A stretch of 64,000 nucleotides of DNA from a virus (taxonomy: Duplodnaviria > Caudoviricetes). The notes below the pieces were generated by a model. The model saw only the letters and a list, made by a program, of their open reading frames with translations. It was not told where the DNA came from and ran no database searches. The position numbers and the translations under genes are program-made. Positions 1 to 64,000 of the stretch are shown piece after piece (positions within the stretch are counted from its first letter, which is position 1; every line of letters starts with the position of its first letter). The stretch lies in the IMG/VR virus record IMGVR_UViG_3300015606_001334, positions 96,001 to 160,000 of that record, one strand, 5' to 3'.

Positions 1-134
1 AAATCCGATCACAGAAGTTGAACCCAAAATTGACAGTGAGTTCAAAATATAGAGCGGAAAAGAAGGACTTAGCCTTGTCTCCCGTATCCTGATCGTAGTT
101 TAGTTGGAGAAAGACTGCAAAATAATCTTCTTTC

Positions 135-407
135 TTACCACTTTTGTTTCGGACACTCAGACCTAGCATACATTACCTTTAAATCCATTTGACAGCCACA
201 CTCTCCACAAGTTCTCATCAACTTTTTAAATTGAGGACAACCTTGGCAAATTTGAATGCGAACCTTTTTAAGTTCCGCAGGAACGAACTCTGCAGTCATT
301 AGAAGAGTTTCTTTGAGCGCTTCTTTTGCTGTGTACATTTTCGAAATGAAAAATGTTGTTTGATGACAGTATTTATAGGTGAATGGTAAAAGTGACCCCC
401 CCCCCAC
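135..407 (-). CDS. small Cys-rich zinc-finger-like protein (true start probably the internal MYTAKE)
   Basis: CQGC...CGECGC...CPKQKW pattern; TATAAATA late promoter near 370-377. Confidence 0.6.
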   Translation of the reverse strand: MGGGSLLPFTYKYCHQTTFFISKMYTAKEALKETLLMTAEFVPAELKKVRIQICQGCPQFKKLMRTCGECGCQMDLKVMYARSECPKQKW

Positions 408-430
408 AACTAAAGATATTCCGTATATCT

Positions 431-631
431 TTAAAGAATTGAATCTAAATCAATAATTCCTCGATGGTTGAGGTATTCTAGTGCGATCATGTACTCTTCG
501 TACTCTTTCTCTGTCATTTCACAAATGTACTTCTTTGAGTACCCAGAAAGAGTGAGTGCCTGATTCAGGTTTAGGAAATGAAATAACTTCTTGTAGAACT
601 TCTTTGATTCTTGCTCGTATTCGGCGCTCAT
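431..631 (-). CDS. hypothetical protein
   Basis: 66-aa ORF in - strand gene array. Confidence 0.55.
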   Translation of the reverse strand: MSAEYEQESKKFYKKLFHFLNLNQALTLSGYSKKYICEMTEKEYEEYMIALEYLNHRGIIDLDSIL

Positions 632-664
632 GAAAATACCCCAGAAAATCTGAGGTATTTATCC

Positions 665-1060
665 TTAGTAACCGCCTTCACTGTAAACTACAATGTCGTC
701 AGATTCGAAGTCAATTTCAGTGTTGCAAAGCATGGCTTCTATACCGCCATCCTCGTCAGAGGCATAACCACTGTATACCGTGAATCCTTCTTTCAGCAAC
801 TTTGCTTGCTTGCAACCATTTTCAATAGCTTCTTCGATTGTGTCGTATCCCCAGTTGTAGAGAATTTCTTTTTCATCGTACTTGTTCGCGCGATTATACA
901 TGACCTGAGCCATATCGACTGCGATACGATACATTGGGCTATCTTCAGGAACCCTAAACAAACTTACGAGGGTATCAACATCCAGTTTCTTGTCACCGCG
1001 AAGTGCAACGATGAACGAAGAGCTGGAACTGTTTGAAACAAAACCAGCTCTTACTTTCAT
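665..1060 (-). CDS. MKxRxGFVSNSSSSSF-leader protein
   Basis: N-terminus MKVRAGFVSNSSSSSF; overlaps the stop of its paralog. Confidence 0.8.
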   Translation of the reverse strand: MKVRAGFVSNSSSSSFIVALRGDKKLDVDTLVSLFRVPEDSPMYRIAVDMAQVMYNRANKYDEKEILYNWGYDTIEEAIENGCKQAKLLKEGFTVYSGYASDEDGGIEAMLCNTEIDFESDDIVVYSEGGY

Positions 1061-1545
1061 GATATTGCCTTGCTGAAACTTTCGTAGTTGCCGAATTCTT
1101 TGCGAGCTTTCTCGATGACGAATTCACGAGTTGAACCATGTTCCTTGAGGATGTAGGTCAAGATGTCGGAATCGCTGAGAGCTTCAAGAGCACAAATTGG
1201 GCAGAGTTCTTCAGGCAACTCGTCGTAGCCCATATCAGACATGGTGCTGCTAGAGAAGTAGCGAAGATCTAGCTCCATCAATTCTTGAATTTGGTCTGCT
1301 TCTTCAGCTTCAAGGAAGTCTTGATCGTCGCACTTTGGATCGTCCTTGATCTTAGCGAGGATTGACTTAGCTTTTGCTTCAGTCATTGGGGTGATGTGTT
1401 CACGACAGAATTCGTGACCGTTTTCGCATTGCGCGAAATCCATGTCGTCATAGGATGCGTCGTACCCTGATTCGACATTACCGCAAACCTCACAGATAAA
1501 TGAGGATGAGGATGAGTTACTTACAAAACCTTTTCTAATTTTCAT
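1057..1545 (-). CDS. MKxRxGFVSNSSSSSF-leader protein with Cys/His metal-binding motifs
   Basis: MKIRKGFVSNSSSSSF then CEVCG, CENGHEFC, CPIC. Confidence 0.8.
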   Translation of the reverse strand: MKIRKGFVSNSSSSSFICEVCGNVESGYDASYDDMDFAQCENGHEFCREHITPMTEAKAKSILAKIKDDPKCDDQDFLEAEEADQIQELMELDLRYFSSSTMSDMGYDELPEELCPICALEALSDSDILTYILKEHGSTREFVIEKARKEFGNYESFSKAIS

Positions 1546-1546
1546 T

Positions 1547-1801
1547 TTACTTCTCCAAACTTGATTGCCAAACTATTCCATAAACTTTTTGTTGTAAATC
1601 CAAAACGTCGGTGTAACTAACACTTTCACCCTCGATGCATGACGCCGCAAAGGATTGGACTGCATCATTTACTCCTTGTGCAGCCCTATCTTTTGCGCCG
1701 ATGATCTGTGCGAGATGGTTGATCAACTCAACATTTTGCTCTACGTTGTATTTAACGAATAGGGCTCGTAATTCACTACGGTAGAAACTGTTTTTGTCCA
1801 T
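1547..1801 (-). CDS. hypothetical protein
   Basis: 84-aa ORF, abuts neighbours. Confidence 0.6.
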   Translation of the reverse strand: MDKNSFYRSELRALFVKYNVEQNVELINHLAQIIGAKDRAAQGVNDAVQSFAASCIEGESVSYTDVLDLQQKVYGIVWQSSLEK

Positions 1802-2202
1802 CAGGCTTTCTTCTTTGGAACCAGCTTCAGAAGATCCGAACGACGAACAACAATTGTCTTTTCTGGAAGAGCGTCCAACTGGACCAACGCGGTTTCTTCA
1901 CGAACACCGCAGACCGTAGCCTTACAGAAGAAGCAGCCTTCAGCGTCGAGAAAGTCGATGTAATCACCCTTTTCAAGGTTTTTATCTTCAACATACTGTG
2001 GCTCAAGAGGGTTGCCGATCTGTTTAAAGAACCAAGAAAAATCTTGGGCCTCAGTCATCTTCTTAAGCATTTCCTGACCGGTCTTAGTTACCTGCTCAGC
2101 AACCTTAGGATCAAACATTTGGAAGGATGGAAATTTAAACATGTTAATCACCAAATTCGAATTTTTGACGGCATTCCACAAATCCCTTGAACCCATCGGC
2201 AA
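1801..2202 (-). CDS. hypothetical protein (true start probably MFKFP near 2142)
   Basis: ORF coupled to the upstream gene. Confidence 0.55.
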   Translation of the reverse strand: MPMGSRDLWNAVKNSNLVINMFKFPSFQMFDPKVAEQVTKTGQEMLKKMTEAQDFSWFFKQIGNPLEPQYVEDKNLEKGDYIDFLDAEGCFFCKATVCGVREETALVQLDALPEKTIVVRRSDLLKLVPKKKA

Positions 2203-2938
2203 CGGGATCTTGTGTCTTACCCTTATTGAAATGATACAACCACATCTTAGACTTGATTTCTGGAGGAAGAGTATTCAAGTCGGAATAGTGTGCGTGAACC
2301 CCAGACTTAAATGAAGTTTCGCAGTCTTGGAAGATGACATCAGCAGACTTGTAAAAGTCCATGATCTGGTTTGGCGCATGTTGAGTATCAGAAGTCCAGA
2401 AGATCCTGTTTACTGAGTCACCATTAGCAATAGTGAACATTAGACCGAAAGATGGAACAAACACGTAACCATTCATTATGTGAATGACTTGAACTAGCTC
2501 AAATGTAATATTTTCCCAAACGAAAGATCCATTTGGACGAATCTTCTTTACGTTGAAGAAAGTATTCAGGTCAGCTACTTCACCTTGAATTGATTCCATC
2601 CCTCCTGCAAGAGATTTATCCCAAAGATCTTTTGCAATCATAGACGAGATGAACAGATTTGGGCGTTCCTGGCCTGGAGTAAATTTCTTGATGAAGCCGA
2701 GTCCTTCCATACCACCAATATGATCAGCATGAGCATGACTGATGTACAAGTCGGTAATGTCGGTCATCTTGAATCCTGCATCACGAAGAGAGAAACGGAT
2801 ATCCGTTCCACAATCGAGAAGCAATTTTCGATCATTCCTTTCAATCAGGATGTTTGACTGATAGTTGTCAACTTCATCATAAAATGCTGATGCTGACCCT
2901 AAGAAGGTGATAGTAGTCTTACTCATAGTTAATTCCAA
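2144..2938 (-). CDS. metallo-beta-lactamase-fold hydrolase (RNase Z/BN-like)
   Basis: FLGS, LLLDCG, SHAHADH (HxHxDH), SDT, HAH, LYH motifs. Confidence 0.85.
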   Translation of the reverse strand: MELTMSKTTITFLGSASAFYDEVDNYQSNILIERNDRKLLLDCGTDIRFSLRDAGFKMTDITDLYISHAHADHIGGMEGLGFIKKFTPGQERPNLFISSMIAKDLWDKSLAGGMESIQGEVADLNTFFNVKKIRPNGSFVWENITFELVQVIHIMNGYVFVPSFGLMFTIANGDSVNRIFWTSDTQHAPNQIMDFYKSADVIFQDCETSFKSGVHAHYSDLNTLPPEIKSKMWLYHFNKGKTQDPVADGFKGFVECRQKFEFGD

Positions 2939-3068
2939 GAATGGCGGCCGCGAGAGTCGTTATCGTAACGGTAATAATCGTGCCGATGGTGGTGATGATG
3001 CCCATCGTCAATGATGATAGGCATACATCCAGAAAGGATCGCTAAAGCGAGAATAATAGGAATGATTC

Positions 3069-3713
3069 TCATAGTCCGATCATTTCTCGGCAAATAATGA
3101 CTCGCCAAATTCCTTTTAGGATTTCAGTGGACATTTCATCAGGATGCATTCCGTCGAGATGCGGATTTGCAGGATCCCAAAGCTTGAAGGTATTACGGAT
3201 CCAACGACCAACAGAGTGGTGGAATTGAATCATGTCGGATTCTTTTTGACACTTGAGAATCTGGACAATGTCTTCACCTCGAATGTTCTTTACCATGTAC
3301 TCAAGGATCTGCTCAGCTGTCCAATAGACGCCTTCTTCCGCGGGAATGTAGTTGATACCAACTTCCTTGGCTTCTTGTTCGGTTTCAACTTCAGTTTCGA
3401 TATGATTACGCGAAGAATTATGCGGGGCAATAGGGACAGTGGCACAAAGAATTTTCACTTCGCGGCCATCACCCACTGCAACAATTTCCTCAGTAATTTG
3501 AGGCTTCTGATATTTCTGAGCGAGTTGCGCAATTTCCCAGGCCGCTTGCCAAACTTCCCAAGCTGATTGTTTACCCGACATGACCGTGTATCGGCCATTT
3601 GGGTATTTGTGACGATCGTATTCGAGAGTTTCGGCAGGATGCCAATTCGCATGTTGATCGCGTTTTTGTTGAGAATACCAATCCTCAAATTCTAATCTTA
3701 TTTTGTCCATCAT
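3069..3713 (-). CDS. hypothetical protein
   Basis: 214-aa ORF; C-terminal HHSVGRWIRNTFKLW motif. Confidence 0.65.
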   Translation of the reverse strand: MMDKIRLEFEDWYSQQKRDQHANWHPAETLEYDRHKYPNGRYTVMSGKQSAWEVWQAAWEIAQLAQKYQKPQITEEIVAVGDGREVKILCATVPIAPHNSSRNHIETEVETEQEAKEVGINYIPAEEGVYWTAEQILEYMVKNIRGEDIVQILKCQKESDMIQFHHSVGRWIRNTFKLWDPANPHLDGMHPDEMSTEILKGIWRVIICREMIGL

Positions 3714-3857
3714 CTAAAGCTCTTATAGTTTTGATTAACGAAATCTCTTGCTTCTTTCCAAAGAGGGTAGTAAACAACTCTGCCTGAGCAGAAATCCATT
3801 TTTGTCCCCCATTGCTTTGGAAATTTGCAACCGTCCTTCTTTGTTTCTTTTATGAAC

Positions 3858-4235
3858 TCACAGTTCAGGCACGTCGGCCGCTTTATCCCCATAAGGTTTC
3901 CTTGAATACATTTCACACATCCCATGAGGATTTTCAAAGAACGTGATATGAGGAGAAAAGTCAGGAGATGCACAGCCCCAACCAACGACATTCGAAACTG
4001 CGGTCTTCACGAGAACTGCACGATTCCATGGATGACCGGTAATGGGTTTCTGATGGACACAATTGCAACAGCAACACCCATCACGATTGTGTTCCTTGTC
4101 AGCCCACCCCTTAAGGCAGTAATCCTGAGACTCTGCCTTAACGAGGGCCAGGGAAATCCGTTCTCTATCCTCAAAAGGATAATGATTCAGATTTCTGTCC
4201 ATCAGTCTGCTCCGTGATGGTCGATTGGTTGCCAC
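3858..4235 (-). CDS. Cys-rich hypothetical protein
   Basis: GCCCCNC motif; start probably MDRNLN. Confidence 0.55.
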   Translation of the reverse strand: MATNRPSRSRLMDRNLNHYPFEDRERISLALVKAESQDYCLKGWADKEHNRDGCCCCNCVHQKPITGHPWNRAVLVKTAVSNVVGWGCASPDFSPHITFFENPHGMCEMYSRKPYGDKAADVPEL

Positions 4236-4786
4236 GTTTTCTTTGCCATGGTTTTCTTAACCTGCTCGTATGAGACAGGATAGAAATCCCAGCAGTCAAC
4301 ACCAATGTCAAAGCTTCGAGAAGTAGGGTCGTCAGGAAGTGAGCCATGGCTATGACCATACAGATGAAACGCTCCATGATGAGACTTATTCCAAACACGC
4401 ATAGCGTAATGGCATAGAGTGATAGACTGCCGACCACCACGAGCATCAGTATCTGCAACATAGATTTCCTTAAACGGTGCTTTACTGAATGATTGGAAAC
4501 ACTTCATGACTCGCTCATTGTACATAGCTTTGTCATGATTTCCAGATACGAAATGCTTCTCACCATTCATGCTTTGAAGGATTTCGATAATGTTCTCAGG
4601 ATCGCTATAGAAAGCAAAATCCCCGATAAAATAGACTATGTCCTTCTTCGTGACAACCTCGTTATGACGTGTGATCAATTCTCTATCCATCTCGTACACG
4701 GTACCAAACGGTCGATTCGCGTATTTGAGGATGTTCTTATGACCAAAATGATGGTCTGAAGCAAAAAATGTTCTTCGATTGTCCAT
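4202..4786 (-). CDS. calcineurin-like metallophosphoesterase
   Basis: SDHHFGH, GDF, GNHD, HY, GHSH motifs. Confidence 0.9.
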   Translation of the reverse strand: MDNRRTFFASDHHFGHKNILKYANRPFGTVYEMDRELITRHNEVVTKKDIVYFIGDFAFYSDPENIIEILQSMNGEKHFVSGNHDKAMYNERVMKCFQSFSKAPFKEIYVADTDARGGRQSITLCHYAMRVWNKSHHGAFHLYGHSHGSLPDDPTSRSFDIGVDCWDFYPVSYEQVKKTMAKKTWQPIDHHGAD

Positions 4787-4815
4787 TTGTTTTTCTTTCT
4801 TCTGTTATTTGGTGA

Positions 4816-5313
4816 TTATATCATAGAATCGGAGTTGTGTAAACTCCAATTCAAATCCAGCGGCTCGAATTTAATTTTGGACGGCTTCAGACAAAAATCA
4901 GGAATTTCGATCAGCGAATGATCGAAATCCTTCGGAACGGAGTACGATAAAGTAATGTGGGGAATGTAGTCGTCAAAATCGTGTTGAGCACCCTCTTGTA
5001 TCAATAGCTCATGAACGTCAATTAGCGGATCTGCATCTAGCAACATTACTAAACACGCGCTATCGTCTTCATGTTGTCCAAGCAGTGTAAAACCTGAAGG
5101 ACAAAAGCTTTGCGCATTTGGCAGATGAATATCTTCACCAACTGGGCAAGGAAAATCTTTACGACTATAGACAACTGTAGTATGGATTTGCTCTTTTGGA
5201 ACCGGCATAGGGATCAAATCGTTTTGACCTTCTAGCCAAATCTGCAGTTTATGCAAACTTTCCTCATCATAAGAACAAGAGGCATAGATACCAGTTTGAC
5301 GACGTTCTTCCAT
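4816..5313 (-). CDS. 2H phosphodiesterase, T4 gp57B/Acb1-like anti-CBASS protein
   Basis: two HxT motifs (HTTVVYSR, YIPHITLSY), C-terminal EPLDLNW as in the 57B family. Confidence 0.75.
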   Translation of the reverse strand: MEERRQTGIYASCSYDEESLHKLQIWLEGQNDLIPMPVPKEQIHTTVVYSRKDFPCPVGEDIHLPNAQSFCPSGFTLLGQHEDDSACLVMLLDADPLIDVHELLIQEGAQHDFDDYIPHITLSYSVPKDFDHSLIEIPDFCLKPSKIKFEPLDLNWSLHNSDSMI

Positions 5314-5780
5314 TACTTTTGAAACTCCGCTAATTCAAAACGACCATCTTCGAACTCTTGAATCGGCCTGACCCAAATTCGGCCTTCCCAGACCTGTTCA
5401 TAGATTGCGACAGGCGTCTGGTCCTTTTCGATCTTGCCATATCCAATGACTTCGTAAATGCCACGAGTCTTAACATGACGAACGGTTTGGCCACGAGGAA
5501 ACTTCCGCTCAGAGTCCATCGCGGATTGTCTCTTCTTAATGGCAATGCGTTTTTCAGCGCCTGCGTCGCGACCAATCGCATAAGCTTCATGCTCATCCGT
5601 GCCTTCCTTAAACGGGTTGCAATAATCATCTTTGCCATCTAGCCCATGCCCGTAACCGGATTCATAGGCGTTGCAAATCGTGTACACCTTTGAGACCATT
5701 TCAGTACTCGCAGGCCTTAAACGCCTTCGAGATTGCTTCGTGCGCGGCATCAAGAGAAATGGCGGGATAATGGGTATCAT
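5313..5780 (-). CDS. hypothetical protein with C-terminal DUF1653-like domain
   Basis: RHVKTRGIYEVIG...AIYE...WVRPIQEF.DGRF. Confidence 0.65.
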   Translation of the reverse strand: MIPIIPPFLLMPRTKQSRRRLRPASTEMVSKVYTICNAYESGYGHGLDGKDDYCNPFKEGTDEHEAYAIGRDAGAEKRIAIKKRQSAMDSERKFPRGQTVRHVKTRGIYEVIGYGKIEKDQTPVAIYEQVWEGRIWVRPIQEFEDGRFELAEFQK

Positions 5781-6272
5781 CGGTGTAGGTTCCGATTTCT
5801 ACCATCGGCGTATCATTTTGTTGAGGCTTTGCCTTAACGTAACGAATGTTCCCGAGAGGAATAACAACGTTACCAATTTTTACTGGGAAGAACTTGAACT
5901 TGTCGCTACCAACTACTTGCATTTAAAACTCCTTATTGATTTTCAGGCCAAATTACCGCATCTGCTTTACCGGTCAAAACTAACCAAGCTGCGCGGATTC
6001 TCCAAGATATGGGCCCAGACAAAGGTCTCGCGGGAACCCATTTACCGTTGATTTGAGCTTGTGTGCTCACGGCTTGCTCGAGCAAGCTTCTTAGTGTATA
6101 AATCATTTCATATTCTTCACTTTAACATTTCCGCATTTTTCGCATTGGAGATGATACCGAGTAAATCGGTCGCAAACCTCATCCCAATCATCAGTGACTG
6201 TCACTGTAACGTCATTGATGATTTTCCATTTGTGCTCACACCCACCGAACAGCATCCGCCAGAATTTAAGAA

Positions 6273-6857
6273 TCATGAACAGAATGCTCTTTCTAGATTG
6301 TGGAACTTGATGTACCGAGTTTCGGGATCATCTGACATGTGATAAATCGTAACTTCAATGTTGTACACATCACCAAGCCGATTCTTACCATTACAGTAAG
6401 CACTCACGTATTCTCGATAAGTATTGCCAGATTTCGTATCTTCGATAGAAACGTAGACATGTTTCGGGTTTGAGATACCAATGAGCTTGTAACTTCTAAT
6501 CTCAGTGCTGTCAGTTACCGAGTGATTTCTGTTAGCGTTGATTTGCTTTCCCAGCTCGGACATCACGGTGTCCGTTGACATCACAAACATTGGAAAAGTA
6601 ATGATCGCCATTGAAATCAGTCCAACCTTATACCAACCATCGACATTAGACAGGAAGCGATTCAACGCTGTCAGTCGTTCATATTTTGGGTCAACCTTGT
6701 CAAGGCCACAGCGGATCGGCATAATAACAAGACAGTACAAACCTAAACCGATAATGACTAGCACAACCCAAGAAAGGCCCCAAGCCAACCCGTGCATGAC
6801 GAAGGCGAAGGCGAATGTCAAAATCGAATAAAGGACGGAGAAGAATGTTTCAATCAT
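6273..6857 (-). CDS. membrane protein
   Basis: three hydrophobic segments in the N-terminal half. Confidence 0.7.
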   Translation of the reverse strand: MIETFFSVLYSILTFAFAFVMHGLAWGLSWVVLVIIGLGLYCLVIMPIRCGLDKVDPKYERLTALNRFLSNVDGWYKVGLISMAIITFPMFVMSTDTVMSELGKQINANRNHSVTDSTEIRSYKLIGISNPKHVYVSIEDTKSGNTYREYVSAYCNGKNRLGDVYNIEVTIYHMSDDPETRYIKFHNLERAFCS

Positions 6858-7696
6858 ATTTCAGTATTCCAGCGAAGTTTCTTATGGAGAACCTCAAAGA
6901 AGTTCCAATTTTCGCCGTGCATAAGTACAGCAGATTGGTTCGCCTTCGAGAAGCTAAATAGCCGATCAATTCGACGGCAAGGCGGAGTGTAATCATCTCC
7001 ACCGCCATCGTCGATAGAATCAAATTCGCTGATCACTTGACCATCAGCTATGAGGTTGTACTTTACGCCGTCTCGCAAAGAAAGCTTGACGGAAACTTTT
7101 GAATTCTCGCTAACGACAACACTTCGAGAATTCAGCGACATTGCCGCAATAGGAGTGATTTGGAAAACGCCGGCATCAGGCTGGAGAATTGCGCCGCCAA
7201 CTGAAAGGGAATATGCAGTCGATCCAGTCGGTGATGAGATGATCAACCCGTTAGCATGGTGTGCACCACTGCTGATACCATCGACATAGAATTCGTATTT
7301 GATGGTATCCTTTGCCAGAACCGGAGAAATCACGAACTCATTGATCGCATTTCGACGGGTGGTCGACTCATGGATAATCGAGCGAGGTTCAAGCTTGAAC
7401 TTGCCATTCGCAATGGCAATGACTGTTTCTTCGACCTGCTCGGGTTGAAATTCAGCGAGGAAGCCGATCTTACCGATGTTGAAGCCAATTGCTGGCTCAG
7501 CGTACTCTTTAGAGAGTCGCATGGCATGCAGCATAGTCCCATCACCACCAACAGCAACAAACAATGCTGCATCTTCGGGGCTTGAAACTTCTTCCCATTG
7601 AACTGCACTTGCGACATTTCGGATTCGAGCGACGATACTTGAGACTCGTTGGGAATCAGCATCGTCGAGTTTCTTGATGATGTAGAACTTCATCAT
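6854..7696 (-). CDS. nadK: NAD(+) kinase
   Basis: GGDGTML, G.IGFL, AINE, SSPTGSTAYSLSVGG, ADG motifs. Confidence 0.92.
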   Translation of the reverse strand: MMKFYIIKKLDDADSQRVSSIVARIRNVASAVQWEEVSSPEDAALFVAVGGDGTMLHAMRLSKEYAEPAIGFNIGKIGFLAEFQPEQVEETVIAIANGKFKLEPRSIIHESTTRRNAINEFVISPVLAKDTIKYEFYVDGISSGAHHANGLIISSPTGSTAYSLSVGGAILQPDAGVFQITPIAAMSLNSRSVVVSENSKVSVKLSLRDGVKYNLIADGQVISEFDSIDDGGGDDYTPPCRRIDRLFSFSKANQSAVLMHGENWNFFEVLHKKLRWNTEI

Positions 7697-8436
7697 TACA
7701 CCTCGTACCGAGCAACTTCGACGTGTTCGATTTGACGGGCTTTGAGCAACTTCGGCTCAAGAATGCGGATTCGAGAAATCTTGAGGGCCTTCTTTTCGCC
7801 CTTCCATTCCCGCCAATCAGGACGTTCAGAAGCAAAGCGTAGGGCACGCTCCATCATGACATCAATGACTTCCTTCGGCGGAACTTCATCAAAGAAGATT
7901 GCTACACTCATGTAGGCTGGCCATTTGTTTGGTTTAGTCTTACTTTTTGCTTCAACGAGTTCGCTTTCCAACCGAACTTTAGTTCGCTCGCAAGCTTCCT
8001 TAGTCCAACCACCTGGCTTATCATCAGGCTCAAAATTGCCGGTTGAAAGCCGTTCATTTACCATATTTAATTGACCCGCGCTATAGGCCTTTACGCTTTC
8101 GTAATGGTCTTTTATTGCTTGTTCTTCAGTTGATGGATTGTCAAGATAATGCTTACCCATACCATTATTGTACCAGCCTGGAGTTGGCCAAATACTTGCA
8201 GGACGATGACAACCGTGGTCGTCTGATTCCGAGACGATGTGCTCTTCGATCCATTCGAGAGTATTGTTGAAGGTATCTTGAGCAAGTTCTTCGAGGGCGT
8301 TTTCAATCAGCTCATCGCCGACACCACAATCACCAACTTGTCCAGTAATGAACGCGCACATTGGGCGCTCAAAATTACCGGAATACTCGTTGGTATCGAT
8401 TGCAACGACAACACTCGTAACGTTTTCTGCGGCCAT
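7696..8436 (-). CDS. hypothetical phage protein
   Basis: 246-aa ORF with GAGGA RBS. Confidence 0.7.
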   Translation of the reverse strand: MAAENVTSVVVAIDTNEYSGNFERPMCAFITGQVGDCGVGDELIENALEELAQDTFNNTLEWIEEHIVSESDDHGCHRPASIWPTPGWYNNGMGKHYLDNPSTEEQAIKDHYESVKAYSAGQLNMVNERLSTGNFEPDDKPGGWTKEACERTKVRLESELVEAKSKTKPNKWPAYMSVAIFFDEVPPKEVIDVMMERALRFASERPDWREWKGEKKALKISRIRILEPKLLKARQIEHVEVARYEV

Positions 8437-8489
8437 CTTTAATTCCTCATCGGGTTAATATGTGAATTATATCACACTTTAGCAAAAAT

Positions 8490-8762
8490 TTAAACGTTTG
8501 GGTCGTTATGCCAAGACGTAAAAAGCTTGAGCTTCTTTTCCATTCGCTCAGCCATAAAATCGCCGTCTAGCTCGAAATTCTTCGAGACAAGCATACATGA
8601 AGCAATGACATCAGCCATTTCTTCTTCAAGCCGTCTTTTCATGGATCCTTTTCCGTCAGGATGTTGGTCAGTATCCATGAATGCTTGCTTCTTCGCCGCG
8701 ATCTGTATAAGTTCGCCGCATTCCTCAATGAGCTTTGTCAACCCATTAGCATGCATCGTCAT
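8490..8762 (-). CDS. MazG-like nucleotide pyrophosphohydrolase
   Basis: KLIEECGELIQ...LEEEMADV motif. Confidence 0.75.
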   Translation of the reverse strand: MTMHANGLTKLIEECGELIQIAAKKQAFMDTDQHPDGKGSMKRRLEEEMADVIASCMLVSKNFELDGDFMAERMEKKLKLFTSWHNDPNV

Positions 8763-9308
8763 TTCTTACAGTCCTTTATGTCGCCTTTGCCAGAAGCTAC
8801 AGCTTGGTAACAAGCTTTTTCGACTTCTTTCTTCTGCCAACTATCGAAAGCGCTACCACCTGCGATAGTCAAAAATAGAACGGAAAGACAAATTGATTCC
8901 CACTTGCTCATTACAGCTCACCTTTCTTAGCACGTTCTGCACCTTTATATTCTGCAGCCGTAACAGCCCCCGCCAACAGAGCTATTACAATGTAGAACTT
9001 GAGGCTGAGCAGTGTCGAAACCGACACCGGAAAAATCAAAGCCAATGCGATTCCGTTTAGTACACCGGCAAGAGTGAATCGAAAATTCATGCGGATAATC
9101 CTTTACTTTCTAAAAATGCATCCCAAAGATAACCATCTTCCATCGCCACAGTTAGGGTGTGTCCATTACAAATAACTCTTTCACCATGACAATTGTCCAT
9201 AATGAATTCGGCGTATTCTTCGGAATATTGAAGATCATCCAATTCTTGTTCAGCGACACACATGACAGCGAATCTCCAAAGAGAATAGTAAAATGAGGTT
9301 TAGGTTTG

Positions 9309-9343
9309 GCTGCTAATGGATGAACTCAATCATCCATTAGCAG
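9309..9343 (-). terminator. hairpin terminator after the 44-aa peptide gene
   Basis: ctgctaatggatga...tcatccattagcag inverted repeat. Confidence 0.55.
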
Positions 9344-9351
9344 ATGAAGTA

Positions 9352-9486
9352 TTACTTGGATTCTTTCTTTACAGTTACTTCAGCTTCGATTTTTTCTTTC
9401 AAAGATTCTGGAGTAGACTGTTCACCGGAACGGATAGAGAAAGAGTCGCTGCTGGTGTAGCTCTTAAAACCGAATTTGAACTTCAT
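9352..9486 (-). CDS. 44-aa peptide MKFKFGFKSYTSSDSFSIRSG... (not in ORF track); candidate radical SAM substrate
   Basis: AAGGAG RBS, TAAATA late promoter near 9531, N-terminus resembles the MKxRxGFVSNSSSSSF leader. Confidence 0.65.
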   Translation of the reverse strand: MKFKFGFKSYTSSDSFSIRSGEQSTPESLKEKIEAEVTVKKESK

Positions 9487-9536
9487 GTTGGTCTCCTTAA
9501 GGACGTTGATAACAATACTGCTTGCGCAAGTATTTA

Positions 9537-10703
9537 TTATTTTACGTGCTTAATGGGGATTTCTCGGTTTGCTCGAGTTGTACCAGGAACGTTGCCAATT
9601 ACCTCATCGTCATACAATGAGTACACAGGGCAAAGGTAGCATTCCTTCGCAATGTGACTATTGTCCTGACAAATCAGTTTATGACGGAAACGTTCTACTT
9701 CAGGGTGATGCCACACATCCTTGTCGAAGTCTTGGGCTTCCTTCAGGTCGATACCCTTCCAGTCAGGATGGTCTTCGGTGAAGGAACAGTGCCAATAGAT
9801 ACCTTCAACGTTGGCGTAACCAGAGAAGCGATTGCTTTCACAAGATTCGCTCATCATGGAATAGTGCTCGAAATCCGGATGACCCTTCATCGCGGCAAGG
9901 AAGATTGGTGCCGTACAGGAGTCGAAACCGATGTTGACGCCCTTTTCCATGGCGAGGTCGATCAGTTCACGATACTTCGTAACGTCCTTGAGGATGTTCA
10001 TCTTATTGCGCTTGCCCTTCGGCTTCAGGGTAAGGAACAGAACCGCCTTCAGACCTTTCAGACGAGGATCGGAAGCTGCGTCATTGATGACTTCCTTACA
10101 CTTCTCGAAGGTTTCTTCAGCGATCAATTGGTGGATCGTGACTTGAGTCATACCGCCCTTGATCAGCTTTTCGACTGCGTCATAGCAAACGTCCTTTGGT
10201 TGGTAGACGCTGACCGCAACGCCACCACAATGCTCGACGAGAGTCTTGACCCATTCGTCCGTTATGCCATGGCCATTAGTCGTCAGGTTAGGGATAACAC
10301 CCGGATTGTGATCGTTTTCACGACAATATTTGAACATGTCCACCAGATCCGGATTTGACCAGATGTCACCGATACCAAATGCGATCTGGGTAAGGGTCTT
10401 CGGCAGCTTGTTGAAGATGTCCTTGAACGTGTCGAGGGTCATGTTGCGGCCGACTTGAGTGTTGCTCTTATAGCACCACGAGCACGGAGTAGCAGGTTGA
10501 TCAGGACTTTTGGGAATACCTTGACAGACCTCGGAAACCTCCAGGTCGAACAGCTCGAGAAGACCGTACTTCGGATCATCATCAGTAGTCTTGCCCCAAC
10601 GAGCAAATTCACCGTTATTGGTATTGAACCAATAGTTGTAGTCTTCACTCATCACTCGCTTTTCGCCAGTATCTTTGTTGTAAATTACGAGAACTTTACT
10701 CAT
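9537..10703 (-). CDS. radical SAM enzyme with C-terminal SPASM/Twitch-like Cys cluster
   Basis: C-x13-CSWC (expanded CxxxCxxC), NLTTNG, VAVS, GFDSC, CES..., HCSF, CYLCP. Confidence 0.85.
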   Translation of the reverse strand: MSKVLVIYNKDTGEKRVMSEDYNYWFNTNNGEFARWGKTTDDDPKYGLLELFDLEVSEVCQGIPKSPDQPATPCSWCYKSNTQVGRNMTLDTFKDIFNKLPKTLTQIAFGIGDIWSNPDLVDMFKYCRENDHNPGVIPNLTTNGHGITDEWVKTLVEHCGGVAVSVYQPKDVCYDAVEKLIKGGMTQVTIHQLIAEETFEKCKEVINDAASDPRLKGLKAVLFLTLKPKGKRNKMNILKDVTKYRELIDLAMEKGVNIGFDSCTAPIFLAAMKGHPDFEHYSMMSESCESNRFSGYANVEGIYWHCSFTEDHPDWKGIDLKEAQDFDKDVWHHPEVERFRHKLICQDNSHIAKECYLCPVYSLYDDEVIGNVPGTTRANREIPIKHVK

Positions 10704-10800
10704 TTTTCAGCCTTGGTTAGAAGATGATGAATTATAAAATGCTTTCACGAAAAAGTAAATGAGGACCTATAAAAGATCCTCATTCTTTCAAGAAGGTTTA

Positions 10801-11535
10801 TTACTTCTTTTCTGTGACAGTAGCGGTAGTCTTGGCTTCTTCGATTACGGAAGAAATGACGTTAGCAAACATCAGTTCAGAAATCTTGTTGTAGATGCCT
10901 TGAGAGAACTTGAAGATGTTCTCGACCAGACCTACGACCAGCTCTTGTAGTACGACGGAACACATCGAGATCGGCCAGTAGACGATCCACGAAGTGATCA
11001 GGGACTTCTTCTTGCCAGCCTGGAAGTTAACCTTTTCGAGGATCTTTTCAGTCGTCAGAGAGTTTTGATCTTCAGCAAGCAGATGGCTGGTGTAAAGGTT
11101 GTTCTCAGCAAGATAGCGGCAAGAAGTATTGACAGCTTCACACAGTTCGCTGACATACTTTTCATGCGAAGCACGATTGCTAGCATCGCGATCTTCCCAT
11201 TTCGTCTTGATCTTACCAATCACTTGAACCAGATCGGTTGCGCACTTGCGAATGTAAGATGCCCATTTGAAGAAGGACCAAACCAAACCGGCTACCAGAT
11301 AGAAGCCAATGTACGGAATGTCATTGCTCAACGAGCTCAGGAAAGCGGTGTATTCAGCCCAGGAATGGTTATAGATGTAGATGCCAGACAAAGCAGCGAG
11401 AACGATCACTGCAACGGTCGTAGCTGCCGCTGGTTCTTCTTCATTCAGAAAGGCGGCAATACCAACGCAACCACCAAGAGTGATTGCAACCATCAGCCAA
11501 GAGATTTCGGCCAGCATCAGAAAAATTTCAGTCAT
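10801..11535 (-). CDS. membrane protein
   Basis: several TM segments; C-terminal WIVYWP. Confidence 0.7.
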   Translation of the reverse strand: MTEIFLMLAEISWLMVAITLGGCVGIAAFLNEEEPAAATTVAVIVLAALSGIYIYNHSWAEYTAFLSSLSNDIPYIGFYLVAGLVWSFFKWASYIRKCATDLVQVIGKIKTKWEDRDASNRASHEKYVSELCEAVNTSCRYLAENNLYTSHLLAEDQNSLTTEKILEKVNFQAGKKKSLITSWIVYWPISMCSVVLQELVVGLVENIFKFSQGIYNKISELMFANVISSVIEEAKTTATVTEKK

Positions 11536-11549
11536 TTACAGCTCCTTGG

Positions 11550-12425
11550 TTAAAGTTCGAGAATAGTTTCGCCGTTCTTTGCTTTTGCAGTAACAGCTTC
11601 AAAGGGGATCGGATCAGCGGCGTTGAAGATCACGTCAAGGTAGTTTGACGTCCGCTTGGCGGGAGGCATGTCCAGCTCAACAACACGACTGCGAGGGAAC
11701 TTAGTTCCTGCTGCAGGTCGATGCTTTTCAGGAATCGTCATGCGCTCGTCTTCGGTCATTTCGATCTGGAAGGTCTTACGCTGCACGTAAGTTCCACGCT
11801 TAAAGAAAGCGGGATAGTCATTCCAGTTGATACCCTTCTGAGACCAGAGAAGTTCCTGCTTTTCAGAACCCTTCAGACCCTGGAGGCTCTTATGAGAGAA
11901 GTACGCATGAGCTGCCATAGAGATGGAGTTCTTCGTTGCGTCAAGCTCTCGCCACAGGAAGGCTTCAGCAGCCAGCTCTTTGGTTGGGACTTGCCAGACC
12001 CGGCAGTCGAATACCGGAACTTGCATAGCCTTTTCAGGGACATTTTCAAGGATGAGCTTCATGAACTTAACAGAAGCCAGACCAGAAAGGACAGACGTAA
12101 GTTTCTGGATACGGCCGTCGAACATGTATTCTGCCGCACCATCTGCGGGAATAAACCACACGAGAGAAATCTCGTCGGATTGGGTATAACCGATCTTGGC
12201 ATGAGTTTCTTCAACCAGATATTTGGTCGTTTCGATCATGCAGGTAGAAAGTCGTTCATCGTATGGGCGCTTCAGACCACGGGTAAAGGTATGAAATGAG
12301 CGACCATCCAGACGGGCAAGAAGAGGGATACCCTTCATAGCACGAACCCCTGCGAATTGCATTTCGTAATCTTTCATACGATCCCCAAGGGCATCTTTTT
12401 CTTTTGACATCTTAATCTCCTTCAA
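11550..12425 (-). CDS. tRNA(His) guanylyltransferase Thg1-like 3'-5' polymerase
   Basis: RLDGRSFHTFT, YTQSDEISL, FDGRIQKL.S, FDCR, WRE.DA.KNS, GINWNDYP..FKRG. Confidence 0.92.
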   Translation of the reverse strand: MKEIKMSKEKDALGDRMKDYEMQFAGVRAMKGIPLLARLDGRSFHTFTRGLKRPYDERLSTCMIETTKYLVEETHAKIGYTQSDEISLVWFIPADGAAEYMFDGRIQKLTSVLSGLASVKFMKLILENVPEKAMQVPVFDCRVWQVPTKELAAEAFLWRELDATKNSISMAAHAYFSHKSLQGLKGSEKQELLWSQKGINWNDYPAFFKRGTYVQRKTFQIEMTEDERMTIPEKHRPAAGTKFPRSRVVELDMPPAKRTSNYLDVIFNAADPIPFEAVTAKAKNGETILEL

Positions 12426-12510
12426 AAAGTAAGGAGATTATAATACGAGTTTCAAGAAAATGAAACTGATTTTCACAAATTGATTACTTCTGCCTGATCT
12501 TGAAACAAAA

Positions 12511-12536
12511 AGAGGGTGCCCTAGGGCACCCTTCTT
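12511..12536 (-). terminator. Rho-independent terminator
   Basis: agagggtgccctagggcacccttct hairpin with T-run on - strand. Confidence 0.7.
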
Positions 12537-12549
12537 AGGAGCATGATGG

Positions 12550-12889
12550 TTACTTCGTCGGGGAGAAGTGAATAACTTCCTTACCACGCTCGTCTTGGAA
12601 CTTGCCGTTGATGAATTCGATGAACTTGAGGGACAGGTGTTGGCCCTTGAGGTTGAACATCTGACGAAGCCTTTTAAGGGTGAGATCCTTAGCCTGCTTG
12701 TCGACGTCCGTCCGAGCGTTCTTGCGCGGACCGTAATGGTCAACCACGTCCTTCTTCACCTTCTTTGCTTGGCCTTCTACCGTGACGTAGACGACCCCCG
12801 CTGTTGATAACAACCTCGCGAAACATATTTTCCAAGCCAGAAAGATCACGTTCCTGGCGACCAACGTCGGATTCAGATTTCGTGTTCAT
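12550..12889 (-). pseudogene. basic hypothetical protein interrupted by a one-base frameshift in a G5 run
   Basis: RBS+ATG at 12889 (MNTKSESDV...VINSG) joins the 12550 frame (GVVYVTVEG...) by a +1 shift at AGCGGGGGTC. Confidence 0.55.
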
Positions 12890-13101
12890 GACTATCTCCA
12901 TCGGGTTGAGGGTTGTTGCAACTTGTAGCATCCAACTAGTACAGCTACGATTACATAATAACACTTCCTAAGCCGTTGTAAACTGTCTCTGTGAAAATAT
13001 TTTTCATGGTAGGAATAAACCACTCCGGAATTGTGTGCTTAATCGGTGAACCTAATAAATAGCATAAGATTCATACCATCAGAAAGACCAAACCGACAAG
13101 G

Positions 13102-13638
13102 TTGTATATGAGCATCTTTTATAACGTCAAATTTTTTACGTCAGAGAACCTAAAGCACATAGCCTGCTTATTCGTTATCTTTGCTCTTACGTTTCTAGCC
13201 ATAGGTGGCTACATCCTTTTCTTTACTCATGGTGTAGATCTATCAACATTTTGGTTTACCGTAAAGAACGTTCCTATCATTTTTGGAACCTTAACTTATG
13301 TGGTACTAGGGATAAGCCTAAGTTACTTAACACATAAGAGTCTCGCAAAAATTATTTGCTTTACTGCAGTGGTCACAGACCAACAGAACTCAAGATTGAT
13401 AACCCACCTGTTGACGAACCTATTCCTACTAAATGTGATGGCGTCTACCATGATTGGTGGATATATCGTTCTCTACTTTGCTGGTTTTTCGGTAGTGACC
13501 GACCATGTTCTGAACCTTCTTCTTTCCTCACTGATTGCCCCCATAACTTTTACAATGCGAATCTTTGAGGGTTGCATTGACAAGTTAGTCCACTTAGAAA
13601 TCAGCGTGGAGAATAATTGCTTCCGCTTTGTGAAATAG
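13102..13638 (+). CDS. multi-pass membrane protein
   Basis: four hydrophobic helices; TAAATA late promoter near 13056 on + strand. Confidence 0.6.
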   Translation: MYMSIFYNVKFFTSENLKHIACLFVIFALTFLAIGGYILFFTHGVDLSTFWFTVKNVPIIFGTLTYVVLGISLSYLTHKSLAKIICFTAVVTDQQNSRLITHLLTNLFLLNVMASTMIGGYIVLYFAGFSVVTDHVLNLLLSSLIAPITFTMRIFEGCIDKLVHLEISVENNCFRFVK

Positions 13639-13640
13639 CC

Positions 13641-14216
13641 ATGAAATCATTTATCTCATCTGACAGAAACATTTACTATGAAGCACCAGATCGCCTTGGA
13701 CCAACAGACATCGAGGTACCAAAAAGGCCAGGTCCTGATTTCACCTTCATTAACGGTACATGGATTGACACACACGCTCATCTAAACCATAACTTCGGCG
13801 TTATGCCTAACACTGCGTCAAATCAAACTAATTTGAGCGATTTGGTAAACGTGATCAAACAGCTCCAGACAATCAATAATTCGGCAGCAAACTCTACAGA
13901 TCAGTCCGTAATCCCAAAGAAGGAAAGTCCAATCAGTAACTTCATGGGCGATAAGTTCACATGGAAAGATTTGATCACCATTCTCTATTTTGCTGGTGGT
14001 ATCGTTGGATTGTGGATGCACATGAATGAGCGCATCATCGTTCTTGAGCAGAAGGTCGTGTCAATCGAGAAGGGCAGTGTAGAGCTTCAAAACACTTTCA
14101 AAGAGTTCACCGTTAAGAATGAAAACCAGCTAAAGATTATCGATTCGAAGATTAGTGATCTTCAACAGATGGTCATTACTCGCATTTCTTCTTCACCAAG
14201 TAACGGAAAGCACTAA
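13641..14216 (+). CDS. protein with one TM helix and C-terminal coiled coil
   Basis: ATG at 13641; LITILYFAGGIVGLW followed by a heptad-rich region. Confidence 0.7.
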   Translation: MKSFISSDRNIYYEAPDRLGPTDIEVPKRPGPDFTFINGTWIDTHAHLNHNFGVMPNTASNQTNLSDLVNVIKQLQTINNSAANSTDQSVIPKKESPISNFMGDKFTWKDLITILYFAGGIVGLWMHMNERIIVLEQKVVSIEKGSVELQNTFKEFTVKNENQLKIIDSKISDLQQMVITRISSSPSNGKH

Positions 14217-14231
14217 CAATACGGCTTCGTG

Positions 14232-14657
14232 TTATTGGATTAGGATAGTTCTAATTCCGAAGCCGGTATTGATCTTAAAATACCCGTGGTAGTACCCAAT
14301 TGAGAACGGAATATTTGATACCTTAATCAAAACTTCGTTTTCGGATTCAGCAAACACTGGAGAAGCAGATCCGTCAAGAATTGCAGTCTTTACTTTCTCG
14401 TAGTAAGATGTCGCACCGAGATGTAGTTCCTCGTTGGCAAGCTTCTTAAAGAGCATTGAGTTTGCGGGAGGTAAGACGACAACTATCTTATTACCGCTCT
14501 TTTCCCAGAACTTTCGGTAAAACAAGAAAATTTTAATTACTTCGTCTCTTGCAAGTTGTGTTTCTACGACTGTATCGTTTACAACCATTTCCGGCTGTGC
14601 AGTTCCGGAAAAGCCTAGCAAGAATAGGCTTAATAGAAAGATGAAGATTTGTTTCAT
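14232..14657 (-). CDS. secreted small substrate-binding-protein-like protein
   Basis: signal peptide MKQIFIFLLSLFLLGFSGTA; EV..IFL...W, SE.EV...V...P.SIGY pattern. Confidence 0.55.
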   Translation of the reverse strand: MKQIFIFLLSLFLLGFSGTAQPEMVVNDTVVETQLARDEVIKIFLFYRKFWEKSGNKIVVVLPPANSMLFKKLANEELHLGATSYYEKVKTAILDGSASPVFAESENEVLIKVSNIPFSIGYYHGYFKINTGFGIRTILIQ

Positions 14658-14704
14658 ATCAGGTTTCCTCATGGTAATATTTATCCCAATGAGTGACCTG
14701 TGAG

Positions 14705-15007
14705 TCAAAAAGTGAAGAACTTCTTCTCTATTTTTAACTCATTTATCAGCTTGACTAGTATGTCACCATGACATTTCTTAGGTTTGCACCAACAACCTAG
14801 CACCTTTCCTTCTAGGCTAGGTAAGAGCTCAAGCAGATCTGGACGAGAACGAATATAGTCCTCGTACTTTTTGATAACCTCATCACGTGTACCGTCTACT
14901 CCAATCTTGAATGGATTAGCAAAGGGAGAACCAACCTTTCCGGGCATGGTTCTCCCTATGTAGACGTCGTAATTTGCTTTTGAGCAGTTAACAACTCGTG
15001 TTTGCAA
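14705..15007 (-). CDS. DUF4326 family protein
   Basis: YDVYIGR, SPFANPF, LEGKVLGCWCKPKKCHGD. Confidence 0.85.
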   Translation of the reverse strand: MQTRVVNCSKANYDVYIGRTMPGKVGSPFANPFKIGVDGTRDEVIKKYEDYIRSRPDLLELLPSLEGKVLGCWCKPKKCHGDILVKLINELKIEKKFFTF

Positions 15008-15165
15008 GGTCTTCCCAATAGCCAGATTCTTCTAGATACTTGCCCATCTCCTCAGCGCTACAAATACGATCCCATTGACCTTCTGAGTAGGCAAAGACAT
15101 CTGCGCCGTATCGATGGAGAGTTCCTTCTGCAGGGGTTATTGGGAATAGCCCAGGATCGAAGGTG

Positions 15166-15363
15166 TTAGAAAATGTTGAAAATATCGTCGACAAGGTCTG
15201 ATACTCCTGTTTCTTCGAAAATTGAGCCAGCAACATTAGCAACTACGGCTCCAGCACCAATAGCCAATACTGCAGCTAGAATAGAAGGACCAAACTTTGC
15301 GCGAATGATTTCTTCGGTGATCGAACCAGCAGCTAGCTCCGCTGCCAACTTACCAATGTTCAT
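15166..15363 (-). CDS. small hydrophobic protein
   Basis: RBS GAAGGAA, 65 aa. Confidence 0.55.
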   Translation of the reverse strand: MNIGKLAAELAAGSITEEIIRAKFGPSILAAVLAIGAGAVVANVAGSIFEETGVSDLVDDIFNIF

Positions 15364-15365
15364 TG

Positions 15366-15791
15366 TTATTCCTTCGCCAGCTGAGAAGCCAATTTGCCGT
15401 CGAGACCAGCACCAAACTTGTCTTTCAGCCCCTTCATGATGGCACCGATATTGGCTGCTCCAGCTGCCTTAAGAGCAGCAACTTCAGCACGAATTTCTTC
15501 AGTAGAAGCCATCTTCGGTAGGTAGCCTTCAAGGATAGACTTTTCGGTATTCGCGGTAGTCAGGGCTTCAGCGTTATTCGCCTTTTCCAGGAACGAAATG
15601 GTTTCATTCACACCCTTCAGGAATTTCTGAACTACTTGGATCGTTTCTTCTTCAGTTGTTTCACGACCCGCGTTCTTGCCCTTCATCGAAGCTTCAGAGA
15701 ACAAGGTAGTTAGCAGAGAAGCTTTCAACGCTTCCTTGTTCTTACGAGCTTCGAATTGATCTTTTTTGATTTGCTCTAGCGTAGACATCAT
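15366..15791 (-). CDS. GatB/YqeY domain protein
   Basis: LEQIKKD..EARK.KE, E..ILEGYLPK, IGAIMK.LK, DGKLASQL. Confidence 0.85.
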   Translation of the reverse strand: MMSTLEQIKKDQFEARKNKEALKASLLTTLFSEASMKGKNAGRETTEEETIQVVQKFLKGVNETISFLEKANNAEALTTANTEKSILEGYLPKMASTEEIRAEVAALKAAGAANIGAIMKGLKDKFGAGLDGKLASQLAKE

Positions 15792-15797
15792 TGTTCC

Positions 15798-16259
15798 TTA
15801 TGAGGTAAATTTGATTTTTTCTGAGGTGCCTTTTAGGAAGACATCAACTTCGAATTCGACACCATTTGAATCAAAGTATGTCACGGTGACTTCTTCAGGA
15901 CGGGCCTGATATTGATGATCAGTCGTGATATCGCCTTCCCAGAGGAAGTCTTCTTCGCACCGTTGAATTGCATCGTCGTCGAGACCAGCTGCGTGAAGAA
16001 CATCCTTCTTGCCACGACGGTCCATACAGAAATCGCAGCCTGCATTCCATTCCAGATCGAAGAATGCCTTCAAGTAGGTGAGAACTTCTTCAATAGACGG
16101 CTCATACTCCTCGCGTACACCGCCAACAGGAAAGTCAGCCTTCTTGACGGTTTCGCCATCTGCGTCACCATGCATGAACTTCACTTTTACGCGATACGTA
16201 TCTTTCGGATTCGTATTTTTCTTCGCGGCTTTTACAACAACTAGGTCAAATTCTGACAT
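15798..16259 (-). CDS. hypothetical protein
   Basis: 153-aa acidic ORF with RBS. Confidence 0.65.
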   Translation of the reverse strand: MSEFDLVVVKAAKKNTNPKDTYRVKVKFMHGDADGETVKKADFPVGGVREEYEPSIEEVLTYLKAFFDLEWNAGCDFCMDRRGKKDVLHAAGLDDDAIQRCEEDFLWEGDITTDHQYQARPEEVTVTYFDSNGVEFEVDVFLKGTSEKIKFTS

Positions 16260-16528
16260 TCTTTTCTCCGATAATACATGATTAAGCTAAGGTAAAAGGT
16301 GTTGGCGATAAGGACACAGATTCCTGCGTACCAACTGAAATTTTGACCGAGATGGCTATAGTAGAACATATTGAACACGCCCCAAAGAGAGAAGAAGGCG
16401 ATGGACAACATGCTAACTCCTCTCACCAGCTTGTGCTGATAGAGAACTCTTGCGTGGTTCAAAACAAAGACTGACCCGCCTGCCTCAAAGAAGGCGTTGG
16501 CCATATCCATCAGTTGGACGTTATCCAT
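16241..16528 (-). CDS. small membrane protein (PQ-loop/SemiSWEET-like)
   Basis: three TM helices, K.VRGVS motif. Confidence 0.55.
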   Translation of the reverse strand: MDNVQLMDMANAFFEAGGSVFVLNHARVLYQHKLVRGVSMLSIAFFSLWGVFNMFYYSHLGQNFSWYAGICVLIANTFYLSLIMYYRRKECQNLT

Positions 16529-16531
16529 GAA

Positions 16532-16984
16532 TTACCACTTTTGGACTGGAACGGTAGAGATCGAATTCTTCGGGCTACCATCGAGCAACTTGTCGCTGTA
16601 GACGAGATAGATCAGCACATTGCGCTTCTTGTCGAAGAACCGGACGACATGCATTGTCTTAAACAAGAGGGACATTTTGACTTCGAAAACCGATTCGCCA
16701 TCAGTCAAAGACTGAGGGAAAGAGATTGGACCGATCTGACGGCACGCGATCGAAGCTTCGGTCTTGTCGGAAGCTAGACCAATATCGGCCTTGACACCAC
16801 CTTTTACTGCGCGAGAAAGGTGGCAAGTAACTCCAGGAACTTTTGGATCGTCAAATGCTTCAATGACGATACGGTCATTTGAGCCAAGTAGATTGGTGCT
16901 GGTATTTGCTGCACCAATTTGTTCAGCGAACGCCGAAGCGGAGACAGTCAGAGCCAAAGCTGCGGCAAGAATCGATTTTTTCAT
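16532..16984 (-). CDS. creA: CreA family protein
   Basis: signal peptide; IVIEAFDDPKVPGVTCHLSRA..GG, SIACRQIGPI, YLVYSDKL.DGSPKNSISTVP. Confidence 0.9.
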   Translation of the reverse strand: MKKSILAAALALTVSASAFAEQIGAANTSTNLLGSNDRIVIEAFDDPKVPGVTCHLSRAVKGGVKADIGLASDKTEASIACRQIGPISFPQSLTDGESVFEVKMSLLFKTMHVVRFFDKKRNVLIYLVYSDKLLDGSPKNSISTVPVQKW

Positions 16985-17051
16985 GTGATTATCCTTAAAA
17001 CAAATTAAGGAGGAGGTTTCCCTCCTCCTTTGCTACCTTGATCTTGGCTGT

Positions 17052-17396
17052 TTAGACCTTGGCGGCCAGTTCCGGCTTGGCCATCAGCTTTTCCATCGTA
17101 ACGAAGGCGCCCTTCTCATTGCGGAACAGGGTGTCCTTGTCGGTGGCGCTGAGCAGATGAACGTTCATGTGCTTACCAGCCATGTTTTGGGTCTGACGGA
17201 CGAAGGTATGAAGCAGCCAGTGGAAGCGCTTTTCGTCGGTGCGACGCTTGTTCGGACGGACGGTCAGCTGTTCGACAGCTTCGACCTTGAACTTCTTGAT
17301 GTTCGGTACCACGACGAAAACTTCCTTGCCGTTGACCAGAACCTTGTTAACCATGTTTTGCATCAGAGCGACGGTGTTTTGAGTTTGAGCAGTCAT
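17052..17396 (-). CDS. hypothetical protein (early, highly biased codons)
   Basis: AGGAGA RBS, early promoter at 17472-17502, terminator at 17008-17031. Confidence 0.7.
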   Translation of the reverse strand: MTAQTQNTVALMQNMVNKVLVNGKEVFVVVPNIKKFKVEAVEQLTVRPNKRRTDEKRFHWLLHTFVRQTQNMAGKHMNVHLLSATDKDTLFRNEKGAFVTMEKLMAKPELAAKV

Positions 17397-17471
17397 TTTG
17401 AATCTCCTTAGTCATCGAATTGGTTGGTTAATTTCTAGTTGCCGCTGTTATTAACTGCTGCAACTTGAATT

Positions 17472-17502
17472 GAATTATATACTCGTAACCGAAGAAGTAA
17501 AC
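17472..17502 (-). promoter_or_regulatory. early promoter GTTTAC-N17-TATAAT (representative; similar copies near 10731, 23672, 24040, 24612, 36144, 37400, 41380, 44101, 44723, 52246, 53213, 60576)
   Basis: repeated + strand motif aattata-N17-gtaaac upstream of - strand genes; matches T4-type early promoter consensus. Confidence 0.8.
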
Positions 17503-17819
17503 TGTTTGGGTGAAAAAATTTTGATTATTTTTCTCACCACCTCCGAAGTACGGCCCCGCACTCTTGGCAGACTTCTTCTTTCCATTCTTCTCGTTTGTGG
17601 TAGTCGAAGTCATCCTTGATCTTAGTGACAGGGTGAGTGCAACACTTCTGGAATTCAGTGCTGAGCGTTCGTACCTTCTCTCGCATGGTCTGCATCAGAA
17701 CATTATGAAGCTCTTCAGCATGGTTCATCATCATTCTAGCTCTTTCAAGAGCTGCTTTAATTTCAATCGCTTTTTCGGATTGGTCCACTGGCAGTGTTAG
17801 TTCTAGTTGTTCAGCCATT

Positions 17820-18299
17820 TCAGGTAAATCTTTCCCACTTATGTAAATGATCAATATGGATAAGCTCGATAAAGTTGCCAGTGTCACGCCGTAGAATGAC
17901 TTCGTTTTGAACTGAATCGTCTATAAGAAAACAGTTCTTATCTGGATACATTACACGACAAAAATCCTGGAAAGCACGAGCCTTTCCCCAAACTGCAATA
18001 AAATCAGTCAGTTCCCAGTATGTTCCGGTCTTCCAAAAGATTTCATCCATTACTTCTTTCATCGTAGGGAAAGTTTCGATTTCTATCTCAAACATCCGTT
18101 CAAGCCAAGGCTTAAAGTTCGGTTGAGCGAAGATCTTCTTCTCTCTGTCATCCCACATGGCAGCCGAGAAGATATGAACCTTCTTGACACCAATATTCTG
18201 AAAATGGCTCTTGACAACCTCGAGATTCATTATGATCGGATTGGTAAAATCCGTAATGATGGTCTCTTCTAAGTCAAGGAACCAAATGTCCTCAGCCAT
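17820..18299 (-). CDS. HAD-like hypothetical protein
   Basis: FLDLEETI, IFS, GK, LIDD motifs. Confidence 0.55.
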   Translation of the reverse strand: MAEDIWFLDLEETIITDFTNPIIMNLEVVKSHFQNIGVKKVHIFSAAMWDDREKKIFAQPNFKPWLERMFEIEIETFPTMKEVMDEIFWKTGTYWELTDFIAVWGKARAFQDFCRVMYPDKNCFLIDDSVQNEVILRRDTGNFIELIHIDHLHKWERFT

Positions 18300-18443
18300 A
18301 CTATCTCCAAAACTTGTGATTTTGGATAGCCTTCTTAGCTACCTCTTCCATTATGGAAGTCTTTTTGGGCCCGCACTGGTGGTAGATGAAGGCACCTTCA
18401 CCAAATCGTTTGCCACAATCAGGGCAAAGCTTACCAAATCCAT

Positions 18444-18860
18444 TTACTGGGTCGTAGCAGTCGGACAGTTCAAATTGATGGTCGGAACCGTCACTCCCAT
18501 CGGCCCGAATATTTTGTTCATACATTCTTTGTTTTCTCTTTTAAATGCTTCGAAGTCGAATGATACTTCGAGATTGACTGTAGGATCAGTCAACAGTTCC
18601 ATTTTGCTGATACGTTTCTTGGTCCAATCCATCTTTTCGACAGTATCATAATGGACCCATGCGCCCTTGTTGAGCTTCAGCCGATACTTGATGAACCACT
18701 TCTGCTTACGACTTCCATAACGAAGTTTCTTCAGAAGCTTGACGATCTCTGATTGCTTGATGACCAAAGGCGACCAAGCATACAAGGAACAAACGTCCAT
18801 ATCCTCAAAATACACGCTCATTTTAACACCATCTTCCGCCGGTTGCCTCAACATAATCAA
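18444..18860 (-). CDS. hypothetical protein
   Basis: ORF in - strand array. Confidence 0.5.
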   Translation of the reverse strand: MIMLRQPAEDGVKMSVYFEDMDVCSLYAWSPLVIKQSEIVKLLKKLRYGSRKQKWFIKYRLKLNKGAWVHYDTVEKMDWTKKRISKMELLTDPTVNLEVSFDFEAFKRENKECMNKIFGPMGVTVPTINLNCPTATTQ

Positions 18861-19288
18861 CTACCTGATAAAACCCGGTAATGAGATTTCTCAATAGTGG
18901 ATTATTTGGGTAAATCCAAAATCCCAAAGCTTGGTTCGGATTCATTTTGCCCTTCGACATCTTCATAAGAAGAGCCACATCAGATTCTATCTGGAACGGT
19001 ATGTGTTGCCATTCCAGATATTCCTTAATCAAATTTTGTTCTTTGGTCATTCGATACAAATTACCACTTAATGGTATATTGATTGTAGCTGCGATTCTTA
19101 TCGTGAGAATTGTCAGATACTTGGAAACCATTTTCACGGAGAGTTTCTACCGTTAGGTTATTAAGATTGCTACCAAAAATGTGACGACGCCCTTGATTGG
19201 CTGAGTTCACAATATCTTGGTTGATTTTCTTGAGTTCGGCAGTTGCAGCAGCTTGAGCAGCGGTAATCATCATAATCTCCTTATTAAG

Positions 19289-20407
19289 TTAGGATACTGC
19301 GAAAACTTCTTCCATCTTTTGTTCAGAAGGGGTGGACAACTTCTTACCATCTGGCAGGATCACGTTGTGGAAGGTGGTAGGATAACGGTAGAACCACTTA
19401 CCATGCTTCGAAACTGAGCTAACCACAGAAGAGGTAGCGGTGAAGCGAGAGCCATCCTTGAACTCGAAGTGAAGGTCACATTCAACCTTACCTTGACCAA
19501 GACGTACGTTGTCGAGCTTGACGCCCTTCATGTTGTTCTTCTTGTATATCACATAAGCGATCTTGCCAGTATTCTTGTAGATGAAGCCGTCAATCAGCTG
19601 GTCAGCAGCATCCTGAGCCATCTTCTTGATGAAGTCCTTCCAATCCTTGGTCAGCTTCATGTCAGCATCGACCATACGGGAGAACAGGAAGGAAAGCATT
19701 GGGTGATCGGCAAAATGATCGTAAGCTTTCATGCGCTTGATACCAGGATTTGCTTCAAGGTACGAAACGATTTGGTCGGCCATCTTGGTAAGGAACTTGT
19801 GTTCGTTACCGAAGATTTCTTCACGCTTGTCCTTAGTCAGATCGGTCAGGATCTCGATAACCTTCTTGACGTCCTTATGGCCAACGTACTTCTTCATCCA
19901 AGCATCAGATTCTTCCTTCTTGGCATCAGCAGCTTCTTTCTTGCGAGCTGCTGCAGAAACCTTGTTGTCCTTCAGCCATTGCATGAGGCCAACGATAGGA
20001 GAGAAGTCTTCGTTGAACTTGACCATTTCAGAATAACCAGCAAACTCCTTTGCTGTAGGAGAAGCCTTGGAAAGTTTCTTTCCGTAGAACTTGAGTTCTT
20101 GAACACCATGGACGTAACCAATATCCCAGTAGACTTCATCAGGAGTCTTACCAGCTTGACCATGGAAATACTTCTTTGCGACGAGTTCTTCGAACGCCTT
20201 GTCAACGAAGACGTTCATTTCATACTTGATGTCTTCGAAAGCTGTGGAGATAACTTCACCGTTACGCAGAGCATTCTCGATCTTCGGGACAATTTCCTGA
20301 AGTTGCTTCATGCGACGGTAACCAAAGGATTCAGCAAGTTTGATCAACTTTTCAGTATCAAACTTAGGAGCTTCAGCACTTTCTTTCAGCAGGTCTTGAA
20401 CTTTCAT
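19289..20407 (-). CDS. putative internal head protein
   Basis: 372 aa; MKVQDLLKES leader resembling a T4 capsid-targeting sequence with an E cleavage site. Confidence 0.6.
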   Translation of the reverse strand: MKVQDLLKESAEAPKFDTEKLIKLAESFGYRRMKQLQEIVPKIENALRNGEVISTAFEDIKYEMNVFVDKAFEELVAKKYFHGQAGKTPDEVYWDIGYVHGVQELKFYGKKLSKASPTAKEFAGYSEMVKFNEDFSPIVGLMQWLKDNKVSAAARKKEAADAKKEESDAWMKKYVGHKDVKKVIEILTDLTKDKREEIFGNEHKFLTKMADQIVSYLEANPGIKRMKAYDHFADHPMLSFLFSRMVDADMKLTKDWKDFIKKMAQDAADQLIDGFIYKNTGKIAYVIYKKNNMKGVKLDNVRLGQGKVECDLHFEFKDGSRFTATSSVVSSVSKHGKWFYRYPTTFHNVILPDGKKLSTPSEQKMEEVFAVS

Positions 20408-20433
20408 CGAGTATCTCCTATCCGTTATGAGTA

Positions 20434-21099
20434 TTATAACTCAATTTTCTTTCCATTGACATAGATTTCTTTAACAAATTTCACCTTCTCAGCGGACTTA
20501 GGAGGTTTACGACGTTCGTCTTCTGGAATGATACCATCTTCTTTTAGTGACTTGAGCATCTCATCGGAGATATGACGAGCTCTCAAACCGTCACGTAGGA
20601 AGAAATGCACTGGGAATTTGGAAGATGCATGAAGACCCATTTCGCCTTCATTCATGAAGCTCAATAGCGCAAGCATTCGTGCTCGGCCTTCATGACCCAT
20701 AACGGTTGCATAACCACCTTCACCAATATCTGAAAGAGTGATGTCGATGAATGGAGCACCAATTGGATAACCTTCTGCGATAACCTTCTTAAAATCGGAT
20801 GCGGATTCTTCTCGCTGACCATTATGATTTGCAGCCAAGGTTAGGAACTCTTTTGGTGATAGGAAGCTGACGAAGCCTTTGTAATCGACGTTCTGGTTGT
20901 CTGGAACTGCTCCCATACCATGAGCATTGTCGAAATAAATGTTGCCAACTCGATATTTAGATTCGAAATTTGATGGCGAAGGTTCTTCTAGCTTGTGAAT
21001 ATCCTCGATACTTAAGTTCTTGCCTTCATAGTAAGAAATCAAGTTGCGAAAAGAATCAGAATCTTCTTTAAGGAATGCTTTGAATGTGAGCTTTTTCAT
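20434..21099 (-). CDS. late protein with ParB/Srx-like motif
   Basis: MKKLTFKAFLKE leader; VMGHEGRAR; ATAAATA promoter near 21130. Confidence 0.55.
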   Translation of the reverse strand: MKKLTFKAFLKEDSDSFRNLISYYEGKNLSIEDIHKLEEPSPSNFESKYRVGNIYFDNAHGMGAVPDNQNVDYKGFVSFLSPKEFLTLAANHNGQREESASDFKKVIAEGYPIGAPFIDITLSDIGEGGYATVMGHEGRARMLALLSFMNEGEMGLHASSKFPVHFFLRDGLRARHISDEMLKSLKEDGIIPEDERRKPPKSAEKVKFVKEIYVNGKKIEL

Positions 21100-21172
21100 G
21101 ATAAGTAGGTAACAAAATTTCCATTACCTATTTATCACAAAATAAAGGGATAGCAAAAACTATCCCCTCTTT

Positions 21173-21664
21173 TTAATTACCGTGTACTGGGCAATCTAAT
21201 GAAATGATCCGACGATCTGTGCCTCTCCAATCGGCATTGTCCATATTTGGGCAAGTACACTTTGGCACTCGATACCATTCATGAAAATTGCGATCTTGGG
21301 GGAAGTGCCAAGCTTTTTGCATCTCAAACTCGATACATTCGACTTCACGCGCATATTCTCGCAGCTTTTCACGATCATCTGTGGCACGCATCAAATCAAA
21401 GTACTTTAACTTTTCAGCATGAAGGAATTTAAGATGCCGAAGCTCAGAAACATCCAATCCCTGCTTAAGAATAAGGGAGGAGTTGAGATGATAAACATCC
21501 TTGCCATTATAGGTGACAAGAGTATCTTCACCTAGAAGCTCAAGGACTTTTTCACTGTCAGTTTTTTGGCGAGCAACTGCAGCATTTCGCTGCGCCGCCA
21601 TGATTGCCATGAAATGGTCCTCTGCAGTTGGCGGAGAATAAGAAGATCCTCTTTTATTTGACAT
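21173..21664 (-). CDS. hypothetical protein with zinc-binding motif
   Basis: CTCP.MDN...CPVH. Confidence 0.65.
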   Translation of the reverse strand: MSNKRGSSYSPPTAEDHFMAIMAAQRNAAVARQKTDSEKVLELLGEDTLVTYNGKDVYHLNSSLILKQGLDVSELRHLKFLHAEKLKYFDLMRATDDREKLREYAREVECIEFEMQKAWHFPQDRNFHEWYRVPKCTCPNMDNADWRGTDRRIISLDCPVHGN

Positions 21665-22127
21665 CGATTTTTCCTTGTTTAAGTAGTTGACGGACTTTCA
21701 TTAGACGCGAGCAAAACTCTCGCTCAGTTAGAACTGTTTCAGCCTCTTTGCTTCGTCCAATTGAATGAGAAAGCACTGCGTTCTGGGTAGCTAATAGAGC
21801 TTTACGAAATGAATCACTTTGTTCAGCCATAGTGAGGTAAGCGCGATCTAAAAAGTTTTGGTATTCTTCGCCTTTTCGATCCATGGCGATGCCTTGCCAC
21901 CAAAGTTTTTGCACTCGTTGCCAAGCGCCGTTCCGATTTATTCCTCGGAACTTTGCTTCCTTACCCACAAGCTTGCATACTTCAACTTGAATATGGATTT
22001 TGTCAAACTTCAATGATTGAAGTAAACCTTCCATAGAAGCCACGCGCACCCCATCAAGAGTGAAAGGGTGAGGGGCGAAATTCGAAAGCGCTGCTGCTGG
22101 GTATCCACATCCCGATTTGATGTCCAT
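21654..22127 (-). CDS. NADAR/YbiA-like phage protein
   Basis: LSNFAPHPF.LDG...SMEGLLQSLKF, F.KALLAT. Confidence 0.7.
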   Translation of the reverse strand: MDIKSGCGYPAAALSNFAPHPFTLDGVRVASMEGLLQSLKFDKIHIQVEVCKLVGKEAKFRGINRNGAWQRVQKLWWQGIAMDRKGEEYQNFLDRAYLTMAEQSDSFRKALLATQNAVLSHSIGRSKEAETVLTEREFCSRLMKVRQLLKQGKIDVK

Positions 22128-22405
22128 TTTACGGTCTCTTTATTTCGGTGATGCTTGAACTCATTTAAACCCCAAACATCAGTAATAGGAGGCGAACATT
22201 GCGGATGATTGTTTGCCAATTTGATAATGGCCGCGAAAACCTCTGGAGGAAATCCTAATCGATTTCCACGCTCATCAACAATTAGGGTCCTAAGATACTC
22301 TTCACCTTCAGCAGTTCCCCATGATAAGCGTAGACGGATCGCAATACGATCAAACCCGCCAGTTGAAATTATATCAAAAAGATTTTCGAGTTCAGATTTT
22401 TCCAT
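22010..22405 (-). CDS. hypothetical protein resembling a proteobacterial family
   Basis: WGT.E...YL..LIVDERG.R.GFPPEV motif. Confidence 0.55.
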   Translation of the reverse strand: MEKSELENLFDIISTGGFDRIAIRLRLSWGTAEGEEYLRTLIVDERGNRLGFPPEVFAAIIKLANNHPQCSPPITDVWGLNEFKHHRNKETVKWTSNRDVDTQQQRFRISPLTLSLLMGCAWLLWKVYFNH

Positions 22406-22468
22406 TATTTCTAAAGAGGGAGCCGTTTATTGACAGCTCCCTCACCTTTGAGTTGAGTTCAACTCTAT

Positions 22469-23578
22469 TTATTTCTTTGGAGCAGAAGGCCCTTCAGTAA
22501 ATGCAACGCCGACCTTCGGCCAGTAAAGCACTGAAGATCCTGCAGGAAGCTTGCGGTTCACAGAAGTCGACTGAATGAAGATGTCGAAGTTTCCATGGTT
22601 TCCAGGAGCAAGCTTCACGTCACCATAATGCGGCAGACCCAACATGTCACGAGCTGCAGAGCCACCGTAAATCATCTTGGTGCCCTTGTCACGAATGACA
22701 ATTTGCTTGTAGTCTTGAACTTTCTTTTCGAGCTTGGTTAGCTCATAGAATGCCGCACCCTTAAGCATGCCGTCAGCCCCAAGACGCTTTTCGCAGAAGT
22801 CTCGAACCTGGATACCGTCTTCTTGAGGAAGGACTGGCCACATGCTAATTTCAGAAGAGATGTCAGTCAAGACACTCTTGACTTCATTTGCAGATACCTT
22901 GGAAAGGTCGGCATAGAAGGTAGAAGTAGAACGAAGACCCTTGGAACGTGCGCCATAGAAGCTGTCCATTGCCGCATTGGTTGCTTGAGTTGCAACTTGA
23001 ACGCCGCGTTCAGTTTGATCCCATTCAAGGATGTTGCCTTCAGGAAGACCAAGGGAAACCAATTGGCGCTTGTAGCCACGCGGAACTCGGAATACGAAGG
23101 TCCAACGATCAGTTGCTTGCAATGCGCGGATTTCCTTGCCAAGAGCAGGACCCGACCATTTACGAGAAGCGTTGTCTTCGCCATCAGTGATCACCATGAT
23201 CAGGAAGGAAACGTCAGGATTGTCGACGTCTGGCACCTTCTTGAAGGCGTCAATCAGCTCGCCGACGGAGTCGAAAAGCGGAGTGCTGTTGCCATTGGCA
23301 TTGTATTGGTCTTCAGGGATCGGTTGGATCGCAAGAATATTGGAGTGGATTGACTCAAACACGTTCTGCGTGTCAGATGAGTAGGTGTTAACCCGATCAT
23401 TCGACAGTCCACGGAAACCACACTTCATCACGCTAACAATCGTATCTTGATTGTGCGCAATTGCTGCTTCACGGATGGATTGGATGTTTGAATTGAAGTC
23501 GCGAGCTGCTGCTCTTGCAATGCTTCTCATGGAAGCGGAATGGTCGCGACTGAAGCCGATGTAATTCTTGATAGTCAT
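22469..23578 (-). CDS. von Willebrand factor A domain protein
   Basis: MIDAS-like DHSASM, STPLFDSVG, VITDGEDNAS. Confidence 0.85.
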   Translation of the reverse strand: MTIKNYIGFSRDHSASMRSIARAAARDFNSNIQSIREAAIAHNQDTIVSVMKCGFRGLSNDRVNTYSSDTQNVFESIHSNILAIQPIPEDQYNANGNSTPLFDSVGELIDAFKKVPDVDNPDVSFLIMVITDGEDNASRKWSGPALGKEIRALQATDRWTFVFRVPRGYKRQLVSLGLPEGNILEWDQTERGVQVATQATNAAMDSFYGARSKGLRSTSTFYADLSKVSANEVKSVLTDISSEISMWPVLPQEDGIQVRDFCEKRLGADGMLKGAAFYELTKLEKKVQDYKQIVIRDKGTKMIYGGSAARDMLGLPHYGDVKLAPGNHGNFDIFIQSTSVNRKLPAGSSVLYWPKVGVAFTEGPSAPKK

Positions 23579-23707
23579 AAAAACTCTCCTAAACGGTAAA
23601 CAAAACGAAAAATAAAAACAAACTTACAGATGTATTTATCTTTTCCTGATGAGAATTTTCCTCATATTAAAATTATATCATCGAATTACGACTTCGTAAA
23701 CAAGAAT

Positions 23708-23891
23708 TTACTTCTTGTTTTTAAAGTCCGTTGCATACCATCCAGTACCTTTCAGCGCAAATCCAGCTGAAGACACCTGCTTTTCAAGATCCTTTGAAGC
23801 GCAGTCTGGACAAACTTTGTCCTCTTCTTTTCGTACTAGCTTCTCAAATACTTTGATAAATGAAGTGGTACTTCTTTTGTTTCCTTGGCAT
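23708..23891 (-). pseudogene. deletion scar: 5' stub of a GIY-YIG homing endonuclease fused out of frame to the 3' part of an FmdB-like zinc-ribbon gene
   Basis: MPRKQKKYHFIY identical to the 52363..53055 N-terminus, then stop; other frame CPDC.SKDLEKQVSSAGFALKGTGWYATDF has no start. Confidence 0.7.
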
Positions 23892-23951
23892 TCATTTTAC
23901 TCCAAACTCCTTTAGATTTATTTATAGAATGAGGAACAAAATGTTACCGGG

Positions 23952-24023
23952 TGGGTAATGTGGGGATCGAACCCACGACCCGCGGATTTAGAATCCGCTG
24001 CTCTACCATTGAGCTAATTACCC
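23952..24023 (-). tRNA. amber suppressor tRNA (anticodon CUA), Lys-like body
   Basis: cloverleaf GGGTAAT..GCGGA TTCTAAA TCCGC..GTTCGATC; no encoded CCA. Confidence 0.85.
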
Positions 24024-24281
24024 GTAACAAGTTAAGAGAATTATATTCCAATCCTCTCAACTTGTAAACTACTTTTTGAAACTAATCTCCACCACCGCCA
24101 TCAGAGCAAGATGGCGAATCACAAGAAGGAGATGAATCCACCGGTGTAAAACTTGAAACACTTTCGAAAATGTCGGAAGGAGTAGAACTACCGAAACGAG
24201 AGCGATCGCGAGCTTCTGCTACTGCACGATCACGTTTTTGTTTTTCTTCTTCCCTTCGTTTTTGCCACATCCATAGAGACA

Positions 24282-24581
24282 TTATTTTACTCCATAAAAA
24301 CGGTCCACGAAATCCATAGGCAATGGATATTCCCAATACCCATAGTAGTCACATTTGACAAACCCTGCAGTAAGGCCTTCACAGATCCCAGACGAGAATG
24401 TCAGCTCATCGCCCCGCAAGTAACGCTCGAAAGCCACACGCACATTGGCATCATCATGAGTGTTGTACACATGATCAATTGCTTCTTGTGTTAGTTCGAG
24501 GTATTGAGTTGCTTCTTCGTTGAAGAAGTATTCGGCGACATTGTATAGCCGAGCAGCGGGCGAATCAATTTTCATTTTCAA
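24282..24581 (-). CDS. hypothetical protein
   Basis: 99-aa ORF after an early promoter. Confidence 0.6.
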   Translation of the reverse strand: MKMKIDSPAARLYNVAEYFFNEEATQYLELTQEAIDHVYNTHDDANVRVAFERYLRGDELTFSSGICEGLTAGFVKCDYYGYWEYPLPMDFVDRFYGVK

Positions 24582-24641
24582 CTTTTGTGATACTCGAATA
24601 GAGATAGTTGAAATTATAAACTGATTTTGCCTGCGTGTAAA

Positions 24642-24860
24642 CTACTTTTTGTTTTTCTCTTGGCTGTCTTTGAAAGACATCTTCTTATGCGCAAGACCGA
24701 GCTTAAACTGAACGGTCTTGTTTACATACGCCCAGAACTTACCGTCCTCTTTCTCGAACTTCTTTGACGCTTCAGATTTAACCTTGTCCCAGATTTTTTC
24801 GACATCTTCGACTGATTTATCTGCACGTTCGGCGAATGACTTAATTACGGCGTTTGGCAT
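24642..24860 (-). CDS. small basic hypothetical protein
   Basis: 72-aa ORF. Confidence 0.65.
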   Translation of the reverse strand: MPNAVIKSFAERADKSVEDVEKIWDKVKSEASKKFEKEDGKFWAYVNKTVQFKLGLAHKKMSFKDSQEKNKK

Positions 24861-24879
24861 GGCTTTATTCCAAAAATTC

Positions 24880-25269
24880 TTAGTTGATGCTCTTCAAGAT
24901 TTCAGAGTATGGCTGGGTAACGTCAATCTTAGTTAGCGACTGAAGATCGGCTTCTGGGAAGTCTGCTAGTTGTTCAATCTTTAGAGCTATATTGTTTGCT
25001 TCTTGAACTGCTTGGTGAGCATGAGAGAAATCATAGAACAAGCGAGTTGCAGAGCAATCGTAGAACCAGCTCCAGTAACCTGCTTCATCGTCAAATAGAG
25101 TGTAACGGGTATAGGTTAGGCGGTCTTCAGAAAGGTCGTAATAAGCGCCCCTAAAAGAAGCGTGCTCGGCGCGCTGCTTGAAGAACTGTTCGCTGATGTC
25201 AAGAAATTCTGCTGGTGTGAATTCAACATCGACGCTTGGTCTTACTTGGGTAATTTTTTGAACGAACAT
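24880..25269 (-). CDS. hypothetical late protein
   Basis: AGGAG RBS, TATAAATA near 25306-25313. Confidence 0.65.
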   Translation of the reverse strand: MFVQKITQVRPSVDVEFTPAEFLDISEQFFKQRAEHASFRGAYYDLSEDRLTYTRYTLFDDEAGYWSWFYDCSATRLFYDFSHAHQAVQEANNIALKIEQLADFPEADLQSLTKIDVTQPYSEILKSIN

Positions 25270-25331
25270 TTTTGATACTCCTTAATGGGAATGCTTTAGT
25301 TTTCTTATTTATACAAGATCTACCAAATCGT

Positions 25332-25994
25332 TCACTGCTGATCGATACTTTGGAGGACCTCATCGTATGAGGTTTCAGAGGTCGCCTTATCGAGAACAAC
25401 CTTGCCACCTCTACCAAAACAAACAATGCGTGTGCTCAACTCCAAAGCTTCATGTATATCATGTGTGATATAAACGACGGTACGATCAGCACAGAACGTC
25501 TTAAGATCTTTACGGATTTGGTGACCGGTGATAGCATCAACTGAGCAAAGAGGCTCATCCATTAAGATCAGTTTTGCGTCTGACGAAAGAGCTCTCGCAA
25601 TTGAAGCTCTTTGCTTCGTGCCGATTGATACTTCTTTTGGGAGCATGTCAAGATACTGGGAGATCTTCATCATCTCTGCGTATTTCTCGACATTAGACTT
25701 ATTCGTAGAACCAAGCTCAATGTTCTTACGAAGGGTCATCCAAGGCAGAATGAAAAAGTCTTGGTATGCAACACCTATCTTCTTTGATGGTCTCGTGACA
25801 ATCTCTCCGTTGATCTTGACAGATCCTTTCGTTGGCTTTACATTCCCAAGTATCGTGTTGAGAAGGACGGTCTTACCGCAACCTGACTTGCCTAAGAAAC
25901 AGACAAATTCTCCCTCATTTATGTTAAGAGAAAAATTCCTATAGATCGTCTTTGTATCAAAGGCGATATTGATGTTTTCAATTTCGATTTGCAT
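25332..25994 (-). CDS. ABC transporter ATP-binding protein (NitT/TauT type)
   Basis: Walker A GKSGCGKT, Q-loop, VSIGTKQR signature, LMDEP, ITHD. Confidence 0.92.
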   Translation of the reverse strand: MQIEIENINIAFDTKTIYRNFSLNINEGEFVCFLGKSGCGKTVLLNTILGNVKPTKGSVKINGEIVTRPSKKIGVAYQDFFILPWMTLRKNIELGSTNKSNVEKYAEMMKISQYLDMLPKEVSIGTKQRASIARALSSDAKLILMDEPLCSVDAITGHQIRKDLKTFCADRTVVYITHDIHEALELSTRIVCFGRGGKVVLDKATSETSYDEVLQSIDQQ

Positions 25995-25995
25995 G

Positions 25996-26721
25996 TTACG
26001 TCCAGCTCAGAATCTTTTTGCGGGTAAATGAAGTTAGGGTTGCAATCGATAGACCTAAAAATCCAATTACCAAAAGCAGGTAGTAGGTTTTGTCGAAATC
26101 AAGATAGTGCGAACTATCAATTAGTCGATAGCCTAATCCACTAGCAGAACCCAGAAGCTCAGCAAGAATGAGCGTCTTAAAGGCTGAGTTAATGCTGATA
26201 TCGATTCCAGAAATGATAGAAGGCATAGATCCTGGCAGGATAACCTTAGCAAATGCAGAAGGCCAAGTCAATTCAAAATTTCGAATTAGAGGCCGGTACT
26301 TATCAATTGTTTGTTCTACACTGTCAATTGTTACGACTAAAGTTGGAACAGCAGAAACAAGGAACACAATGAAAATTGCCGCTGCTTCTGTAATGCCGAA
26401 GATCATTGTAATCAAAGGAGTTAGCGCCGTGATAGGCATCGCTCTTAAACAATTGATAGATCCGATAAGAAGGCCCTTAATCTTTTTGTTTAGCCCGATT
26501 AGAGTACCAAGAGCTATTGAAAATGGTATTGAGATAGAAAGACCGATTGCAAGCCTCGAAAGGCTTGCAATCACGTCCATCTCAATCTCGTTTGACGTAG
26601 TCCATGTTTTAACAAATGATGCAGCAATTTGCTCAATTGTTGGGAAGTAATGAACATTCAGTATAGTGGCAGTTACCTGCCAGCATACTATCAAAAAGAT
26701 TGGGAAGACGATCTTAATCAT
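25996..26721 (-). CDS. ABC transporter permease (NitT/TauT type)
   Basis: SLSRL..G, P..AL.PL, KVILPGSMPSI.SG, AELLG..SGLGY. Confidence 0.9.
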   Translation of the reverse strand: MIKIVFPIFLIVCWQVTATILNVHYFPTIEQIAASFVKTWTTSNEIEMDVIASLSRLAIGLSISIPFSIALGTLIGLNKKIKGLLIGSINCLRAMPITALTPLITMIFGITEAAAIFIVFLVSAVPTLVVTIDSVEQTIDKYRPLIRNFELTWPSAFAKVILPGSMPSIISGIDISINSAFKTLILAELLGSASGLGYRLIDSSHYLDFDKTYYLLLVIGFLGLSIATLTSFTRKKILSWT

Positions 26722-27680
26722 TTAGGTGCAGTGAATTTATAGCTTTGGTTGAATTCAGCTGGGACGGTAAAGGTAAGAGGAACCTTATCGATGCTGCGCA
26801 AGAATCGTAGAAGCCCAACGATATGCTCATTTGCCAAAAGCGGAGTTGCTGTATAAGCAATCGAAGTCTTTGGCGGAGTCAATGCCCTGTATCCTGCTGC
26901 TGTTGCGTCGGCTTGGGCCTGCTCAACTTCTTTGATACGCTTTGGATTGTTAACTGCATTCATCATGTCCTGATAGCATGCACGTAGCTTGGTTTCCTTG
27001 TGTTGAGGGAACTTGCTAGTGGTGTACACTGGACGAGTTACCTGCTTGTAGTCTTCAATCAAAACGGCTTTGCCTGAGTCAGTATATTGTTGAGAGAATG
27101 GGTAGGTTGCGTTAAACGCATCAATCAAACCCTGCTCAAAAGCGATTGGTTGGGCATCAGTTTGAAAGTTCACTACCTTAACATCTGCATTGGCACCAGT
27201 GGTAGAAAGACCACGCTTTTCAAATGCATCAGAAATGATCTGTTCGCTATGCTGTCCCTTAAGGATCGCAACTTTCTTACCCTTCAGCGACTGGTAGGTG
27301 TTTAGTCCTGGACGAGAGATAAGAGCAGAACCGCCTGAAGTAACGTTGGCAAACACCCGAATGTCAACACCCTTGCCAGCTGCAACAAGAGCAGAACCCA
27401 AAGTACCAGTTGCGAGGTCAAATCCTTGGCGATCTAATGCTTGAATCATTCCAGAAGACGGATCGAAACCGGCCGAATTTTTTTGGGTATACTGAACGTC
27501 TAGACCTTGCTTTTTGCAGAAGGTTGGAAGAAGACCGAGCAAAGTGTATGGATCAGTATTGCTGCCGATAATCTTTACGACATTGTCATCTTTATTCTGA
27601 GTTGCAGCATTTGCTGAAACAGAATAGCTTGACGCGGCCAAAATTGAGGATAGGACGATGCTTACGATTTTTTTATTCAT
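26718..27680 (-). CDS. ABC transporter substrate-binding protein (SsuA/TauA/NMT1-like)
   Basis: signal peptide; LKGKKVA, AFEQGLIDA motifs. Confidence 0.85.
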   Translation of the reverse strand: MNKKIVSIVLSSILAASSYSVSANAATQNKDDNVVKIIGSNTDPYTLLGLLPTFCKKQGLDVQYTQKNSAGFDPSSGMIQALDRQGFDLATGTLGSALVAAGKGVDIRVFANVTSGGSALISRPGLNTYQSLKGKKVAILKGQHSEQIISDAFEKRGLSTTGANADVKVVNFQTDAQPIAFEQGLIDAFNATYPFSQQYTDSGKAVLIEDYKQVTRPVYTTSKFPQHKETKLRACYQDMMNAVNNPKRIKEVEQAQADATAAGYRALTPPKTSIAYTATPLLANEHIVGLLRFLRSIDKVPLTFTVPAEFNQSYKFTAPK

Positions 27681-27718
27681 TATGATTTACCTTTTCTATG
27701 AAAATTTCATATTCACTT

Positions 27719-28290
27719 CTAAAACCCTGATGTCTTATCGCTTTTGACACAGATGCGATTTTCGACATCAGGCATAAAGTCTCGCTTTGTTGCTTTCACA
27801 CCATTTATTTCTACGTAGCTTCGAATTTGATCATTGTTTCCAATGTCTCTTTTGAAGTCATCAACGGTTTGTTCCATTAGCAGAAACGGAATAACTTTGT
27901 AAGTCATGATGCTTGCGAGATTATTGTGCTCGACTTCCAAAGAAACCGGGCCAGTTCGTAAATTGCAATCAATAGGAATAAACCTATTTTTGAATGCTAA
28001 AAACTGAAGACCGAAAAATCCTCGATATTCCTTGAAACCAAGGAATGAAAAGAACACATCAATCAGAACTAACAGCTTTTGGAGACCATTCTTGATCGTA
28101 GATTTCAATTAACATTAGATCTTTAGAGTTATTTATCATGATCAGGTATGGCACTTGATCGGTGGCTAAATACTCTTGAATGATGTAATTGCTATTATAA
28201 TACAAATGCTTGACATCTTTAAACTTTTGTTGTGAATACCGGTCCTTTTAATTGAGAAGGAGTAATGCGATTTTCAAGTTTCCGGACCAT
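27719..28290 (-). pseudogene. degraded ATP-grasp paralog
   Basis: fragments in different frames (YSQQKFKDVKH..IIQEY; GLQFL..IDCNLRTGP..KTSG) match 28274..29311. Confidence 0.7.
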
Positions 28291-29311
28291 CCAAGAATTT
28301 TTCGACATACACTTCATAGTCGTCGCGAATGGCTCCTGAAGTTTTCTTTTCAACAACCCTAACGCGGTTTGGGTTTTTATAGAAGACTTTTTTGGTCAAG
28401 GTCTCACCATTCAGTTCTGCGTAACTTCGATATCGTTCAAGTGGCTTATTGCTGATGCACTCTTGAAGTGTCTTGTCTCCAACCATGAATGGAACTAGTT
28501 TATAGACTCTTGTATCCATAAGTCCATGAAGCTCAAGTTGACATGAAATTGGACCAGTTCTGGTGTTAAAGTCCATGATGTAGAACTTATCACCTTCAAC
28601 TAGGAACTGGACATTGAATATCGACTTGAGCTTATCGTAACCAATAAACTTTATAAAAGCACGAAGCTTGTCGATTTGTTCCTTGTAATGAGGAATCAGA
28701 TGGGCTTGTGACTCTATATACGCAGAGAAGAATTTTCCATGATGATCTGGAAGATATTCATATTCTACAATATCGCAATTGAATAGCTCTTCACCATTGC
28801 TCACTGTTGAGAACATGATGACTTTTGAGGTTTCATGGTACTCTTGAATTACGAAGCCGGGATGACCAAAGAGGTGTTTCACATCCTTAAACTTTTGCTT
28901 GCTGTAACAATCACTACGCGCAGAATATGATCCGCTTGAAATGCGTGGCTTGACAATCACGTTATCTTCGTCTGAGAAATTGTCAACCCTGAAAGTATCA
29001 AGTCCAAACTCTCTTGCCTTTTGTGCTAGAACATCTTTATCAGCCATATTTGGCAGATCTTTACCTGACTTTTCTAAGATCATGCCAAACAGCTTATCAT
29101 TCATGTGCAGAACAAGATCATAATCCTCGTATTTGAATTGAGGAGCCTGAATGATTTTAGTGTTTGGGTAATTGAGCCATTCAACAGGAGCTTCAGGATT
29201 CTCGCTGAAAATCACGTAAGTGTGCTCATAGCCTAGGCCGTTTTTAATGAAGGCTTCTGCTCGTTTAAAGCTTCCAGTTTGATTAGCTCCGATATATGCG
29301 ACTTTTTTCAT
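28274..29311 (-). CDS. ATP-grasp fold protein
   Basis: ADK, VIVKPRISSGS, VIQEY, FNVQFL, FYIMDFNTRTG. Confidence 0.8.
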   Translation of the reverse strand: MKKVAYIGANQTGSFKRAEAFIKNGLGYEHTYVIFSENPEAPVEWLNYPNTKIIQAPQFKYEDYDLVLHMNDKLFGMILEKSGKDLPNMADKDVLAQKAREFGLDTFRVDNFSDEDNVIVKPRISSGSYSARSDCYSKQKFKDVKHLFGHPGFVIQEYHETSKVIMFSTVSNGEELFNCDIVEYEYLPDHHGKFFSAYIESQAHLIPHYKEQIDKLRAFIKFIGYDKLKSIFNVQFLVEGDKFYIMDFNTRTGPISCQLELHGLMDTRVYKLVPFMVGDKTLQECISNKPLERYRSYAELNGETLTKKVFYKNPNRVRVVEKKTSGAIRDDYEVYVEKFLDGPET

Positions 29312-30290
29312 TTAGTAGTACCGAAAAATTAGGACGTTGTTGTAATTCTGACCAAATTGATTTTGCAAAATTCCAATTTGTGTTAGGACCAAGATGTATT
29401 CCGTCTCTTGAGATGTTGTACGGATATTTATACTCAAAGTTTTGTGCGTCAAAGCTAAAACAAATCTCAGGTGTCAGTCTAGCTTTAGTATGCGGCTTGC
29501 TTTCATCTTGAACAAACGGAGCAACGATATAATGCTCAAGCAATTCTGGGGGAAAGTAATTCTTGAACAGCGAATATTGCGGAATCGTAATTCCTGGAAC
29601 TATCTCATTGATTCGAGACGAACACCATGTAGAGAGAACAAATGGAATACCTTTGGTATCAAGAAATGATTTGAAGAACAGTAAATTGCGAATAGCCTCC
29701 TCGAACCGTTGCAGCTGTGTTATCACGTTCTGATAGTTATGAAACAGGGATTGCTCTGTAAAATTCTTAAACTGCGCATTAGCTGGAGCAAAGTCTAGCC
29801 AACCAAGATCTGTCTTATTGACATACACCAACTCGTTTCTATTTATTGGTGGGATCAAGAAAAATACGAAATCAGGTCTGAATTTCTTATGCTCAATTGT
29901 GATGTAAGTAAACCGTATGCAAGCATCAATACTCGACCCAGCTTTACCGATGTTGAACATCTTTACACCATCGCCAATTTCATTCGAGATAAATGAGTTC
30001 AAATGATGTGACCAAGTATGCTCAACAGGAAGACCAATTCCTTCGGTGACTGAACATCCAGTGTAAAGAATCTTGAAATTTTCTGAGTTGTCAAATTCAG
30101 CAGATCTAAAACCAAATGAATTGAATTGGTATCCAAATTCTATGTCGGAATATGTTCGTATTCCTCTATCTTTTGACACCTCTTTGTATCGATCCGGGTT
30201 ATCAAGCTTATTCCAAATTGAGAATTTCCCAGCTCGCTCTGCAAGATCTGGGCGACAGTAATCTGTCCAAAGAGAATCAAGAGGAATCAT
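29283..30290 (-). CDS. SGNH/GDSL-like hydrolase-fold protein
   Basis: FNSFGFRS, GCSVTEGIG, NIGKAGSS, RDGIHLG. Confidence 0.7.
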   Translation of the reverse strand: MIPLDSLWTDYCRPDLAERAGKFSIWNKLDNPDRYKEVSKDRGIRTYSDIEFGYQFNSFGFRSAEFDNSENFKILYTGCSVTEGIGLPVEHTWSHHLNSFISNEIGDGVKMFNIGKAGSSIDACIRFTYITIEHKKFRPDFVFFLIPPINRNELVYVNKTDLGWLDFAPANAQFKNFTEQSLFHNYQNVITQLQRFEEAIRNLLFFKSFLDTKGIPFVLSTWCSSRINEIVPGITIPQYSLFKNYFPPELLEHYIVAPFVQDESKPHTKARLTPEICFSFDAQNFEYKYPYNISRDGIHLGPNTNWNFAKSIWSELQQRPNFSVLLNEKSRIYRS

Positions 30291-30552
30291 TATTCGGTTA
30301 TCCTTTCGATGTACGTGTCATAGTCACGTCTAAATGTTCCAGAGGTTTTTGCAATGCTAATGCACATCCTATTGCCAAAGTTTGGGGTAAACTCTTTGTT
30401 TGTCGCAATCTTGCCATCCGCTTCCACATAACCGTGATATCGCTCGTACTTCGCCGGAATTTCAAGGTGTTCTTGACATTCCTTGTTACCAAGGAAAAAT
30501 GGAATAGCCTTATACATTCTGGTAAAAAGGCAATTTTGATCTGCGATTCCAT
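30290..30552 (-). pseudogene. C-terminal remnant of a third ATP-grasp paralog
   Basis: TRMYKAIPFFLG..ERY.GYVEADG..KTSGTFRRDYDTYIE aligns with TRVYKLVPFMVG..ERYRSYAELNG..KTSGAIRDDYEVYVE. Confidence 0.65.
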
Positions 30553-32210
30553 TATAAACTAACGATAGGTATGATTTTCTTTTCAACCATGATGGGGAAA
30601 TTGTCCCAGAATTCTTGGTGATGCACCTGAATTTGTTCAGGTGAAATAGCCAAGAGTTTCTGTTTGTACTCATTTACGAGAGTCAAACATTTAGCCTGAA
30701 TGTCATGGTTCATTGGGGTGTGGGTAAATGAACGATCACGATATGTGCGAACGTAATCTTCTAGCCTTATCCCAAAGTTGTGGTACATTGGGAAATAGAA
30801 AGGGTGTGCTTGATGGAATAGTGGATTGACGCCATGGTAAAGGCCTCTCACTAGTACTTCAAACTCGGCGCGTGTACCCCAAGGACTTGTCCAATTTGGC
30901 GCTGCAGAGAAGTTTGCTGCTTGCTCTTGATCAAGAACGTATTCAGCGAATGGGTAATTTCTACTAGCAGTCAAAGAACCTTTGTCTTCGCGATAAACTG
31001 CCAAAGGAGAAATCGAAACTCGGTCAATGAGATACTGACCTTCAGGAGTTCGCATCATCCAGTCAATTGACTCGGTAAATTCTTCCTTTGTTTCGGTTGG
31101 TAGACCTGCGATCATCGATACTTTGATAATTGCTTGATCTTTGAATACTGAACGAACCAATTTCAGCGATTTGACAATCTTTTCTCTGTCAGTCACTTTA
31201 CCTATAAGTGGGCCAACTGAAGTTTTCATTGACTCAATACCGAAATAAATCCCTCGACATCCAGAATCAATAAGCTTTTGCGCATTCTCTTCAGTTTTGA
31301 TGACGTCCAAACGAGCATAACTTACCCATTCAATAGGGATGCCAGTCTCTCTTTTGATTTGGATTAGCCAATCGACTTTGTTTGGGTCGTCATTGACCAT
31401 GTCATCAAGAAACATGTACATTGACGTGCCAAACTTTTCATAGTTGTACACGAGTTCCTTGCGAAGGCTGTCAAAGCTTCTTGAGAACTCTCTTACCTTT
31501 TTACCAAGAACTCGACCGTGTCCACAAAATTCGCAATTGAAGATGCATCCATGTGCTAATTCGACTGAAAGAGATTCGCCTTGATTGATACAGTCAATTA
31601 CTGGGGCAGGAGCACTTGCGTTCTCTGAGAAGTCTGCTACAGGAAGAAGTCCACCATCAATCAGTTTGAACCCATTCAGCTCTTTGTATGGCGGGACTTG
31701 ACCATTGAGCAGCATATTGATTGCTACTTCTCCTTGCTCTTGCACAAGGTAGTCAATAAATGGGCGAAACTTGTCAAATCTCCATCTTGCGATATCCATA
31801 GGTCGCTCAAAACGGAGTTCAGTTATATGAGCACCACCAAACACCACCATGATGTCAGGTGAAATTGATTTAGCAGTCTCAATAATGAATTGAATGCGAT
31901 CAGCTTCAGATTCAGAGAATGGTGCCAGTGAATCCTCAGGCTTGCTCTTAATCTTAACTGGAGAAATGAAAGTTGTAGACACACCAATCATCTTGGTGGT
32001 TTGATCAACGTGCTTATAGATTAGCTCGCGTAACTCATCAATAGTGAAAGAACTAAAATGATGAACTTGAAGAACTGTGTGACCTTTGCGGCGTAGGAAA
32101 TGGCCAAGTCGTAGAACTGCTGAGCTTTTAATGAAATTTCGATGTGCTTGTGGATTTGCAAGATAATGCGAACCAGAACACTCACCGAAAAGGACGACTT
32201 TGACTGCCAT
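30552..32210 (-). CDS. B12-binding domain radical SAM enzyme
   Basis: N-terminal cobalamin-binding-like domain (GVSTTF, VFGGAH, QGE), GCIFNCEFC, FLDD, FGIES, IAGLPTET. Confidence 0.88.
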   Translation of the reverse strand: MAVKVVLFGECSGSHYLANPQAHRNFIKSSAVLRLGHFLRRKGHTVLQVHHFSSFTIDELRELIYKHVDQTTKMIGVSTTFISPVKIKSKPEDSLAPFSESEADRIQFIIETAKSISPDIMVVFGGAHITELRFERPMDIARWRFDKFRPFIDYLVQEQGEVAINMLLNGQVPPYKELNGFKLIDGGLLPVADFSENASAPAPVIDCINQGESLSVELAHGCIFNCEFCGHGRVLGKKVREFSRSFDSLRKELVYNYEKFGTSMYMFLDDMVNDDPNKVDWLIQIKRETGIPIEWVSYARLDVIKTEENAQKLIDSGCRGIYFGIESMKTSVGPLIGKVTDREKIVKSLKLVRSVFKDQAIIKVSMIAGLPTETKEEFTESIDWMMRTPEGQYLIDRVSISPLAVYREDKGSLTASRNYPFAEYVLDQEQAANFSAAPNWTSPWGTRAEFEVLVRGLYHGVNPLFHQAHPFYFPMYHNFGIRLEDYVRTYRDRSFTHTPMNHDIQAKCLTLVNEYKQKLLAISPEQIQVHHQEFWDNFPIMVEKKIIPIVSL

Positions 32211-32236
32211 GATGTTCCTTGTTGTTTTTATTCTTT

Positions 32237-32312
32237 TGGCCCGCCAGGAGGGAATCGAACCCCCAACCTACTGCTTAGAAGGCAGTTGCTCTATCCGTTG
32301 AGCTACTGGCAG
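32237..32312 (-). tRNA. tRNA-Arg(TCT)
   Basis: cloverleaf, ACTGC CTTCTAA GCAGT, CCA. Confidence 0.92.
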
Positions 32313-32320
32313 AAAAAGTT

Positions 32321-32581
32321 CTAACAAAAAGTGGTTATTGGGTTTCAGAATAGTCGTAACTATCCCTAAGACAGTTTATCCAACTGACAAGCATCTGATT
32401 ATTCTTTCAGCAAATATCCGATTTTCTCTTACCGGCAAAATGTTAGGATTCTTCCCAACGCATATCAAGTTTAATTCAAGGAGGATTTTAGTCCTTGTTC
32501 CCTATGTTGCTACAAAACTTGCAAATCTATCAACTCCAAAGGACGGGTATCATATTTAGGTAACCAATTCCCAACGGTTAG
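32321..32581 (-). ncRNA. GGTTATC-module RNA, long form (paralog of 48505..48764)
   Basis: CTAACCG..AATTGGTTAC / CCAAT..TTTTTGTTAG closing helix; shared internal motifs. Confidence 0.65.
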
Positions 32582-32670
32582 AACATTAACTTTTAACCTA
32601 ATCACTAGTGACATTTCTACAATAGCAGAATAATTTCTGCATATAAAAACTAATAGGTACTAATAGGTTT

Positions 32671-32744
32671 TGGAGCGGGATAGGAGAATCGAACTCCTTT
32701 AGCCAGCTTGGAAGGCTGGAACTCAACCAATGAGCCAATCCCGC
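32671..32744 (-). tRNA. tRNA-Gly(TCC)
   Basis: CCAGC CTTCCAA GCTGG, U73, CCA. Confidence 0.9.
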
Positions 32745-32748
32745 AAAT

Positions 32749-32873
32749 GATAAACGAAAGTAGTAATCGAAAGATAGCGCCTTTCAGCGAACTATTTGAT
32801 GGGCTTGAACCATCTAACACGTGGATTATTAGTCCTCTTGTATTAACCGATAATCAATTACTTGCGGTTTATC
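32749..32873 (-). ncRNA. GGTTATC-module permuted tRNA mimic (AAT anticodon-like loop, T arm)
   Basis: GATAAACCG..AATTGATTATC; GGA CTAATAA TCC; GATGG TTCAAGC CCATC. Confidence 0.7.
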
Positions 32874-32875
32874 TT

Positions 32876-32951
32876 TGGTGGGTGTACGTGGATTTGAACC
32901 ACGGACCATCGCCTTATCAAGACGGTGCTCTACCAACTGAGCTATACACCC
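32876..32951 (-). tRNA. tRNA-Ile(GAT)
   Basis: loop TTGATAA, CCA. Confidence 0.92.
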
Positions 32952-32960
32952 ATTAAGCAT

Positions 32961-33082
32961 CAACAAAATTTGCAGACCGAGAGAAGTAATTTCGGCATCC
33001 GTGAGGATTTAGGCTACTACAACCTTACCGTTTTTGTTTTCACCAAATTGAAGTAGATAGATAACAGTCCACAGGTCGGTTG
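32961..33082 (-). ncRNA. divergent GGTTATC-module RNA
   Basis: CAACCG..GGACTGTTATC / CGGTCT..TTTTGTTG. Confidence 0.5.
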
Positions 33083-33087
33083 GTACT

Positions 33088-33163
33088 TGGTGGAGCTAGT
33101 CGGACTCGAACCGACCACCTACAGCTTGCAAAGCTGCCGCTCTCCCAGATGAGCTATAGCCCC
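33088..33163 (-). tRNA. tRNA-Ala(TGC)
   Basis: G3.U70, loop TTTGCAA, CCA. Confidence 0.93.
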
Positions 33164-33229
33164 AAGTAAAATACTGCATATAGACTATATATTGTTTCCT
33201 GCAGTATTTTTGTATTCTATCAAGAAAAA

Positions 33230-33523
33230 TTATTGTTGTAAACTGTTTTGCGCAACTTTATTTTCAGAGTTTTTACCAATATGGAATCCATCACAATGCA
33301 CACACTTGTAATTGCTGAAATAGACTCCACGCTTCTTCGCCATAGCTTGAGCTGCTTTGGTTGCAGAAGCTTTTGAGCTGTAAGAAATCTTTGGTTTGCC
33401 GTCTGCATTTTCGTGCGACCGCTTACTGAACAAACCAATCAAATGACCCTTTCGAAGGTTACGAATAAACCTTGAAAGAGGCAACTGATCTTTCAGTGCT
33501 AGATAAATGTTTCGGAGTTTCAC
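33230..33523 (-). CDS. basic hypothetical protein
   Basis: YKCVHCDGFHIG motif. Confidence 0.65.
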   Translation of the reverse strand: MKLRNIYLALKDQLPLSRFIRNLRKGHLIGLFSKRSHENADGKPKISYSSKASATKAAQAMAKKRGVYFSNYKCVHCDGFHIGKNSENKVAQNSLQQ

Positions 33524-33764
33524 TTGAGTATTTCGCGTAATTGATTTTGACGATCTGCTTTGTCGAGAAGGTCAGTTAGATCCAAGTCGGCTGGAGGAAC
33601 CCTGTCAGAGAGCTTATTGCGGTACAACAGCTCATTGACCTTCTCCTCCACCCTATAATATCGAGTCAAAATCCAATCAGCGATCGATTGAAAGTTCATG
33701 ATATGCAGCCTTGCGAGTAACATGGTTTTCTCCTTAAGTGCATTATATCATAAATCCCGAAAAA

Positions 33765-34301
33765 TTACATGACTGGATCAACAGCCTTAACTTCTGGTTC
33801 AACTTTTGCTTGGGATACAGCTTGAGCGCCCTTAGTTCTGAGAAGAGAAACAAGAGAGCTTAGATCACGAGCAATACGGTCCAACTCAATTTGAAGCTTT
33901 TGCTTGTCTTCTGCGTTGATTAGCTCAGCCCAAAAGTTGATGCGTTCTTCTTGATCATGGGACTGTTTAACAATCTTTTCGATTGCAGTAGCATGGTCAA
34001 AGTCAGAAGTAACTAGAATCGAAAAGACAACGTCTCTTAGATTTTGCTGAAGAGTATTCGAAGAAATTTGCTTGTTGATGACGCGCTCGATCTTTTCAAG
34101 AGCTGCGCAGAACTTAGCAACATGTTCGCTAGACCAAAGTTCACCAACAGTTTCTGCTGGAGTTTTGCCGTTAGCGTAGGTGGTACGAAGGTTACGAATC
34201 ATTTCAGCCGCAGATTCGAATAGAAGATCAGAAGCTTGTGGGCTTGAGGACTCTAGAACCTGTTGGAATGAAAGAACCTGTTTGATGTCATTGATTTTCA
34301 T
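33765..34301 (-). CDS. putative late/internal protein
   Basis: MKINDIKQVLSFQQVLESS leader; TAAATA upstream. Confidence 0.6.
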   Translation of the reverse strand: MKINDIKQVLSFQQVLESSSPQASDLLFESAAEMIRNLRTTYANGKTPAETVGELWSSEHVAKFCAALEKIERVINKQISSNTLQQNLRDVVFSILVTSDFDHATAIEKIVKQSHDQEERINFWAELINAEDKQKLQIELDRIARDLSSLVSLLRTKGAQAVSQAKVEPEVKAVDPVM

Positions 34302-34359
34302 AATAGAAATAGGGAGTAGTTGTCTACTCCCTATTTATTACTTCTTGATCTGAAAGCGA

Positions 34360-34770
34360 TTAAGCGAAGGACTTACGGGCCAGATCAACCGAGAAGGTCT
34401 TGAATTCGCCGGTGGCAGTTTCACGAACAATGATCGGCAAACGAGCATTTGCGCTACGGGCGCCGACGATCGTATATGCGCGACCTTGATGGGTCAGCTT
34501 ACGGCCAAGGTCTTCACGAGAAAGACCAAAGGAGAAGTAGTTTCGCATGAAGTTGGAAACCCACTTTGGATCGACGTCAGAACCGGCAGCCGAAGTATCT
34601 TCATTGAGGACCATCGACGTCATTTTGGCAGAGAACTCATTTTCAGAGTAGGTAATCTTGCCAACGCCGATCTTGATGCCGAACTTCTTTTCGACTTCAG
34701 CCAATGCCGCGGTCATTTCAGCACGGATCTGGTTGAGGTTGGAAGGATTGAAAGCGGCGATCTTGGTCAT
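34360..34770 (-). CDS. hypothetical early protein
   Basis: GAGGAG RBS, early promoter at 34805-34834. Confidence 0.7.
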   Translation of the reverse strand: MTKIAAFNPSNLNQIRAEMTAALAEVEKKFGIKIGVGKITYSENEFSAKMTSMVLNEDTSAAGSDVDPKWVSNFMRNYFSFGLSREDLGRKLTHQGRAYTIVGARSANARLPIIVRETATGEFKTFSVDLARKSFA

Positions 34771-35216
34771 CTTTGAAACTCCTCATCAGTTAATCGATAA
34801 GTTGTATTCTACACTCAAACCCGAAAAAGTAAACAACTTTTTATTCGTCGCTGTCTCTAAAGCGGAAGCCACAAGCCTCTAGATCTAGATCGGCAGGGAA
34901 GGTGTAATAATCTGGACCACCGTCATTTGCCCAATATGATTCTGGATCTTCTTCAATTAGATCTTCTGCCTTCTTGGTATCACGATACCAGTCAATACAG
35001 GAGGAACCATCACCCAAATCTCGAATTATGCTGCAGATTACTTGTTGTTCCGACATTTTGCTTCCTTTAGAAGTTCGTCTAAAATCTCTTGGTCGATTGC
35101 GTCAGAAAGGCGTCTAGCCGCAAGATCATAGCTTTTGTCCATGATTTGCTGCATAGGCGCCTTTTCTTTTATGAGTCCGTCTAGTTCTTGTTGTAATTGT
35201 GCGACGGACGTCATGA

Positions 35217-35501
35217 TTAGCGGCTTGCTACTGCGAGACGCTTGGAGTCGTAAGTGACTTCGCCGACACAACCAACTTTACGCATTGCTGCTGCCATCTT
35301 TTGACGGATGTCGTATTCTTGACCGCCCCAAACTGGGCCATACGTAGCAACGATTTCAGCGCCATCAGAATAGATGTTTGCAGAAATCAGTTTGATACCA
35401 GAACGCTTGGCAAAATCGAGAACAACTTCTTTAGCCTTGGCGCCACGAGTTTTGGATAGGTTGATTTTGGACGTAACAACGCCCTGAGTCTTTTGTTGCA
35501 T
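35217..35501 (-). CDS. hypothetical protein
   Basis: 94-aa ORF. Confidence 0.6.
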   Translation of the reverse strand: MQQKTQGVVTSKINLSKTRGAKAKEVVLDFAKRSGIKLISANIYSDGAEIVATYGPVWGGQEYDIRQKMAAAMRKVGCVGEVTYDSKRLAVASR

Positions 35502-36156
35502 TTCAGGATTCCTTATCTAAGGAGTGGTTAAAAAACTTTTGATTGTACGGGGCCTTGCGCTCACAATGAACGCTTGTGATGATAGACAGAATTGCCAGTA
35601 GAACTGCAGCAAATCCGCTAATTGTATCTGACTGGTACAGTCCCGAAATTAGGGACATTGTAAGGCAATCAAAAAGATTTAGACGACGGCCGAAAAGAAA
35701 ATTCATTGATTAGATGGAGGGATTTCTCCCTCCACATCCTTACTCTTCGGACTTCTTCGGCTTACGGGCATTGCGCCAGTAGTTGGAAGAGGAGGCGCTC
35801 CACCAAGAATGCTTCTTGGTCTTGTTTTGGCGAGCACCAACGTTGAACGGCTGGGCTGCTGGGTTGGAAGGATGATTTTGGTACTGAAGCTTCTGAGACA
35901 TTTAGTCTTCTCCTTGTTGAAATTTATTGAATCTTGTTAGTCGCCGCCGAAATCGCCAAAAGAATCAGCCAAACCGGCAGCACCTTCGCCAGATGCGAAT
36001 CGAAAAATTAGCCCGATTACCGCGCCAATAATCGATCCGATAATGCAATGCTGGTCAAAAGCAAATTCGCCTACCAAACCGCCAATCGAACCGAAAATCA
36101 GAACTAAAACAAAAGTAATCATCACTTTCTCCAAAAGATGAGAAATTATAAACTAC

Positions 36157-36453
36157 TCATTTCTTATTGTAAACTGGTTTTTCAATCAGGGCATTAAAAT
36201 ATTCATTGATGAAATTACTAATAACTGCTTGCAACGCCCTCATAGAACGAGCAAAAGTTAAACTGACTGCGATAATTTGGTATGGGGTCTCAATGTACTT
36301 ATCTACTAGTTGTCTAATTTGGTCATGAGAAAACTCATCGAGCATCTGAAGAGTATCAACAGAATATCCATGATCAATCAGTAGAGAGGAAATGTATAAG
36401 GGACCAGCTGAAAGACTAAATGTCTCTGCGCTGATTACAACTACTTCTGCCAT
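36157..36453 (-). pseudogene. N-terminal fragment of a B12-binding radical SAM paralog
   Basis: GPLYISSLL..HGYSV..L....FS.DQIRQLVDKYI....IIAVSLTF resembles the N-terminus of 30552..32210; truncated. Confidence 0.6.
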
Positions 36454-36458
36454 TATTC

Positions 36459-37124
36459 TTAAAATTTAATCTTTCTGCCTTCACCCCATCCATCAGGAAG
36501 ACATTCTATCTTTTTTATTTTCTTGGAAATTTTCAATTCTAGATTGTGAATCCATCTTAATCCAAATTGAGAATTATTTTCTCCGGCATTTTTAGACTTT
36601 TGCATTTTCTGTTTGGTCTCTTCACTATGAGTCTTTCCTAAGAATGCGGTATTTCCTTTTCCGCCGAATGGCTTTTCACCATTTTCAGAACGAAGTTTCC
36701 AAGCTTCTGATAAACTATTACTCACTTTCGACTTGTACGTCGGGTCTGAAGACATTTTATCTGAATGCGCTTTTACCCATTGCCAGCATCTCTTGTCTAT
36801 CTCTTCGCGAGACGAATTTACGTGATACCATCCACCTTCTCCTCCTTGACGAAGATTCATGCAGAGCTTGTCGCTAATCAATTCAATAGTAACAAGCTCT
36901 TTCTCTCTCGCTACTAAATCTTCTCTTGAAAAGTAGTGCTCAAGAATTTCCATTTCATGGTTTTCTTTACCATATTTGTTTATCGATTTCCACAAATATG
37001 TTCCACTTCCAAAATAACCGTCATTTAGGTTATCTGTTGAATGCATTCCAATGTAAAACTTACCATTAAGCTTATTGATGATTCGATAAATATAATGGTA
37101 CTTTCTTCTTGACGCTCTTGTCAT
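36459..37124 (-). CDS. GIY-YIG (Seg-like) homing endonuclease
   Basis: YIYRIIN..NGKFYIGMHST..DGYFGSG; NUMOD3-like GKTHSEETKQKM. Confidence 0.9.
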   Translation of the reverse strand: MTRASRRKYHYIYRIINKLNGKFYIGMHSTDNLNDGYFGSGTYLWKSINKYGKENHEMEILEHYFSREDLVAREKELVTIELISDKLCMNLRQGGEGGWYHVNSSREEIDKRCWQWVKAHSDKMSSDPTYKSKVSNSLSEAWKLRSENGEKPFGGKGNTAFLGKTHSEETKQKMQKSKNAGENNSQFGLRWIHNLELKISKKIKKIECLPDGWGEGRKIKF

Positions 37125-37185
37125 TTCAAAATACTCTTAAACTAATAGGAGTATTTATATGAGGAAATGGCACTTTTATTCCGGG

Positions 37186-37259
37186 TCGGAGTAGAGAGAT
37201 TCGAACTCCCGACATCCTGCTCCCAAAGCAGGCGGTCTACCAGGCTGACCTATACTCCG
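37186..37259 (-). tRNA. tRNA-Pro(TGG)
   Basis: CCTGC TTTGGGA GCAGG; 3' end CCCGG instead of CCA. Confidence 0.9.
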
Positions 37260-37447
37260 AAATGAGGGTCCTAACTTATACCACGTCATCTAAATCCCTA
37301 CCCTCGGAAGGAAGTAGCACTTTGGCGCTGTATAAGCCATCAATCACTGGGTAACGAACTTCAGGTCCAGCTGCATTGATGTTGTAAAACTATTTATTGA
37401 ATTATATCAACTTACCAGAAAAAGTAAACTGATGTTGTGAAATTCTT

Positions 37448-37693
37448 TTAGGAATTTGCCCAAGCTCTGAGGTCATCGACTGTCTTGACACCAGACACTC
37501 GCTTTATTTCTTTGCCTGATTCAAGCATTACAAGGGTAGGAACGCCACGAATCTTGTACTCGGCGGAAAGGTCGCCCATTTCATCGACGTCAATTTCTTC
37601 TACAGGAACAGTCAGTTGAGCCTGTTCTAGATTCTTTGCCAGCATCTTACAAGGTTGGCACCACGTTGCGGAGAACTTTAGGATCTTTTTCAT
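37448..37693 (-). CDS. thioredoxin
   Basis: FSATWCQPCK, IRGVPTL. Confidence 0.92.
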   Translation of the reverse strand: MKKILKFSATWCQPCKMLAKNLEQAQLTVPVEEIDVDEMGDLSAEYKIRGVPTLVMLESGKEIKRVSGVKTVDDLRAWANS

Positions 37694-37895
37694 TTTTTAC
37701 CTTTCAAGGATTTTTCGTAGTCTTTGATTGCTTTAGCTACGTCTTTTTCGATTTTCGCCCAATGGAACTCCCATACTTCCTTACCGTCGACCTTGCTTAT
37801 GGTAAAGTGGTTGTTCTTAGCGACGATGCTCTTCTTTGATGCCATAATGTTCTCCGAAATGTTGATTGACGGAAATATTTATGGAAAGAAAACTG

Positions 37896-38270
37896 CTATT
37901 TCGCGACTTTCTTCTTTACACCAAAGATTTTTTCATACGACAGAAGAGCCTCTTGCTTGTACTTCAGTTCGCGCTTTTCTGCGTTCTCTTGACTAGTCTG
38001 GATGGTCTTAGCCGTTTCGACTGTCGACGATAGAAAGTTAGAGATTGCAATGACGCGCTCTTTAGCTTCCCTTCGTTTCTTTAGTAGTTGTCGAAGACTC
38101 TTTGTAACCTTTGACAACTCTGCTGCGTTGAGCTCAAGAAGCTCAATCATGTGATAATGATCATTGATCTGCTTATCGAAAGAACTCATTTGAGAATTCA
38201 AATCAGATTTTTGGGTTTTTATTTTATCGATCAGGTCGAGAGCGGAAGACAGCTCTTTAAGTTCGTTCAT
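37896..38270 (-). CDS. coiled-coil hypothetical protein
   Basis: 124-aa ORF. Confidence 0.65.
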   Translation of the reverse strand: MNELKELSSALDLIDKIKTQKSDLNSQMSSFDKQINDHYHMIELLELNAAELSKVTKSLRQLLKKRREAKERVIAISNFLSSTVETAKTIQTSQENAEKRELKYKQEALLSYEKIFGVKKKVAK

Positions 38271-38304
38271 ACGAAATCAAATTAAATTGTAGATGGCAAC
38301 ATCC

Positions 38305-38577
38305 TTAGATGTCAAATCCTTCTTGTTCACATTCATCTTTGCTGTCAAATGATAAGACAGTAGAGAATGCGGTTCTCCAAATTTTCAACTTGAATCCATT
38401 TCCTGCTGAATTCAAAATTTGGTAAAGGACCTTTGTGCCTTGTTTGTGGAGTGCTTTTTCGTTATTTGCTGATGTCATTTCAACATCATACGGCAACAGA
38501 AGCGTTTTCTGGCTAGAAGACACCATCAAATTATTGTTAGACTGAGGAGTAACAGTGATGAACTCGATTAGCTTCAT
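38305..38577 (-). CDS. hypothetical late protein
   Basis: MKLIEFI leader; coupled to the upstream gene. Confidence 0.55.
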   Translation of the reverse strand: MKLIEFITVTPQSNNNLMVSSSQKTLLLPYDVEMTSANNEKALHKQGTKVLYQILNSAGNGFKLKIWRTAFSTVLSFDSKDECEQEGFDI

Positions 38578-38813
38578 TTGACGTATTTGGCAATTTCTTC
38601 TTGGATTGCAGCCATCTTCTTCGCGATAACTTCTTGCTTATTGCTAAGCTCACGAACCTTCTTCATGAATTCGGATTGAAGCGATTGCATTTCTTTGTAG
38701 ATCTCGTTAGAATCTTTTAGGAGCTTCTGATATTCCTGATCTAGGACAGAGACTACTCTACCTTTTTCTTGGATTGATACGGTTGCTTCTTCTAGGTGTC
38801 TAATGAGTTTCAT
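38574..38813 (-). CDS. putative internal protein (coiled coil)
   Basis: MKLIRHLEEA leader; TATAAATA near 38841-38848. Confidence 0.6.
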   Translation of the reverse strand: MKLIRHLEEATVSIQEKGRVVSVLDQEYQKLLKDSNEIYKEMQSLQSEFMKKVRELSNKQEVIAKKMAAIQEEIAKYVK

Positions 38814-38854
38814 GATGGGTTCTTTCAATTGCTATGGGAATATTTATAGCCAAC

Positions 38855-39418
38855 TTCAGTCGTTCATCAATCCGTCAAACAACTCTTGAGAGTATTTGTG
38901 TAGCTCGTCATAAAGCTCTGGAATGTCAAAGGTGTCGCTTAAAACACTATTCTTAGTGTTCACCAACTTGGGCGAACCGCCTCATTCTCGTCTTCAAGGA
39001 CGTAGAAGTTGGTTTTCGAAGTGTAAGCATTCAGAATCGGGAAATTGACGACATGCGAACGTCTACCACGATCTGTGTGAGGATAAAGCTTACTACCGTT
39101 TTTGAATACTAGTGCAGTCCCTAGCGGCCATTGGATCCCCTTCATTAGCTCCTCGAGGAATGGGAACTTCTCTATGTTTGGAATGAGACTGAATGAAAAC
39201 GGCTGGAACTCATAAGCTTTTTCGACTTGCTTATTTTCGTCAGGAACAATTGGGATACCTTCCTCAACTCGAGTTCTGAAGTAACGATCTACAGCTTCTT
39301 GTAGTTGAGGAGTAGGATGCTCTGACAGCTCAAGAACATGGTCAGCAAATGCTTGAATGTCTGAGTCTGGAATATCAGGAAAAGCCTTGATGTCTAGATG
39401 AAATACTTTTTCGGTCAT
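38855..39418 (-). pseudogene. cupin/2OG-Fe(II) oxygenase-like gene with internal TGA or deletion
   Basis: LYPHTD..R..VVNFP motif; frame stays open about 34 codons past the TGA at 38960. Confidence 0.5.
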
Positions 39419-40233
39419 TTTTTACATGCTGAAATGAGATAGTTCTTTGAACGTTCTGGGTAGGCAGTACTAAACATTGCCATGAAGAATCCATAAGAGA
39501 ACCTTCTAGTCAAGTCGCTCAATGGCTTTTCTTGTTCTGACGGATTATCAAGATCTAGCATTACAGAACGGGTGATAGCACCAAAATGATCTAGTAGGGC
39601 GAAGTTTGTTACTTCTAAAGCGTCTTTCAGTTCTTCAAAAGAGAACTCGTAAATGTGACCGTGCTTAGTGTATTGGCCACCAACTGCCTTTGAGATGAAT
39701 TCTTCTCCAAGATGCTTCTTGGGATTTGGTGCGCTTAGTACAAGGCGGCCATGATCAAACAGAAGTTTATTGCATGAATCAAGCATTCTGATTGCATCTT
39801 CTTTTCCAACATGCTCTAAAACCTGTTGGGCTGAAATGACGTCGAATTGCTCCGTTATCACATCGTGAATCGCGGCGTCATCATTGATGTCTAAGTGTAT
39901 GAGTCTAATTTCGTCGCCGTAAATACTTCTGGCATCATCTAAAGATGATTGACGAACGTCTATGCCGACATACTCGATTTCTTTAGCTTCAAAGAACTTG
40001 AAATTGTTCTTCAGAAATCCAAATAGGGTGGCATTGCTGCACCCTATGTCTAGAATTTTAATTTTTGGTTTGGAATTTGAAAAAGCCACTGCTTCAATAA
40101 TCTGACACACGAACATGTAACGAAGAACGTTACCCCAAATTCGTGGTGAATTGAAATCAAGGTGCGAATCTCTAATCAATTTGAAAAGATCTTCTGCTCC
40201 GTCAATATGTGCTCTACTGTAATCTTCTTTCAT
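39415..40233 (-). CDS. class I SAM-dependent methyltransferase
   Basis: ILDIGC, YVGID, FDVI...VLEHV, G.LVLSAPN, HIYEFS..EL. Confidence 0.88.
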   Translation of the reverse strand: MKEDYSRAHIDGAEDLFKLIRDSHLDFNSPRIWGNVLRYMFVCQIIEAVAFSNSKPKIKILDIGCSNATLFGFLKNNFKFFEAKEIEYVGIDVRQSSLDDARSIYGDEIRLIHLDINDDAAIHDVITEQFDVISAQQVLEHVGKEDAIRMLDSCNKLLFDHGRLVLSAPNPKKHLGEEFISKAVGGQYTKHGHIYEFSFEELKDALEVTNFALLDHFGAITRSVMLDLDNPSEQEKPLSDLTRRFSYGFFMAMFSTAYPERSKNYLISACKK

Positions 40234-40278
40234 ACAAGCTCAATTCTCTTTAAAGGAGTATTTATCCTTTTGCGATTT

Positions 40279-40481
40279 CATACTTTAGCGTTCTGATGCT
40301 CGCTTTCCTGACTCAAGGATAATGTCCAATCGTCCGCCGTACTAGCGAGATTTCTCCTTGCTTAAGGGAGCAACGGTTTTAAGAGGTTAAGCGGACCTCT
40401 TCTTTGTGCCGTTCTTTTAGATTTGCCTTCAATTGTAATAACATCCGAAGATGCCTGGCTACATCAGAACGCTTAAGTATG
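40279..40481 (-). ncRNA. unknown structured RNA (~200 nt)
   Basis: long terminal stem AGCGTTCTGATG/CATCAGAACGCT; loop GTCCGC complementary to downstream GCGGAC (possible pseudoknot). Confidence 0.6.
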
Positions 40482-40504
40482 AATAGTCAATCATTACAAT
40501 TGAC

Positions 40505-40649
40505 TGGTGGAGCCGACGGGTCTCGAACCACGTACGTCGCAAGGACACCGGTTTTACCTTAGATAACCATTTTCTGTCGGCTTATTTCTAAGCAAAAGTT
40601 TGAAAACGACTTTTTTGACCGGCGCGTCTACCAATTTCGCCACGACTCC
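40505..40649 (-). ncRNA. Leu-type tRNA scaffold with GGTTATC module in the anticodon arm
   Basis: Leu-type D arm and variable arm, T arm, CCA; CCGGT[~65 nt]ACCGG. Confidence 0.75.
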
Positions 40650-40652
40650 ATT

Positions 40653-40770
40653 CGGTGGGGAGGAGTGGGTTTGAACCACTGACCTTCAGCGGAATACTGA
40701 TCACCTCAAGGCGGCCGCCAGATGAATGTTCTTCCAAACGCTGATGCTCTACCAACTGAGCTACCTCCCC
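40653..40770 (-). ncRNA. tRNA scaffold with anticodon loop replaced by a ~50-nt extension
   Basis: canonical acceptor, D and T arms; TCAGC[...]GCTGA. Confidence 0.7.
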
Positions 40771-40980
40771 AAATTCTCGCACAAGACCATATTTCGTCTA
40801 GAGCGGCTACACCCCAGCTTTATTTTTGGTTACCTGCCAGGTATACGAGAAAGTAAACAATCTTAGCTTGCCTGCAAATCCTGAGAAGGAATTTATCGGT
40901 TTTACCAGCAGTCTATCGCTATTCACGGGTTGTCTCGTTTACTGTTTTAAGTAGCTATTACACTACCCCGTTAGATTGTT

Positions 40981-41057
40981 TGGTGGGAATCCTGGGACTC
41001 GAACCCAGAACCTTCTGCTTAAGAGGCAGATACTCTAACCAATTGAGTTAGATTCCC
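40981..41057 (-). tRNA. tRNA-Lys(CTT)
   Basis: TCTGC CTCTTAA GCAGA, CCA. Confidence 0.92.
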
Positions 41058-41064
41058 GAATTAC

Positions 41065-41346
41065 TTAGGCGTAAACACGTGTGATGTAATTCAAAATGTT
41101 CACCATACCTTCGTAGGACATTTTACCTTCAACGTGTTGTTCAAAAATTTGACGGCGTTTTACGCCTTGTTCGTCAAGGGAACGGATAAGTTGAACTTCT
41201 TCAAACGTCAACTTCCGGTTCTTGTTTGCCTTCGGCTTTTCAGCCTTATCTTTTGCTTTTTCGCCTTGGTTACGGCCAGTTGCCATACCACGAAAACCGC
41301 GAGAAGCAGTAGAAGCCAAACCCATACCAATGAAGAACATAGACAT
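41065..41346 (-). CDS. small basic DNA-binding-like protein
   Basis: RKLTFEEVQLIR helix motif; RBS and early promoter. Confidence 0.65.
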   Translation of the reverse strand: MSMFFIGMGLASTASRGFRGMATGRNQGEKAKDKAEKPKANKNRKLTFEEVQLIRSLDEQGVKRRQIFEQHVEGKMSYEGMVNILNYITRVYA

Positions 41347-41430
41347 TTTTAACTCCTTGTTATGATTTACTACAAGGAGAATTATATTTCAATTTTCAAT
41401 TTTTGTAAACTGAAATTGAAAATTTGTTTT

Positions 41431-41558
41431 TGGTTGAGGCGGAAGGAATCGAACCTTCTCTAGTCGGATATGAGTCGAGATAACCATCCACGAGCGGCGT
41501 ATCTCTACGCAAAAGTTGCAGGCGATGTTTTCCTGTGCTGCCAGTACACTACGCCTCA
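41431..41558 (-). ncRNA. tRNA(CAT) scaffold with GGTTATC module inserted in the 5' strand of the anticodon stem
   Basis: TGAGGCG/CGCCTCA-ACCA; ...GGATGGTTATC TCGA CTCATAT. Confidence 0.75.
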
Positions 41559-42097
41559 ATTGAACTACAATTATCAAAATGCCATCTCATCATGACATTT
41601 CTTGCACCCTCTTTACCGCAATGAGGACACTTGATCTTTTCCCTGATTTTACCAAGGTTTTTCTTACCACCGGATGAACAATTAGGATGCTGACTAATTT
41701 TCTTTTTCGTTTCCATTGGCATTTCAAATTTTCCATTCGGACCATTTTTAATGCCGCCAATACGAGAAAAATAATCTTCACCGTACTTCTTTTTCATTGT
41801 TTCTTTTCGTTTATGTCCATCTTCATTCCATCCACCTAACGTTTCAGGAATTAGATTTGCCCAGAGTTCTGACTTAACTATGTTATTGTCATCACTAAAC
41901 TGACGGGCAATTCTTGCACATTCTTCGCGATCCTCGTAGGATCCAATAACTTCAGTAGAAACATCGTTACCAAATTCGTTAAGATGCTTACACCAGTTTT
42001 TACCTGATCCACGGTATTTCATTGGATCATGGGTAGTCTTTCCGAAATACTTAAGACCTGTTTTATTATGGGTCTTAACGTAAAGAAAGATCATCAA
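41549..42097 (-). CDS. GIY-YIG-like homing endonuclease
   Basis: LYVKTH..TGLKYFGKT..Y.GSG; C-terminal CPHCGK.G..RWHFDNC. Confidence 0.82.
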   Translation of the reverse strand: MMIFLYVKTHNKTGLKYFGKTTHDPMKYRGSGKNWCKHLNEFGNDVSTEVIGSYEDREECARIARQFSDDNNIVKSELWANLIPETLGGWNEDGHKRKETMKKKYGEDYFSRIGGIKNGPNGKFEMPMETKKKISQHPNCSSGGKKNLGKIREKIKCPHCGKEGARNVMMRWHFDNCSSIEA

Positions 42098-42411
42098 TTA
42101 ATTCCCATCTTCTTTACTAGCAAAACGTCTTGTAGATGCTCAAGCGATTCGAATGCATCCATCAATGTCAAAGCCTTTTCAACTGTGTTGTTACGACGAC
42201 GCATTTTGCGAAGTTCACTAATAGTATCTTCTTCGTCCTCGTCAATAAATGCTTTTTCGAAATGCTCAAAAATTCTATCTACACATGCAGCTTCAGATCC
42301 GAATACTTCCATGTTTTCGAATATGTCGTCATCGGCAAATTGACCATTGTTAAGGTCTAGCACGATGATCCAAACATCGCCAGCTGATTCAAAAAGAGTT
42401 TGAAGTCTCAT
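42094..42411 (-). CDS. putative internal protein
   Basis: MRLQTLFESA leader; TAAATA upstream. Confidence 0.6.
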   Translation of the reverse strand: MRLQTLFESAGDVWIIVLDLNNGQFADDDIFENMEVFGSEAACVDRIFEHFEKAFIDEDEEDTISELRKMRRRNNTVEKALTLMDAFESLEHLQDVLLVKKMGIN

Positions 42412-42443
42412 TTTACACCTCTTAAAGAGGTTATTTATTACTT

Positions 42444-42623
42444 TGGTACCCCAAGTAGGATTCGAACCTACGACCTATCGGTTAAATACCGATTGCTCTA
42501 CGTTTTTGGGCTGGCTTTATTACCTACTTTGACGTCATTTTCGGAAACCAAAGACAGCTTAAACGAAAGACTTTGACGAGTTAGCTAATCTCGCCGTTTC
42601 CTTTGCCACTGAGCTATTAGGGT
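42444..42623 (-). ncRNA. Lys(TTT)-like tRNA with ~105-nt insertion in the D loop
   Basis: GCTCAGTGG[insert]TAGAGC; ATCGG TATTTAA CCGAT; T arm; CCA. Confidence 0.7.
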
Positions 42624-42751
42624 TGGTGCCCCGACCCGGGATCGAACCGGGATGACCGAAGTCGACAGATTTTCTTAAGCGGGCTCAGTCACTAAGTTTC
42701 AGAACCCGCTTCGTGAAAGTCTGTTGCGTCTACCAATTTCGCCATCGGGGC
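42624..42751 (-). ncRNA. tRNA-Leu(TAA) with ~43-nt hairpin inserted in the anticodon
   Basis: ACAGA CTT[TCACG..TTAAG]AAAA TCTGT; Leu body, CCA. Confidence 0.75.
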
Positions 42752-43024
42752 ATTAAAAAGCTAAGCTAAGAGTGATAGTGATTTCAATCTTCTTGTGTTC
42801 ACGTGCATCGTCAGGCTTATTCAACTCTTTGTGTTCAATAGCTTTATCAATAACTTCAGAAAGATCCTTACGGTTCTGACCTGATTTTGACTTATCTACC
42901 TTTTCTAGGTTGCCATAAATTTTCATGATTTCCTCTACTACTACTGCTTTTAAAGTAGTATTTATCGGACATAGACAAAAATCAAGAAAAAATAGGTGAA
43001 AAAGTCATTTGTTATCAATTACTT

Positions 43025-43133
43025 ATTGTTACTAAAGGCATATGTCGAAAGTAACAATTGACTTAAGACATGTATCTAAAGGCATATGCCTTTAGTAACA
43101 ATTTGACCATAAGGCATATGCCTTATGGTCAAA
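43025..43133. repeat. three tandem palindromes with core AAGGCATATGCCTT
   Basis: perfect 32-bp TTTGACCATAAGGCATATGCCTTATGGTCAAA, 20-bp CTAAAGGCATATGCCTTTAG, and an imperfect first copy. Confidence 0.85.
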
Positions 43134-43167
43134 ACTGTTGAGGAAGCGTTGCACTTCCTCTGCTGGA

Positions 43168-44064
43168 TTACTTGATCGATACCGGTGCCAGAGCTCGGGA
43201 GAGACTAGCTTCACCGCGACCATAAACTTCAGGGCGATAATTTGCAACCGTGTCGGTACGAGCAGTGGTCAACAGTTGATTGGTGATTTGCTTTGCACTT
43301 GCACCAACGAACTTACTTCCGAGGATCGCAGCATAACCATCGATGATCGGGGCTGCGAAGGAAGTTCCAGCAAGGTTAGTCGTCGTGCTAACAACGCCAA
43401 CCGAAAGAAACTTGTTTTGAACATTTACGTCAGAACCTGCGACGTTGGAGTAGCTGGTCATCGAAGCCTTGCTAGCAGTCGTTCCGTTCTTGTTGAGAGC
43501 GCCTGCAAAGATGGTCGTTTGACCACTGATCAGTGCAGATGCGAGGAAATCCTTGGTGCCGTTCTTGGTCGTTTGACCAACTGCAACGCTATCGTTACCT
43601 GCAGCCTTGACAACAATGGCAGTACCATTTTGGGCTGCTGCGATGATCGACTTTTCAGTTGCGTTGGTGATGATGTACTTTTGGTCGATCGTAGTGGGTG
43701 CGAACAGACCGTAACTTGCGTTGACGATGTTCAGCTTACCAGGTTCCAGATTGATCGCAGAACCATTCATATAACCAGTGGTGCTGATCTTCGCTTCAGG
43801 GGCAACCAAACTTGCTTCTTGAGAAACCCAGAAACCGTGACCCTTGACTTCGATGCTGTTGGTAAGACGACCAACGATCAGAGAGCGGTTGGAGAAATCA
43901 TCGACAACCAAAATGTTGGTACCTTGGCCCTTGTAACCCTGCGACCATGCAGACTTGACATCAGCATGTTCCCAGTTGGACCAGTAAGTGGGTTCGACAG
44001 CTTGAACAGAGAGGGAAGTAACTGCCAGAGCGATCATCGTGAGGGACTTATTCAGGGAGGTCAT
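43168..44064 (-). CDS. secreted subtilisin-like serine protease (S8)
   Basis: signal peptide; catalytic D (VVDD), H (GHG), oxyanion AAGND, S (GTSFAAP). Confidence 0.88.
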   Translation of the reverse strand: MTSLNKSLTMIALAVTSLSVQAVEPTYWSNWEHADVKSAWSQGYKGQGTNILVVDDFSNRSLIVGRLTNSIEVKGHGFWVSQEASLVAPEAKISTTGYMNGSAINLEPGKLNIVNASYGLFAPTTIDQKYIITNATEKSIIAAAQNGTAIVVKAAGNDSVAVGQTTKNGTKDFLASALISGQTTIFAGALNKNGTTASKASMTSYSNVAGSDVNVQNKFLSVGVVSTTTNLAGTSFAAPIIDGYAAILGSKFVGASAKQITNQLLTTARTDTVANYRPEVYGRGEASLSRALAPVSIK

Positions 44065-44136
44065 GGCTTTTCCTTTCGTTTGAATGACTACCACAATTGA
44101 AATTATATCAAAATTTCGGGAAATGTAAACAAATTT

Positions 44137-44700
44137 TCAAAAAGAATATTTGAATTGAACGCTGATAGTTTTGTAATTTACAGGGCGCTCATTCAAGTTG
44201 TACTTGAGAGTTTCAGAAGGTTGAAGCTCAGTTGCAGCCAACCGACAGTTGACTTCTTGAACTCCACCAATCTCGCCATAATCAGCAATACAGGACTTTT
44301 CCCGCAAGCGACCTCCAAATGTATAAAAACCATTCATGGAAATCGTAGCTTGCTTGTTGAAACTATGGATATAAACTGCGCCGAGCTTGAAGCTCGGATC
44401 AATTGTGTACTTAGGCGCCTTTTCACCCGTCGAAAATCCCCAAAGAATACCGAACTCCTTAGAGACTTGAGTCACATAGTCGACCTTAACATCTGTCCAC
44501 TTGGACGTATACCACTTATCAAATTTAATTTGGGAGCCAGTAGCAGATTCATAACCTGTAAAACTGGAAAGGCTGTGTGCCTTTGAGGAGAGAGGGGATC
44601 CTTGCTGGATCCCAATCAGGTAAGTATCATCGAAAAAGTCGAAGGCATTCGCATTAAACGATACCACCAAAAGCATTCCAATAATTGACTTACGCATCAT
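44137..44700 (-). CDS. secreted/outer-membrane beta-strand protein
   Basis: signal peptide; C-terminal aromatic YSF. Confidence 0.65.
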   Translation of the reverse strand: MMRKSIIGMLLVVSFNANAFDFFDDTYLIGIQQGSPLSSKAHSLSSFTGYESATGSQIKFDKWYTSKWTDVKVDYVTQVSKEFGILWGFSTGEKAPKYTIDPSFKLGAVYIHSFNKQATISMNGFYTFGGRLREKSCIADYGEIGGVQEVNCRLAATELQPSETLKYNLNERPVNYKTISVQFKYSF

Positions 44701-44758
44701 GATAATTCTCCGTCTATGATTGAATTATATCACAAACCGAAAGAATGTAAACAAAATT

Positions 44759-44834
44759 TGGAGCGGGCAGCGAGTCTCGAACTCGCGACCTTCTGCTTGG
44801 CAAGCAGATGTTCTACCAACTGAACTATGCCCGC
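44759..44834 (-). tRNA. tRNA-Gly(GCC)
   Basis: TCTGC TTGCCAA GCAGA, CCA. Confidence 0.92.
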
Positions 44835-45011
44835 GTATAAGCTGTTGTTTTACTGCCTAGGAGGTCAAATCTCCCATGGATATGTACTCGTTCGGTCATG
44901 ACTCCGACTATCCTACATAACTCTAACCTTTCAATCAATAGTTTCCTAGGACAATTGATAACTCTGGCTAGCAAGGTGTTCCCACTGAAGGGTCACTATA
45001 CAACAACTTAA

Positions 45012-45152
45012 GGTCTCCCTGGATGGACTCGAACCATCGGCCCCCATAATTCCGCAGCTTAAGATGAGTTGCTACCCATCTCCGAAAATTCCATTTCGAT
45101 TTGGTCCTTTACCATGAGCGGTGGAGAGCTCTACCAACTGAGCTACAGGAAG
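45012..45152 (-). ncRNA. tRNA scaffold with ~70-nt structured anticodon replacement
   Basis: canonical D arm AGCTCAGTTGGTAGAGC and T arm GATGG TTCGAGT CCATC. Confidence 0.65.
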
Positions 45153-45154
45153 AT

Positions 45155-45514
45155 TTACATTTGCGAAGAAACCCACCTTCGGACTTCTTCAATCTTGAAC
45201 GGCTTAACGAAGTATCGATCGGCCTGTCTTTCTACTAAAGCTAGAATATTTTGCTCTTCTGGATCTTTTCCAGACATGAGAGCTATCTTAACGTCATCAA
45301 AATCCTTAAAGGACTTTATTGCGGCGAGTGTTTGATAGCCATTCATTTTGGGCATCATCAGATCAAGCAGGATCACCTTTGGTTTTACTTGGCATAAGAT
45401 TTCTAATGCTTCCAATCCATCTTTAGCCTGGATCACCTCATACTGCTTCTCAAGTATTGCTTGTAGTAATCTGCGAACATGCGGATTATCGTCTATGATT
45501 AGGACCGTTCCCAT
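45155..45514 (-). CDS. single-domain response regulator (receiver)
   Basis: LIIDD, LLDLMMPKMNG, MSG, VKPF; start MGTVL at 45514 (the longer ORF overlaps a tRNA). Confidence 0.88.
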   Translation of the reverse strand: MGTVLIIDDNPHVRRLLQAILEKQYEVIQAKDGLEALEILCQVKPKVILLDLMMPKMNGYQTLAAIKSFKDFDDVKIALMSGKDPEEQNILALVERQADRYFVKPFKIEEVRRWVSSQM

Positions 45515-45531
45515 AATATTTCCTATTGGCT

Positions 45532-45616
45532 TGGTGCCCAGGGTGGGACTCGAACCCACACGCCTTTCGGCACTGGCTTCTAAGACCAGCGCGTCTACCA
45601 ATTCCGCCACCTGGGC
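45532..45616 (-). tRNA. tRNA-Leu(TAG)
   Basis: loop CTTAGAA, long variable arm. Confidence 0.92.
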
Positions 45617-45716
45617 ATTTGATGGTATCAACTAACTTTTCGATCGCATTGTCCGTCTCTCCTATGCTCGAATACCTAAAGTACGGACTTTCTATCATGA
45701 CATCGTTTCAACCATC

Positions 45717-45792
45717 TGGTGGGACTTGACGGGTTCGAACCGCCGACCCTCTCCTTGTAAGGGAGACGCTCTACCAACTGAGCTAAAGTCCC
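45717..45792 (-). tRNA. tRNA-Val(TAC)
   Basis: loop CTTACAA. Confidence 0.93.
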
Positions 45793-45912
45793 AAGATTTA
45801 GAACTTTTCCAAGCGTTACCAAGGATTCTCTTCGAGGATTCTCCACATACCCGTTAATAGATATGCTTCAAATTGTTCTACCCCTAGTTGGGAATCTACC
45901 CAACACGGATAC

Positions 45913-45985
45913 TGGAGCGGGCGACGAGATTCGAACTCGCCTGTTCCGGCTTGGAAGGCCAGACGTTCTCCAGTTGACCGCCCGC
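45913..45985 (-). tRNA. tRNA-Gly(TCC), atypical D arm
   Basis: loop CTTCCAA, U73. Confidence 0.75.
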
Positions 45986-45989
45986 ATAA

Positions 45990-46096
45990 GACTAACAAAA
46001 GTAGAAATTGACTAAAGTTGCATCCAGCATTCAAGAGGAGAATCGAACTCCTAACTCCATTTTCGCAGAATAGATAACCAATTTCAAGCGGTTAGC
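45990..46096 (-). ncRNA. GGTTATC-module permuted tRNA mimic (GCG loop, T arm)
   Basis: CTAACCG..GAAATTGGTTATC; ATT CTGCGAA AAT; AGGAG TTCGATT CTCCT. Confidence 0.7.
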
Positions 46097-46098
46097 TT

Positions 46099-46174
46099 TG
46101 GCTCTGTAGGGTGGGCTCGAACCACCGACCGACGGATTAACAGTCCGTTGCTCTACCAACTGAGCTACTACAGA
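46099..46174 (-). tRNA. tRNA-Asn(GTT)
   Basis: ACGGA CTGTTAA TCCGT. Confidence 0.92.
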
Positions 46175-46211
46175 ATAGAAAGGAACTTTGTTAAGAGTTC
46201 CTTTTTGTTAA

Positions 46212-46481
46212 TTAAGCGCTTTCAGAGCCGCTCTTAACGAATGCATCTAGCGACTTTTGAGCTGCTTCGCTAAATGGGGTGACTTCGATTACTTGAGACC
46301 AAGTAACTGCACCAAGATCAACAGATTCACCAACTGCAACGGTGACTTCGTCGAATGGATAAGAAGTCTTATCAGCTTCGTCGACTACTGGACCGTCGCC
46401 GTTTGCGACGTTGTAAACCTTACCAGACTTTTTGAATTGAACCTTGACTGGATTTTGTGCTTCGTTTTTGAAAACAGACAT
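46212..46481 (-). CDS. hypothetical late protein
   Basis: AGGAGA RBS, TATAAATA upstream, terminator downstream. Confidence 0.65.
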   Translation of the reverse strand: MSVFKNEAQNPVKVQFKKSGKVYNVANGDGPVVDEADKTSYPFDEVTVAVGESVDLGAVTWSQVIEVTPFSEAAQKSLDAFVKSGSESA

Positions 46482-46554
46482 TTTATTTCTCCTATAAGAA
46501 AACAACATGTTGTGGGTAACCAACAATGCTATTTATATTTTTCGGAGATTCATT

Positions 46555-46630
46555 TGGTGCCCCAGGACTAGAATTGAACTGTCGACCCCTTCCTTACAAG
46601 GGAAGTGCTCTACCACTGAGCTACAAGGGC
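46555..46630 (-). tRNA. tRNA-Thr(TGT)
   Basis: CTTCC CTTGTAA GGAAG. Confidence 0.88.
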
Positions 46631-46706
46631 ATTTGCGATTTAAACCTTGAAGGCCTCCATTTCTGGACGTTACTACAAACCTTAAGATGACGCATGAGTT
46701 ATTTAT

Positions 46707-46791
46707 TGGTGCCCATCGCCGGACTCGAACCGGCACTCCTTTCGGAAGTAGATTTTGAGTCTACCGCGTCTACCAATTCCGCCAGACGGGC
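46707..46791 (-). tRNA. tRNA-Leu(CAA)
   Basis: GTAGA CTCAAAA TCTAC. Confidence 0.92.
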
Positions 46792-46923
46792 AAGGCGTTT
46801 ACTTAACCGTATGATCCAAGATGCCATCCTTCAAAGGTGGCCTATGTCAGTCACGATTTCTACGGTCTTCTCTGACTCAGCTGTCATACTCACTGCAGAA
46901 TTTTGTATGACAAACAAGTAAAC

Positions 46924-46998
46924 TGGTGCCCAAGGTTGGAATCGAACCTACGACCTCTTTCGTACCAAGAAAGCGTTCTACCACTGAACTACGAGGGC
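46924..46998 (-). tRNA. tRNA-Thr(GGT)
   Basis: CTTTC TTGGTAC GAAAG. Confidence 0.9.
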
Positions 46999-47008
46999 AT
47001 AAAATGTT

Positions 47009-47095
47009 TGGTGCTCTAGGAGGGACTCGAACCCTCACGTCCTTTCGGACACAACGACCTCAACGTTGCGCGTCTACCAATTCCGCCACCAGAGC
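47009..47095 (-). tRNA. tRNA-Leu(GAG)
   Basis: CAACG TTGAGGT CGTTG. Confidence 0.92.
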
Positions 47096-47099
47096 ATTT

Positions 47100-47202
47100 T
47101 GGCCCATCGCGAAGGATTTGAACCTTCATTTAACCTGGACGGAATCGAACCGTCTCGTTGGGATTCGCGCGAATAGTACCCAGGGAACCAACCCACGATG
47201 GA
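47100..47202 (-). ncRNA. tRNA-like RNA with two T arms
   Basis: GACGG TTCGATT CCGTC and GAAGG TTCAAAT CCTTC inside a CCATCG/CGATGG acceptor ending GCCA. Confidence 0.55.
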
Positions 47203-47515
47203 TGGTGGAAACTGGCGAGGGGCTCATTCCCCACAACCTTCCAATCACGAAGTCTTATTAAGCTACAACACTCCACTTAATGGACTGGCCGGTCCAAGAA
47301 GCTTCATCATGTTGGGAGGACTTGTTTCCTCCACCTCGGCGTCTTCTGAGCTATAATAATTTATTAGAGCTACCACCTTGGAGCGCTCTCGAATGCATGG
47401 TATCCAGCCCCTACATTCTACACTCTTCTGCTTTAGACTCCGTGACCTACTCAGTACCAATGGCTGGCCCATTGTACTTTTATCCCGAAGAACGGATATA
47501 ATCAGTCACAGTTTC

Positions 47516-47595
47516 CGGCGCTGAAGGTAGGATTCGAACCTACAACCCCCACACAATGAGGCAGGAGCTCTTACCAAACGAGACTTACATCAGCA
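47516..47595 (-). tRNA. atypical or pseudo tRNA (CAT-containing 8-nt loop)
   Basis: good T arm and acceptor; irregular D and anticodon arms. Confidence 0.45.
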
Positions 47596-47715
47596 AAATC
47601 GAAAGGTATCAGTTACCAGGCTGATCTTTATTCATTAGTTCAGCATCTCTCGCATCCACTTTTTCAGGGGAGAGCAACCTTCCTAACTATTCGCCTAAAT
47701 TTCTTAGGACCTTTC

Positions 47716-47800
47716 TGGTGCCCTGGGAGGGACTCGAACCCACACGCCTTGCGGCGCCAGAACCTAAATCTGGTGCGTCTACCAATTTCGCCACCAGGGC
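47716..47800 (-). tRNA. tRNA-Leu(TAG)
   Basis: CCAGA TTTAGGT TCTGG. Confidence 0.92.
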
Positions 47801-47876
47801 AATTCATTATGGCTAACTTCGGATCCTTGGCCTTCGGCGTTCTAGTAGTTAGCAACGTACCCGTCATAATGAAATT

Positions 47877-47962
47877 TGGAGCGCAGGGTGTGATTCGAAC
47901 ACACGTGGGATTTCTCCGAGAGGTTTGCAATCTCCCGCCTTCGACCGCTTGGCTACCTGCGC
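47877..47962 (-). tRNA. tRNA-Cys(GCA) with long variable arm
   Basis: loop TTGCAAA, U73, variable arm CGGAGAAATCCC. Confidence 0.8.
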
Positions 47963-48243
47963 AAAGTGTACGTGGTGACTAGCCTTAAGTATCATGCCTG
48001 ATACAATTGGTGCCGTACGAACCATTCGTAATTTTTACATCTTCGATCAGATGGCTACCATCAGCGGTTTGCCTTTCTGCCAGTCGAATAACCCAGAGAT
48101 TGGTCAAATGGGCTTCTTTTGATTATCGATTCACGAAGAGAAAAACGGCTTTCATACGATGCAAGCAGCACGCCTAGCGACTCAGTCCTAGGAGAGGTCC
48201 CTTAACCTGGAAATCTAGGAGATTCACTTAGTCAAAATGAATC

Positions 48244-48321
48244 TGGCCTCGCGAGAGGGATTCGAACCCCCGACCCGCTGCTTAGAAGGCAGCTGCTCTA
48301 GTCCAACTGAGCTACCGCGAG
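48244..48321 (-). tRNA. tRNA-Arg(TCT)
   Basis: GCTGC CTTCTAA GCAGC. Confidence 0.92.
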
Positions 48322-48504
48322 AAAAACAATTCTTAGCCCTGGAATTACTTATGAGAATCCGCATAGTTCCAGTTTAACGGCCCTCACTAAGAATTGGGCG
48401 CATATGGAGATCATTGAAATCGTCTATCACCGTGCTTAGTTTCGTACTGAAGCGTACGTCTTTAGACTTATCGGCACCGTCACCCTTCCGGCTCATATGC
48501 GTAG

Positions 48505-48764
48505 TCATTGACAAAATTTAGATATCGGATATTCAGAGAAAAGCGAACTTAACTCCTAGTTAGATGGGTCAGTCACCTAACAACCGCCTACTTATTCTTA
48601 GTAGGAAATATCGACGTTATTCTATGTCGACAATAATCAAATTGTAATCGAGGAGGAGCAAGCTCCTTGTTCCCTCTGTTGTCCGTCAATTTGAAAAAAT
48701 AGACAACATCTCAATTAAGGACGATCATTAGCTATTAAGATAACCAATATCTCGCGGTCAATGA
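48505..48764 (-). ncRNA. GGTTATC-module RNA, long form
   Basis: TCATTGACCG..GATATTGGTTATC / CCGATATC..TTTTGTCAATGA. Confidence 0.7.
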
Positions 48765-48765
48765 T

Positions 48766-48841
48766 TGGTGGAACTGAAGGGAATCGAACCCTCAACATCT
48801 AGCTTGCAAAGCTAGCGCTCTCCCAATTGAGCTACAGCCCC
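48766..48841 (-). tRNA. tRNA-Ala(TGC)
   Basis: G3.U70, loop TTTGCAA. Confidence 0.92.
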
Positions 48842-49014
48842 AAAGTAAATGATATTTAATGTTCCAGCTTTTGGCATACTCTCTTAGGCTTCAGACCCAG
48901 GGATGTCAGCCCTTTTGCGCCTGCCAGGTTTCTTGCATGAACTTTTGACAGATTTTCTCATGCTCAAGGAATCCACCCAAACCAGCGTGTAACTTAGAGG
49001 GCTTCCATATCATT

Positions 49015-49100
49015 TGGTGCACCAGGTAGGATTCGAACCTACTCACCCAGAGGGAACAGATTTACAGTCTGCCGTAACTCTCCAACTTTACCGCTAGTGC
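49015..49100 (-). tRNA. tRNA-Tyr(GTA)
   Basis: GCAGA CTGTAAA TCTGT, long variable arm. Confidence 0.9.
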
Positions 49101-49104
49101 AATA

Positions 49105-49225
49105 CAATCAAACAAAGATAAAAATCGAATTGCTGCGCCCAATTTCTTGCAGCTCATAAATCCGAAGACCTATGATGGAGTCGAACCATTCATCTGATAG
49201 ATAATCGATTTTCGACGGTTTGATT
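49105..49225 (-). ncRNA. YrlA/Y-RNA-like permuted tRNA mimic with GGTTATC-type module
   Basis: closing helix, then T arm (ATGG TTCGACT CCAT), acceptor closed by UUCG, D-like arm. Confidence 0.75.
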
Positions 49226-49310
49226 GGTGGTCTATCTAGGTAACGATCCTAGCCAACCCGAAGGTATCAGTTTTACAGACTGCGCGGCGTCCTTAGCCGA
49301 ATACTAGACC
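49225..49310 (-). tRNA. tRNA-Tyr(GTA), atypical
   Basis: loop CTGTAAA; non-canonical T loop ATCGTTA. Confidence 0.65.
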
Positions 49311-49488
49311 TTGAAACTTAAAAATGCTCTTTTGTTACTTGATACTCAGGAGAAGGATATTCTTCCTTCTTAGCTTTCAAAAGCTCATTTGCTTCTGCTA
49401 CAGTGAGACACTTACGAGTAAAAACCGTAGTGTATCCCTTCATAACCACAATGTGCCAAAACTTCATGCTTACTTCTCCCTTAATAAT

Positions 49489-49562
49489 TGGTTGCGGGCA
49501 GGGGAATCGAACCACCTTCCCAACTGGCTTATGAGACCAGCGTCAGACCTTCTGAACCCGCA
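49489..49562 (-). tRNA. tRNA(CAT) Met/Ile2, atypical D arm
   Basis: CTGGT CTCATAA GCCAG, CCA. Confidence 0.7.
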
Positions 49563-49568
49563 ATTGAG

Positions 49569-49645
49569 AGATAAACAAAGGAGTGGAAATTGGGGATTGG
49601 ATCAAAGTGGAAGTTTGAGATAACCAATTTCCTTTCGGTTTATCT
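49569..49645 (-). ncRNA. minimal GGTTATC-module RNA presenting a Gly(TCC) anticodon stem-loop
   Basis: GGAAATTGGTTATC TCAAA CTTCCAC TTTGA..CCAATTTCC. Confidence 0.7.
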
Positions 49646-49735
49646 GGCGGAGGCGGTGAGATTCGAACTCACGGACCTTTTTAGGGATCGGTAGTTTTCA
49701 AGACTACTGCGTTAAACCAGCTCTGCCACGCCTCC
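49645..49735 (-). tRNA. tRNA-Ser(TGA)
   Basis: GTAGT CTTGAAA ACTAC, long variable arm, G73. Confidence 0.92.
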
Positions 49736-50068
49736 ATTTTTACGATTCCTCGACTTGTAAGTACTCAACTGTGAATCACAATTGCTACAGACAAATCTTA
49801 GATTTTCTAATCTATTGTCGTTGTTAACACCGTTGATGTGGCCAAGAATTAATGGCATAGGTTTCCCTTGCCATTCAGGACCAATTCCACAGCATGCGCA
49901 ACGATATTCGATTAACTTTCCATCTAATATTCGACTCTTTACATGATGTCTAGCGAGAGTCGAATTTTCAGAAAAAACTTCTTCATCCGTCTTTCTTATC
50001 GACCGATGATACTCTGTTAATCCTGGTTTCTTTCCTTTATTCCAAGGGACACTTCCTTTTGATGCCAT
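49712..50068 (-). CDS. HNH endonuclease
   Basis: CACCG, HINGVNNDNRLENLRFVCSNC; stop lies inside tRNA-Ser. Confidence 0.85.
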   Translation of the reverse strand: MASKGSVPWNKGKKPGLTEYHRSIRKTDEEVFSENSTLARHHVKSRILDGKLIEYRCACCGIGPEWQGKPMPLILGHINGVNNDNRLENLRFVCSNCDSQLSTYKSRNRKNGGVAELV

Positions 50069-50128
50069 AATCTGCTAAAAGTTATTTCAACAGATGTATT
50101 TATTGCACCAGTTTGTGAAACAATAGGG

Positions 50129-50192
50129 AATCAAACAAAAAGCGATGATCGACGCTTTTCCAATAAGATAACCAATCATCAACGGTTTGATT
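50129..50192 (-). ncRNA. minimal GGTTATC-module RNA (TGG loop)
   Basis: AATCAAACCG..GATTGGTTATC..GTCGATC..TTTTTGTTTGATT. Confidence 0.65.
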
Positions 50193-50283
50193 TGGCTCCG
50201 GCCTCAGGGATCGAACCTGATTGAAACCTTATGAGGGCCTCCTGGTTAACAGCCAGTTGCTCTACCAATTGAGCTACGCCGGA
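50193..50283 (-). tRNA. tRNA-Asn(GTT) whose variable arm is a second anticodon-like hairpin (CAT)
   Basis: CTGG CTGTTAA CCAG then GAGGCC CTCATAA GGTTTC. Confidence 0.75.
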
Positions 50284-50289
50284 ATTGTA

Positions 50290-50401
50290 AACTAACAAAA
50301 ATAGATATCGAGTAATGCGGCACCCAGCTTCCAAATCGGGAATCGAACCCAATCCTTCGTTTTTTCCATAAAAAGAGATAACCGATATCAAGCGGTTAGT
50401 T
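50290..50401 (-). ncRNA. GGTTATC-module permuted tRNA mimic (ATG loop, T arm)
   Basis: CTAACCG..GATATCGGTTATC; TTT TTATGGA AAA; GGG TTCGATT CCC. Confidence 0.7.
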
Positions 50402-50476
50402 GGTTGCGGGAGTTGGACTTGCACCAACCTTGGCCAGCTTATGAGACTGGTGATGAACTTTCTCCTCTATCCCGCA
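50401..50476 (-). tRNA. tRNA(CAT), atypical
   Basis: CCAGT CTCATAA GCTGG; T loop TGCAAGT; CCA. Confidence 0.65.
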
Positions 50477-50483
50477 ATCAAAA

Positions 50484-50599
50484 GATAAACAAAACTAGTA
50501 ATCGATGAACCTCTTTCGAGGGTGAAGGGCTTGAACCTTCTAACTTGTGGATGATTAGTCCTCTCGTATTATCCGATAACCAATTACTCACGGTTTATC
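50484..50599 (-). ncRNA. GGTTATC-module permuted tRNA mimic (AAT loop), paralog of 32749..32873
   Basis: GGA CTAATCA TCC; GAAGG TTCAAGC CCTTC. Confidence 0.7.
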
Positions 50600-50981
50600 A
50601 ATTACTTCTTCCTTTTCCTCCTTTAGCTGACATATTCCTATGCCATTCTTTGAACTCTTCAGGAGAAAGAGAATTCTTCATTTTTGTTATGTATGAAATT
50701 CGTTTATTCTGACGATAATCATCTCTCAAATTATCTGAGTATGTTCCCCAATACAAATGATTTGGATTTGAGCATTTACCATTTCCACAGCCATGACAAC
50801 AAATAACTTTCTTACCTGTCGGTATTGTGGTTTTAAGATGGTGTGCTAATAACCCTCTAAATTCTACAGAGCTATATCCACCAATTTCAATACAAGGCTC
50901 GTCAAGTTTAAGGTGCTTCTGTCTATCTTCTACAGGAAGCTCAATATACTCAAGAATTTCTACGAAACTGGTAGGAGACAT
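50598..50981 (-). CDS. HNH (His-Cys box-like) homing endonuclease; start uncertain
   Basis: CCHGCGNGKCSNPNHLYWGTYSDNL.D. Confidence 0.75.
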   Translation of the reverse strand: MSPTSFVEILEYIELPVEDRQKHLKLDEPCIEIGGYSSVEFRGLLAHHLKTTIPTGKKVICCHGCGNGKCSNPNHLYWGTYSDNLRDDYRQNKRISYITKMKNSLSPEEFKEWHRNMSAKGGKGRSN

Positions 50982-51043
50982 GGGACTCGAACCCACAACC
51001 TCGACATTAAAAGTGTCTTGCTCTACCATTGAGCTAATCTCCC
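50969..51043 (-). tRNA. tRNA-Lys(TTT)
   Basis: loop CTTTTAA, CCA. Confidence 0.9.
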
Positions 51044-51055
51044 ATTAAATGAATC

Positions 51056-51130
51056 TGGTGGTCGATGCTGGATTTGAACCAGCGACCTATCGCTTATCAA
51101 GCGAGTGCTCTACCACTGAGCTAATCGACC
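51056..51130 (-). tRNA. tRNA-Ile(GAT)
   Basis: loop TTGATAA, CCA. Confidence 0.9.
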
Positions 51131-51169
51131 AGCAGGAATGACTGCAATCATTCCTTTACTACTATGTAC

Positions 51170-51298
51170 CGGTGCAGTCTGAAGGAATCGAACCTCCGTC
51201 TTCGCCTTGTAATGGATAACCATTTTCAAGCGGTTCATTTTCATGAACAAATTCAGAAAACGATGTTTATCGCTGTTCTACCACTGAACTAAGACTGC
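51170..51298 (-). ncRNA. tRNA-Val(TAC) scaffold with GGTTATC module inserted near position 29/30
   Basis: removing the insert restores a CGCC/GGCG stem and ATTACAA loop. Confidence 0.75.
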
Positions 51299-51354
51299 AA
51301 AAATGAATCTGGCCTAAATACCATTAGGTTGGTACAACTTTACCGCAGATTCAA

Positions 51355-51483
51355 GGTGGAGAGTAGAGGATTCGAACCTCTGACCACGTGCTTAACAGGC
51401 AGATAACCAATTTCGGCCGGTTTGAGCAAACAAACAAAGAGTGAAATCGACATTTACGTGCTCTACCACTGAGCTAACTCCCC
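51355..51483 (-). ncRNA. tRNA(GTT) scaffold with GGTTATC module inserted near position 29/30; G3.U70 acceptor
   Basis: removing the insert restores CGTGC CTGTTAA GCACG. Confidence 0.78.
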
Positions 51484-51564
51484 AACAAAATCAGCAAGAT
51501 GACACCACTTGGTATACGTGGCTAATTAAGCATTATGTCCCCACAAATGCTCATCTTCGCTGAA

Positions 51565-51639
51565 GGTCCGCCGCGAGGGATTTGCACCCACTACCTGAGG
51601 TTTATGAGACCTCTGCTCCTCTACTCAAGCTGCCGGCGG
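51565..51639 (-). tRNA. tRNA(CAT), atypical
   Basis: GAGGT CTCATAA ACCTC; T loop TGCAAAT. Confidence 0.55.
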
Positions 51640-51921
51640 ATCGATGAGCTTCATAATCAAACCTACCAACTTTACGGGAAGGAGGGTTGAATGTCTTCCA
51701 GTTGCCTCGCGGCAAGTTGGTTCTTCCAGACTTCTGAAGCTCATTGATAACGATATCAGAGACTTGATCGTTAGTTAAGAGATTTTCACTGAAGCTTGTC
51801 TTTCGACTGCTACGAGCTCCGAGTACTCTTATCTGATTTGGCTTTTCCGAATTGTTAAAGAATCAACTACTTACTGAAGAATTTGAATTGTATCTCATTC
51901 ATCAGCTTTTGTAAACTGCTA

Positions 51922-52103
51922 AATTTGTTTTGTTCTGACTGCTGGACTCGAACCAGCACTACGTTCCTGGCCGCAGCCAGTGCATTACCAGTTATGCTAC
52001 TCGGGGCGGACCCCAAGGTTGGATTCGAACCAACATTTGAACAACCGCAGAATCAAAGATGCGGCGCGTCTACCAATTTCGCCAAGTCAGAACAAAACAA
52101 ATT
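51922..52103 (-). ncRNA. fused double-tRNA RNA
   Basis: two D arms, two T arms, internal closed acceptor CTTGGGG TCCG CCCCGAG, long terminal stem. Confidence 0.7.
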
Positions 52104-52113
52104 GTTAAAGAAC

Positions 52114-52217
52114 AACAACTTAGGTGAGGCGTCTAGGATTCGAACCTAGGAAGTAAACCCTCATTCGTGGATGGCGAACCTGACCCGCCATTATAACCAC
52201 GCCTCAACTAAGTTGTT
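52114..52217 (-). ncRNA. tRNA-like RNA in an extended stem
   Basis: GAGGCGT/ACGCCTC stem, T arm CTAGG TTCGAAT CCTAG, no canonical anticodon arm. Confidence 0.5.
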
Positions 52218-52313
52218 TAAAGATCGTTTGCTGCAAGTGAAGTTGAATTATATCTTCAACTTCAGGTTTTGTAAACTGTTTCTTCAACAAATTTTCAAAA
52301 CCTTTACTACATT

Positions 52314-52399
52314 TGGCGGAGACGGTGGGAATCGAACCCACTGAACCTTTCGGTCCTACACCTTAGCAGGGTGCTGCATTACCGGCCTGCCCCGTCTCC
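52314..52399 (-). tRNA. tRNA-Ser(GCT)
   Basis: GCACC CTGCTAA GGTGT, G73, CCA. Confidence 0.9.
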
Positions 52400-53055
52400 A
52401 ATTTTCTTCCTGCTTTCCAACCTTGATTTTCCCAAGATTGAAGTTCATCTTTCTTTATCTTCTTCGCTTCGGAACCATTGTTTATCCAACAAGTACCAAA
52501 TTGAGAATTCTTTTCACCTCTTACTGCTTCCTTCATCGAAGAACTAATTTTTATCTTAGTTTCCTCTTTATGGGTTTTTCCTGTCCAATCTCCAGAAGGA
52601 ACCTTCCCATACTTTTTCATCTTACCTTCTATGCCACGACGATGCCGCTCTTTTGCGGCCTCTGATCCTTTACTAAATATCTCAGCTCTTTTACTTCCAC
52701 CAGCTGAAGACCTAGCGATTTGAATCCTGTTTCGCTCTACATCATCTGAATTGATATGATCCCAACCACCTTCTCCACCAAACTTCAAGTTCATGCAGAG
52801 CGGGTGTTTCAACATCTCCTCGTTTACTACTTCAGCTTCTCTCTTCTTGAGTTCTTCTCTTGAAGGTAGAAACTCTAAAATCTCAAACTTGTGGTTTTCC
52901 AACCCATATTTCCGGATCGAATAACCTAACCTCTTTCCACTTCCTACATAACCATCTTCCAAGTTATCCGTTGAGTGCATCCCAACGTAGAACTTTTCAT
53001 TCAGAAGATTTGTGGTCCTATAAATGAAGTGGTACTTCTTTTGTTTCCTTGGCAT
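52363..53055 (-). CDS. GIY-YIG (Seg-like) homing endonuclease
   Basis: FIYRTTN..NEKFYVGMHST..DGYVGSG; NUMOD3-like GKTHKEETK; paralog of 36459..37124. Confidence 0.9.
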   Translation of the reverse strand: MPRKQKKYHFIYRTTNLLNEKFYVGMHSTDNLEDGYVGSGKRLGYSIRKYGLENHKFEILEFLPSREELKKREAEVVNEEMLKHPLCMNLKFGGEGGWDHINSDDVERNRIQIARSSAGGSKRAEIFSKGSEAAKERHRRGIEGKMKKYGKVPSGDWTGKTHKEETKIKISSSMKEAVRGEKNSQFGTCWINNGSEAKKIKKDELQSWENQGWKAGRKLETGQAGNAAPC

Positions 53056-53115
53056 TCATTTTGCTCCAAACTCCTATAAGTTTATTTATAGAAGGAGGAA
53101 CAAAATGTTACCGGG

Positions 53116-53198
53116 CGGAGAGTAAGGGACTCGAACCCTTAAGACGTTTCCGTCGCTACCTTTCCAGGGTAGTGCCATACCAATTAGGCGAACTCTCC
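53116..53198 (-). tRNA. tRNA-Ser(GGA)
   Basis: CTACC CTGGAAA GGTAG; ends CCCGG instead of CCA. Confidence 0.9.
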
Positions 53199-53747
53199 AA
53201 CAAAGTAAGATGAATTATAAACTAAACTTCTTACTTCGTAAACTACTTTTTAAATCTTTCCAAACCGTGATTTGAAATCTCCCAAACAACGATCTGCCCA
53301 ACGAGTGGCTGCATCAGCATTGGTGCAATTGTCAGCTCTTGCAACATTGATCCACGCTTGTAGCCAAACATGTTCTTCTTTTGAAAGAACCGGAATCTGA
53401 ACTTGTGGTTCATTCTTTTCCAATCGGATACCTTCTGTCATCTTGAACTTCCCTTAAAGAAAGAGAAATTTTATATCAATGCTGCACTTTTGTAAACTAT
53501 AAAACAATTTTGGGAATCTTTTTACGGATTCCCAAATCTAAACTATTCAAACGAAACGTGCGTTGTAACTTAGACTGGGAATTCTCCACCTCTATATCCA
53601 TATGATTTGGACACGAGCAGAGACTTGGCATTATTTGCCAAGGTTGTGCTAATGTTTAAAATCGAAGATATAGAAGACATGATTCCTCAGGGTTAAAAGT
53701 TAAGTTGCTATAATTCTATATATAGTTTCGGTCAGAATTTTTGTTTT

Positions 53748-54314
53748 TCAATACACTTCATGTTTTTTGGAGTCGATATCGAACTCACCGGCAATCGCCT
53801 TGATAGAAGGCTTGTCAACCTTGCTCTTATGGTCGACATACATCTTTACCTTACCGTATTCACCAGTGATGTCAAGATACCAGTCGTGGAACATATCAGA
53901 AAGTTCAATGATGTCCTCAGAAGCCTTCTTCAACCCATCAATAAATTGCTGCTCACTATGAGGCTGGATTTTGGTAGCTCTATAAGTTTTGATCGCGGTA
54001 GGAAGCGTGTTGCCACCACCAATTGCAAAAGCGTCTGATATTGAAAACTGAATTTCGAAGCTTAGTACTTCATCGCCTGAATTTTGACCTGCATTGATTT
54101 GTACTTCAAGCATGATGTCAAGGACTTTGTTTGAAAACACTACGCCTAGGTATGTTTCATCGTCAGGCTCGGCCATGAAGTCAACGATCTTGTAGCCCTT
54201 CTTGTCAAGATCATTTTCAAAGTCGACGATTGCTTCACCGATCTCGTCTCTGAATTTCTCAAGATATTCGAAATCGATCTGTTGTTTGTTCTCTGTTAAT
54301 TGTGTTAGTTTCAT
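53748..54314 (-). CDS. putative internal head protein, paralog 1
   Basis: MKLTQLTE leader; FHDWYLDITGEYGKVK..AIAGEF. Confidence 0.7.
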   Translation of the reverse strand: MKLTQLTENKQQIDFEYLEKFRDEIGEAIVDFENDLDKKGYKIVDFMAEPDDETYLGVVFSNKVLDIMLEVQINAGQNSGDEVLSFEIQFSISDAFAIGGGNTLPTAIKTYRATKIQPHSEQQFIDGLKKASEDIIELSDMFHDWYLDITGEYGKVKMYVDHKSKVDKPSIKAIAGEFDIDSKKHEVY

Positions 54315-54895
54315 TAGAATACTCTCTTTTCAGTTTCTTTTGAGCTGGAATCTGAAGGATCTCGATCCGCGCAGAAATCTCCAGCTATTGCGACGAAACG
54401 ATTCTCTCCGCCTCGTGAATAACCTTCTACCGTGCTTCCTTGTACTTTTAGAAGCTTCACCTTACCATATTCACCAGACATATCGAAGTACCATTCAACG
54501 AAGTCTTCTACGGTCTGTTGGAATCTACGAGATGTATTTGCTATTTCCTTTTCAGCGTTGGAGTCGTGCATAAACAAGTGGAAATTTACCAATAACCGGT
54601 CATCATCTCGATAGTTAGATCCTTTGATCATCAGTTTATCAATAACTTTGGTGTTCACCATAACCATGACATACGGATCGTCTTTACCAGAAACTGCAGC
54701 GAGAATTTCGGTTTCAAGCAGTCTATTTGAAAAGATGAATGAGGTTTGGTTTCCTTTATCTTCAGAACGAACAAAGCTAAACCCTTTTGTCAGAGCAGTG
54801 ATACCATCAGAAAACACACTGAACTTTTCGGTTGATAGCTTATCTTTGAACTCTGAGAAATCAGGAGAACCCTCTTTTAGAAATTCTAGTCTCAT
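54314..54895 (-). CDS. putative internal head protein, paralog 2
   Basis: MRLEFLKE leader; FVEWYFDMSGEYGKVK..AIAGDF. Confidence 0.7.
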   Translation of the reverse strand: MRLEFLKEGSPDFSEFKDKLSTEKFSVFSDGITALTKGFSFVRSEDKGNQTSFIFSNRLLETEILAAVSGKDDPYVMVMVNTKVIDKLMIKGSNYRDDDRLLVNFHLFMHDSNAEKEIANTSRRFQQTVEDFVEWYFDMSGEYGKVKLLKVQGSTVEGYSRGGENRFVAIAGDFCADRDPSDSSSKETEKRVF

Positions 54896-55491
54896 GCTGT
54901 TCTCGCTACAGTGCTATCGCCGTTGACAAAGAACTGACCGAGATACGGTGTCCACTTCCAAAGATTGTTGCTATGACCAGCCTCAAGGTCTTCAGTGATC
55001 TTGATTAGCTTCACTTTTTTTCCTGCGTCGCCAGCAATATCGAAATACCATTCTTCAAAATCCTGAGCAATCTTAAGAATCCTGTCAACGTAATCAAACA
55101 TTCTTTCCTCGCGAACCATATCAAAGTCGCGTGAGAAAGTATTTGCTAAAGCGTACTTGTGAGTGTCATGCTCTTGCATCTTCTCATGACCGAACACAAT
55201 AGTGTGATTGACCATGGATGCAATTTCTACAGTAGGATAGTACGGATATTGCTCATTGTCGTTGAACGCTGTATCCTTTCCGAAGGAAAAATCGAAATCC
55301 ACTAAACCGTTTGACACATGAAAGAACATATCTTCAGCTGAAACGTCATTCAACGTGATCTTTGTGTATTTTTTGAACTTCTCTAGAAGCTTCTTGATCG
55401 CACTGACATGCTTTGGGTCTAAGTTATCAGTGAACTCAGAAACGTCAATATCTGCTAGAGTTTCTTCTTTTAGGAATGATTGTAGTTTCAT
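54892..55491 (-). CDS. putative internal head protein, paralog 3
   Basis: MKLQSFLKEE leader; FEEWYFDIAGDAGKKVK. Confidence 0.7.
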   Translation of the reverse strand: MKLQSFLKEETLADIDVSEFTDNLDPKHVSAIKKLLEKFKKYTKITLNDVSAEDMFFHVSNGLVDFDFSFGKDTAFNDNEQYPYYPTVEIASMVNHTIVFGHEKMQEHDTHKYALANTFSRDFDMVREERMFDYVDRILKIAQDFEEWYFDIAGDAGKKVKLIKITEDLEAGHSNNLWKWTPYLGQFFVNGDSTVARTA

Positions 55492-55492
55492 T

Positions 55493-56143
55493 TTAGTGAT
55501 GATGTAAATTTTTGAAGATCAACGCACCATACATGGCTTCGTCGTGGAATTTATAATCGCTCTCGTCGAGATCTCTGTCATCGTCATAGCTAGTATCTCT
55601 ACTCATCCATTTGTTACGTGCTCTACGCCAGAGGTAAGCATCAGTGTCACCGTCAACATCACCGTCATCCCAACTAACAGGTTTACGGTCACCAATTCGT
55701 TTGTATTTAAACAGCTCGGTGTCGTTGAATTGAGCGAATACTTTTTCACCTTCTTCTTTTGTCAGCTCAAACTTTGAGCCTCTGAAAGTAATTATGAACA
55801 TTCCTGGCTTGGTTGACTTTCTCACCACGATTTCTGGATTATTTGGCGGGATGTAAGCTTCTTCCCAATTACCGTCAAATCCAGCGACGAACAGCTCAAC
55901 CTTTTCTTTTTCGGCAAAATCGAGTATTTCAGAAGCATCAGCGAGACGTTTACCGAATTCGTCGAAAAGAGACGACTTTCCGTTCATGAACTCCCCTTTA
56001 TGGGCCTCCATTGTGCCATCACTGTAATCATAATCGATATCGTCTTCAATTTCTTTTCCAGCCTTGATCAGGAGGGAAAGAAGAGCATGTTCCTGCTGGA
56101 CAGAAGCATCTTCATTAATCGATAAAAGGGAAGAGATTTTCAT
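55493..56143 (-). CDS. putative internal head protein
   Basis: MKISSLLSINE leader; TAAATA promoter inside a hairpin at 56161-56195. Confidence 0.65.
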   Translation of the reverse strand: MKISSLLSINEDASVQQEHALLSLLIKAGKEIEDDIDYDYSDGTMEAHKGEFMNGKSSLFDEFGKRLADASEILDFAEKEKVELFVAGFDGNWEEAYIPPNNPEIVVRKSTKPGMFIITFRGSKFELTKEEGEKVFAQFNDTELFKYKRIGDRKPVSWDDGDVDGDTDAYLWRRARNKWMSRDTSYDDDRDLDESDYKFHDEAMYGALIFKNLHHH

Positions 56144-56199
56144 AATTCCAAACAAAAGGAAAGGGTACTAATAGTGTTTATTTATTAGTACCCTTGAGA

Positions 56200-56532
56200 T
56201 TAGTCGTAGTAATACCACCACAGACCACAGATTTCGCGACGGCCGGTCATTTGAAGATTTTCTTCTTCGCCATTCTTCATGGCTTTGATGAGCTCTTGAC
56301 GATTCTTTGCACGAAGCATCCAGCGGCAATACCACTTCTTATGCTTGCCGCCAATCCAGTTCGGCGGAGTTTCACCATGATACCAAGCATTCTTTCTTGC
56401 GAGAATCTGCTCATCGGTAAGACCGTGATACTTTACATGACGGATGCGCTCTTGGAACCATTCCCAATCGATTTCATCCTCAATGTACTTACGCTTGTCC
56501 CAAGCGTTTTTGCGACGAATTGTACGAGACAT
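56200..56532 (-). CDS. basic hypothetical protein
   Basis: GGAGG RBS; MSRTIRRK. Confidence 0.65.
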   Translation of the reverse strand: MSRTIRRKNAWDKRKYIEDEIDWEWFQERIRHVKYHGLTDEQILARKNAWYHGETPPNWIGGKHKKWYCRWMLRAKNRQELIKAMKNGEEENLQMTGRREICGLWWYYYD

Positions 56533-57052
56533 TTGACACCTCCATTAAGTAGTTAAACTTAATAGGTGTCAAACTCCATGTAAAATTTGATCTTCATTTC
56601 ATTCAATCCCAAAATGTTGTTTCAATACTTTTGCCATCCATTCACCATAGAATGAATCGGCTTCTTCCATTACTCGACAACCTTCCGCGAGTAAGAGCTC
56701 AGCGAAAAGCTTTTTGTCGAACACCTGAATCGTGGCATCCCACTGACGTTCATGTGGAACTTCGACTGTTGCTTTACGAATGAGCTTGTCAATTACCTTA
56801 CTCACTTGCCCATTCTCCTTTATGACGAAGAGCATCCTCAATGGAGGTATATCCACCCACTTCAGAGCGACCAATCTTCACGGTACAGACCGAGTCGTCA
56901 TACTCACCGTTGATGTACAGCTCCTTCTCAATGAGGGTTGCCTTACCGACCTTGAGCTTGCGAGCAACTTTGATCTTTACCTTAGCCATCGAAATTCTCC
57001 TCAATCAACTTGAAGAGAATTCTATATCAAATTTCGATCAATGTAAACTGAT

Positions 57053-57691
57053 TTATTCAGAGATGTACGATCTGAAGTTCTTAAGCATGCTTTGAATCTC
57101 GGTCTTAGCACTGTTACCAGCCCACGCAAAGGCAAACTTGAACCAATCCTTTGAGAACTTCGGCATTTCATTTCCAAAAACTGATTGGTAAATTTGATAG
57201 TGAGCGGTGTCTCCACTCAGAACTTTAGTGAATGGGATCTCATTGAACTCAAGCATTCGAATGATCGAAGCATCGATTTCACGGGCTTCTTCTTCATTCT
57301 GATTGCGACCAGTCGGGTCGTATGGATGATTACGCTCAATGAAGAAATTGTGGTTCTCGTAAGTACCCCACAGTTCGAAAATCAGATCTTCGAAAGTATT
57401 TGGCAGATAATCAGGCGTCTTGTAATGGATACCCAAGAGGATTGGAGAGTCCGAAACTACCCATTCAACTTGATCCTTAAGACGATCTAGACGACGGTTC
57501 TGGTTAGCAAGAACAAACAATTGATCAGAAAGAGCGCTGAAATTCTTTTCCCAAGTCTTATCCTTGGCGAACTCAGTTACTTCCTCGACATCCTTCTGAT
57601 TCTTCTTCATGAGACCAAAAAGGTCTGCACGAAGAGTAGATTTGCCAGCCCCAGGGCCAGCGAATAGGTTAATGACTTTCAACTTTGCCAT
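57053..57691 (-). CDS. P-loop AAA/NadR-like kinase
   Basis: INLFAGPGAGKST, E.VTEFAKD, VSDSPILL, GRNQNEEEA. Confidence 0.8.
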   Translation of the reverse strand: MAKLKVINLFAGPGAGKSTLRADLFGLMKKNQKDVEEVTEFAKDKTWEKNFSALSDQLFVLANQNRRLDRLKDQVEWVVSDSPILLGIHYKTPDYLPNTFEDLIFELWGTYENHNFFIERNHPYDPTGRNQNEEEAREIDASIIRMLEFNEIPFTKVLSGDTAHYQIYQSVFGNEMPKFSKDWFKFAFAWAGNSAKTEIQSMLKNFRSYISE

Positions 57692-57987
57692 TCTGTTACC
57701 TCAACATTTACTGACATTGACACTGATGCAGGTAGCATCTTATAAGCTCGAAACTCTTTCTTTTGGAAGTATGGACGAATTGAATCCATACGCTGAGCAA
57801 TTTCTGCCTTCCATTCCTCTTCACTGTCAAAGACGATCAGATTAGGATAATGGGTGGTACAGGATGCACCGCTTCCAGGTCGCTCATATGGATCATCATA
57901 CGTGACTGAATCAATCTCTACGATCACATACACAGGTTTTGTAGGAAGATCCTTGATAGATTTTGGGTATTTCGAAGAAATCGACAT
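57679..57987 (-). CDS. hypothetical protein
   Basis: 102-aa ORF. Confidence 0.6.
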   Translation of the reverse strand: MSISSKYPKSIKDLPTKPVYVIVEIDSVTYDDPYERPGSGASCTTHYPNLIVFDSEEEWKAEIAQRMDSIRPYFQKKEFRAYKMLPASVSMSVNVEVTEWQS

Positions 57988-58017
57988 AGCAAATAGGAGC
58001 CCGAAGGCTCCTTCAAA

Positions 58018-58326
58018 TTAGCCGTTAAGAGCTATACCAGAAGAGGCAATCTTGATGCCTGAGATTTGGGATAGATAACCATCTTGCACTTCCTTATCAG
58101 GAGTAGCAAGACACATGATTTGAGAAACGCTGACTTCAATTTCTCCAGATCGCTGAGAATGGATCCAAGGAATTAGACCTAGACCGAATCCGCCCTGTGG
58201 GGTAGGCATGACTTGAAGAACCAATGGGGATTCAATGGTAAAAACACCAGAATCCTCATCAATTTCATTCACTTTACAAAGTACTTCTTCGCCTGATACC
58301 ATTTTTAGAGTTTTTATTTCAGACAT
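58018..58326 (-). CDS. Sm-like/T4-phage conserved protein
   Basis: KTLKMVSGEEVLC..P..L.PW..Y....SGI pattern. Confidence 0.65.
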   Translation of the reverse strand: MSEIKTLKMVSGEEVLCKVNEIDEDSGVFTIESPLVLQVMPTPQGGFGLGLIPWIHSQRSGEIEVSVSQIMCLATPDKEVQDGYLSQISGIKIASSGIALNG

Positions 58327-58335
58327 TGTGTTTCC

Positions 58336-58686
58336 TTATTCTCGTTTTTGTGTGGATAAAAAATTGCGAATATGAGTGAAAGTTCTCGATATTGCGCGGT
58401 GCTTCATTGACATTTGGTCACTCGTGAGATGCTCATGTTGCGGAGCCCAAATCAGGTAGAAGTCCAAGAAGCTCATCATAGCATCATGGAGCTCTTGATA
58501 CTCGTAGTACTGGCGGCGAACTTTAACGTCGAGATGCTCATCTTCAGTGAGGATGGTTTGAGTAATCTTCTCGGAAATCGGATGAAGATCGTCTGTCCTA
58601 CCATCCAATGCATCAAGAATCTTTACAACCAATCCTGAGTAAACTTTGAAGGGAGCGTACTCATCAATACGAAAGTCTTCCATCAT
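58336..58686 (-). CDS. hypothetical protein
   Basis: 116-aa ORF, AGGAGA RBS. Confidence 0.6.
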   Translation of the reverse strand: MMEDFRIDEYAPFKVYSGLVVKILDALDGRTDDLHPISEKITQTILTEDEHLDVKVRRQYYEYQELHDAMMSFLDFYLIWAPQHEHLTSDQMSMKHRAISRTFTHIRNFLSTQKRE

Positions 58687-58693
58687 TGTCTCC

Positions 58694-59176
58694 TTAGTAC
58701 ATGCGGCGAGGATTGTTCAGGTAGCGACGTTGTTCGTTCGAAAGAATTTCATCGATTGCCATGGTTTCAGGACTTTGGTACTTGCTCATGATTGCGCTCT
58801 TGTAAACACAATCATCTTCAGGTCCATCACAATTCCTTACGACTTCAAACCAAACATCGTGAGGGAATTGAGCCTTCGTCAAGATTGTAAACTGAAGGCG
58901 ACCGTTTGTGAACGTCGTCGCGTAATACTTTGGAGGTTGTCCCATAAGGAAACACTTAGTATTTCCATCAGTGAGAGCAACACATTGCTTCTTGTATTCT
59001 TGGCCTTCACCGTAGTACGGTGCCGATTGAATAACGTTTGCGAGGATAACCTCATCGGCGGCTACGGCAGGCTTAGAAAAATAGAGTGCTGCAATCAGGA
59101 CAACTGCCCAAAATACAACACTCTTGAAAGTTTCGATATGGAAATCCAGCTTAGAATTGCTCATCATCATCTCCAA
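58694..59176 (-). CDS. exported hypothetical protein
   Basis: hydrophobic N-terminal segment ending AVA-A. Confidence 0.6.
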   Translation of the reverse strand: MEMMMSNSKLDFHIETFKSVVFWAVVLIAALYFSKPAVAADEVILANVIQSAPYYGEGQEYKKQCVALTDGNTKCFLMGQPPKYYATTFTNGRLQFTILTKAQFPHDVWFEVVRNCDGPEDDCVYKSAIMSKYQSPETMAIDEILSNEQRRYLNNPRRMY

Positions 59177-59228
59177 AGGCTACTTAACTTAAGATGAATT
59201 ATATACTGAATTCCGAAAAAAGAAACTG

Positions 59229-59552
59229 TTAGTAAGTGGCTTCGATCGCCTCTCTGATTTGCTCAAACTCTGGCTTGGTAACCTTACGCTTGATTTCTAA
59301 ACAGTTAGCAGCGAAGGTTGCGGACATCATGCGAATCGTCTTTGGATTCAAACCATTCATGACTCGAACTCGAACTGAATTTGGGTTCTCGTTAACGAGA
59401 CTGTTGATTGCAACAAAGACTTTTAGTTCTCCAGAACGCTTAGAAGGGGAAGGGTAGAACGAATCACTGAAGATTGACATCGCTGCTGGCTTAAGAGCTG
59501 CGACGAACCATTCATTCTGTTGTTCTAAACGTGGTGGGGCTTTTTTGCGCAT
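59229..59552 (-). CDS. hypothetical protein
   Basis: 107-aa ORF. Confidence 0.6.
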   Translation of the reverse strand: MRKKAPPRLEQQNEWFVAALKPAAMSIFSDSFYPSPSKRSGELKVFVAINSLVNENPNSVRVRVMNGLNPKTIRMMSATFAANCLEIKRKVTKPEFEQIREAIEATY

Positions 59553-59563
59553 AAGACCTCTTG

Positions 59564-60007
59564 TTATTTTCTGTTGATGGTTGGGGCAATTGCTTGGAAA
59601 ACATCGAGAAATCTTTCGCTTGAAAGACCATTCTTAAACATGAACGGAAGATCGATGTCAAAAATTATGTCGTCAAGAGTAAGGCCTCTTGCTGCCAATG
59701 GCATCGCTTCAAACGTTGAGAATCGAACTGACTTTTGGCCAGTAATCGAATCAAACCTTAGAAGATTTTGATTGTGGACATCAATCTTTATTCCATAGTC
59801 ACGAGGAGCTTTATCGAAGAAGTCTTGAAACACCTTACGAACGTAGTTCGTCATGCCTGAGTTGTAGCTCACGAACATGATTTGAGCTGGACCGTTGATG
59901 TTCATCAAACGATTCAGAGTTTCTTTGACAGCTTCGGTGGTCTTACCGTTCTGACGCTGGCAGAGCTCGGCAATATGCGAGAAACTTTGGAAGTCTAGAT
60001 ACTTCAT
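59564..60007 (-). CDS. small P-loop protein (terminase/helicase-like ATPase motifs)
   Basis: RQNGKTT and ARGLTLDDIIFD; start MKYLDF. Confidence 0.55.
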   Translation of the reverse strand: MKYLDFQSFSHIAELCQRQNGKTTEAVKETLNRLMNINGPAQIMFVSYNSGMTNYVRKVFQDFFDKAPRDYGIKIDVHNQNLLRFDSITGQKSVRFSTFEAMPLAARGLTLDDIIFDIDLPFMFKNGLSSERFLDVFQAIAPTINRK

Positions 60008-60029
60008 TTTATTGTTCTTATTATGGAAG

Positions 60030-60402
60030 TGAGGGTGGGGAAATGTTTCTGTTGCCAAGTACAACTTCCCCAAAAACTCCGACAGCTTTACCTATTTAAA
60101 GGATCAAGCAGCCACGCGGTAACTTTCGTCGTTTGCGTTTAACTTTTTTCTTCCACTAACGCAGGTTGCTCTCGAGTCGTTCCAATCTTGTTACTCATGC
60201 CATGTCGAGACCTGTCGACCCCATTAAAAAGAAACCTAGTATGACGATCACGTTCTCTTACTCTTTCGTCATCCTGCCTTGCCTTCTCATAGGTAAGATC
60301 GAAGAACGATCCATCTTACCTCGGGCGACCTCCTTGCGAGAGGACTTGGTTTCTTTTTGGTGGAGTCGAGGGGAATCGAACCCCTTTCCACAACACTTTC
60401 CC
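60030..60402 (-). ncRNA. ssrA: circularly permuted two-piece tmRNA; tag ANDESYRVAA*
   Basis: acceptor piece ..GGGGTTCGATTCCCCTCGACTCCACCA (ends 60358) lies upstream of the coding piece starting GGGGTCG (60222); G3.U70; tag ORF 60104..60136. Confidence 0.88.
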
Positions 60403-60592
60403 AATCAAAGTCTCAGGTATTTCTACCCATACGACTATAAAAACTCTCGGTCATTCTTTCGATCGTCTTCCCATTTATCCCAGTTGTAATGAAAGATGGA
60501 ATAAATCCAACCACCAACACAACCAATGATTGTTACAACAACGAGAAGTTTTTCTACTTGATCAACCATGAAAAGAATTATATCACTATTTA

Positions 60593-60988
60593 TTAGCGTT
60601 GTAAACTGTTTTGTATCTTTTTTATCTTATCAGCCAAAGTTTCTGGAGTAAATGGCTTTACGATGTAAGAGCTTGCGCCCGCTTGAGCGGCAGCAATGAT
60701 GTTTTCTTTCTTTGCCTCAGCCGTAACCATCATCACTGGAATGTGAGCGGTCTTTGGATTCGCCTTTAGAGCTCGAAGCATATCCAAACCGTCCATGTTC
60801 GGCATGTTCCAGTCTGACACGATCAAAGTGATAGACTCAGCCATGTTTTCTGCAACAGAGTATCCTTTTCTTCCATCGTCAGCTTCGACAATGTTAGTGA
60901 ATCCTGCTTCCTTAAGGCACGCGATCAAGATTCTTCGCATAGTAGCGAAGTCATCCACGACTAATACTGGTTTGCTCGGGTCAATCAT
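60593..60988 (-). CDS. cheY: chemotaxis response regulator CheY
   Basis: LVVDDFATMRRI, VSDWNMPNMDGL, MVTAEAKKENIIAAAQAGASSYIVKPFT. Confidence 0.92.
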   Translation of the reverse strand: MIDPSKPVLVVDDFATMRRILIACLKEAGFTNIVEADDGRKGYSVAENMAESITLIVSDWNMPNMDGLDMLRALKANPKTAHIPVMMVTAEAKKENIIAAAQAGASSYIVKPFTPETLADKIKKIQNSLQR

Positions 60989-61251
60989 TTTGGAGTGTAG
61001 CGAAGGTAAATTCCTAAAAGAGTATTTACACAGTCTTGACAGAAATCACCCTCAATTTTGGTACCATCTCCGAAAATTGATCCGTAACCGCCTTCCATTC
61101 GAATGTGCAACATCTCATTAGCTTCAGATCTTTCTAGAGGATCTTCGGCAGCTGGATGAAACGCGGCACCGCATTTGTCACAAACAAATTCATCAATAAC
61201 TTCTGCAGGCTTTAGGATCTTTTTAGTCTTTTCCATGATACGTCTGTTCAA
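60985..61251 (-). CDS. zinc-ribbon hypothetical protein
   Basis: CDKCG...GGYGSIFGDG...DFCQDC. Confidence 0.7.
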   Translation of the reverse strand: MNRRIMEKTKKILKPAEVIDEFVCDKCGAAFHPAAEDPLERSEANEMLHIRMEGGYGSIFGDGTKIEGDFCQDCVNTLLGIYLRYTPK

Positions 61252-61921
61252 ATAGTTCTTTTAGCCAATTGAAATCATTTACTTTTTTGATTTCTTCTGG
61301 ATTTCCTCGATTAGCCAGGCCAAACAAAGCTCCTAGTTTAGCTCCTTCAAGCACCTTATCAGCATGGAAGGAATTTGGGTTCGCGACGTTCTGCCAGGTT
61401 TTAAGTCGAGTTTCGGTTTCAGTGTCGACTTGTTTGTCAATTACTTTGCTGGCAAGTTTAGCGCATTCTCTAAAGGCGCCTCGCCAGGATCTAAACTCAT
61501 CTGAATTGAAGTTAGTAAATGACACTACGTCATCGATGTACTTTACGTCCTTCGTTAGGGAAGTCGTAAAGTCTATTGAATTCGTTTTTAGATTTCTGAA
61601 AAATTTCTTTGAGAATAGTTTGACCCCACCGTATCCGTATTCGAGACCATTTACTGGATTGCGGCTTTTCCAAATATGAACGTAGTCCTGATCCCATGAC
61701 GCAGGTTTAAACGAGAAGTCAAATGATGGAAAAACTTCAGTGTCGCCGTCAACTACATAAAATAAGCTAGTGTCAGCAATTTTTGAGGCCTCATTATGGG
61801 CATTTGCGATACCCTCTACGCCGTGAACCCGCTTAGCGTATTGGAATTTTGAACGAAGTAGCTCAAAATTAGCATCCGCGTTTGGTTCGTCGTATGAAAT
61901 GAAAATGATGTCTAACGCCAT
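61223..61921 (-). CDS. glycosyltransferase-like (GT-A) phage protein
   Basis: DIIFISYDEPNA, YVVDGD (DxD), NPVNGLEYGYGGVKLF, WRGAFREC.KL. Confidence 0.7.
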   Translation of the reverse strand: MALDIIFISYDEPNADANFELLRSKFQYAKRVHGVEGIANAHNEASKIADTSLFYVVDGDTEVFPSFDFSFKPASWDQDYVHIWKSRNPVNGLEYGYGGVKLFSKKFFRNLKTNSIDFTTSLTKDVKYIDDVVSFTNFNSDEFRSWRGAFRECAKLASKVIDKQVDTETETRLKTWQNVANPNSFHADKVLEGAKLGALFGLANRGNPEEIKKVNDFNWLKELFEQTYHGKD

Positions 61922-62205
61922 AACTTATTCTTCTCTTGGTATATCAGGTGGAGCTTCTTGTATCAAGGATTGGTATTTATCAGCATGATATTTACACACT
62001 GAAAGCTGCTCTCGAGTAGTACTCAAATCAGCAATCATTCGTTCTACTGTTCTTGCTGACTTTGCAAGGGCATCAGCAGAATCCGCGATCTGTGCCTTGA
62101 GATGATAATTCTCCGAAAGGACATATGCTAACCCTAGCGCTTGCACAATCATTATTACATTAGCGGGTTTCAAGATTATCTCTTATAGATTTTGGTTGGG
62201 CCGTA

Positions 62206-63156
62206 TCAATTATTTACATCTTTTGCGAGGCGCACTTGCGCGGTTTCATTACACAACGTCACCATCATACCTGAGACTTCGAACTTATCATCACGTTTGG
62301 GTCCATTGATCCGCTTTTGGACTTCCTCGATAGCATTGCGAGTCAAGTACTTTCCAAACTTCACGGAGAAATGATGGTAAAGAAAGTTCCGTTGACGATA
62401 GTCGCTTAGCTTTCTTAGGTTCACCCGATCAATTCCGGTTTCACCCGATCCGCATGATTGATTGTCTATATGGTAGAGGTCCTCAATGAGAGCCGAACAC
62501 TCCGACATATTTTGCATGGCTCGCTCAAGTGATGCATAGAACTTCCAGCTTGTGAAATGTTCCTTGAGCAATGGAATCACTTTGTTCCGAATAAAGCCCC
62601 GTGACAGTTCGGTACTATCGTTGGTAGAATCGTGCCCGTATAGTATACTGAGCGCCTCCACTTGCTGCAGGATTTCTTCTTTAGATAGATGGATAAGAGG
62701 ACGAATAAGACGGGAGTTTTTCGGATTCGAAGAAATCCCAGACAGACCTTTGACAGAACTTCCACGACATAGGCGGAAGAAAAACGTTTCGATTGAATCA
62801 TCAAGATGATGACCAGTCAGGAGAGTCTCGTTGAGCAAAAGATTGCTGTACAAAGCATCGTATCTACCCGCTCTTTCGGCAGCTTCGATTCCCTGTGACT
62901 TAACCATTCTTTCGTCAACCGTTGCCGTTAACACGGTGATTTCAAGCCCGTAGTATTTCGCCCACTCAACACAAAAATCCCGAATCTTTTCAGCGCCATT
63001 CGACGCCTTGGAATCAGGATGCATGACATGGACTAATCGAAAGTCGTATCCACCTTGCTTAAGTAGGAAAGCAAGAAGGGCAGAATCTGCCCCTCCGGAA
63101 AATGCTACGACGTAACGAAGACCAATGTGTTTTGGTAGGTTAATCATCTTTGTCAA
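62206..63156 (-). CDS. tilS: tRNA(Ile)-lysidine synthetase
   Basis: PP-loop AFSGGADS, E..R..RY, TGHHLDDSIET, RG, IRPL, D.TN, R..IRNKVIP. Confidence 0.9.
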   Translation of the reverse strand: MTKMINLPKHIGLRYVVAFSGGADSALLAFLLKQGGYDFRLVHVMHPDSKASNGAEKIRDFCVEWAKYYGLEITVLTATVDERMVKSQGIEAAERAGRYDALYSNLLLNETLLTGHHLDDSIETFFFRLCRGSSVKGLSGISSNPKNSRLIRPLIHLSKEEILQQVEALSILYGHDSTNDSTELSRGFIRNKVIPLLKEHFTSWKFYASLERAMQNMSECSALIEDLYHIDNQSCGSGETGIDRVNLRKLSDYRQRNFLYHHFSVKFGKYLTRNAIEEVQKRINGPKRDDKFEVSGMMVTLCNETAQVRLAKDVNN

Positions 63157-63421
63157 TCTTGAGCAACGCGTATCTGATTAAATTAATCGCAACTAAATTG
63201 ATGATTGTATACTCAAGTTTTGCCGAAGGAAACAGAAGATTTATTCCGAAGATCGCCAAAATTCCAACAAGTGCAAAATTGAAAATTCCGACAAGAGCAC
63301 TAACTATTGCAAGAACTCTTGTGCTGGTCGACTCTCGATCAATCTCAAGAGTCGTGAATCCTGCGATGTTAAACCTTGATGGAACTTGGACGTAGAAATT
63401 TTCGGAGATAAATTTTCTCAT
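63140..63421 (-). CDS. membrane protein
   Basis: two TM helices. Confidence 0.55.
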   Translation of the reverse strand: MRKFISENFYVQVPSRFNIAGFTTLEIDRESTSTRVLAIVSALVGIFNFALVGILAIFGINLLFPSAKLEYTIINLVAINLIRYALLKIDKDD

Positions 63422-63798
63422 TGTGTAATTGTGATTTTGAACGTGCGATTTTCTTGTTTGGCGTTGATCACTCGATCAAGCGGGAACTTGTAGACGCGAA
63501 CCTTCCAATGAGCACGATGAATAACTTCTGTCTTGAACTTGTCGCCGTTCGTACCATTTTTCTTCGTGTGCTTCTTGGTAAGAGGAACGATTTGCGTTTT
63601 CTTACGGAACTTTTGAGTTGTGTAAAGGTAGATGAAGCCATCCTTCACCCGCCCGCTGTAGCTCTTTTCGCGGGTCCCACCAAACGTGATGTGACCATAA
63701 TTTGCCATGCGGTAATCAATATCACCGCGCCGAGAAACTTCGAAAGAAGAGTAAAGAAAGTTATTCGGACGAGGAACAACAGTAATCATGCGAGGCAT
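63418..63798 (-). CDS. basic hypothetical protein
   Basis: AGGAGA RBS; 126 aa. Confidence 0.6.
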   Translation of the reverse strand: MPRMITVVPRPNNFLYSSFEVSRRGDIDYRMANYGHITFGGTREKSYSGRVKDGFIYLYTTQKFRKKTQIVPLTKKHTKKNGTNGDKFKTEVIHRAHWKVRVYKFPLDRVINAKQENRTFKITITQ

Positions 63799-64000
63799 CG
63801 TAATTCTCCTTAGGCAGCCATGAAGGTAAAACCAGTGTTACGGTTCAGGTGGCGAACTTCCTTGTCGTTCAAGAACGTTTCGAAAGCCATAACATCCGGC
63901 ACGATGCAGGTCTTCTCGCCAACAACTTTACCATCGCGCAAAACCAAATACGTGAATTCCATGGTCATCTCCTTATCTATCAACGTGAGATGAATTATAA

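What the first reader, a model, noticed from the sequence alone, without database searches (positions are those of the whole stretch)
32321..51483. Family of about 14 tRNA-derived RNAs built on one conserved bulged helix, in both inserted and circularly permuted topologies
Seen: the same helix recurs 14 times between tRNAs. One strand is AACCG-N3-6-(A)ATTGGTTATC and the other is (G/T)CGATT(T/A)C-N-TTTTGTT. The stems vary with compensating changes while the CCG, TTTTG and GGTTATC elements stay fixed. In four copies it is inserted into the anticodon arm of an otherwise complete tRNA (40505, 41431, 51170, 51355). In ten copies it closes the molecule and tRNA parts lie inside (32321, 32749, 32961, 45990, 48505, 49105, 49569, 50129, 50290, 50484). 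Most copies place a 7-nt anticodon-like loop just 3' of GGTTATC (GTT, TAC, CAT, TCC, TGG, GCG, ATG; AAT twice after a short spacer). Known: bacterial YrlA Y RNAs are permuted tRNA mimics with a protein-binding stem in place of the anticodon arm, but I do not see their Ro-binding consensus here and no Ro60 gene is in the window. Inference: a modular RNP system with a constant protein-binding handle and a variable anticodon or tRNA payload, for example decoys or guides against anticodon nucleases, or adaptors for a phage enzyme.
Basis: partly seen in the sequence, partly recalled or inferred. Interest (0 to 1): 0.95.

Follow-up and report, generated by a model that had tools for sequence, protein, structure and literature searches.

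The report
Phage Y RNAs for Ro60
The 14 repeated RNAs scattered through this giant phage's tRNA genes are very probably Y RNAs, the small partner RNAs of the ring protein Ro60 (which the phage encodes elsewhere in its genome), and four of them are unusual in being whole tRNAs with the Ro60 docking arm grafted beside the anticodon.

Summary
Fourteen minus-strand elements between 32321 and 51483 share one bulged helix. Its stems covary: 95.6% of cells are paired and 13 of 15 pairs show double changes. CCG, GGUUAUC and UUUUG stay fixed. It has a lower stem with a bulged C (N[C]CG/UUG), an upper stem, and UUAUC opening the loop, with the same CCG-10 nt-GUUAUC spacing as human Y4. The 360-kb phage encodes a full Ro60 (TROVE plus vWA, E 1e-103 to Rsr) 47 kb before the window. 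In 80 diverse phage Ro60 loci the same handle descriptor gave 98 hits on the Ro60 strand, 6 on the opposite strand, 4-9 in shuffles and 0 in capsid-gene control loci. No Rfam family reaches its threshold. Ten copies are closed Y RNAs filling the spacers between tRNAs. Their loops hold nothing, a T-arm minihelix, or about 210 nt of unknown RNA. Four are complete tRNAs with the handle emerging at nucleotides 27-30. Whether these four are spliced is open. No EndA or RtcB gene was found, and no single cut rule fits. This scan has found the same family on other phage DNA (at least 7 genomes). Verdict: a new variant of a known kind.

The parts
32321..32583 (-). Divergent long Y RNA (TTACC variant, weak H2). 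About 213-nt payload, paralogous to the copy at 48505.
   Evidence: weak partial R1 hit at 32508-32583
32749..32873 (-). Closed Y RNA: handle, hairpin, T arm and a capped acceptor-like hairpin. Lies between tRNA-Ile and tRNA-Gly.
   Evidence: R1 111.4 bits; fold
32958..33085 (-). Divergent closed Y RNA. H2 is fully compensated (TGTGGACT/GGTCTGCA). D-arm-like UUCAAUUUGGUGAAA follows UUAUC.
   Evidence: R1 12.9 bits
40505..40649 (-). tRNA-Y hybrid: a type II (Leu-like) tRNA with the handle at 40562-40609 capped by GAAA. The anticodon loop is not canonical after any simple excision.
41431..41558 (-). tRNA-Y hybrid: tRNA with anticodon CAT and the handle at 41479-41525 capped by GAGA. CCA is encoded.
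   Evidence: similar CAT hybrid in relative G002
45990..46097 (-). Closed Y RNA with a T arm. Its payload is almost identical in relative G005, although the helix differs.
   Evidence: R1 93.4 bits
48505..48763 (-). Long closed Y RNA with a roughly 210-nt payload of unknown nature.
49107..49224 (-). Closed Y RNA with a T arm and two further hairpins.
   Evidence: R1 103.4 bits
49570..49644 (-). Short closed Y RNA. Its loop holds a 5-bp hairpin with the loop CUUCCAC. It starts directly after the CCA of tRNA-Ser.
   Evidence: R1 33.4 bits
50130..50191 (-). Minimal 62-nt Y RNA (stem, bulge, stem, 14-nt loop).
   Evidence: R1 41.8 bits; end-to-end alignment to the sbRNA family RF01656, weak
50290..50401 (-). 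Closed Y RNA: UUUUUAUGGAAAAA hairpin, T arm and a further hairpin. Orthologues occur in five relatives.
   Evidence: R1 98 bits
50484..50599 (-). Closed Y RNA: hairpin, T arm and CCCUCGAAAGAGG minihelix. Its 5' end overlaps the stop codon of an HNH ORF.
   Evidence: R1 100.4 bits
51173..51298 (-). tRNA-Y hybrid: tRNA-Val(TAC) with the handle at 51215-51263.
   Evidence: Rfam tRNA 46.9 bits
51357..51483 (-). tRNA-Y hybrid: tRNA-Asn(GTT) with the handle at 51402-51450.
   Evidence: Rfam tRNA 49.5 bits

Best explanation
These are Y RNA genes, the non-coding partners of the phage's own Ro60 protein. They are transcribed as part of the tRNA arrays (inferred). Most closed copies begin 0-3 nt after the 3' end of the upstream tRNA and end 4-9 nt before the next tRNA. 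The enzymes that trim tRNAs (RNase P and the 3' processing nucleases) would therefore also release the Y RNAs (inferred). The constant part is the Ro60 docking site: lower stem H1, bulged C with CG opposite UUG, a U-rich bulge on the 3' strand, covarying upper stem H2, then single-stranded UUAUC. The variable part gives each RNP a different second surface. It can be a bare loop, a T-arm/acceptor minihelix that mimics the tRNA elbow, a roughly 210-nt module, or, in four cases, a complete tRNA body. By analogy with known Ro60-Y RNA complexes, the RNA probably tethers Ro60 to a second protein or gates its access to RNA. The precedents are RYPER with PNPase, and Thermus phage phiLo Ro60-Yrl-PNPase. 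The likely business is the stability, quality control or repair of the phage's large tRNA set (inferred). The four hybrids most likely stay unspliced as Ro60-tethered tRNA bodies. I put that at about 60-65%.
For: The genome encodes a full Ro60. It is 535 aa with TROVE 138.6 bits and vWA_Ro60 191.2 bits. phmmer E-values are 9.5e-103 to D. radiodurans Rsr, 3e-101 to RO60 (9nen) and 2.8e-100 to Xenopus Ro60.

The motif matches published hallmarks. The vertebrate Ro60 site is a helix with a single bulged C and a 3-nt bulge on the opposite strand (PMC4726728). UUAUC is conserved at the 5' end of the sbRNA loop (PMC4450293). YrlA carries GNCGAA, likened to the Ro60-contacted GGUCCGA (PMC4201824). 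The human Y4 5' end, GGCUGGUCCGAUGGUAGUGGGUUAUCAG, has the same CCG-10 nt-GUUAUC spacing.

The same handle sits just upstream of annotated Ro genes, on the same strand, in three unrelated actinophages. The BearBQ pair hits the sbRNA family RF01656 at 29.3 and 28.6 bits (E about 3e-4), and the YrlA core at 26.7 bits. R1 was trained only on this window, and it hits an A3Wally RNA in the tRNA/Y RNA cluster about 2.7 kb upstream of its Ro gene at 24.4 bits, E 8e-4.

Across 80 diverse Ro60 loci of IMG/VR, 47 carry at least one handle. There are 98 on the Ro60 strand and 6 on the opposite strand. Shuffles give 4-9, and 79 capsid-gene control loci give 0.

All six genomes of this phage clade that are at least 94% complete have both Ro60 and R1 hits. 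Covariation is strong. Payloads fall into orthologous groups that are conserved between phages while the helices drift.
Against: No Rfam Y RNA family reaches its gathering score. The best match is RF01656 at 10.8 bits, E 6.3, on the minimal copy, and copy 49570 gives no hit at all.

The genes lie 79-98 kb from Ro60, whereas YrlA genes normally adjoin it. Within this clade every complete genome has both features, so co-occurrence there cannot discriminate.

The lower stem is AAAC/GUUU, not GGUC/GACC or GGGC/GCCC, and the CGAA of YrlA is not conserved. Binding to Ro60 has not been shown. No expression data could be obtained.
Confidence: 0.85

Rival explanations
1. In the four hybrids the handle is an intron. 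A protein recognises the bulged helix and cuts at its base, and a phage RNA ligase rejoins the halves to give decoding tRNAs. The closed copies would be related processing substrates.
For: Precise excision restores a perfect 5-bp anticodon stem and a canonical loop in 5 of 10 hybrids across phages. The anticodon loops are canonical in every hybrid I could parse. The hybrids differ widely from their intact isoacceptors yet keep the cloverleaf. The phage has an Rnl1-type ligase and two Rnl2-type RNA ligases. A Leu-TAA-like tRNA exists only as a hybrid.
Against: There is no tRNA splicing endonuclease and no RtcB in the genome. The structure is not a bulge-helix-bulge. The implied cut sites shift by 1-2 nt relative to UUAUC and fall after nt 27, 28 or 29, or inside the loop, so no single rule fits. 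The final C of the conserved UUAUC often doubles as tRNA nucleotide 30. The same helix occurs in 10 contexts with nothing to splice, and beside Ro60 genes in many phages. Asn, Val and Met/CAT have intact paralogues.
Confidence: 0.2
2. The helix is a spacer-processing signal read by a nuclease (RNase III, RNase E or a phage enzyme) to separate tRNAs in the polycistronic transcript. Ro60 is not involved.
For: Eight of 10 closed copies fill the gap between two tRNAs almost exactly. The helix is about 15 bp with an internal loop, like phage RNase III sites.
Against: Most tRNA spacers in the same arrays lack the helix. The conserved single-stranded motifs and the bulged C point to specific recognition. 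The handle is tied to Ro60 genes in unrelated phages, including ones where it lies upstream of Ro with no tRNAs flanking it. Cutting the helix would destroy the four hybrids.
Confidence: 0.06
3. The helix is a DNA-level element, either a mobile miniature repeat or a recombination or homing site that shuffles tRNA genes, helped by the interspersed HNH and GIY-YIG endonucleases.
For: The element sits in different tRNAs in different phages: Asn, Val, CAT and Leu here, Tyr in G001 and G005. Homing endonuclease ORFs are interspersed.
Against: All copies share the tRNA strand. Position-specific G-U pairs would be A-C mismatches on the other strand (U-G in 13 of 23 at one pair, G-U in 5 of 23 at another). 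The stems covary while the loops stay fixed, which is the pattern of an RNA. Payloads are conserved as orthologues.
Confidence: 0.03

Closest known systems
Bacterial and actinophage Y RNAs YrlA/YrlB (Rfam RF02553; Chen et al. 2014, PMC4201824)
   Same: They are partners of a Ro60 orthologue. They share the closing stem with the C[C]G motif, the upper stem and GGUUAUC; I saw this handle in the BearBQ, Sparky and A3Wally RNAs next to Ro. They have a tRNA-like module with a T arm and a capped acceptor stem, and several copies per genome near tRNA genes.
   Different: The lower stem is A/U-rich (AAAC/GUUU) and CGAA is not kept. No canonical D arm follows the acceptor hairpin. The genes are 79-98 kb from Ro60. 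There are 14 copies. Four copies are unpermuted whole tRNAs. The best RF02553 hits in this genome (29 bits or less, against a gathering score of 69) fall on tandem tRNAs, not on these elements.
Vertebrate Y RNAs and nematode stem-bulge RNAs (Rfam RF00019, RF01656)
   Same: The architecture is the same: a lower stem with a bulged C in CCG opposite UUG, an internal loop, a covarying upper stem, UUAUC opening a variable loop, and the same CCG-to-GUUAUC spacing as hY4. The minimal size is 62-75 nt.
   Different: The match is not statistically detectable (10.8 bits). There is no oligo-U tail and no Pol III context. The GUG/CAC replication motif of the upper stem is absent. The loops carry tRNA pieces.
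Thermus phage phiLo Ro60 with Yrl1/Yrl2 (PMC12135203)
   Same: It is a phage-encoded Ro60 with phage-encoded stem-bulge-stem partner RNAs. It provides a mechanistic precedent for engaging host PNPase.
   Different: phiLo has two RNAs beside the Ro60 gene, defined there by a CGAA motif. Its Ro60 is very distant from this one (PDB 9l5y and 9kop match at only E 5e-7). No tRNA hybrids are reported there.
Archaeal and eukaryal tRNA introns at non-canonical positions, and permuted tRNA genes (bulge-helix-bulge substrates)
   Same: Both have a short insert in the anticodon stem near position 29/30, and both exist in an inserted and a 'closing helix' topology.
   Different: There is no BHB geometry, no EndA and no RtcB. 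The closed copies do not contain complete tRNA halves, so they cannot yield tRNAs.

Membership tests
Y RNA (Ro60 partner RNA, broad sense) | A Ro60/TROVE protein is encoded by the same genome | tested here: met
   A 535-aa ORF at G000:47685-49292 has TROVE plus vWA_Ro60, with E 1e-103 to Rsr 2nvo. Ro60 is also present in all six genomes of the clade that are at least 94% complete.
Y RNA (Ro60 partner RNA, broad sense) | A stem closed by the RNA's two ends, with a bulged C in a conserved CCG opposite UUG and a bulge on the 3' strand | tested here: met
   CCG and UUUG are invariant in true copies, and H1 and H2 covary. In the 4 hybrids the stem is capped by a loop, so it is not closed by the ends.
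Y RNA (Ro60 partner RNA, broad sense) | UUAUC at the 5' edge of the variable loop (sbRNA/Y hallmark) | tested here: met
   TTATC occurs in 13 of 14 copies here (TTACC once). GGTTATC occurs 22 times in the window against 5.8 expected. The hallmark is described in PMC4450293.
Y RNA (Ro60 partner RNA, broad sense) | The same handle is genomically linked to Ro60 genes in independent lineages | tested here: met
   Across 80 Ro60 loci there are 98 same-strand handles, 6 on the opposite strand, 4-9 in shuffles and 0 in 79 control loci. Three of 3 actinophages examined carry it.
Y RNA (Ro60 partner RNA, broad sense) | Physical binding to Ro60, and stabilisation by it | not testable with these tools
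   This needs EMSA or RIP.
Rfam families Y_RNA RF00019, sbRNA RF01656, YrlA RF02553 | Score at or above the family's gathering threshold | tested here: not met
   There is no hit at gathering. The best is RF01656 at 10.8 bits against 38 on copy 50130. Copy 49570 gives none. RF02553 hits of 29 bits or less lie on tandem tRNAs.
YrlA subfamily | A tRNA-like domain in the order T arm, capped acceptor stem, D arm, with the Ro stem in place of the anticodon arm | tested here: not met
   A T arm is seen in 5 closed copies, and at least two of them (32749, 50484) also have a capped hairpin. No D arm follows it. A D-like or anticodon-like hairpin precedes the T arm instead. The hybrids keep the anticodon loop.
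YrlA subfamily | The gene adjoins the Ro60 gene | tested here: not met
   All copies lie 79-98 kb from Ro60. None lies near it.
BHB-type tRNA introns / permuted tRNA genes | A bulge-helix-bulge at the exon-intron junctions, with a splicing endonuclease and RtcB available | tested here: not met
   The junctions are 4-9-nt and 5-nt single strands around a three-way junction. PF01974 and PF01139 are absent.
BHB-type tRNA introns / permuted tRNA genes | The closed copies contain both halves of a tRNA | tested here: not met
   The payloads are 14-79 nt or unrelated 210-nt modules. At most a T arm and a 3' part are present.

The most novel reading that the evidence does not exclude
The four hybrids, and their counterparts in related phages, are never spliced. 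They would be full tRNA bodies with authentic anticodon loops and CCA ends that stay covalently fused to the Ro60 handle. The phage would thereby display a panel of specific tRNAs on Ro60, either as baits or adaptors for tRNA-recognising enzymes such as host anticodon nucleases, or to hand tRNAs to the phage's repair and turnover machinery.
Probability: 0.15. Interest if true: 0.85.

Novelty: new variant of a known kind. Interest (0 to 1): 0.55.

Why it matters
Ro60-Y RNA particles are conserved from bacteria to humans, yet what the variable half of a Y RNA does is still largely unknown. This is especially true of the tRNA-like module of bacterial Y RNAs. Here one phage offers 14 natural variants on a single handle. 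They range from a bare 62-nt stem-loop to complete tRNAs, and orthologous sets occur in related phages. That makes module-by-module pull-downs and knock-outs feasible. The finding also shows that the animal-type hallmarks (bulged C in CCG, UUAUC) extend to phage Y RNAs that current Rfam models miss. Many Ro60-encoding phages therefore probably carry unannotated Y RNA genes inside their tRNA arrays. In practice, these elements and the hybrid tRNAs should not be annotated as intron-containing or pseudo tRNAs.

Tried and rejected
1. Sarcin-ricin-loop mimic. Copy 50484 contains UACGAGAGGAC, which I recalled as an 11-mer of the 23S sarcin-ricin loop. It is not kept in the orthologues (L150:8619, L147:2965, L154:12485) and overlaps an anticodon-arm-like hairpin, so I dropped it as coincidence.
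2. Permuted tRNA genes. The payloads are too short or lack 5' halves.
3. Small self-cleaving ribozymes or another Rfam family. Nothing was found at E up to 10 across the region, and no hit on the 210-nt payload.
4. Canonical YrlA elsewhere in the genome. None was found.
5. Thermodynamic z-scores to pick the strand. They were uninformative, because both strands fold similarly.
6. A loose 14-base pattern scan of viral contigs. It was swamped by chance matches. The 17-base pattern gave 20 loci, of which 13 were coding-region coincidences.
7. An automated excision scan with ARAGORN. It was too permissive to define splice sites, so I replaced it with an explicit stem and loop test.
8. Public RNA-seq look-up.
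9. Co-occurrence within the phage clade. Every complete genome has both Ro60 and the RNAs, so this gives no contrast. I therefore tested linkage across unrelated Ro60 loci instead.

Full report
SETTING. The window is G000:96001-160000 of a single 359,550-bp viral contig. It is a T4-like jumbo phage: it has a gp23-type capsid gene and no close cultured relative. The window holds 29 tRNA genes and a permuted tmRNA, all on the minus strand. The motifs of the finding are on that strand too.

THE OBSERVATION. Read 5' to 3' on the minus strand, each closed copy has this layout:
- H1a, usually ending in AAC
- CG, then N2-4
- H2a (8 nt), then UUAUC
- the payload
- H2b, then N1-5, then UUU(U)
- G plus H1b

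In four copies the order is turned inside out (H2b ... H1b, cap, H1a-CG ... H2a-UUAUC), and the unit sits inside a tRNA. A descriptor that demands both helices finds 11 strict copies, all between 40562 and 51450 on the minus strand. Shuffled genomes give 1-4 hits. The copies at 32321, 32749 and 32961 are slightly deviant members.

I built covariance model R1 from five copies. It finds seven copies in the window at E < 1e-4 and nothing elsewhere in the genome. On 23 matches from this phage and five relatives, 95.6% of cells are paired. Thirteen of 15 pairs have changes on both sides, and sliding the partners drops pairing to 24-50%. That alignment is model-fitted, which favours the structure, but the margin is large. 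MFE folds of the individual copies give the same two helices.

WHAT IT IS. Three lines of evidence converge on Y RNA, the partner of Ro60.

(a) The genome encodes a complete Ro60 at G000:47685-49292. It has TROVE and Ro60-type vWA domains. phmmer E-values are 9.5e-103 to D. radiodurans Rsr and about 1e-100 to vertebrate Ro60 structures.

(b) The fixed nucleotides are the published hallmarks of Y RNAs.
- The vertebrate Ro60 site is a helix with one bulged cytidine and a 3-nt bulge on the other strand (PMC4726728). Here AAA[C]CG faces UUG-UUU, with extra U's bulged.
- Nematode stem-bulge RNAs, which are homologues of Y RNAs, carry a highly conserved UUAUC at the 5' end of the loop (PMC4450293). 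Here UUAUC follows H2 in 13 of 14 copies.
- The 5' end of human Y4, GGCUGGUCCGAUGGUAGUGGGUUAUCAG, has CCG, 10 nt, then GUUAUC. This is the spacing seen in most copies here.
- Rfam's sbRNA family RF01656 aligns end to end with the 62-nt copy in that register, but only at 10.8 bits.

(c) Linkage to Ro60 in other lineages, which I tested directly.
- In Gordonia phage BearBQ and Mycobacterium phage Sparky, RNAs with GC[C]G, N10-11, GGUUAUC and a matching 3' strand lie on the Ro strand in the few hundred bases upstream of the annotated Ro gene. In Microbacterium phage A3Wally one lies about 180 nt upstream and five more 2.5-3 kb upstream, in its tRNA cluster.
- The BearBQ pair scores 29.3 and 28.6 bits on RF01656. 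Its tRNA-like core scores 26.7 bits on YrlA.
- R1, trained only on this window, hits an A3Wally copy at 24.4 bits, E 8e-4.
- With a Ro60 profile I fetched 80 diverse Ro60 loci from IMG/VR (39-93% identity, plus or minus 3 kb). The strict descriptor finds handles in 47 of them. There are 98 on the Ro60 strand against 6 on the other, mostly within 1.5 kb upstream of the gene. Shuffles of the same loci give 4-9 in total, and 79 capsid-gene loci (155 kb) give none.

The handle is therefore a Ro60-linked RNA element across phages, and the window's family carries it.

RELATIVES. A specific pattern and R1 found the family in related jumbo-phage contigs, in both topologies and with many 60-65-nt minimal copies. 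All six genomes of the clade that are at least 94% complete have both Ro60 and the RNAs. This is consistent with the reading but gives no contrast.

Payloads fall into orthologous groups. Copy 45990 and its G005 counterpart share a nearly identical payload on different helices. The 50484 type keeps GGWUAAURC, a T arm and CCCUCGAAAGAGGUUYA. The 50290 type keeps a UUUUUAAUGGAAAUAAAAA hairpin and a T arm. The payloads are thus under their own selection.

ANATOMY AND LIKELY WORKING.
- Eight of the ten closed copies start 0-3 nt after the upstream tRNA's 3' end, and eight end 4-9 nt before the next tRNA. tRNA processing would therefore liberate them. This step is inferred.
- Payload classes are: bare loops (50130), a small hairpin (49570), a T arm with capped minihelices (32749, 45990, 49107, 50290, 50484), a D-arm-like hairpin (32961), and two paralogous roughly 210-nt modules with no Rfam match (48505, 32321).
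- By analogy with RYPER and with phiLo Ro60-Yrl-PNPase (PMC4726728, PMC12135203), the handle docks Ro60 and the payload recruits or gates a second factor. Iyer et al. noted TROVE proteins in a few jumbo phages as part of RNA repair (PMC7824862). This phage also has Rnl1- and Rnl2-type ligases. A role in tRNA surveillance, repair or turnover is the best guess. It is inference only.

THE HYBRIDS. The copies at 51357-51483 (Asn GTT), 51173-51298 (Val TAC), 41431-41558 (CAT) and 40505-40649 (Leu-like) are complete cloverleaves. The handle emerges from the 5' strand of the anticodon stem.
- They differ substantially from the intact isoacceptors in the genome but keep tRNA pairing.
- Hybrids with a very similar tRNA part recur in relatives: CAT in G002, and Tyr in G001 and G005.
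- Excision would restore a perfect stem and canonical loop in 5 of 10 hybrids. The implied junctions shift (after nt 27, 28 or 29; 3' side at -1, 0 or +1 from the end of UUAUC), and the last C of UUAUC often serves as nt 30.
- There is no EndA, RtcB or BHB.
- Asn, Val and Met have uninterrupted genes.

I therefore favour permanent chimeras, at about 60-65%, over spliced introns, at about 20%. Only RNA data can settle this.

COMPARISON AND NOVELTY. In working principle and in handle this is a Ro60/Y RNA system. It fails the Rfam thresholds and several YrlA-specific features, namely module order, adjacency to Ro60 and CGAA. I therefore file it as a Y RNA in the broad sense and not as a YrlA.

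I found no paper describing Y RNAs dispersed through tRNA arrays at this copy number, or tRNA-Y hybrids. The absence of a paper in a partial library is weak evidence. Earlier notes of this scan describe the same family in at least seven other phage genomes. I used them as a lead and tested the Ro60 linkage myself.

VERDICT. This is a new variant of a known kind.

Noticed in passing
window 40656-40770, 42627-42751, 45014-45152 (minus strand): Three further tRNAs (Rfam tRNA 59.4, 43.6 and 38.3 bits) carry 42-65-nt inserts in or at the anticodon loop. The inserts form long hairpins and lack the Y handle. They are a second kind of interrupted or 'display' tRNA in the same arrays.
   Followed up: partly
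window 50401-50476, 49490-49562, 49228-49312 (minus strand): These are tRNA-like genes missed by ARAGORN. Two have a CAT anticodon and aberrant D arms, and one is Tyr-like. Each lies directly beside a Y RNA copy.
   Followed up: partly
window 48505-48763 and 32321-32583 (minus strand): Two long family members share a roughly 210-nt payload (conserved CGUCCUU, CAACAKAGGGAACAAGGA...UCCUCCU, AAGAAUAA). It has no Rfam match and its nature is unknown.
   Followed up: partly
window 50555-50565 (minus strand, inside copy 50484): UACGAGAGGAC is, from memory, identical to 11 nt of the 23S sarcin-ricin loop. It is not conserved in orthologous copies of related phages, so it is probably coincidence.
   Followed up: yes
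window 49712-50068, 50598-51029, 36459-37124, 52363-53055 (minus strand): Small HNH-like ORFs (by motif) and GIY-YIG/NUMOD3 homing-endonuclease-like ORFs are interspersed among the tRNA and Y RNA genes. The stop codon of the ORF ending near 50598 overlaps the first bases of a Y RNA.
   Followed up: partly
window 50193-50283 (minus strand): tRNA-Asn(GTT) is 91 nt long, with an extra hairpin in the variable region. This is unusual for Asn.
   Followed up: no
window 23950-24023 and 60013-60466 (minus strand): There is a CTA-anticodon (amber suppressor type) tRNA, which ARAGORN calls tRNA-Pyl. There is also a two-piece permuted tmRNA with the tag ANDESYRVAA.
   Followed up: no
L238 (Microbacterium phage A3Wally MZ150783.1) 1966-2545 and 4774; L236 (Gordonia phage BearBQ) 4745-4965; L237 (Mycobacterium phage Sparky) 4620-4840: These are unannotated Y RNA genes with the same handle, upstream of the annotated 'Ro-like RNA binding protein' genes. 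A3Wally has at least six.
   Followed up: partly
window 30552-32210 and 39415-40233 (minus strand): A radical SAM protein and a class I methyltransferase are encoded within or beside the tRNA/Y RNA arrays. They are possible RNA-modifying enzymes.
   Followed up: no

What the first reader, a model, noticed from the sequence alone, without database searches (positions are those of the whole stretch)
48505..48764. Two paralogous ~260-nt ncRNAs (48505..48764 and 32321..32581) carrying a shared large domain on the GGTTATC handle
Seen: both are closed by the module and share colinear + strand motifs (ttcaga, ttattct, aaatatc, ggagga..tccttgttccct.tgttg, aaggacg) with variable hairpins between them and no credible ORF. 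Conservation of short motifs across divergent copies 16 kb apart suggests a functional RNA fold (inference).
Basis: partly seen in the sequence, partly recalled or inferred. Interest (0 to 1): 0.75.

Follow-up and report, generated by a model that had tools for sequence, protein, structure and literature searches.

The report
Two giant phage Y-RNA paralogs
A 360-kb phage that encodes its own Ro60 protein carries, among its tRNA genes, two related ~260-base non-coding RNAs whose ends form the stem that Y RNAs use to dock Ro60, but which hold an unknown ~210-base domain where ordinary Y RNAs have a small loop or tRNA-like module.

Summary
They are real paralogs: alignment z = 13 against dinucleotide shuffles, z = 10 for the inner domain alone. 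No other stretch of the 359,550-bp genome resembles them. They have no shared ORF and no Rfam match. The functional strand is minus, like every gene and tRNA in the window.

The "GGTTATC handle" is a Y-RNA stem. It has a covarying terminal helix with a bulged C (AA[C]CG / UUUUG-UU), a second covarying helix, then UUAUC. Its CCG-N9-GGUUAUC motif has the same letters and spacing as the 5' strand of human Y4 RNA.

The phage encodes a full Ro60 (TROVE + Ro60-vWA). So do the three other large phage records I found with this handle.

About 25 sister units measure 64-135 nt. Only A, B and B's ortholog in a related contig carry the ~210-nt cargo.

Inside the cargo I can support only local hairpins, not a full fold. 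I found no homolog elsewhere and could obtain no transcript data.

Verdict: a new size and cargo variant of phage Y RNA, with cargo function unknown. Other notes of this scan already flagged this genome's handle family and Y-like RNAs in other phages.

The parts
48505..48764 (-). Copy A, whole element (260 nt). It starts 1 nt after the CCA of tRNA-Ala-UGC.
48757..48764 (-). A: P1 5' strand TCATTGAC. The last C is the bulged C in the Y-RNA register.
   Evidence: pairing probability 0.98
48739..48757 (-). A: handle, CCG then an N8 stretch and UGG (P2 5' strand AGATATTGG), then UUAUC
   Evidence: same letters and spacing as human Y4
48529..48738 (-). A: cargo domain (~210 nt) shared with copy B
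48651..48683 (-). A: best-conserved core. CAACA.AGGGAACAAGGA, a 6-nt spacer, then UCCUCCU. The AAGGAG / CUCCU parts resemble a Shine-Dalgarno / anti-Shine-Dalgarno pair and can form a hairpin.
48535..48631 (-). A: four local hairpins. Hc 48610-48631; Hd 48587-48605 (loop AAGAAUA); He 48559-48581; Hf 48535-48556 (UUCG loop). The conserved UCUGAA follows.
   Evidence: Hc, Hd, He probability 0.98-0.99
48505..48528 (-). A: 3' strand of the handle. P2 3' CCGATATCT, then AAAUUUU, then G and P1 3' (GTCAATGA).
32318..32584 (-). Copy B, whole element (267 nt). It ends 5 nt (UUUUU) before tRNA-Arg-UCU.
32559..32584 (-). B: P1 5' strand GTTCTAAC, CCG, P2 5' strand, then UUACC
32342..32558 (-). B: cargo domain (~217 nt). 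It includes a B-only hairpin insertion (GTTGGGA-AGAA-TCCTAAC, 32442-32459).
32478..32509 (-). B: conserved core CAACA.AGGGAACAAGGA ... UCCUCCUU
32344..32410 (-). B: hairpins Hd 32395-32410, He 32370-32388 and Hf 32348-32365 (UACG loop), then UCUGAA
32318..32341 (-). B: 3' strand of the handle. P2 3' CCAATAACCA, then CUUUUU, then G and P1 3' (GTTAGAAC).
48766..48841 (-). tRNA-Ala-UGC directly upstream of A. Its 3' processing would create A's 5' end.
32237..32312 (-). tRNA-Arg-UCU directly downstream of B. RNase P cleavage at its 5' end would create B's 3' end.
33214..33242 (-). Promoter-like site (TTTACA-17-TAGAAT with TG) upstream of the Ala-Ile-Gly-B-Arg cluster. No promoter or terminator lies next to B itself.

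Best explanation
A and B are two paralogous, unusually large Y RNAs of the phage, that is, partner RNAs of the phage-encoded Ro60 protein.

Shown:
- Their 5' and 3' ends pair into the same two-part stem as about 25 shorter sister RNAs in five phage records.
- That stem carries the Y-RNA signature: bulged C, a C-G pair followed by a G.U pair, CCG-N9-GGUUAUC on the 5' strand and UUUUG on the 3' strand.
- The genome encodes a canonical Ro60.

Inferred:
- They are transcribed with the flanking tRNAs from upstream promoters.
- tRNA processing releases them: 3' maturation of tRNA-Ala makes A's 5' end, and RNase P at tRNA-Arg makes B's 3' end with a UUUUU tail.
- Phage Ro60 binds the stem.
- The ~210-nt cargo takes the place of the loop or tRNA-like module of ordinary Y RNAs. 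Those modules tether Ro60 to an effector, for example PNPase in Deinococcus and in Thermus phage phiLo. The cargo would therefore direct Ro60 to a different, still unknown partner or substrate.

The cargo is built from several hairpins (UNCG-capped, AAGAAUA-loop) separated by invariant single-stranded boxes: CGUCCUU, AGGGAACAAGGA, UCCUCCU, GAUAUUU, UCUGAA.
For: Stem:
- P1 covaries. Pairs 3-5 use all four Watson-Crick types across 27 units.
- Each 5' strand finds its own 3' partner in 23 of 38 cases, against 8.7% when 5' and 3' strands of different units are swapped.
- P2 duplex energy is -9.3 kcal/mol with the unit's own partner and -4.4 with swapped partners (Mann-Whitney p = 2e-13). A scores -10.6 and B -9.1.

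Y-RNA identity of the handle:
- Human Y4 5' sequence GGCUGGUCCGAUGGUAGUGGGUUAUC... (PMC6096425) has CCG, nine bases, then GGUUAUC, exactly as the phage units do.
- YrlA RNAs carry a conserved YUAY at nt 22-25 (PMC4201824). The phage has UUAU at about 21-24.
- Sinorhizobium phage Phosso, annotated with a Ro-like protein, has YrlA-shaped units with G[C]CGA-N7-8-GGGTTATC ... CACTTGC.

Ro60:
- A 535-aa ORF with TROVE 4.6e-40 and vWA_Ro60 1.6e-56.
- E = 9.5e-103 to D. radiodurans Rsr and 2.8e-100 to Xenopus Ro60.
- TROVE is also present in G001 and G002, which carry the handle, and in a contig from the same sample as B's ortholog.

Paralogy and constraint.

Placement:
- P1 begins 0-2 nt after the CCA of the upstream tRNA in five of the units, including A.
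- There is no promoter or terminator of their own.

Precedent for a long Y RNA: a ~215-nt unit with non-tRNA cargo lies just upstream of the Phosso Ro gene.
Against:
- Rfam Y_RNA and YrlA models do not reach threshold anywhere in the genome. No Rfam family hits A or B.
- The Ro60 gene lies 79 and 95 kb from B and A, not adjacent as in bacteria.
- The exact Ro-contact heptamer GGUCCGA is replaced by AACCG (B) or GACCG (A).
- 260 nt is twice the size of any described Y RNA.
- The cargo has no homolog outside this lineage, so its fold rests on two diverged sequences. SCI is 0.48, B's z is -1.2, and A's and B's minimum-energy folds disagree in the 5' half of the cargo.
Confidence: 0.6

Rival explanations
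1. They are cis-acting spacer structures of the polycistronic tRNA precursor. The closing helices would serve as processing stalks or punctuation for RNases (RNase III/E type), and the excised pieces would be degraded. There would be no trans-acting role and no Ro60 binding.
For: Both lie between tRNAs with no promoter or terminator of their own. Other spacers of the array are also closed by long helices, for example 48399-48501 and 48327-48396.
Against: - A simple processing stalk would not need the invariant CCG-N9-GGUUAUC / UUUUG signature.
- It would not explain that signature matching human Y4.
- It would not explain its recurrence in phages of 43% and 54% GC that all encode Ro60.
- It would not need 210 nt of conserved cargo.
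Confidence: 0.15
2. They are a decaying segmental duplication of a spacer. The handle may be functional, but the large shared domain is neutral leftover sequence with no fold or function of its own.
For: - Only two copies plus one near-identical ortholog exist.
- A/B identity of 68% is lower than that of the flanking isoacceptor tRNAs, 78-82%.
- At 68% identity a run of 12-17 identical bases is not very unlikely (my estimate).
- B's fold is no better than shuffles, and Hx is not significant.
Against: - Hairpins Hc, Hd, He and Hf recur at the same positions with different stem sequences. Hf is capped by a UNCG tetraloop in both copies (UUCG in A, UACG in B).
- B is as conserved as the adjacent tRNAs, while the adjacent protein gene has fallen to 65% identity.
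- Substitutions in helices are wobble-preserving.
- A folds far better than shuffles, z = -5.2.
Confidence: 0.15
3. They are mobile or DNA-level elements: MITE-like insertions, small introns, or recombination or packaging sites with terminal inverted repeats.
For: Inverted repeats sit at both ends. Three homing-endonuclease ORFs (two HNH, one GIY-YIG) lie in the same tRNA array.
Against: - The terminal repeats differ between copies and covary, rather than being conserved as transposon ends would be.
- I saw no target-site duplication in the sequence flanking the two ends.
- They interrupt no gene.
- There is no intron family in Rfam at E < 10.
- The substitutions in B's ortholog keep G.U pairs on one strand only, and the minus strand folds 7-13 kcal/mol better.
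Confidence: 0.04

Closest known systems
Metazoan Y RNAs (human Y1/Y3/Y4/Y5; Rfam RF00019), the Ro60-bound RNAs
   Same: - The 5' and 3' ends form a long stem with a bulged C followed by C-G and G.U pairs.
- The 5' strand CCG-N9-GGUUAUC has the same letters and spacing as human Y4 (PMC6096425).
- The 3' strand is U-rich, ending in UUG plus the helix.
- Ro60 is encoded in the same genome.
   Different: - 260-267 nt against 80-130 nt.
- The flanks of the Ro site differ: AA/GA instead of GGU, and no A after CCG.
- The RF00019 model gives no hit.
- Made within a tRNA operon rather than by Pol III.
- The apical part is a ~210-nt multi-hairpin domain rather than a loop.
Bacterial and phage YrlA/YrlB Y RNAs (Chen et al. 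2014, PMC4201824; Rfam RF02553) and Thermus phage phiLo Yrl1/Yrl2 (PMC12135203)
   Same: - Y RNAs encoded by phages that carry a Ro60 gene.
- Stem-bulge-stem layout.
- YUAY after the stem.
- Sister units in this phage do carry T-arm and D-arm-like modules, as YrlA does.
   Different: - A and B have no T or D arm.
- They have no GNCGAA / CGAA motif.
- They are not next to the Ro60 gene (79-95 kb away).
- They score below the RF02553 threshold.
- They are twice as long.
~215-nt Y-like RNA upstream of the Ro-like gene of Sinorhizobium phage Phosso (PV764938, about 288.7-288.9 kb; unannotated, seen here)
   Same: - Same handle: GAAG[C]CGA-N8-GGGTTATC ... CACTTGCTTC.
- Long P2 (GTAAAAGGG/CCCTTTAC).
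- Cargo of about 165 nt without a tRNA-like module, built of tetraloop-capped hairpins.
   Different: The cargo sequence is unrelated to that of A/B (z about 0). It sits beside the Ro gene, not in a tRNA array.
Stable small RNAs encoded inside phage tRNA clusters (T4 species 1 and 2 RNAs; T5 tRNA-region RNAs). This comparison rests on my own knowledge.
   Same: Non-coding RNAs embedded between tRNA genes, probably released by tRNA-processing enzymes, with unknown function.
   Different: No sequence similarity was found in the phage collection. Those RNAs are not known to carry a Ro60-type stem, and those phages are not known to encode Ro60.

Membership tests
Y RNA (Ro60 partner RNA) | 5' and 3' ends pair into a long terminal stem | tested here: met
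   P1 has 8 bp in both copies, with pairing probability 0.98-1.0. It covaries across the family. P2 is supported by own-versus-swapped duplex energies.
Y RNA (Ro60 partner RNA) | Conserved bulged helix that is the Ro60 site (vertebrate GGUCCGA / UUGACC) | tested here: inconclusive
   The core is kept: bulged C, C-G, G.U, CCG on the 5' strand and UUG on the 3' strand. CCG-N9-GGUUAUC equals human Y4. The flanking bases differ: AACCG or GACCG, and UUUUGUU.
Y RNA (Ro60 partner RNA) | A Ro60 (TROVE + vWA) protein is present in the same organism | tested here: met
   535-aa ORF at G000:C1:47685-49292 (-)..
Y RNA (Ro60 partner RNA) | Physically bound by Ro60 | not testable with these tools
   Needs EMSA or co-immunoprecipitation.
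Y RNA (Ro60 partner RNA) | Length about 80-130 nt (PMC4201824) | tested here: not met
   260 and 267 nt.
Y RNA (Ro60 partner RNA) | Match to Rfam RF00019 | tested here: not met
   No match at E <= 10 in the whole genome.
YrlA (RF02553) | tRNA-like domain with near-invariant T and D arms | tested here: not met
   No T-arm motif lies inside A or B and there is no tRNA or YrlA hit there. Sister units do have T arms.
YrlA (RF02553) | GNCGAAN0-1G near the 5' end, and YUAY starting the next element | tested here: inconclusive
   YUAY is present (UUAU in A, UUAC in B). GNCGAA is absent from A (CCGCGAGA) and B (CCGUUGGGAA), though present in some sister units.
YrlA (RF02553) | Covariance-model score at or above 69 bits | tested here: not met
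   The best hits in the genome score 29 bits and overlap tRNAs. None lies in A or B.
YrlA (RF02553) | Encoded next to the Ro60 gene | tested here: not met
   The Ro60 gene is 79 kb from B and 95 kb from A.
Group I/II intron or other self-splicing element | Interrupts a gene and matches an intron covariance model | tested here: not met
   The elements lie between complete tRNAs. No intron family hits at E < 10.
MITE / transposon remnant | Terminal inverted repeats conserved between copies, with target-site duplication | tested here: not met
   The terminal repeats differ between copies and covary. I saw no direct repeat in the sequence flanking the two ends.

The most novel reading that the evidence does not exclude
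The cargo is a targeting module that brings phage Ro60, and whatever nuclease it recruits, to a specific host ribonucleoprotein. The most concrete guess is the small ribosomal subunit or mRNA start sites, through the invariant Shine-Dalgarno-like AAGGA(G) and anti-Shine-Dalgarno-like UCCUCCU boxes. If so, the phage would use a set of Y RNAs with exchangeable cargoes (tRNA-like, tRNA chimeras, this large domain) to aim a single RNA-surveillance protein at different targets during infection. A human Y RNA that binds ribosomes has recently been reported (PMC13501136).
Probability: 0.1. Interest if true: 0.85.

Novelty: new variant of a known kind. Interest (0 to 1): 0.6.

Why it matters
Y RNAs are described as 80-130-nt RNAs whose apical module decides what Ro60 is tethered to. 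Only two kinds of module are understood in bacteria and phages: PNPase-binding loops and tRNA mimics.

A and B show that a phage can put a third, much larger structured domain on the same Ro60 handle, and keep it in two diverged copies. Together with the ~215-nt Phosso RNA, this suggests that "long Y RNAs" with diverse cargoes are an overlooked class in Ro60-encoding jumbo phages.

The match of CCG-N9-GGUUAUC between a phage and human Y4 is also a useful search signature, because the Rfam models miss all of these RNAs. Identifying what the cargo binds would show what a phage uses Ro60 for, which remains an open question.

Tried and rejected
- **Rfam.** Gathering and E <= 10 scans of the window, of both neighbourhoods and of the loci gave nothing but tRNAs and noise in A and B. 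RF00019 and RF02553 run on the whole genome stayed below threshold. Neither of the two sister units I scanned individually (window 49095-49240 and 45980-46105) nor the clear Phosso Y units reach the YrlA or Y_RNA thresholds.
- **Homolog searches for the cargo.**
  - blastn against 50,697 phage records found none.
  - BLAST and nhmmer over related huge-phage records and all fetched loci found none.
- **rRNA mimicry or antisense.** Local alignment of A and B to E. coli 16S, 23S and 5S on both strands gave z <= 2.5. The idea is not supported by sequence. The 8-nt UAGGGAAC match to 5S is trivial.
- **First reading of the module as a simple AACC/GGUU hairpin.** This was replaced by the P1/P2 model, which explains the covariation.
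- **Long-range or pseudoknot helix Hx** (TCAAATTG/CAATTTGA in A; CAAGTTT/AAACTTG in B). It has two compensatory changes, but 14% of column shuffles do as well, so I keep it only as a possibility.
- **A-specific pairing** of AGAGGGAA with UUUUCUCU is not conserved in B.
- **ORFs**, including TAG read-through because the phage has a CUA suppressor tRNA: none shared.
- **Own promoter or terminator:** none.
- **Phage-encoded RtcB or PNPase as the effector:** both absent.
- **Structure-aware MAFFT modes** are not installed.

Full report
**Setting.**
- The window is bases 96,001-160,000 of a 359,550-bp IMG/VR phage record that CheckV estimates as complete. GC content is 43%.
- All ORFs of note, about 46 tRNA genes, a permuted tmRNA and a CUA suppressor tRNA lie on the minus strand.
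- The two elements sit in the tRNA arrays.
  - Copy A (48505-48764) begins one base after the CCA of tRNA-Ala-UGC.
  - Copy B ends five U's before tRNA-Arg-UCU.

**Observation.**
- A and B are 68% identical.
  - The global alignment score is 13 sd above dinucleotide shuffles.
  - It is still 10 sd above when the handle and closing helix are removed.
  - No other window of the genome on either strand comes close, and nhmmer agrees.
- No frame is open in both copies.
- So the refutation test "alignment no better than shuffled controls" fails, and the paralogy is real.

**What the handle is.**
- GGTTATC occurs 22 times in the window against 5.8 expected, 19 of them on the minus strand.
- In context the motif reads (A/G)(A/G)CCG-N8-(U/C)GGUUAUC. 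Genome-wide it is confined to the window's tRNA regions.
- I first read it as a small hairpin. That reading fails to explain a second regularity.
  - The four or five bases before AACCG are always complementary to the bases that follow a downstream UUUUGUU.
  - These bases differ from unit to unit.
- The resulting model has four parts.
  - P1: X-AA / UU-X'.
  - A bulged C followed by C-G and G.U pairs.
  - A small internal loop.
  - P2, in which N8 + UGG pairs with the 3' strand, followed by UUAUC.
- Tests of the model:
  - Across 27 units in five phage records, P1 positions 3-5 use all four Watson-Crick pairs.
  - Units were found from the 5' motif alone. A unit's own downstream sequence supplies a partner in 23 of 38 cases, against 8.7% for swapped 5' strands.
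  - P2 duplexes are 5 kcal/mol better with the unit's own partner than with others (p = 2e-13).
- A and B fit both helices. Five of eight P1 pairs are changed on both sides between them.

**Why it is a Y-RNA stem.** A note from this scan on the same genome suggested a "Y module", and I tested that lead.
- The genome encodes a 535-aa protein with TROVE and Ro60-vWA domains. It aligns end to end with D. radiodurans Rsr (E = 9.5e-103) and Xenopus Ro60 (E = 2.8e-100).
- Two other large phage records carry the handle: G001 (358 kb, 54% GC) and G002 (108 kb). Both also encode TROVE proteins.
- The published 5' end of human Y4 RNA is GGCUGGUCCGAUGGUAGUGGGUUAUC... (PMC6096425). It reads CCG, nine bases, then GGUUAUC, the same letters and spacing as the phage units.
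- Chen et al. describe a conserved YUAY at nt 22-25 of YrlA (PMC4201824). The phage UUAU lies at about 21-24.
- Sinorhizobium phage Phosso is an isolated 469-kb phage annotated with a Ro-like protein.
  - Its units read X-G[C]CGA-N7-8-GGGTTATC ... CACTTGC-X' and enclose a T arm, a stem-loop and a D arm, the YrlA layout.
  - They bridge the vertebrate and phage versions of the handle.
- Against formal membership: neither RF00019 nor RF02553 reaches threshold in this genome or on the Phosso units. The exact GGUCCGA and GNCGAA motifs are not kept.

**What is special about A and B.**
- All other units found are 64-135 nt. Their apical parts are short loops or T-arm-containing modules, and four units are permuted into tRNA bodies.
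- Only A, B and B's ortholog on contig IMGVR_UViG_3300033068_002039 are 260-269 nt. All three share one cargo.
- The cargo consists of invariant boxes separated by hairpins.
  - The boxes are CGUCCUU; CAACA.AGGGAACAAGGA; UCCUCCU six bases later; UUGAU; GAUAUUU; AAGAAUAA as a hairpin loop; and UCUGAA.
  - The hairpin stems differ between A and B but keep pairing.
- The matched hairpins are:

| Hairpin | Copy A | Copy B |
|---|---|---|
| Hd | CCUAC/GUAGG | CUGA/UCAG |
| Hf | UUCG loop | UACG loop |
| He | same position, different sequence | same position, different sequence |
| Hc | same position, different sequence | same position, different sequence |

- The AAGGA(G) and CUCCU boxes can pair with each other.
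- Beyond that, the evidence for a fold is thin.
  - The sequence-based consensus has SCI 0.48.
  - A folds much better than shuffles (z = -5.2) but B does not (z = -1.2).
  - The two minimum-energy folds disagree in the 5' half of the cargo.
  - The attractive long-range helix Hx is not significant.

**Constraint.**
- In the related contig, B is 97.4% identical. The flanking tRNAs are 89-100% identical. The adjacent radical-SAM protein is 65% identical, and the DNA beyond the tRNA block is 80% identical.
- Two of the seven substitutions fall in helices (Hf and P2). Both turn an A-U pair into G.U on the minus strand, which would be a C.A mismatch on the plus strand.
- The minus strand also folds 7-13 kcal/mol better than the plus strand.

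**Biogenesis (inferred).**
- No promoter-like or terminator-like site flanks either copy.
- A good promoter-like site lies upstream of the Ala-Ile-Gly-B-Arg cluster.
- In five of the units, including A, P1 starts 0-2 nt after the upstream tRNA's CCA.
- Excision by the tRNA-processing machinery is therefore the simplest route.

**Function (inferred).**
- By analogy with Yrn1 and YrlA, and with phiLo Yrl RNAs that assemble Ro60 with host PNPase (PMC12135203), the stem would dock phage Ro60. The cargo would then select the partner or substrate.
- The phage has no RtcB or PNPase of its own, so the partner would be a host factor.
- I tested one concrete idea, mimicry of or antisense to rRNA, against E. 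coli rRNAs and found nothing significant.
- The Shine-Dalgarno / anti-Shine-Dalgarno-like boxes remain a lead only.

**Search for relatives of the cargo.**
- Three IMG/VR motif scans, one JGI metagenome scan, blastn against isolated phages, and BLAST and nhmmer over related huge-phage records found only B's ortholog.
- Phosso has a ~215-nt Y-type RNA with an unrelated ~165-nt non-tRNA cargo next to its Ro gene. Long-cargo Y RNAs are therefore not confined to this phage.

**Verdict.**
- The interpretation as functional RNAs is well supported for the handle and partly supported for the cargo.
- The best reading is two paralogous giant Y RNAs, a new variant of a known kind.
- Ro60 binding, expression and the role of the cargo are all untested.

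Noticed in passing
window 50404-50476 and 49492-49562 (minus): Two tRNA-like genes with a CAU anticodon loop (CUCAUAA), a TTGCGGG/CCCGCAA acceptor stem plus CCA, and an aberrant D region. ARAGORN misses them and Rfam tRNA scores only 39.7 and 21.6 bits. The phage also encodes a TilS-like PP-loop protein (62206-63156).
   Followed up: partly
window 48399-48501 and 48327-48396 (minus): The 183 nt between copy A and tRNA-Arg hold two more helix-closed structured elements: CGCATATG(G)AG with its complement, and a perfect 10-bp CAATTCTTAG/CTAAGAATTG. They have no Y handle and no Rfam match.
   Followed up: partly
window 51357-51483, 51173-51298, 41431-41510, 40505-40649 (minus): tRNA bodies carry the same Y handle in circularly permuted order. 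The 3' strand comes first and the helix is capped by GAAA, GAGA or a 6-nt loop. P1 covaries here too, including GCUUA/UAAGC and GCGUA/UACGC variants of the normally invariant AA/UU pairs.
   Followed up: partly
window 49712-50068, 50598-51029, 52363-53055 (minus): Two HNH-type ORFs (identified by eye from the translated sequence) and one weak GIY-YIG/NUMOD3 homing-endonuclease ORF are interspersed among the tRNA and Y-like genes. The stop codon of the 50598-51029 ORF overlaps the start of a Y unit.
   Followed up: no
window about 53215-53245, 52245-52280, 51885-51920 (minus): A promoter-like consensus (GTTTACA/G, about 17 nt, TATAAT or GATACAAT) recurs upstream of several tRNA-like units. It suggests several transcription units within the array.
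   Followed up: no
L343 about 1486-1715 (Sinorhizobium phage Phosso PV764938, about 288.69-288.92 kb); also L339, L340, L341, L345: Phosso has at least five unannotated Y-type RNAs with a G[C]CGA-N7-8-GGGTTATC ... CACTTGC handle. Three are YrlA-shaped with T and D arms. One is a ~215-nt RNA with a non-tRNA cargo in the gap just upstream of the Ro-like gene. Rfam YrlA and Y_RNA models miss them.
   Followed up: partly
window 23950-24023 (minus): A suppressor-type tRNA with a CUA anticodon (ARAGORN calls it 'Pyl'; Rfam tRNA scores 74.8 bits). It hints that the phage may read TAG as sense in part of its genome.
   Followed up: no
L354 5057-5176 (E. coli 5S rRNA) compared with human Y4: E. coli 5S rRNA contains CCGATGGTAGTGTGGGG, which nearly matches the Y4 5' strand CCGAUGGUAGUGGGUU. 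This is curious because Ro60 binds misfolded 5S precursors. I did not pursue it.
   Followed up: no

Follow-up and report, generated by a model that had tools for sequence, protein, structure and literature searches.

Introduction

Long-arm tRNA-Asn genes are already annotated in cultured phages. Phage phiKZ (AF399011, 269557-269645) encodes a tRNA-Asn of 87 nt with a long variable arm, and the T5-like Proteus phage Stubb (MH830339) encodes one of 85 nt that is matched over its full length by several hundred T5-like and T4-like records; the tRNA-Asn of T5 is 78 nt long and has a short variable loop. Full-text literature searches returned no description of a long-arm tRNA-Asn or of a tRNA with a second anticodon-like arm. 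We scanned IMG/VR with a pattern in which only the Asn anticodon loop (with the pairs that close it) and the T loop were fixed and a long spacer was required, and found matches in at least 119 contigs; 115 of the matches listed are tRNA-Asn(gtt) genes of 80-95 nt as called by ARAGORN, and most arms among the listed matches have 3-6-bp stems and GNRA-type tetraloops. The initial annotation of the locus described here took short variable loops to be the norm for Asn tRNAs; this is true of cells, whereas in phages long-arm tRNA-Asn is common.

Long variable arms also occur on other isotypes in the arrays, with shares of 19% for Cys, 20% for Thr(UGU), 12% each for Met and Ile, 10% for His and 9% for Lys. 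Lys, Thr(UGU), His, Pro and Met tRNAs of 84-92 nt are frequent in phage arrays and many have class-II-like 3-bp D stems; examples are found in Rhodobacter phage RcXuper (L131, 11855-11942) and in arrays L123, L207, L277 and L302.

Phage tRNAs are weapons against tRNA-cutting immunity, for which the variable arm is one documented cleavage site. PARIS AriB cuts the Escherichia coli tRNAs for Lys (anticodon UUU), Thr (UGU) and Asn (GUU) at 40|41, and infection in the face of PARIS AriB is rescued by T5 tRNA variants, including that for Asn (10.1101/2025.02.04.636281). In tRNA-Tyr it is the variable arm that is cut by retron-Eco7 and Septu, and the T5 tRNA-Tyr resists by means of its distinctive variable loop (PMC13096335). 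Here we describe a family of phage tRNA-Asn genes with a heptaloop hairpin module in the variable region, which is new within the known long-arm class and accounts for 3 of the 115 long-arm Asn genes among the matches listed.

Results

A tRNA-Asn gene with a structured variable arm

The window analyzed here is a 64,000-nt stretch comprising bases 96001-160000 of an IMG/VR phage record (G000) of 359,550 bp, rated complete by CheckV; coordinates are those of the window except where a genome or contig is named. It contains 45 tRNA genes predicted by ARAGORN, together with a permuted tmRNA (60013-60450, minus strand; Rfam RF04321, 94.6 bits; tag ANDESYRVAA). The gene of interest, a tRNA-Asn(GUU) at 50193-50283 on the minus strand, is 91 nt long with an encoded CCA, and is recognized by ARAGORN, by Rfam RF00005 and by folding. 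Its Rfam score of 47.0 bits, with 17 inserted bases in the variable region, exceeds the gathering score of 29, and ARAGORN fits the four arms of a cloverleaf with a 7-bp acceptor stem containing one G.G mismatch, a 7/5 branch, and a D arm of class-I type (4-bp stem, 8-nt loop). The sequence features of a tRNA-Asn are all present: the GUU anticodon, discriminator G73 and the bacterial-type U1:A72 pair. The anticodon GUU and G73 belong to the identity set of AsnRS.

The minimum-free-energy fold (-32.4 kcal/mol, z = -1.64) has five arms, namely acceptor, D, anticodon, variable and T. The anticodon arm (ACUGG-CUGUUAA-CCAGG, 50241-50257, minus strand; anticodon at 50248-50250) appears in this fold as ACUGG-CUGUUAA-CCAG, with A27 and G43 left unpaired, and the T arm (UCAGG-UUCGAUC-CCUGA, 50204-50220, minus strand) is supported by the fold, by ARAGORN and by pair counts in the family. 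Between them lies a 20-nt variable region that forms a hairpin (50223-50241, minus strand) both in the minimum-free-energy fold and in the RNAalifold consensus, with GAGGCC paired to GGUUUC around the loop CUCAUAA (50229-50235, minus strand), followed by a linker of 5-6 nt to the T stem. From the fold and the family alignment (below), this is the G000 version of a module AGGCC-CUNNNAA-GGUAU, whose heptaloop has the anticodon-loop-like frame C-U-N-N-N-A-A with CAU as the variable part. The observation of the initial annotation, an Asn body and anticodon followed by GAGGCC CTCATAA GGTTTC, is thus confirmed in full.

The phage also encodes a second, canonical tRNA-Asn(GUU) of 76 nt (46099-46174, minus strand; ARAGORN), which outscores the long-arm copy in Rfam (71.5 versus 47 bits). 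The long-arm copy has two non-standard pairs, G7.G66 and A27.G43, both of which are rare in the family, yet the 91-nt gene recurs letter for letter on metagenome contigs L238 and L265. Long arms are also present on three class-I tRNAs of G000, those for Cys(GCA), Gln(UUG) and Glu(UUC), each arm being a short stem closed by a small tri- or tetraloop (GCAA in Gln); they lie on the minus strand at 47877-47962 of the window and at genome positions 72389-72475 and 72834-72917.

The arm loop is identical to the anticodon loops of CAT tRNAs nearby, as had been noted from the letters alone: CTCATAA is the loop in three CAT tRNA-like genes on the same strand, no more than 1.5 kb away. Only the nearest of these, at 50404-50476 (loop at 50439-50445), passes the Rfam threshold, scoring 39.7 bits with permissive filters, and the other two loops (49529-49535 and 51602-51608) sit in matches below the gathering score. 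All three CAT tRNA-like genes (50404-50476, 49492-49562 and 51575-51631, minus strand) are missed by ARAGORN, and the first has an odd T loop, UGCAAGU. The heptamer CTCATAA on its own is present 11 times in the window, the chance frequency (10.35 expected); the hairpin is nonetheless beyond chance because it recurs in homologous tRNAs elsewhere.

The surrounding region is rich in unusual elements. Modules with AACCG...GGTTATC...TTTTTGTTNGATT adjoin the Asn gene on its 3' side (50120-50192) and its 5' side (50284-50403), both on the minus strand. Five tRNA bodies on the minus strand carry 40-66-nt inserts in the anticodon arm (40654-40770, 41431-41558, 45012-45152, 51171-51298 and 51355-51483); four of the five are found by Rfam, the intron mode of ARAGORN detects such interrupted bodies as well, and several of the inserts end in GGTTATC. 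A tRNA with a CUA anticodon (23950-24023, minus strand), of amber suppressor type and labeled 'Pyl' by ARAGORN, has counterparts with the same anticodon in the related arrays L123, L241 and L277. An HNH-type open reading frame (49715-50068, minus strand) lies just downstream of the Asn gene, and another resembling GIY-YIG or group-I-intron endonucleases is nearby (52363-53055, minus strand). We considered whether the arm might confer immunity to a homing endonuclease and rejected this explanation: HNH homologs are present in six other arrays, but their distance to the Asn gene varies (0.8-6 kb) and they do not regularly adjoin it.

Distribution and conservation of the heptaloop module

The search patterns were relaxed stepwise as a guard against ascertainment bias. 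When both loops were required, one other viral contig was found (L004); a pattern with a free triplet gave 10 loci. The loop-free pattern GGCC-N7-GGT recovered the same 9 loci, all of them tRNA-Asn with CUYAYAA loops, and GCC-N7-GG added to these only one variant loop (CTTAACT) and two matches due to chance. A metagenome scan added at least 51 real Asn genes, at least 38 of them distinct, after 69 of the 120 listed matches had been discarded as unrelated (mostly 3' halves of tRNA-Phe). Across 185,579 cellular species genomes (596 Gb) the module occurs once, on a 290-kb contig (G011:C51) in a Verrucomicrobiia MAG bin; the 40 kb of this contig that were examined contain at least 17 tRNA genes, the contig also encodes a short TilS, and it looks like a jumbo phage. 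A blastn search of cultured phages with the window tRNA gave no match beyond its 5' half.

Most family members lie inside dense tRNA arrays, and in at least six of these, including that of G000, a canonical 72-76-nt Asn gene accompanies the long-arm one. Some family contigs have proteins in common with G000. The module is found in Asn tRNAs only, and a search of the same arrays found none on other isotypes. The long-arm Asn gene of another viral record, G001, stands beside a 69-nt initiator-like CAT tRNA (L004:6660-6728, minus strand) in which C1xA72 is mismatched, three G:C pairs adjoin the loop, and that loop reads CUCAUGA, with G37.

We aligned 40 distinct genes (alignment A1). The mean identity of stem columns is only 56%, and the acceptor, D, anticodon and T helices are paired in 98.5-99.4% of cases, and in 17 of their 21 pairs both partners have changed; the anticodon helix is 99% paired and has such two-sided changes in all five of its pairs. 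Shuffled alignments give a covariation score of 0.160, compared with 0.709 for the real one, and none of 500 shuffles scored as high. The anticodon loop CUGUUAA is invariant (40/40), U1:A72 is present in 37 of the 40 and G73 is kept. Given this strong covariation of the canonical arms, the genes look like working tRNAs that have long been diverging.

The variable arm behaves differently. Its two loop-proximal C:G pairs were fixed by the search pattern; at the third pair 36 of the 40 genes have G:U or G:C, the fourth is usually a G.A mismatch, and the fifth is A:U in 27. The RNAalifold consensus is accordingly a 3-bp stem with a 7-nt loop, and the 6-bp stem of G000 is the longest in the family. 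Beyond the exchange of G:U for G:C there is no compensatory change in this stem, whose conservation is partly imposed by the search patterns, although positions that the patterns left free are still conserved, with A44 in 39 of 40 and the middle A of the loop in 38 of 40. As judged from the alignment, the arm is a sequence-conserved module and not a freely covarying helix. The description of the hairpin as a second anticodon arm consequently does not extend to the family, in which only three base pairs of the stem are conserved rather than the five of an anticodon stem.

The central triplet and the CAU anticodon

The match of the arm loop to CAU anticodon loops raises the possibility that the arm mimics the anticodon stem-loop of tRNA-Met, tRNA-fMet or tRNA-Ile2, and so acts as a decoy or substrate for a short TilS, MetRS, IleRS or an fMet-specific VapC nuclease. 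The resemblance is close, in that the loop has the exact frame C32-U33-NNN-A37-A38 and is the same as the loops of the neighboring CAT tRNAs. Moreover, G000 encodes a TilS-like protein of 316 residues (62206-63156, minus strand; PF01171, 1.7e-36; TIGR02432, 139.4 bits against a cut-off of 93.6), 12 kb upstream of the Asn gene and on the same strand. It is a short form, whose match to the E. coli-type TIGR02432 profile of 439 positions covers no more than positions 19-287, and it lacks the C-terminal third of the E. coli-type enzyme. Short TilS enzymes depend on the anticodon arm. A TilS-like gene is present 7-12 kb upstream on the same strand in both viral records with a CAU loop (G000 and G001; in the latter a similarly short gene at 18804-19370), and was detected in none of the nine others, all of which are 5-49% fragments.

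The triplet itself argues against this interpretation. Conservation of the second loop in related phages had been proposed at the outset as a check, with an unconserved loop as the refutation, and the outcome is divided: the frame CU...AA is kept, but CAU is present in only 12 of the 40 homologs, the others having eight different triplets (UAU in 9, UAC in 5, CAC in 5, UAG in 4, AAU in 2, and CGU, UGU and CAA in one each). The triplet has a mean pairwise identity of 0.60, which does not exceed the value for stem positions, and two of the four gene pairs that differ at two or fewer other positions differ in the triplet (CAU/CGU and CAU/CAC). Because it switches between genes that are otherwise near-identical, only one or two positions apart, the triplet is the fastest-changing part of an otherwise rigid module. 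On the homologs compared, CAU is one allele and not a conserved Met/Ile2 signal. When U occupies the first position of the triplet, conversion to lysidine is impossible, and tRNA geometry places a variable-region arm out of reach of the decoding center.

Nor does TilS track the CAU allele. The association breaks down in G011:C51, the first independent genome that is near-complete: it combines a UAU-loop tRNA with a short TilS (62531-63100) that is 33% identical to the G000 enzyme. A tblastn search with the G000 TilS against 393 kb of family loci gave no match. A different correspondence is seen for tRNA-Ile(UAU), genes for which occur only in arrays whose Asn arm has the UAU loop, in three lineages, two of which are homologous arrays (L123:2581-2660, L125:2729-2808 and L126:6910-6981); in these the arm loop CUUAUAA is the same as the Ile anticodon loop. 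This may be chance, or it may hint weakly that the arm follows the AUA decoder, and against the latter three further UAU-loop arrays (L197, L200 and L222) are without a tRNA-Ile(UAU). More generally, the arm triplet coincides with one of the anticodons of its own array in 9 cases, when 8.3 are expected (permutation p = 0.45). Since TilS does not follow the allele and the triplet matches local anticodons no more often than permutation predicts, we reject the specific Met/Ile2-CAU interpretation; with a family stem of 3 bp and a G.A mismatch, mimicry of a CAU tRNA more generally seems unlikely to us. What stands of the dual decoy or substrate proposed in the initial annotation is an arm that is real, selected and anticodon-loop-like, for which a role as a contact surface is reasonable, but a specific decoy for TilS, MetRS or VapC is unsupported.

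Discussion

The locus probably encodes a functional elongator tRNA-Asn(GUU) of a jumbo phage, belonging to an Asn-specific and almost phage-only sub-family with a conserved hairpin module, whose arm may alter recognition by tRNA-binding proteins. Following established identity rules, the tRNA would be transcribed within the array, processed, charged by the host Asn route and used to read AAY codons. We found no phage-encoded synthetase of the Asp/Asn/Lys type (class IIb) in G000, and the phage must therefore use that of the host; a phage AsnRS or AspRS as the partner of the arm is likewise dismissed, both being absent from G000. The 20-nt variable region should be tolerated in translation, falling within the size range that the ribosome accepts in Leu, Ser and Tyr tRNAs. 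The arm is predicted to project beside the 3' strand of the anticodon stem, the place of the AriB cut at 40|41, so that the tRNA would have the outline of a class-II molecule tipped by a U-turn-type loop. Against this interpretation, the G000 copy has the two non-standard pairs and a lower Rfam score than the canonical Asn gene of the same phage.

The most likely benefit of the arm would be a changed view of the tRNA by tRNA-binding proteins. By analogy with the T5 tRNAs, the leading candidate is that the arm makes the tRNA a poor substrate for host defense nucleases that cut the anticodon stem or the variable region, and escape from nuclease docking is a reasonable proposal for long-arm phage Asn tRNAs in general. 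We also asked whether PARIS targets are enriched among the long-arm isotypes, and set this aside as unspecific, as Cys, Met, Ile and His tRNAs are long-armed too. As a second candidate, the tip of the arm could be a handle for some partner. A pure shape role would not need a heptaloop conserved in sequence, given that GNRA-type tetraloops suffice in most other long-arm phage Asn tRNAs, and the tip therefore probably has a specific partner.

That partner could in principle be one that reads anticodon loops. The arm would then be a second anticodon-type stem-loop serving as bait or handle, with an exposed and fast-changing triplet (mostly Y-A-Y) that co-evolves with the partner, so that Asn decoding and partner titration or recruitment are combined in one molecule. 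Candidate partners would be a defense anticodon nuclease, a class Ia synthetase, TilS or another modification enzyme, or the GUR anticodon of tRNA-His or tRNA-Tyr through loop-loop contacts. We consider this elaboration unlikely.

Quite improbable, in our judgment, is that the RNA has only the shape of a tRNA and serves an off-ribosome protein-binding or regulatory role, like the tRNA-like and Y-RNA-like modules around it. In its favor, aberrant tRNA-like genes and GGTTATC-handle modules crowd the region, one such module starting directly 3' of the Asn tRNA, the phage already has a canonical Asn tRNA, and the G000 copy has its two mismatched pairs. However, the invariant CUGUUAA, the retained G73 and the near-universal U1:A72 amount to decoder-type conservation, and in other contigs the module family occurs without GGTTATC handles.

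Very unlikely is a switch of identity, in which the long arm and G73 would make the tRNA a substrate of SerRS and AAY codons would be partly read as Ser, following the logic of allo- and nev-tRNAs. A long arm together with G73 is the core Ser identity set (PMC5389517), and nev-tRNAs set a precedent for class-II bodies with foreign anticodons (PMC3333845). The D arm is nevertheless that of a class-I tRNA, with its 4-bp stem and 8-nt loop, and all Asn identity elements are retained. SerRS recognizes the shape of the arm and not its sequence, and the arm here has a short, 3-bp stem that is conserved in sequence. Proteome-wide misreading of Asn as Ser in hundreds of phages also seems costly.

The possibility that the extra 15 nt are a tolerated scar in a decaying gene, such as a partial duplication of the anticodon arm, would fit an insert of near anticodon-arm size with the same loop frame, and large variable-region inserts can be tolerated, in that a Spinach-tRNA fusion is reported to be active in translation (PMC5397188), but the conservation data largely refute it and we give it very little credence: 40 distinct genes keep the module while their stems share only 56% identity, A44 and the central A of the loop hardly vary without having been imposed, and almost no other loop appeared in the loop-free scans.

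Returning to a working tRNA-Asn whose arm changes its contacts with proteins, the addition of an arm to tRNA-Asn, a known PARIS target, in hundreds of phages points to a putative structural, rather than point-mutational, form of escape or recognition. Conservation of an anticodon-loop-like module around a rapidly varying triplet is what a specific molecular contact would be expected to leave. At 87-92 nt, the tRNA is a compact and easily synthesized object for assays in which the arm is deleted or the triplet swapped. Even if the arm proves inert, the sub-family corrects the textbook rule that class II tRNAs in bacterial systems are confined to Leu, Ser and Tyr (plus Sec).

Comparison with known tRNAs

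The anticodon arms of tRNA-Met, tRNA-fMet and tRNA-Ile2, the last a TilS substrate, share with the G000 arm the identical loop CUCAUAA, and a phage TilS is encoded nearby; they have a 5-bp stem, whereas the variable arm of the family has no 5-bp helix and does not conserve CAU. Bacterial class II tRNAs (Leu, Ser and Tyr) likewise fold the stretch between the anticodon and T arms, a variable region exceeding 10 nt, into a stem-loop. Their loops are 3-5 nt long, in contrast to the 7-nt loop of G000, which stands on a tRNA of Asn isotype, with a D arm that lacks class-II architecture and a 3' linker of 5-6 nt. The nev- and allo-tRNAs (PMC3333845, PMC5389517) are likewise long-arm tRNAs with anticodons outside Leu, Ser and Tyr, but these either miscode while retaining the identity of Leu or Ser, or have 8/4 or 9/3 branches, whereas the G000 tRNA has a 7/5 branch and the full Asn identity set. 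The nuclease-resistant T5 tRNAs (10.1101/2025.02.04.636281, PMC13096335, PMC11555353) are similarly altered near the anticodon stem or variable region. Resistance in T5 comes from point changes or a distinctive loop, and the G000 family has an added anticodon-like arm.

The closest relatives are the long-arm Asn tRNAs of the phiKZ and Stubb type, with which the G000 gene shares the Asn anticodon, G73, a stem-loop in the variable region, and confinement to phages, being phage-encoded and nearly absent from cells; they too often lie beside a CAT tRNA. The phiKZ tRNA-Asn differs in having a class-II-like 3-bp D stem where the G000 tRNA has a class-I D arm. In the copies of this type that were examined, stems of 3-5 bp carry short GNRA-type tetraloops of variable sequence, whereas the heptaloop family has a conserved 7-nt CUNNNAA loop on a conserved stem and is the clearest case of an added arm that goes beyond a spacer hairpin.
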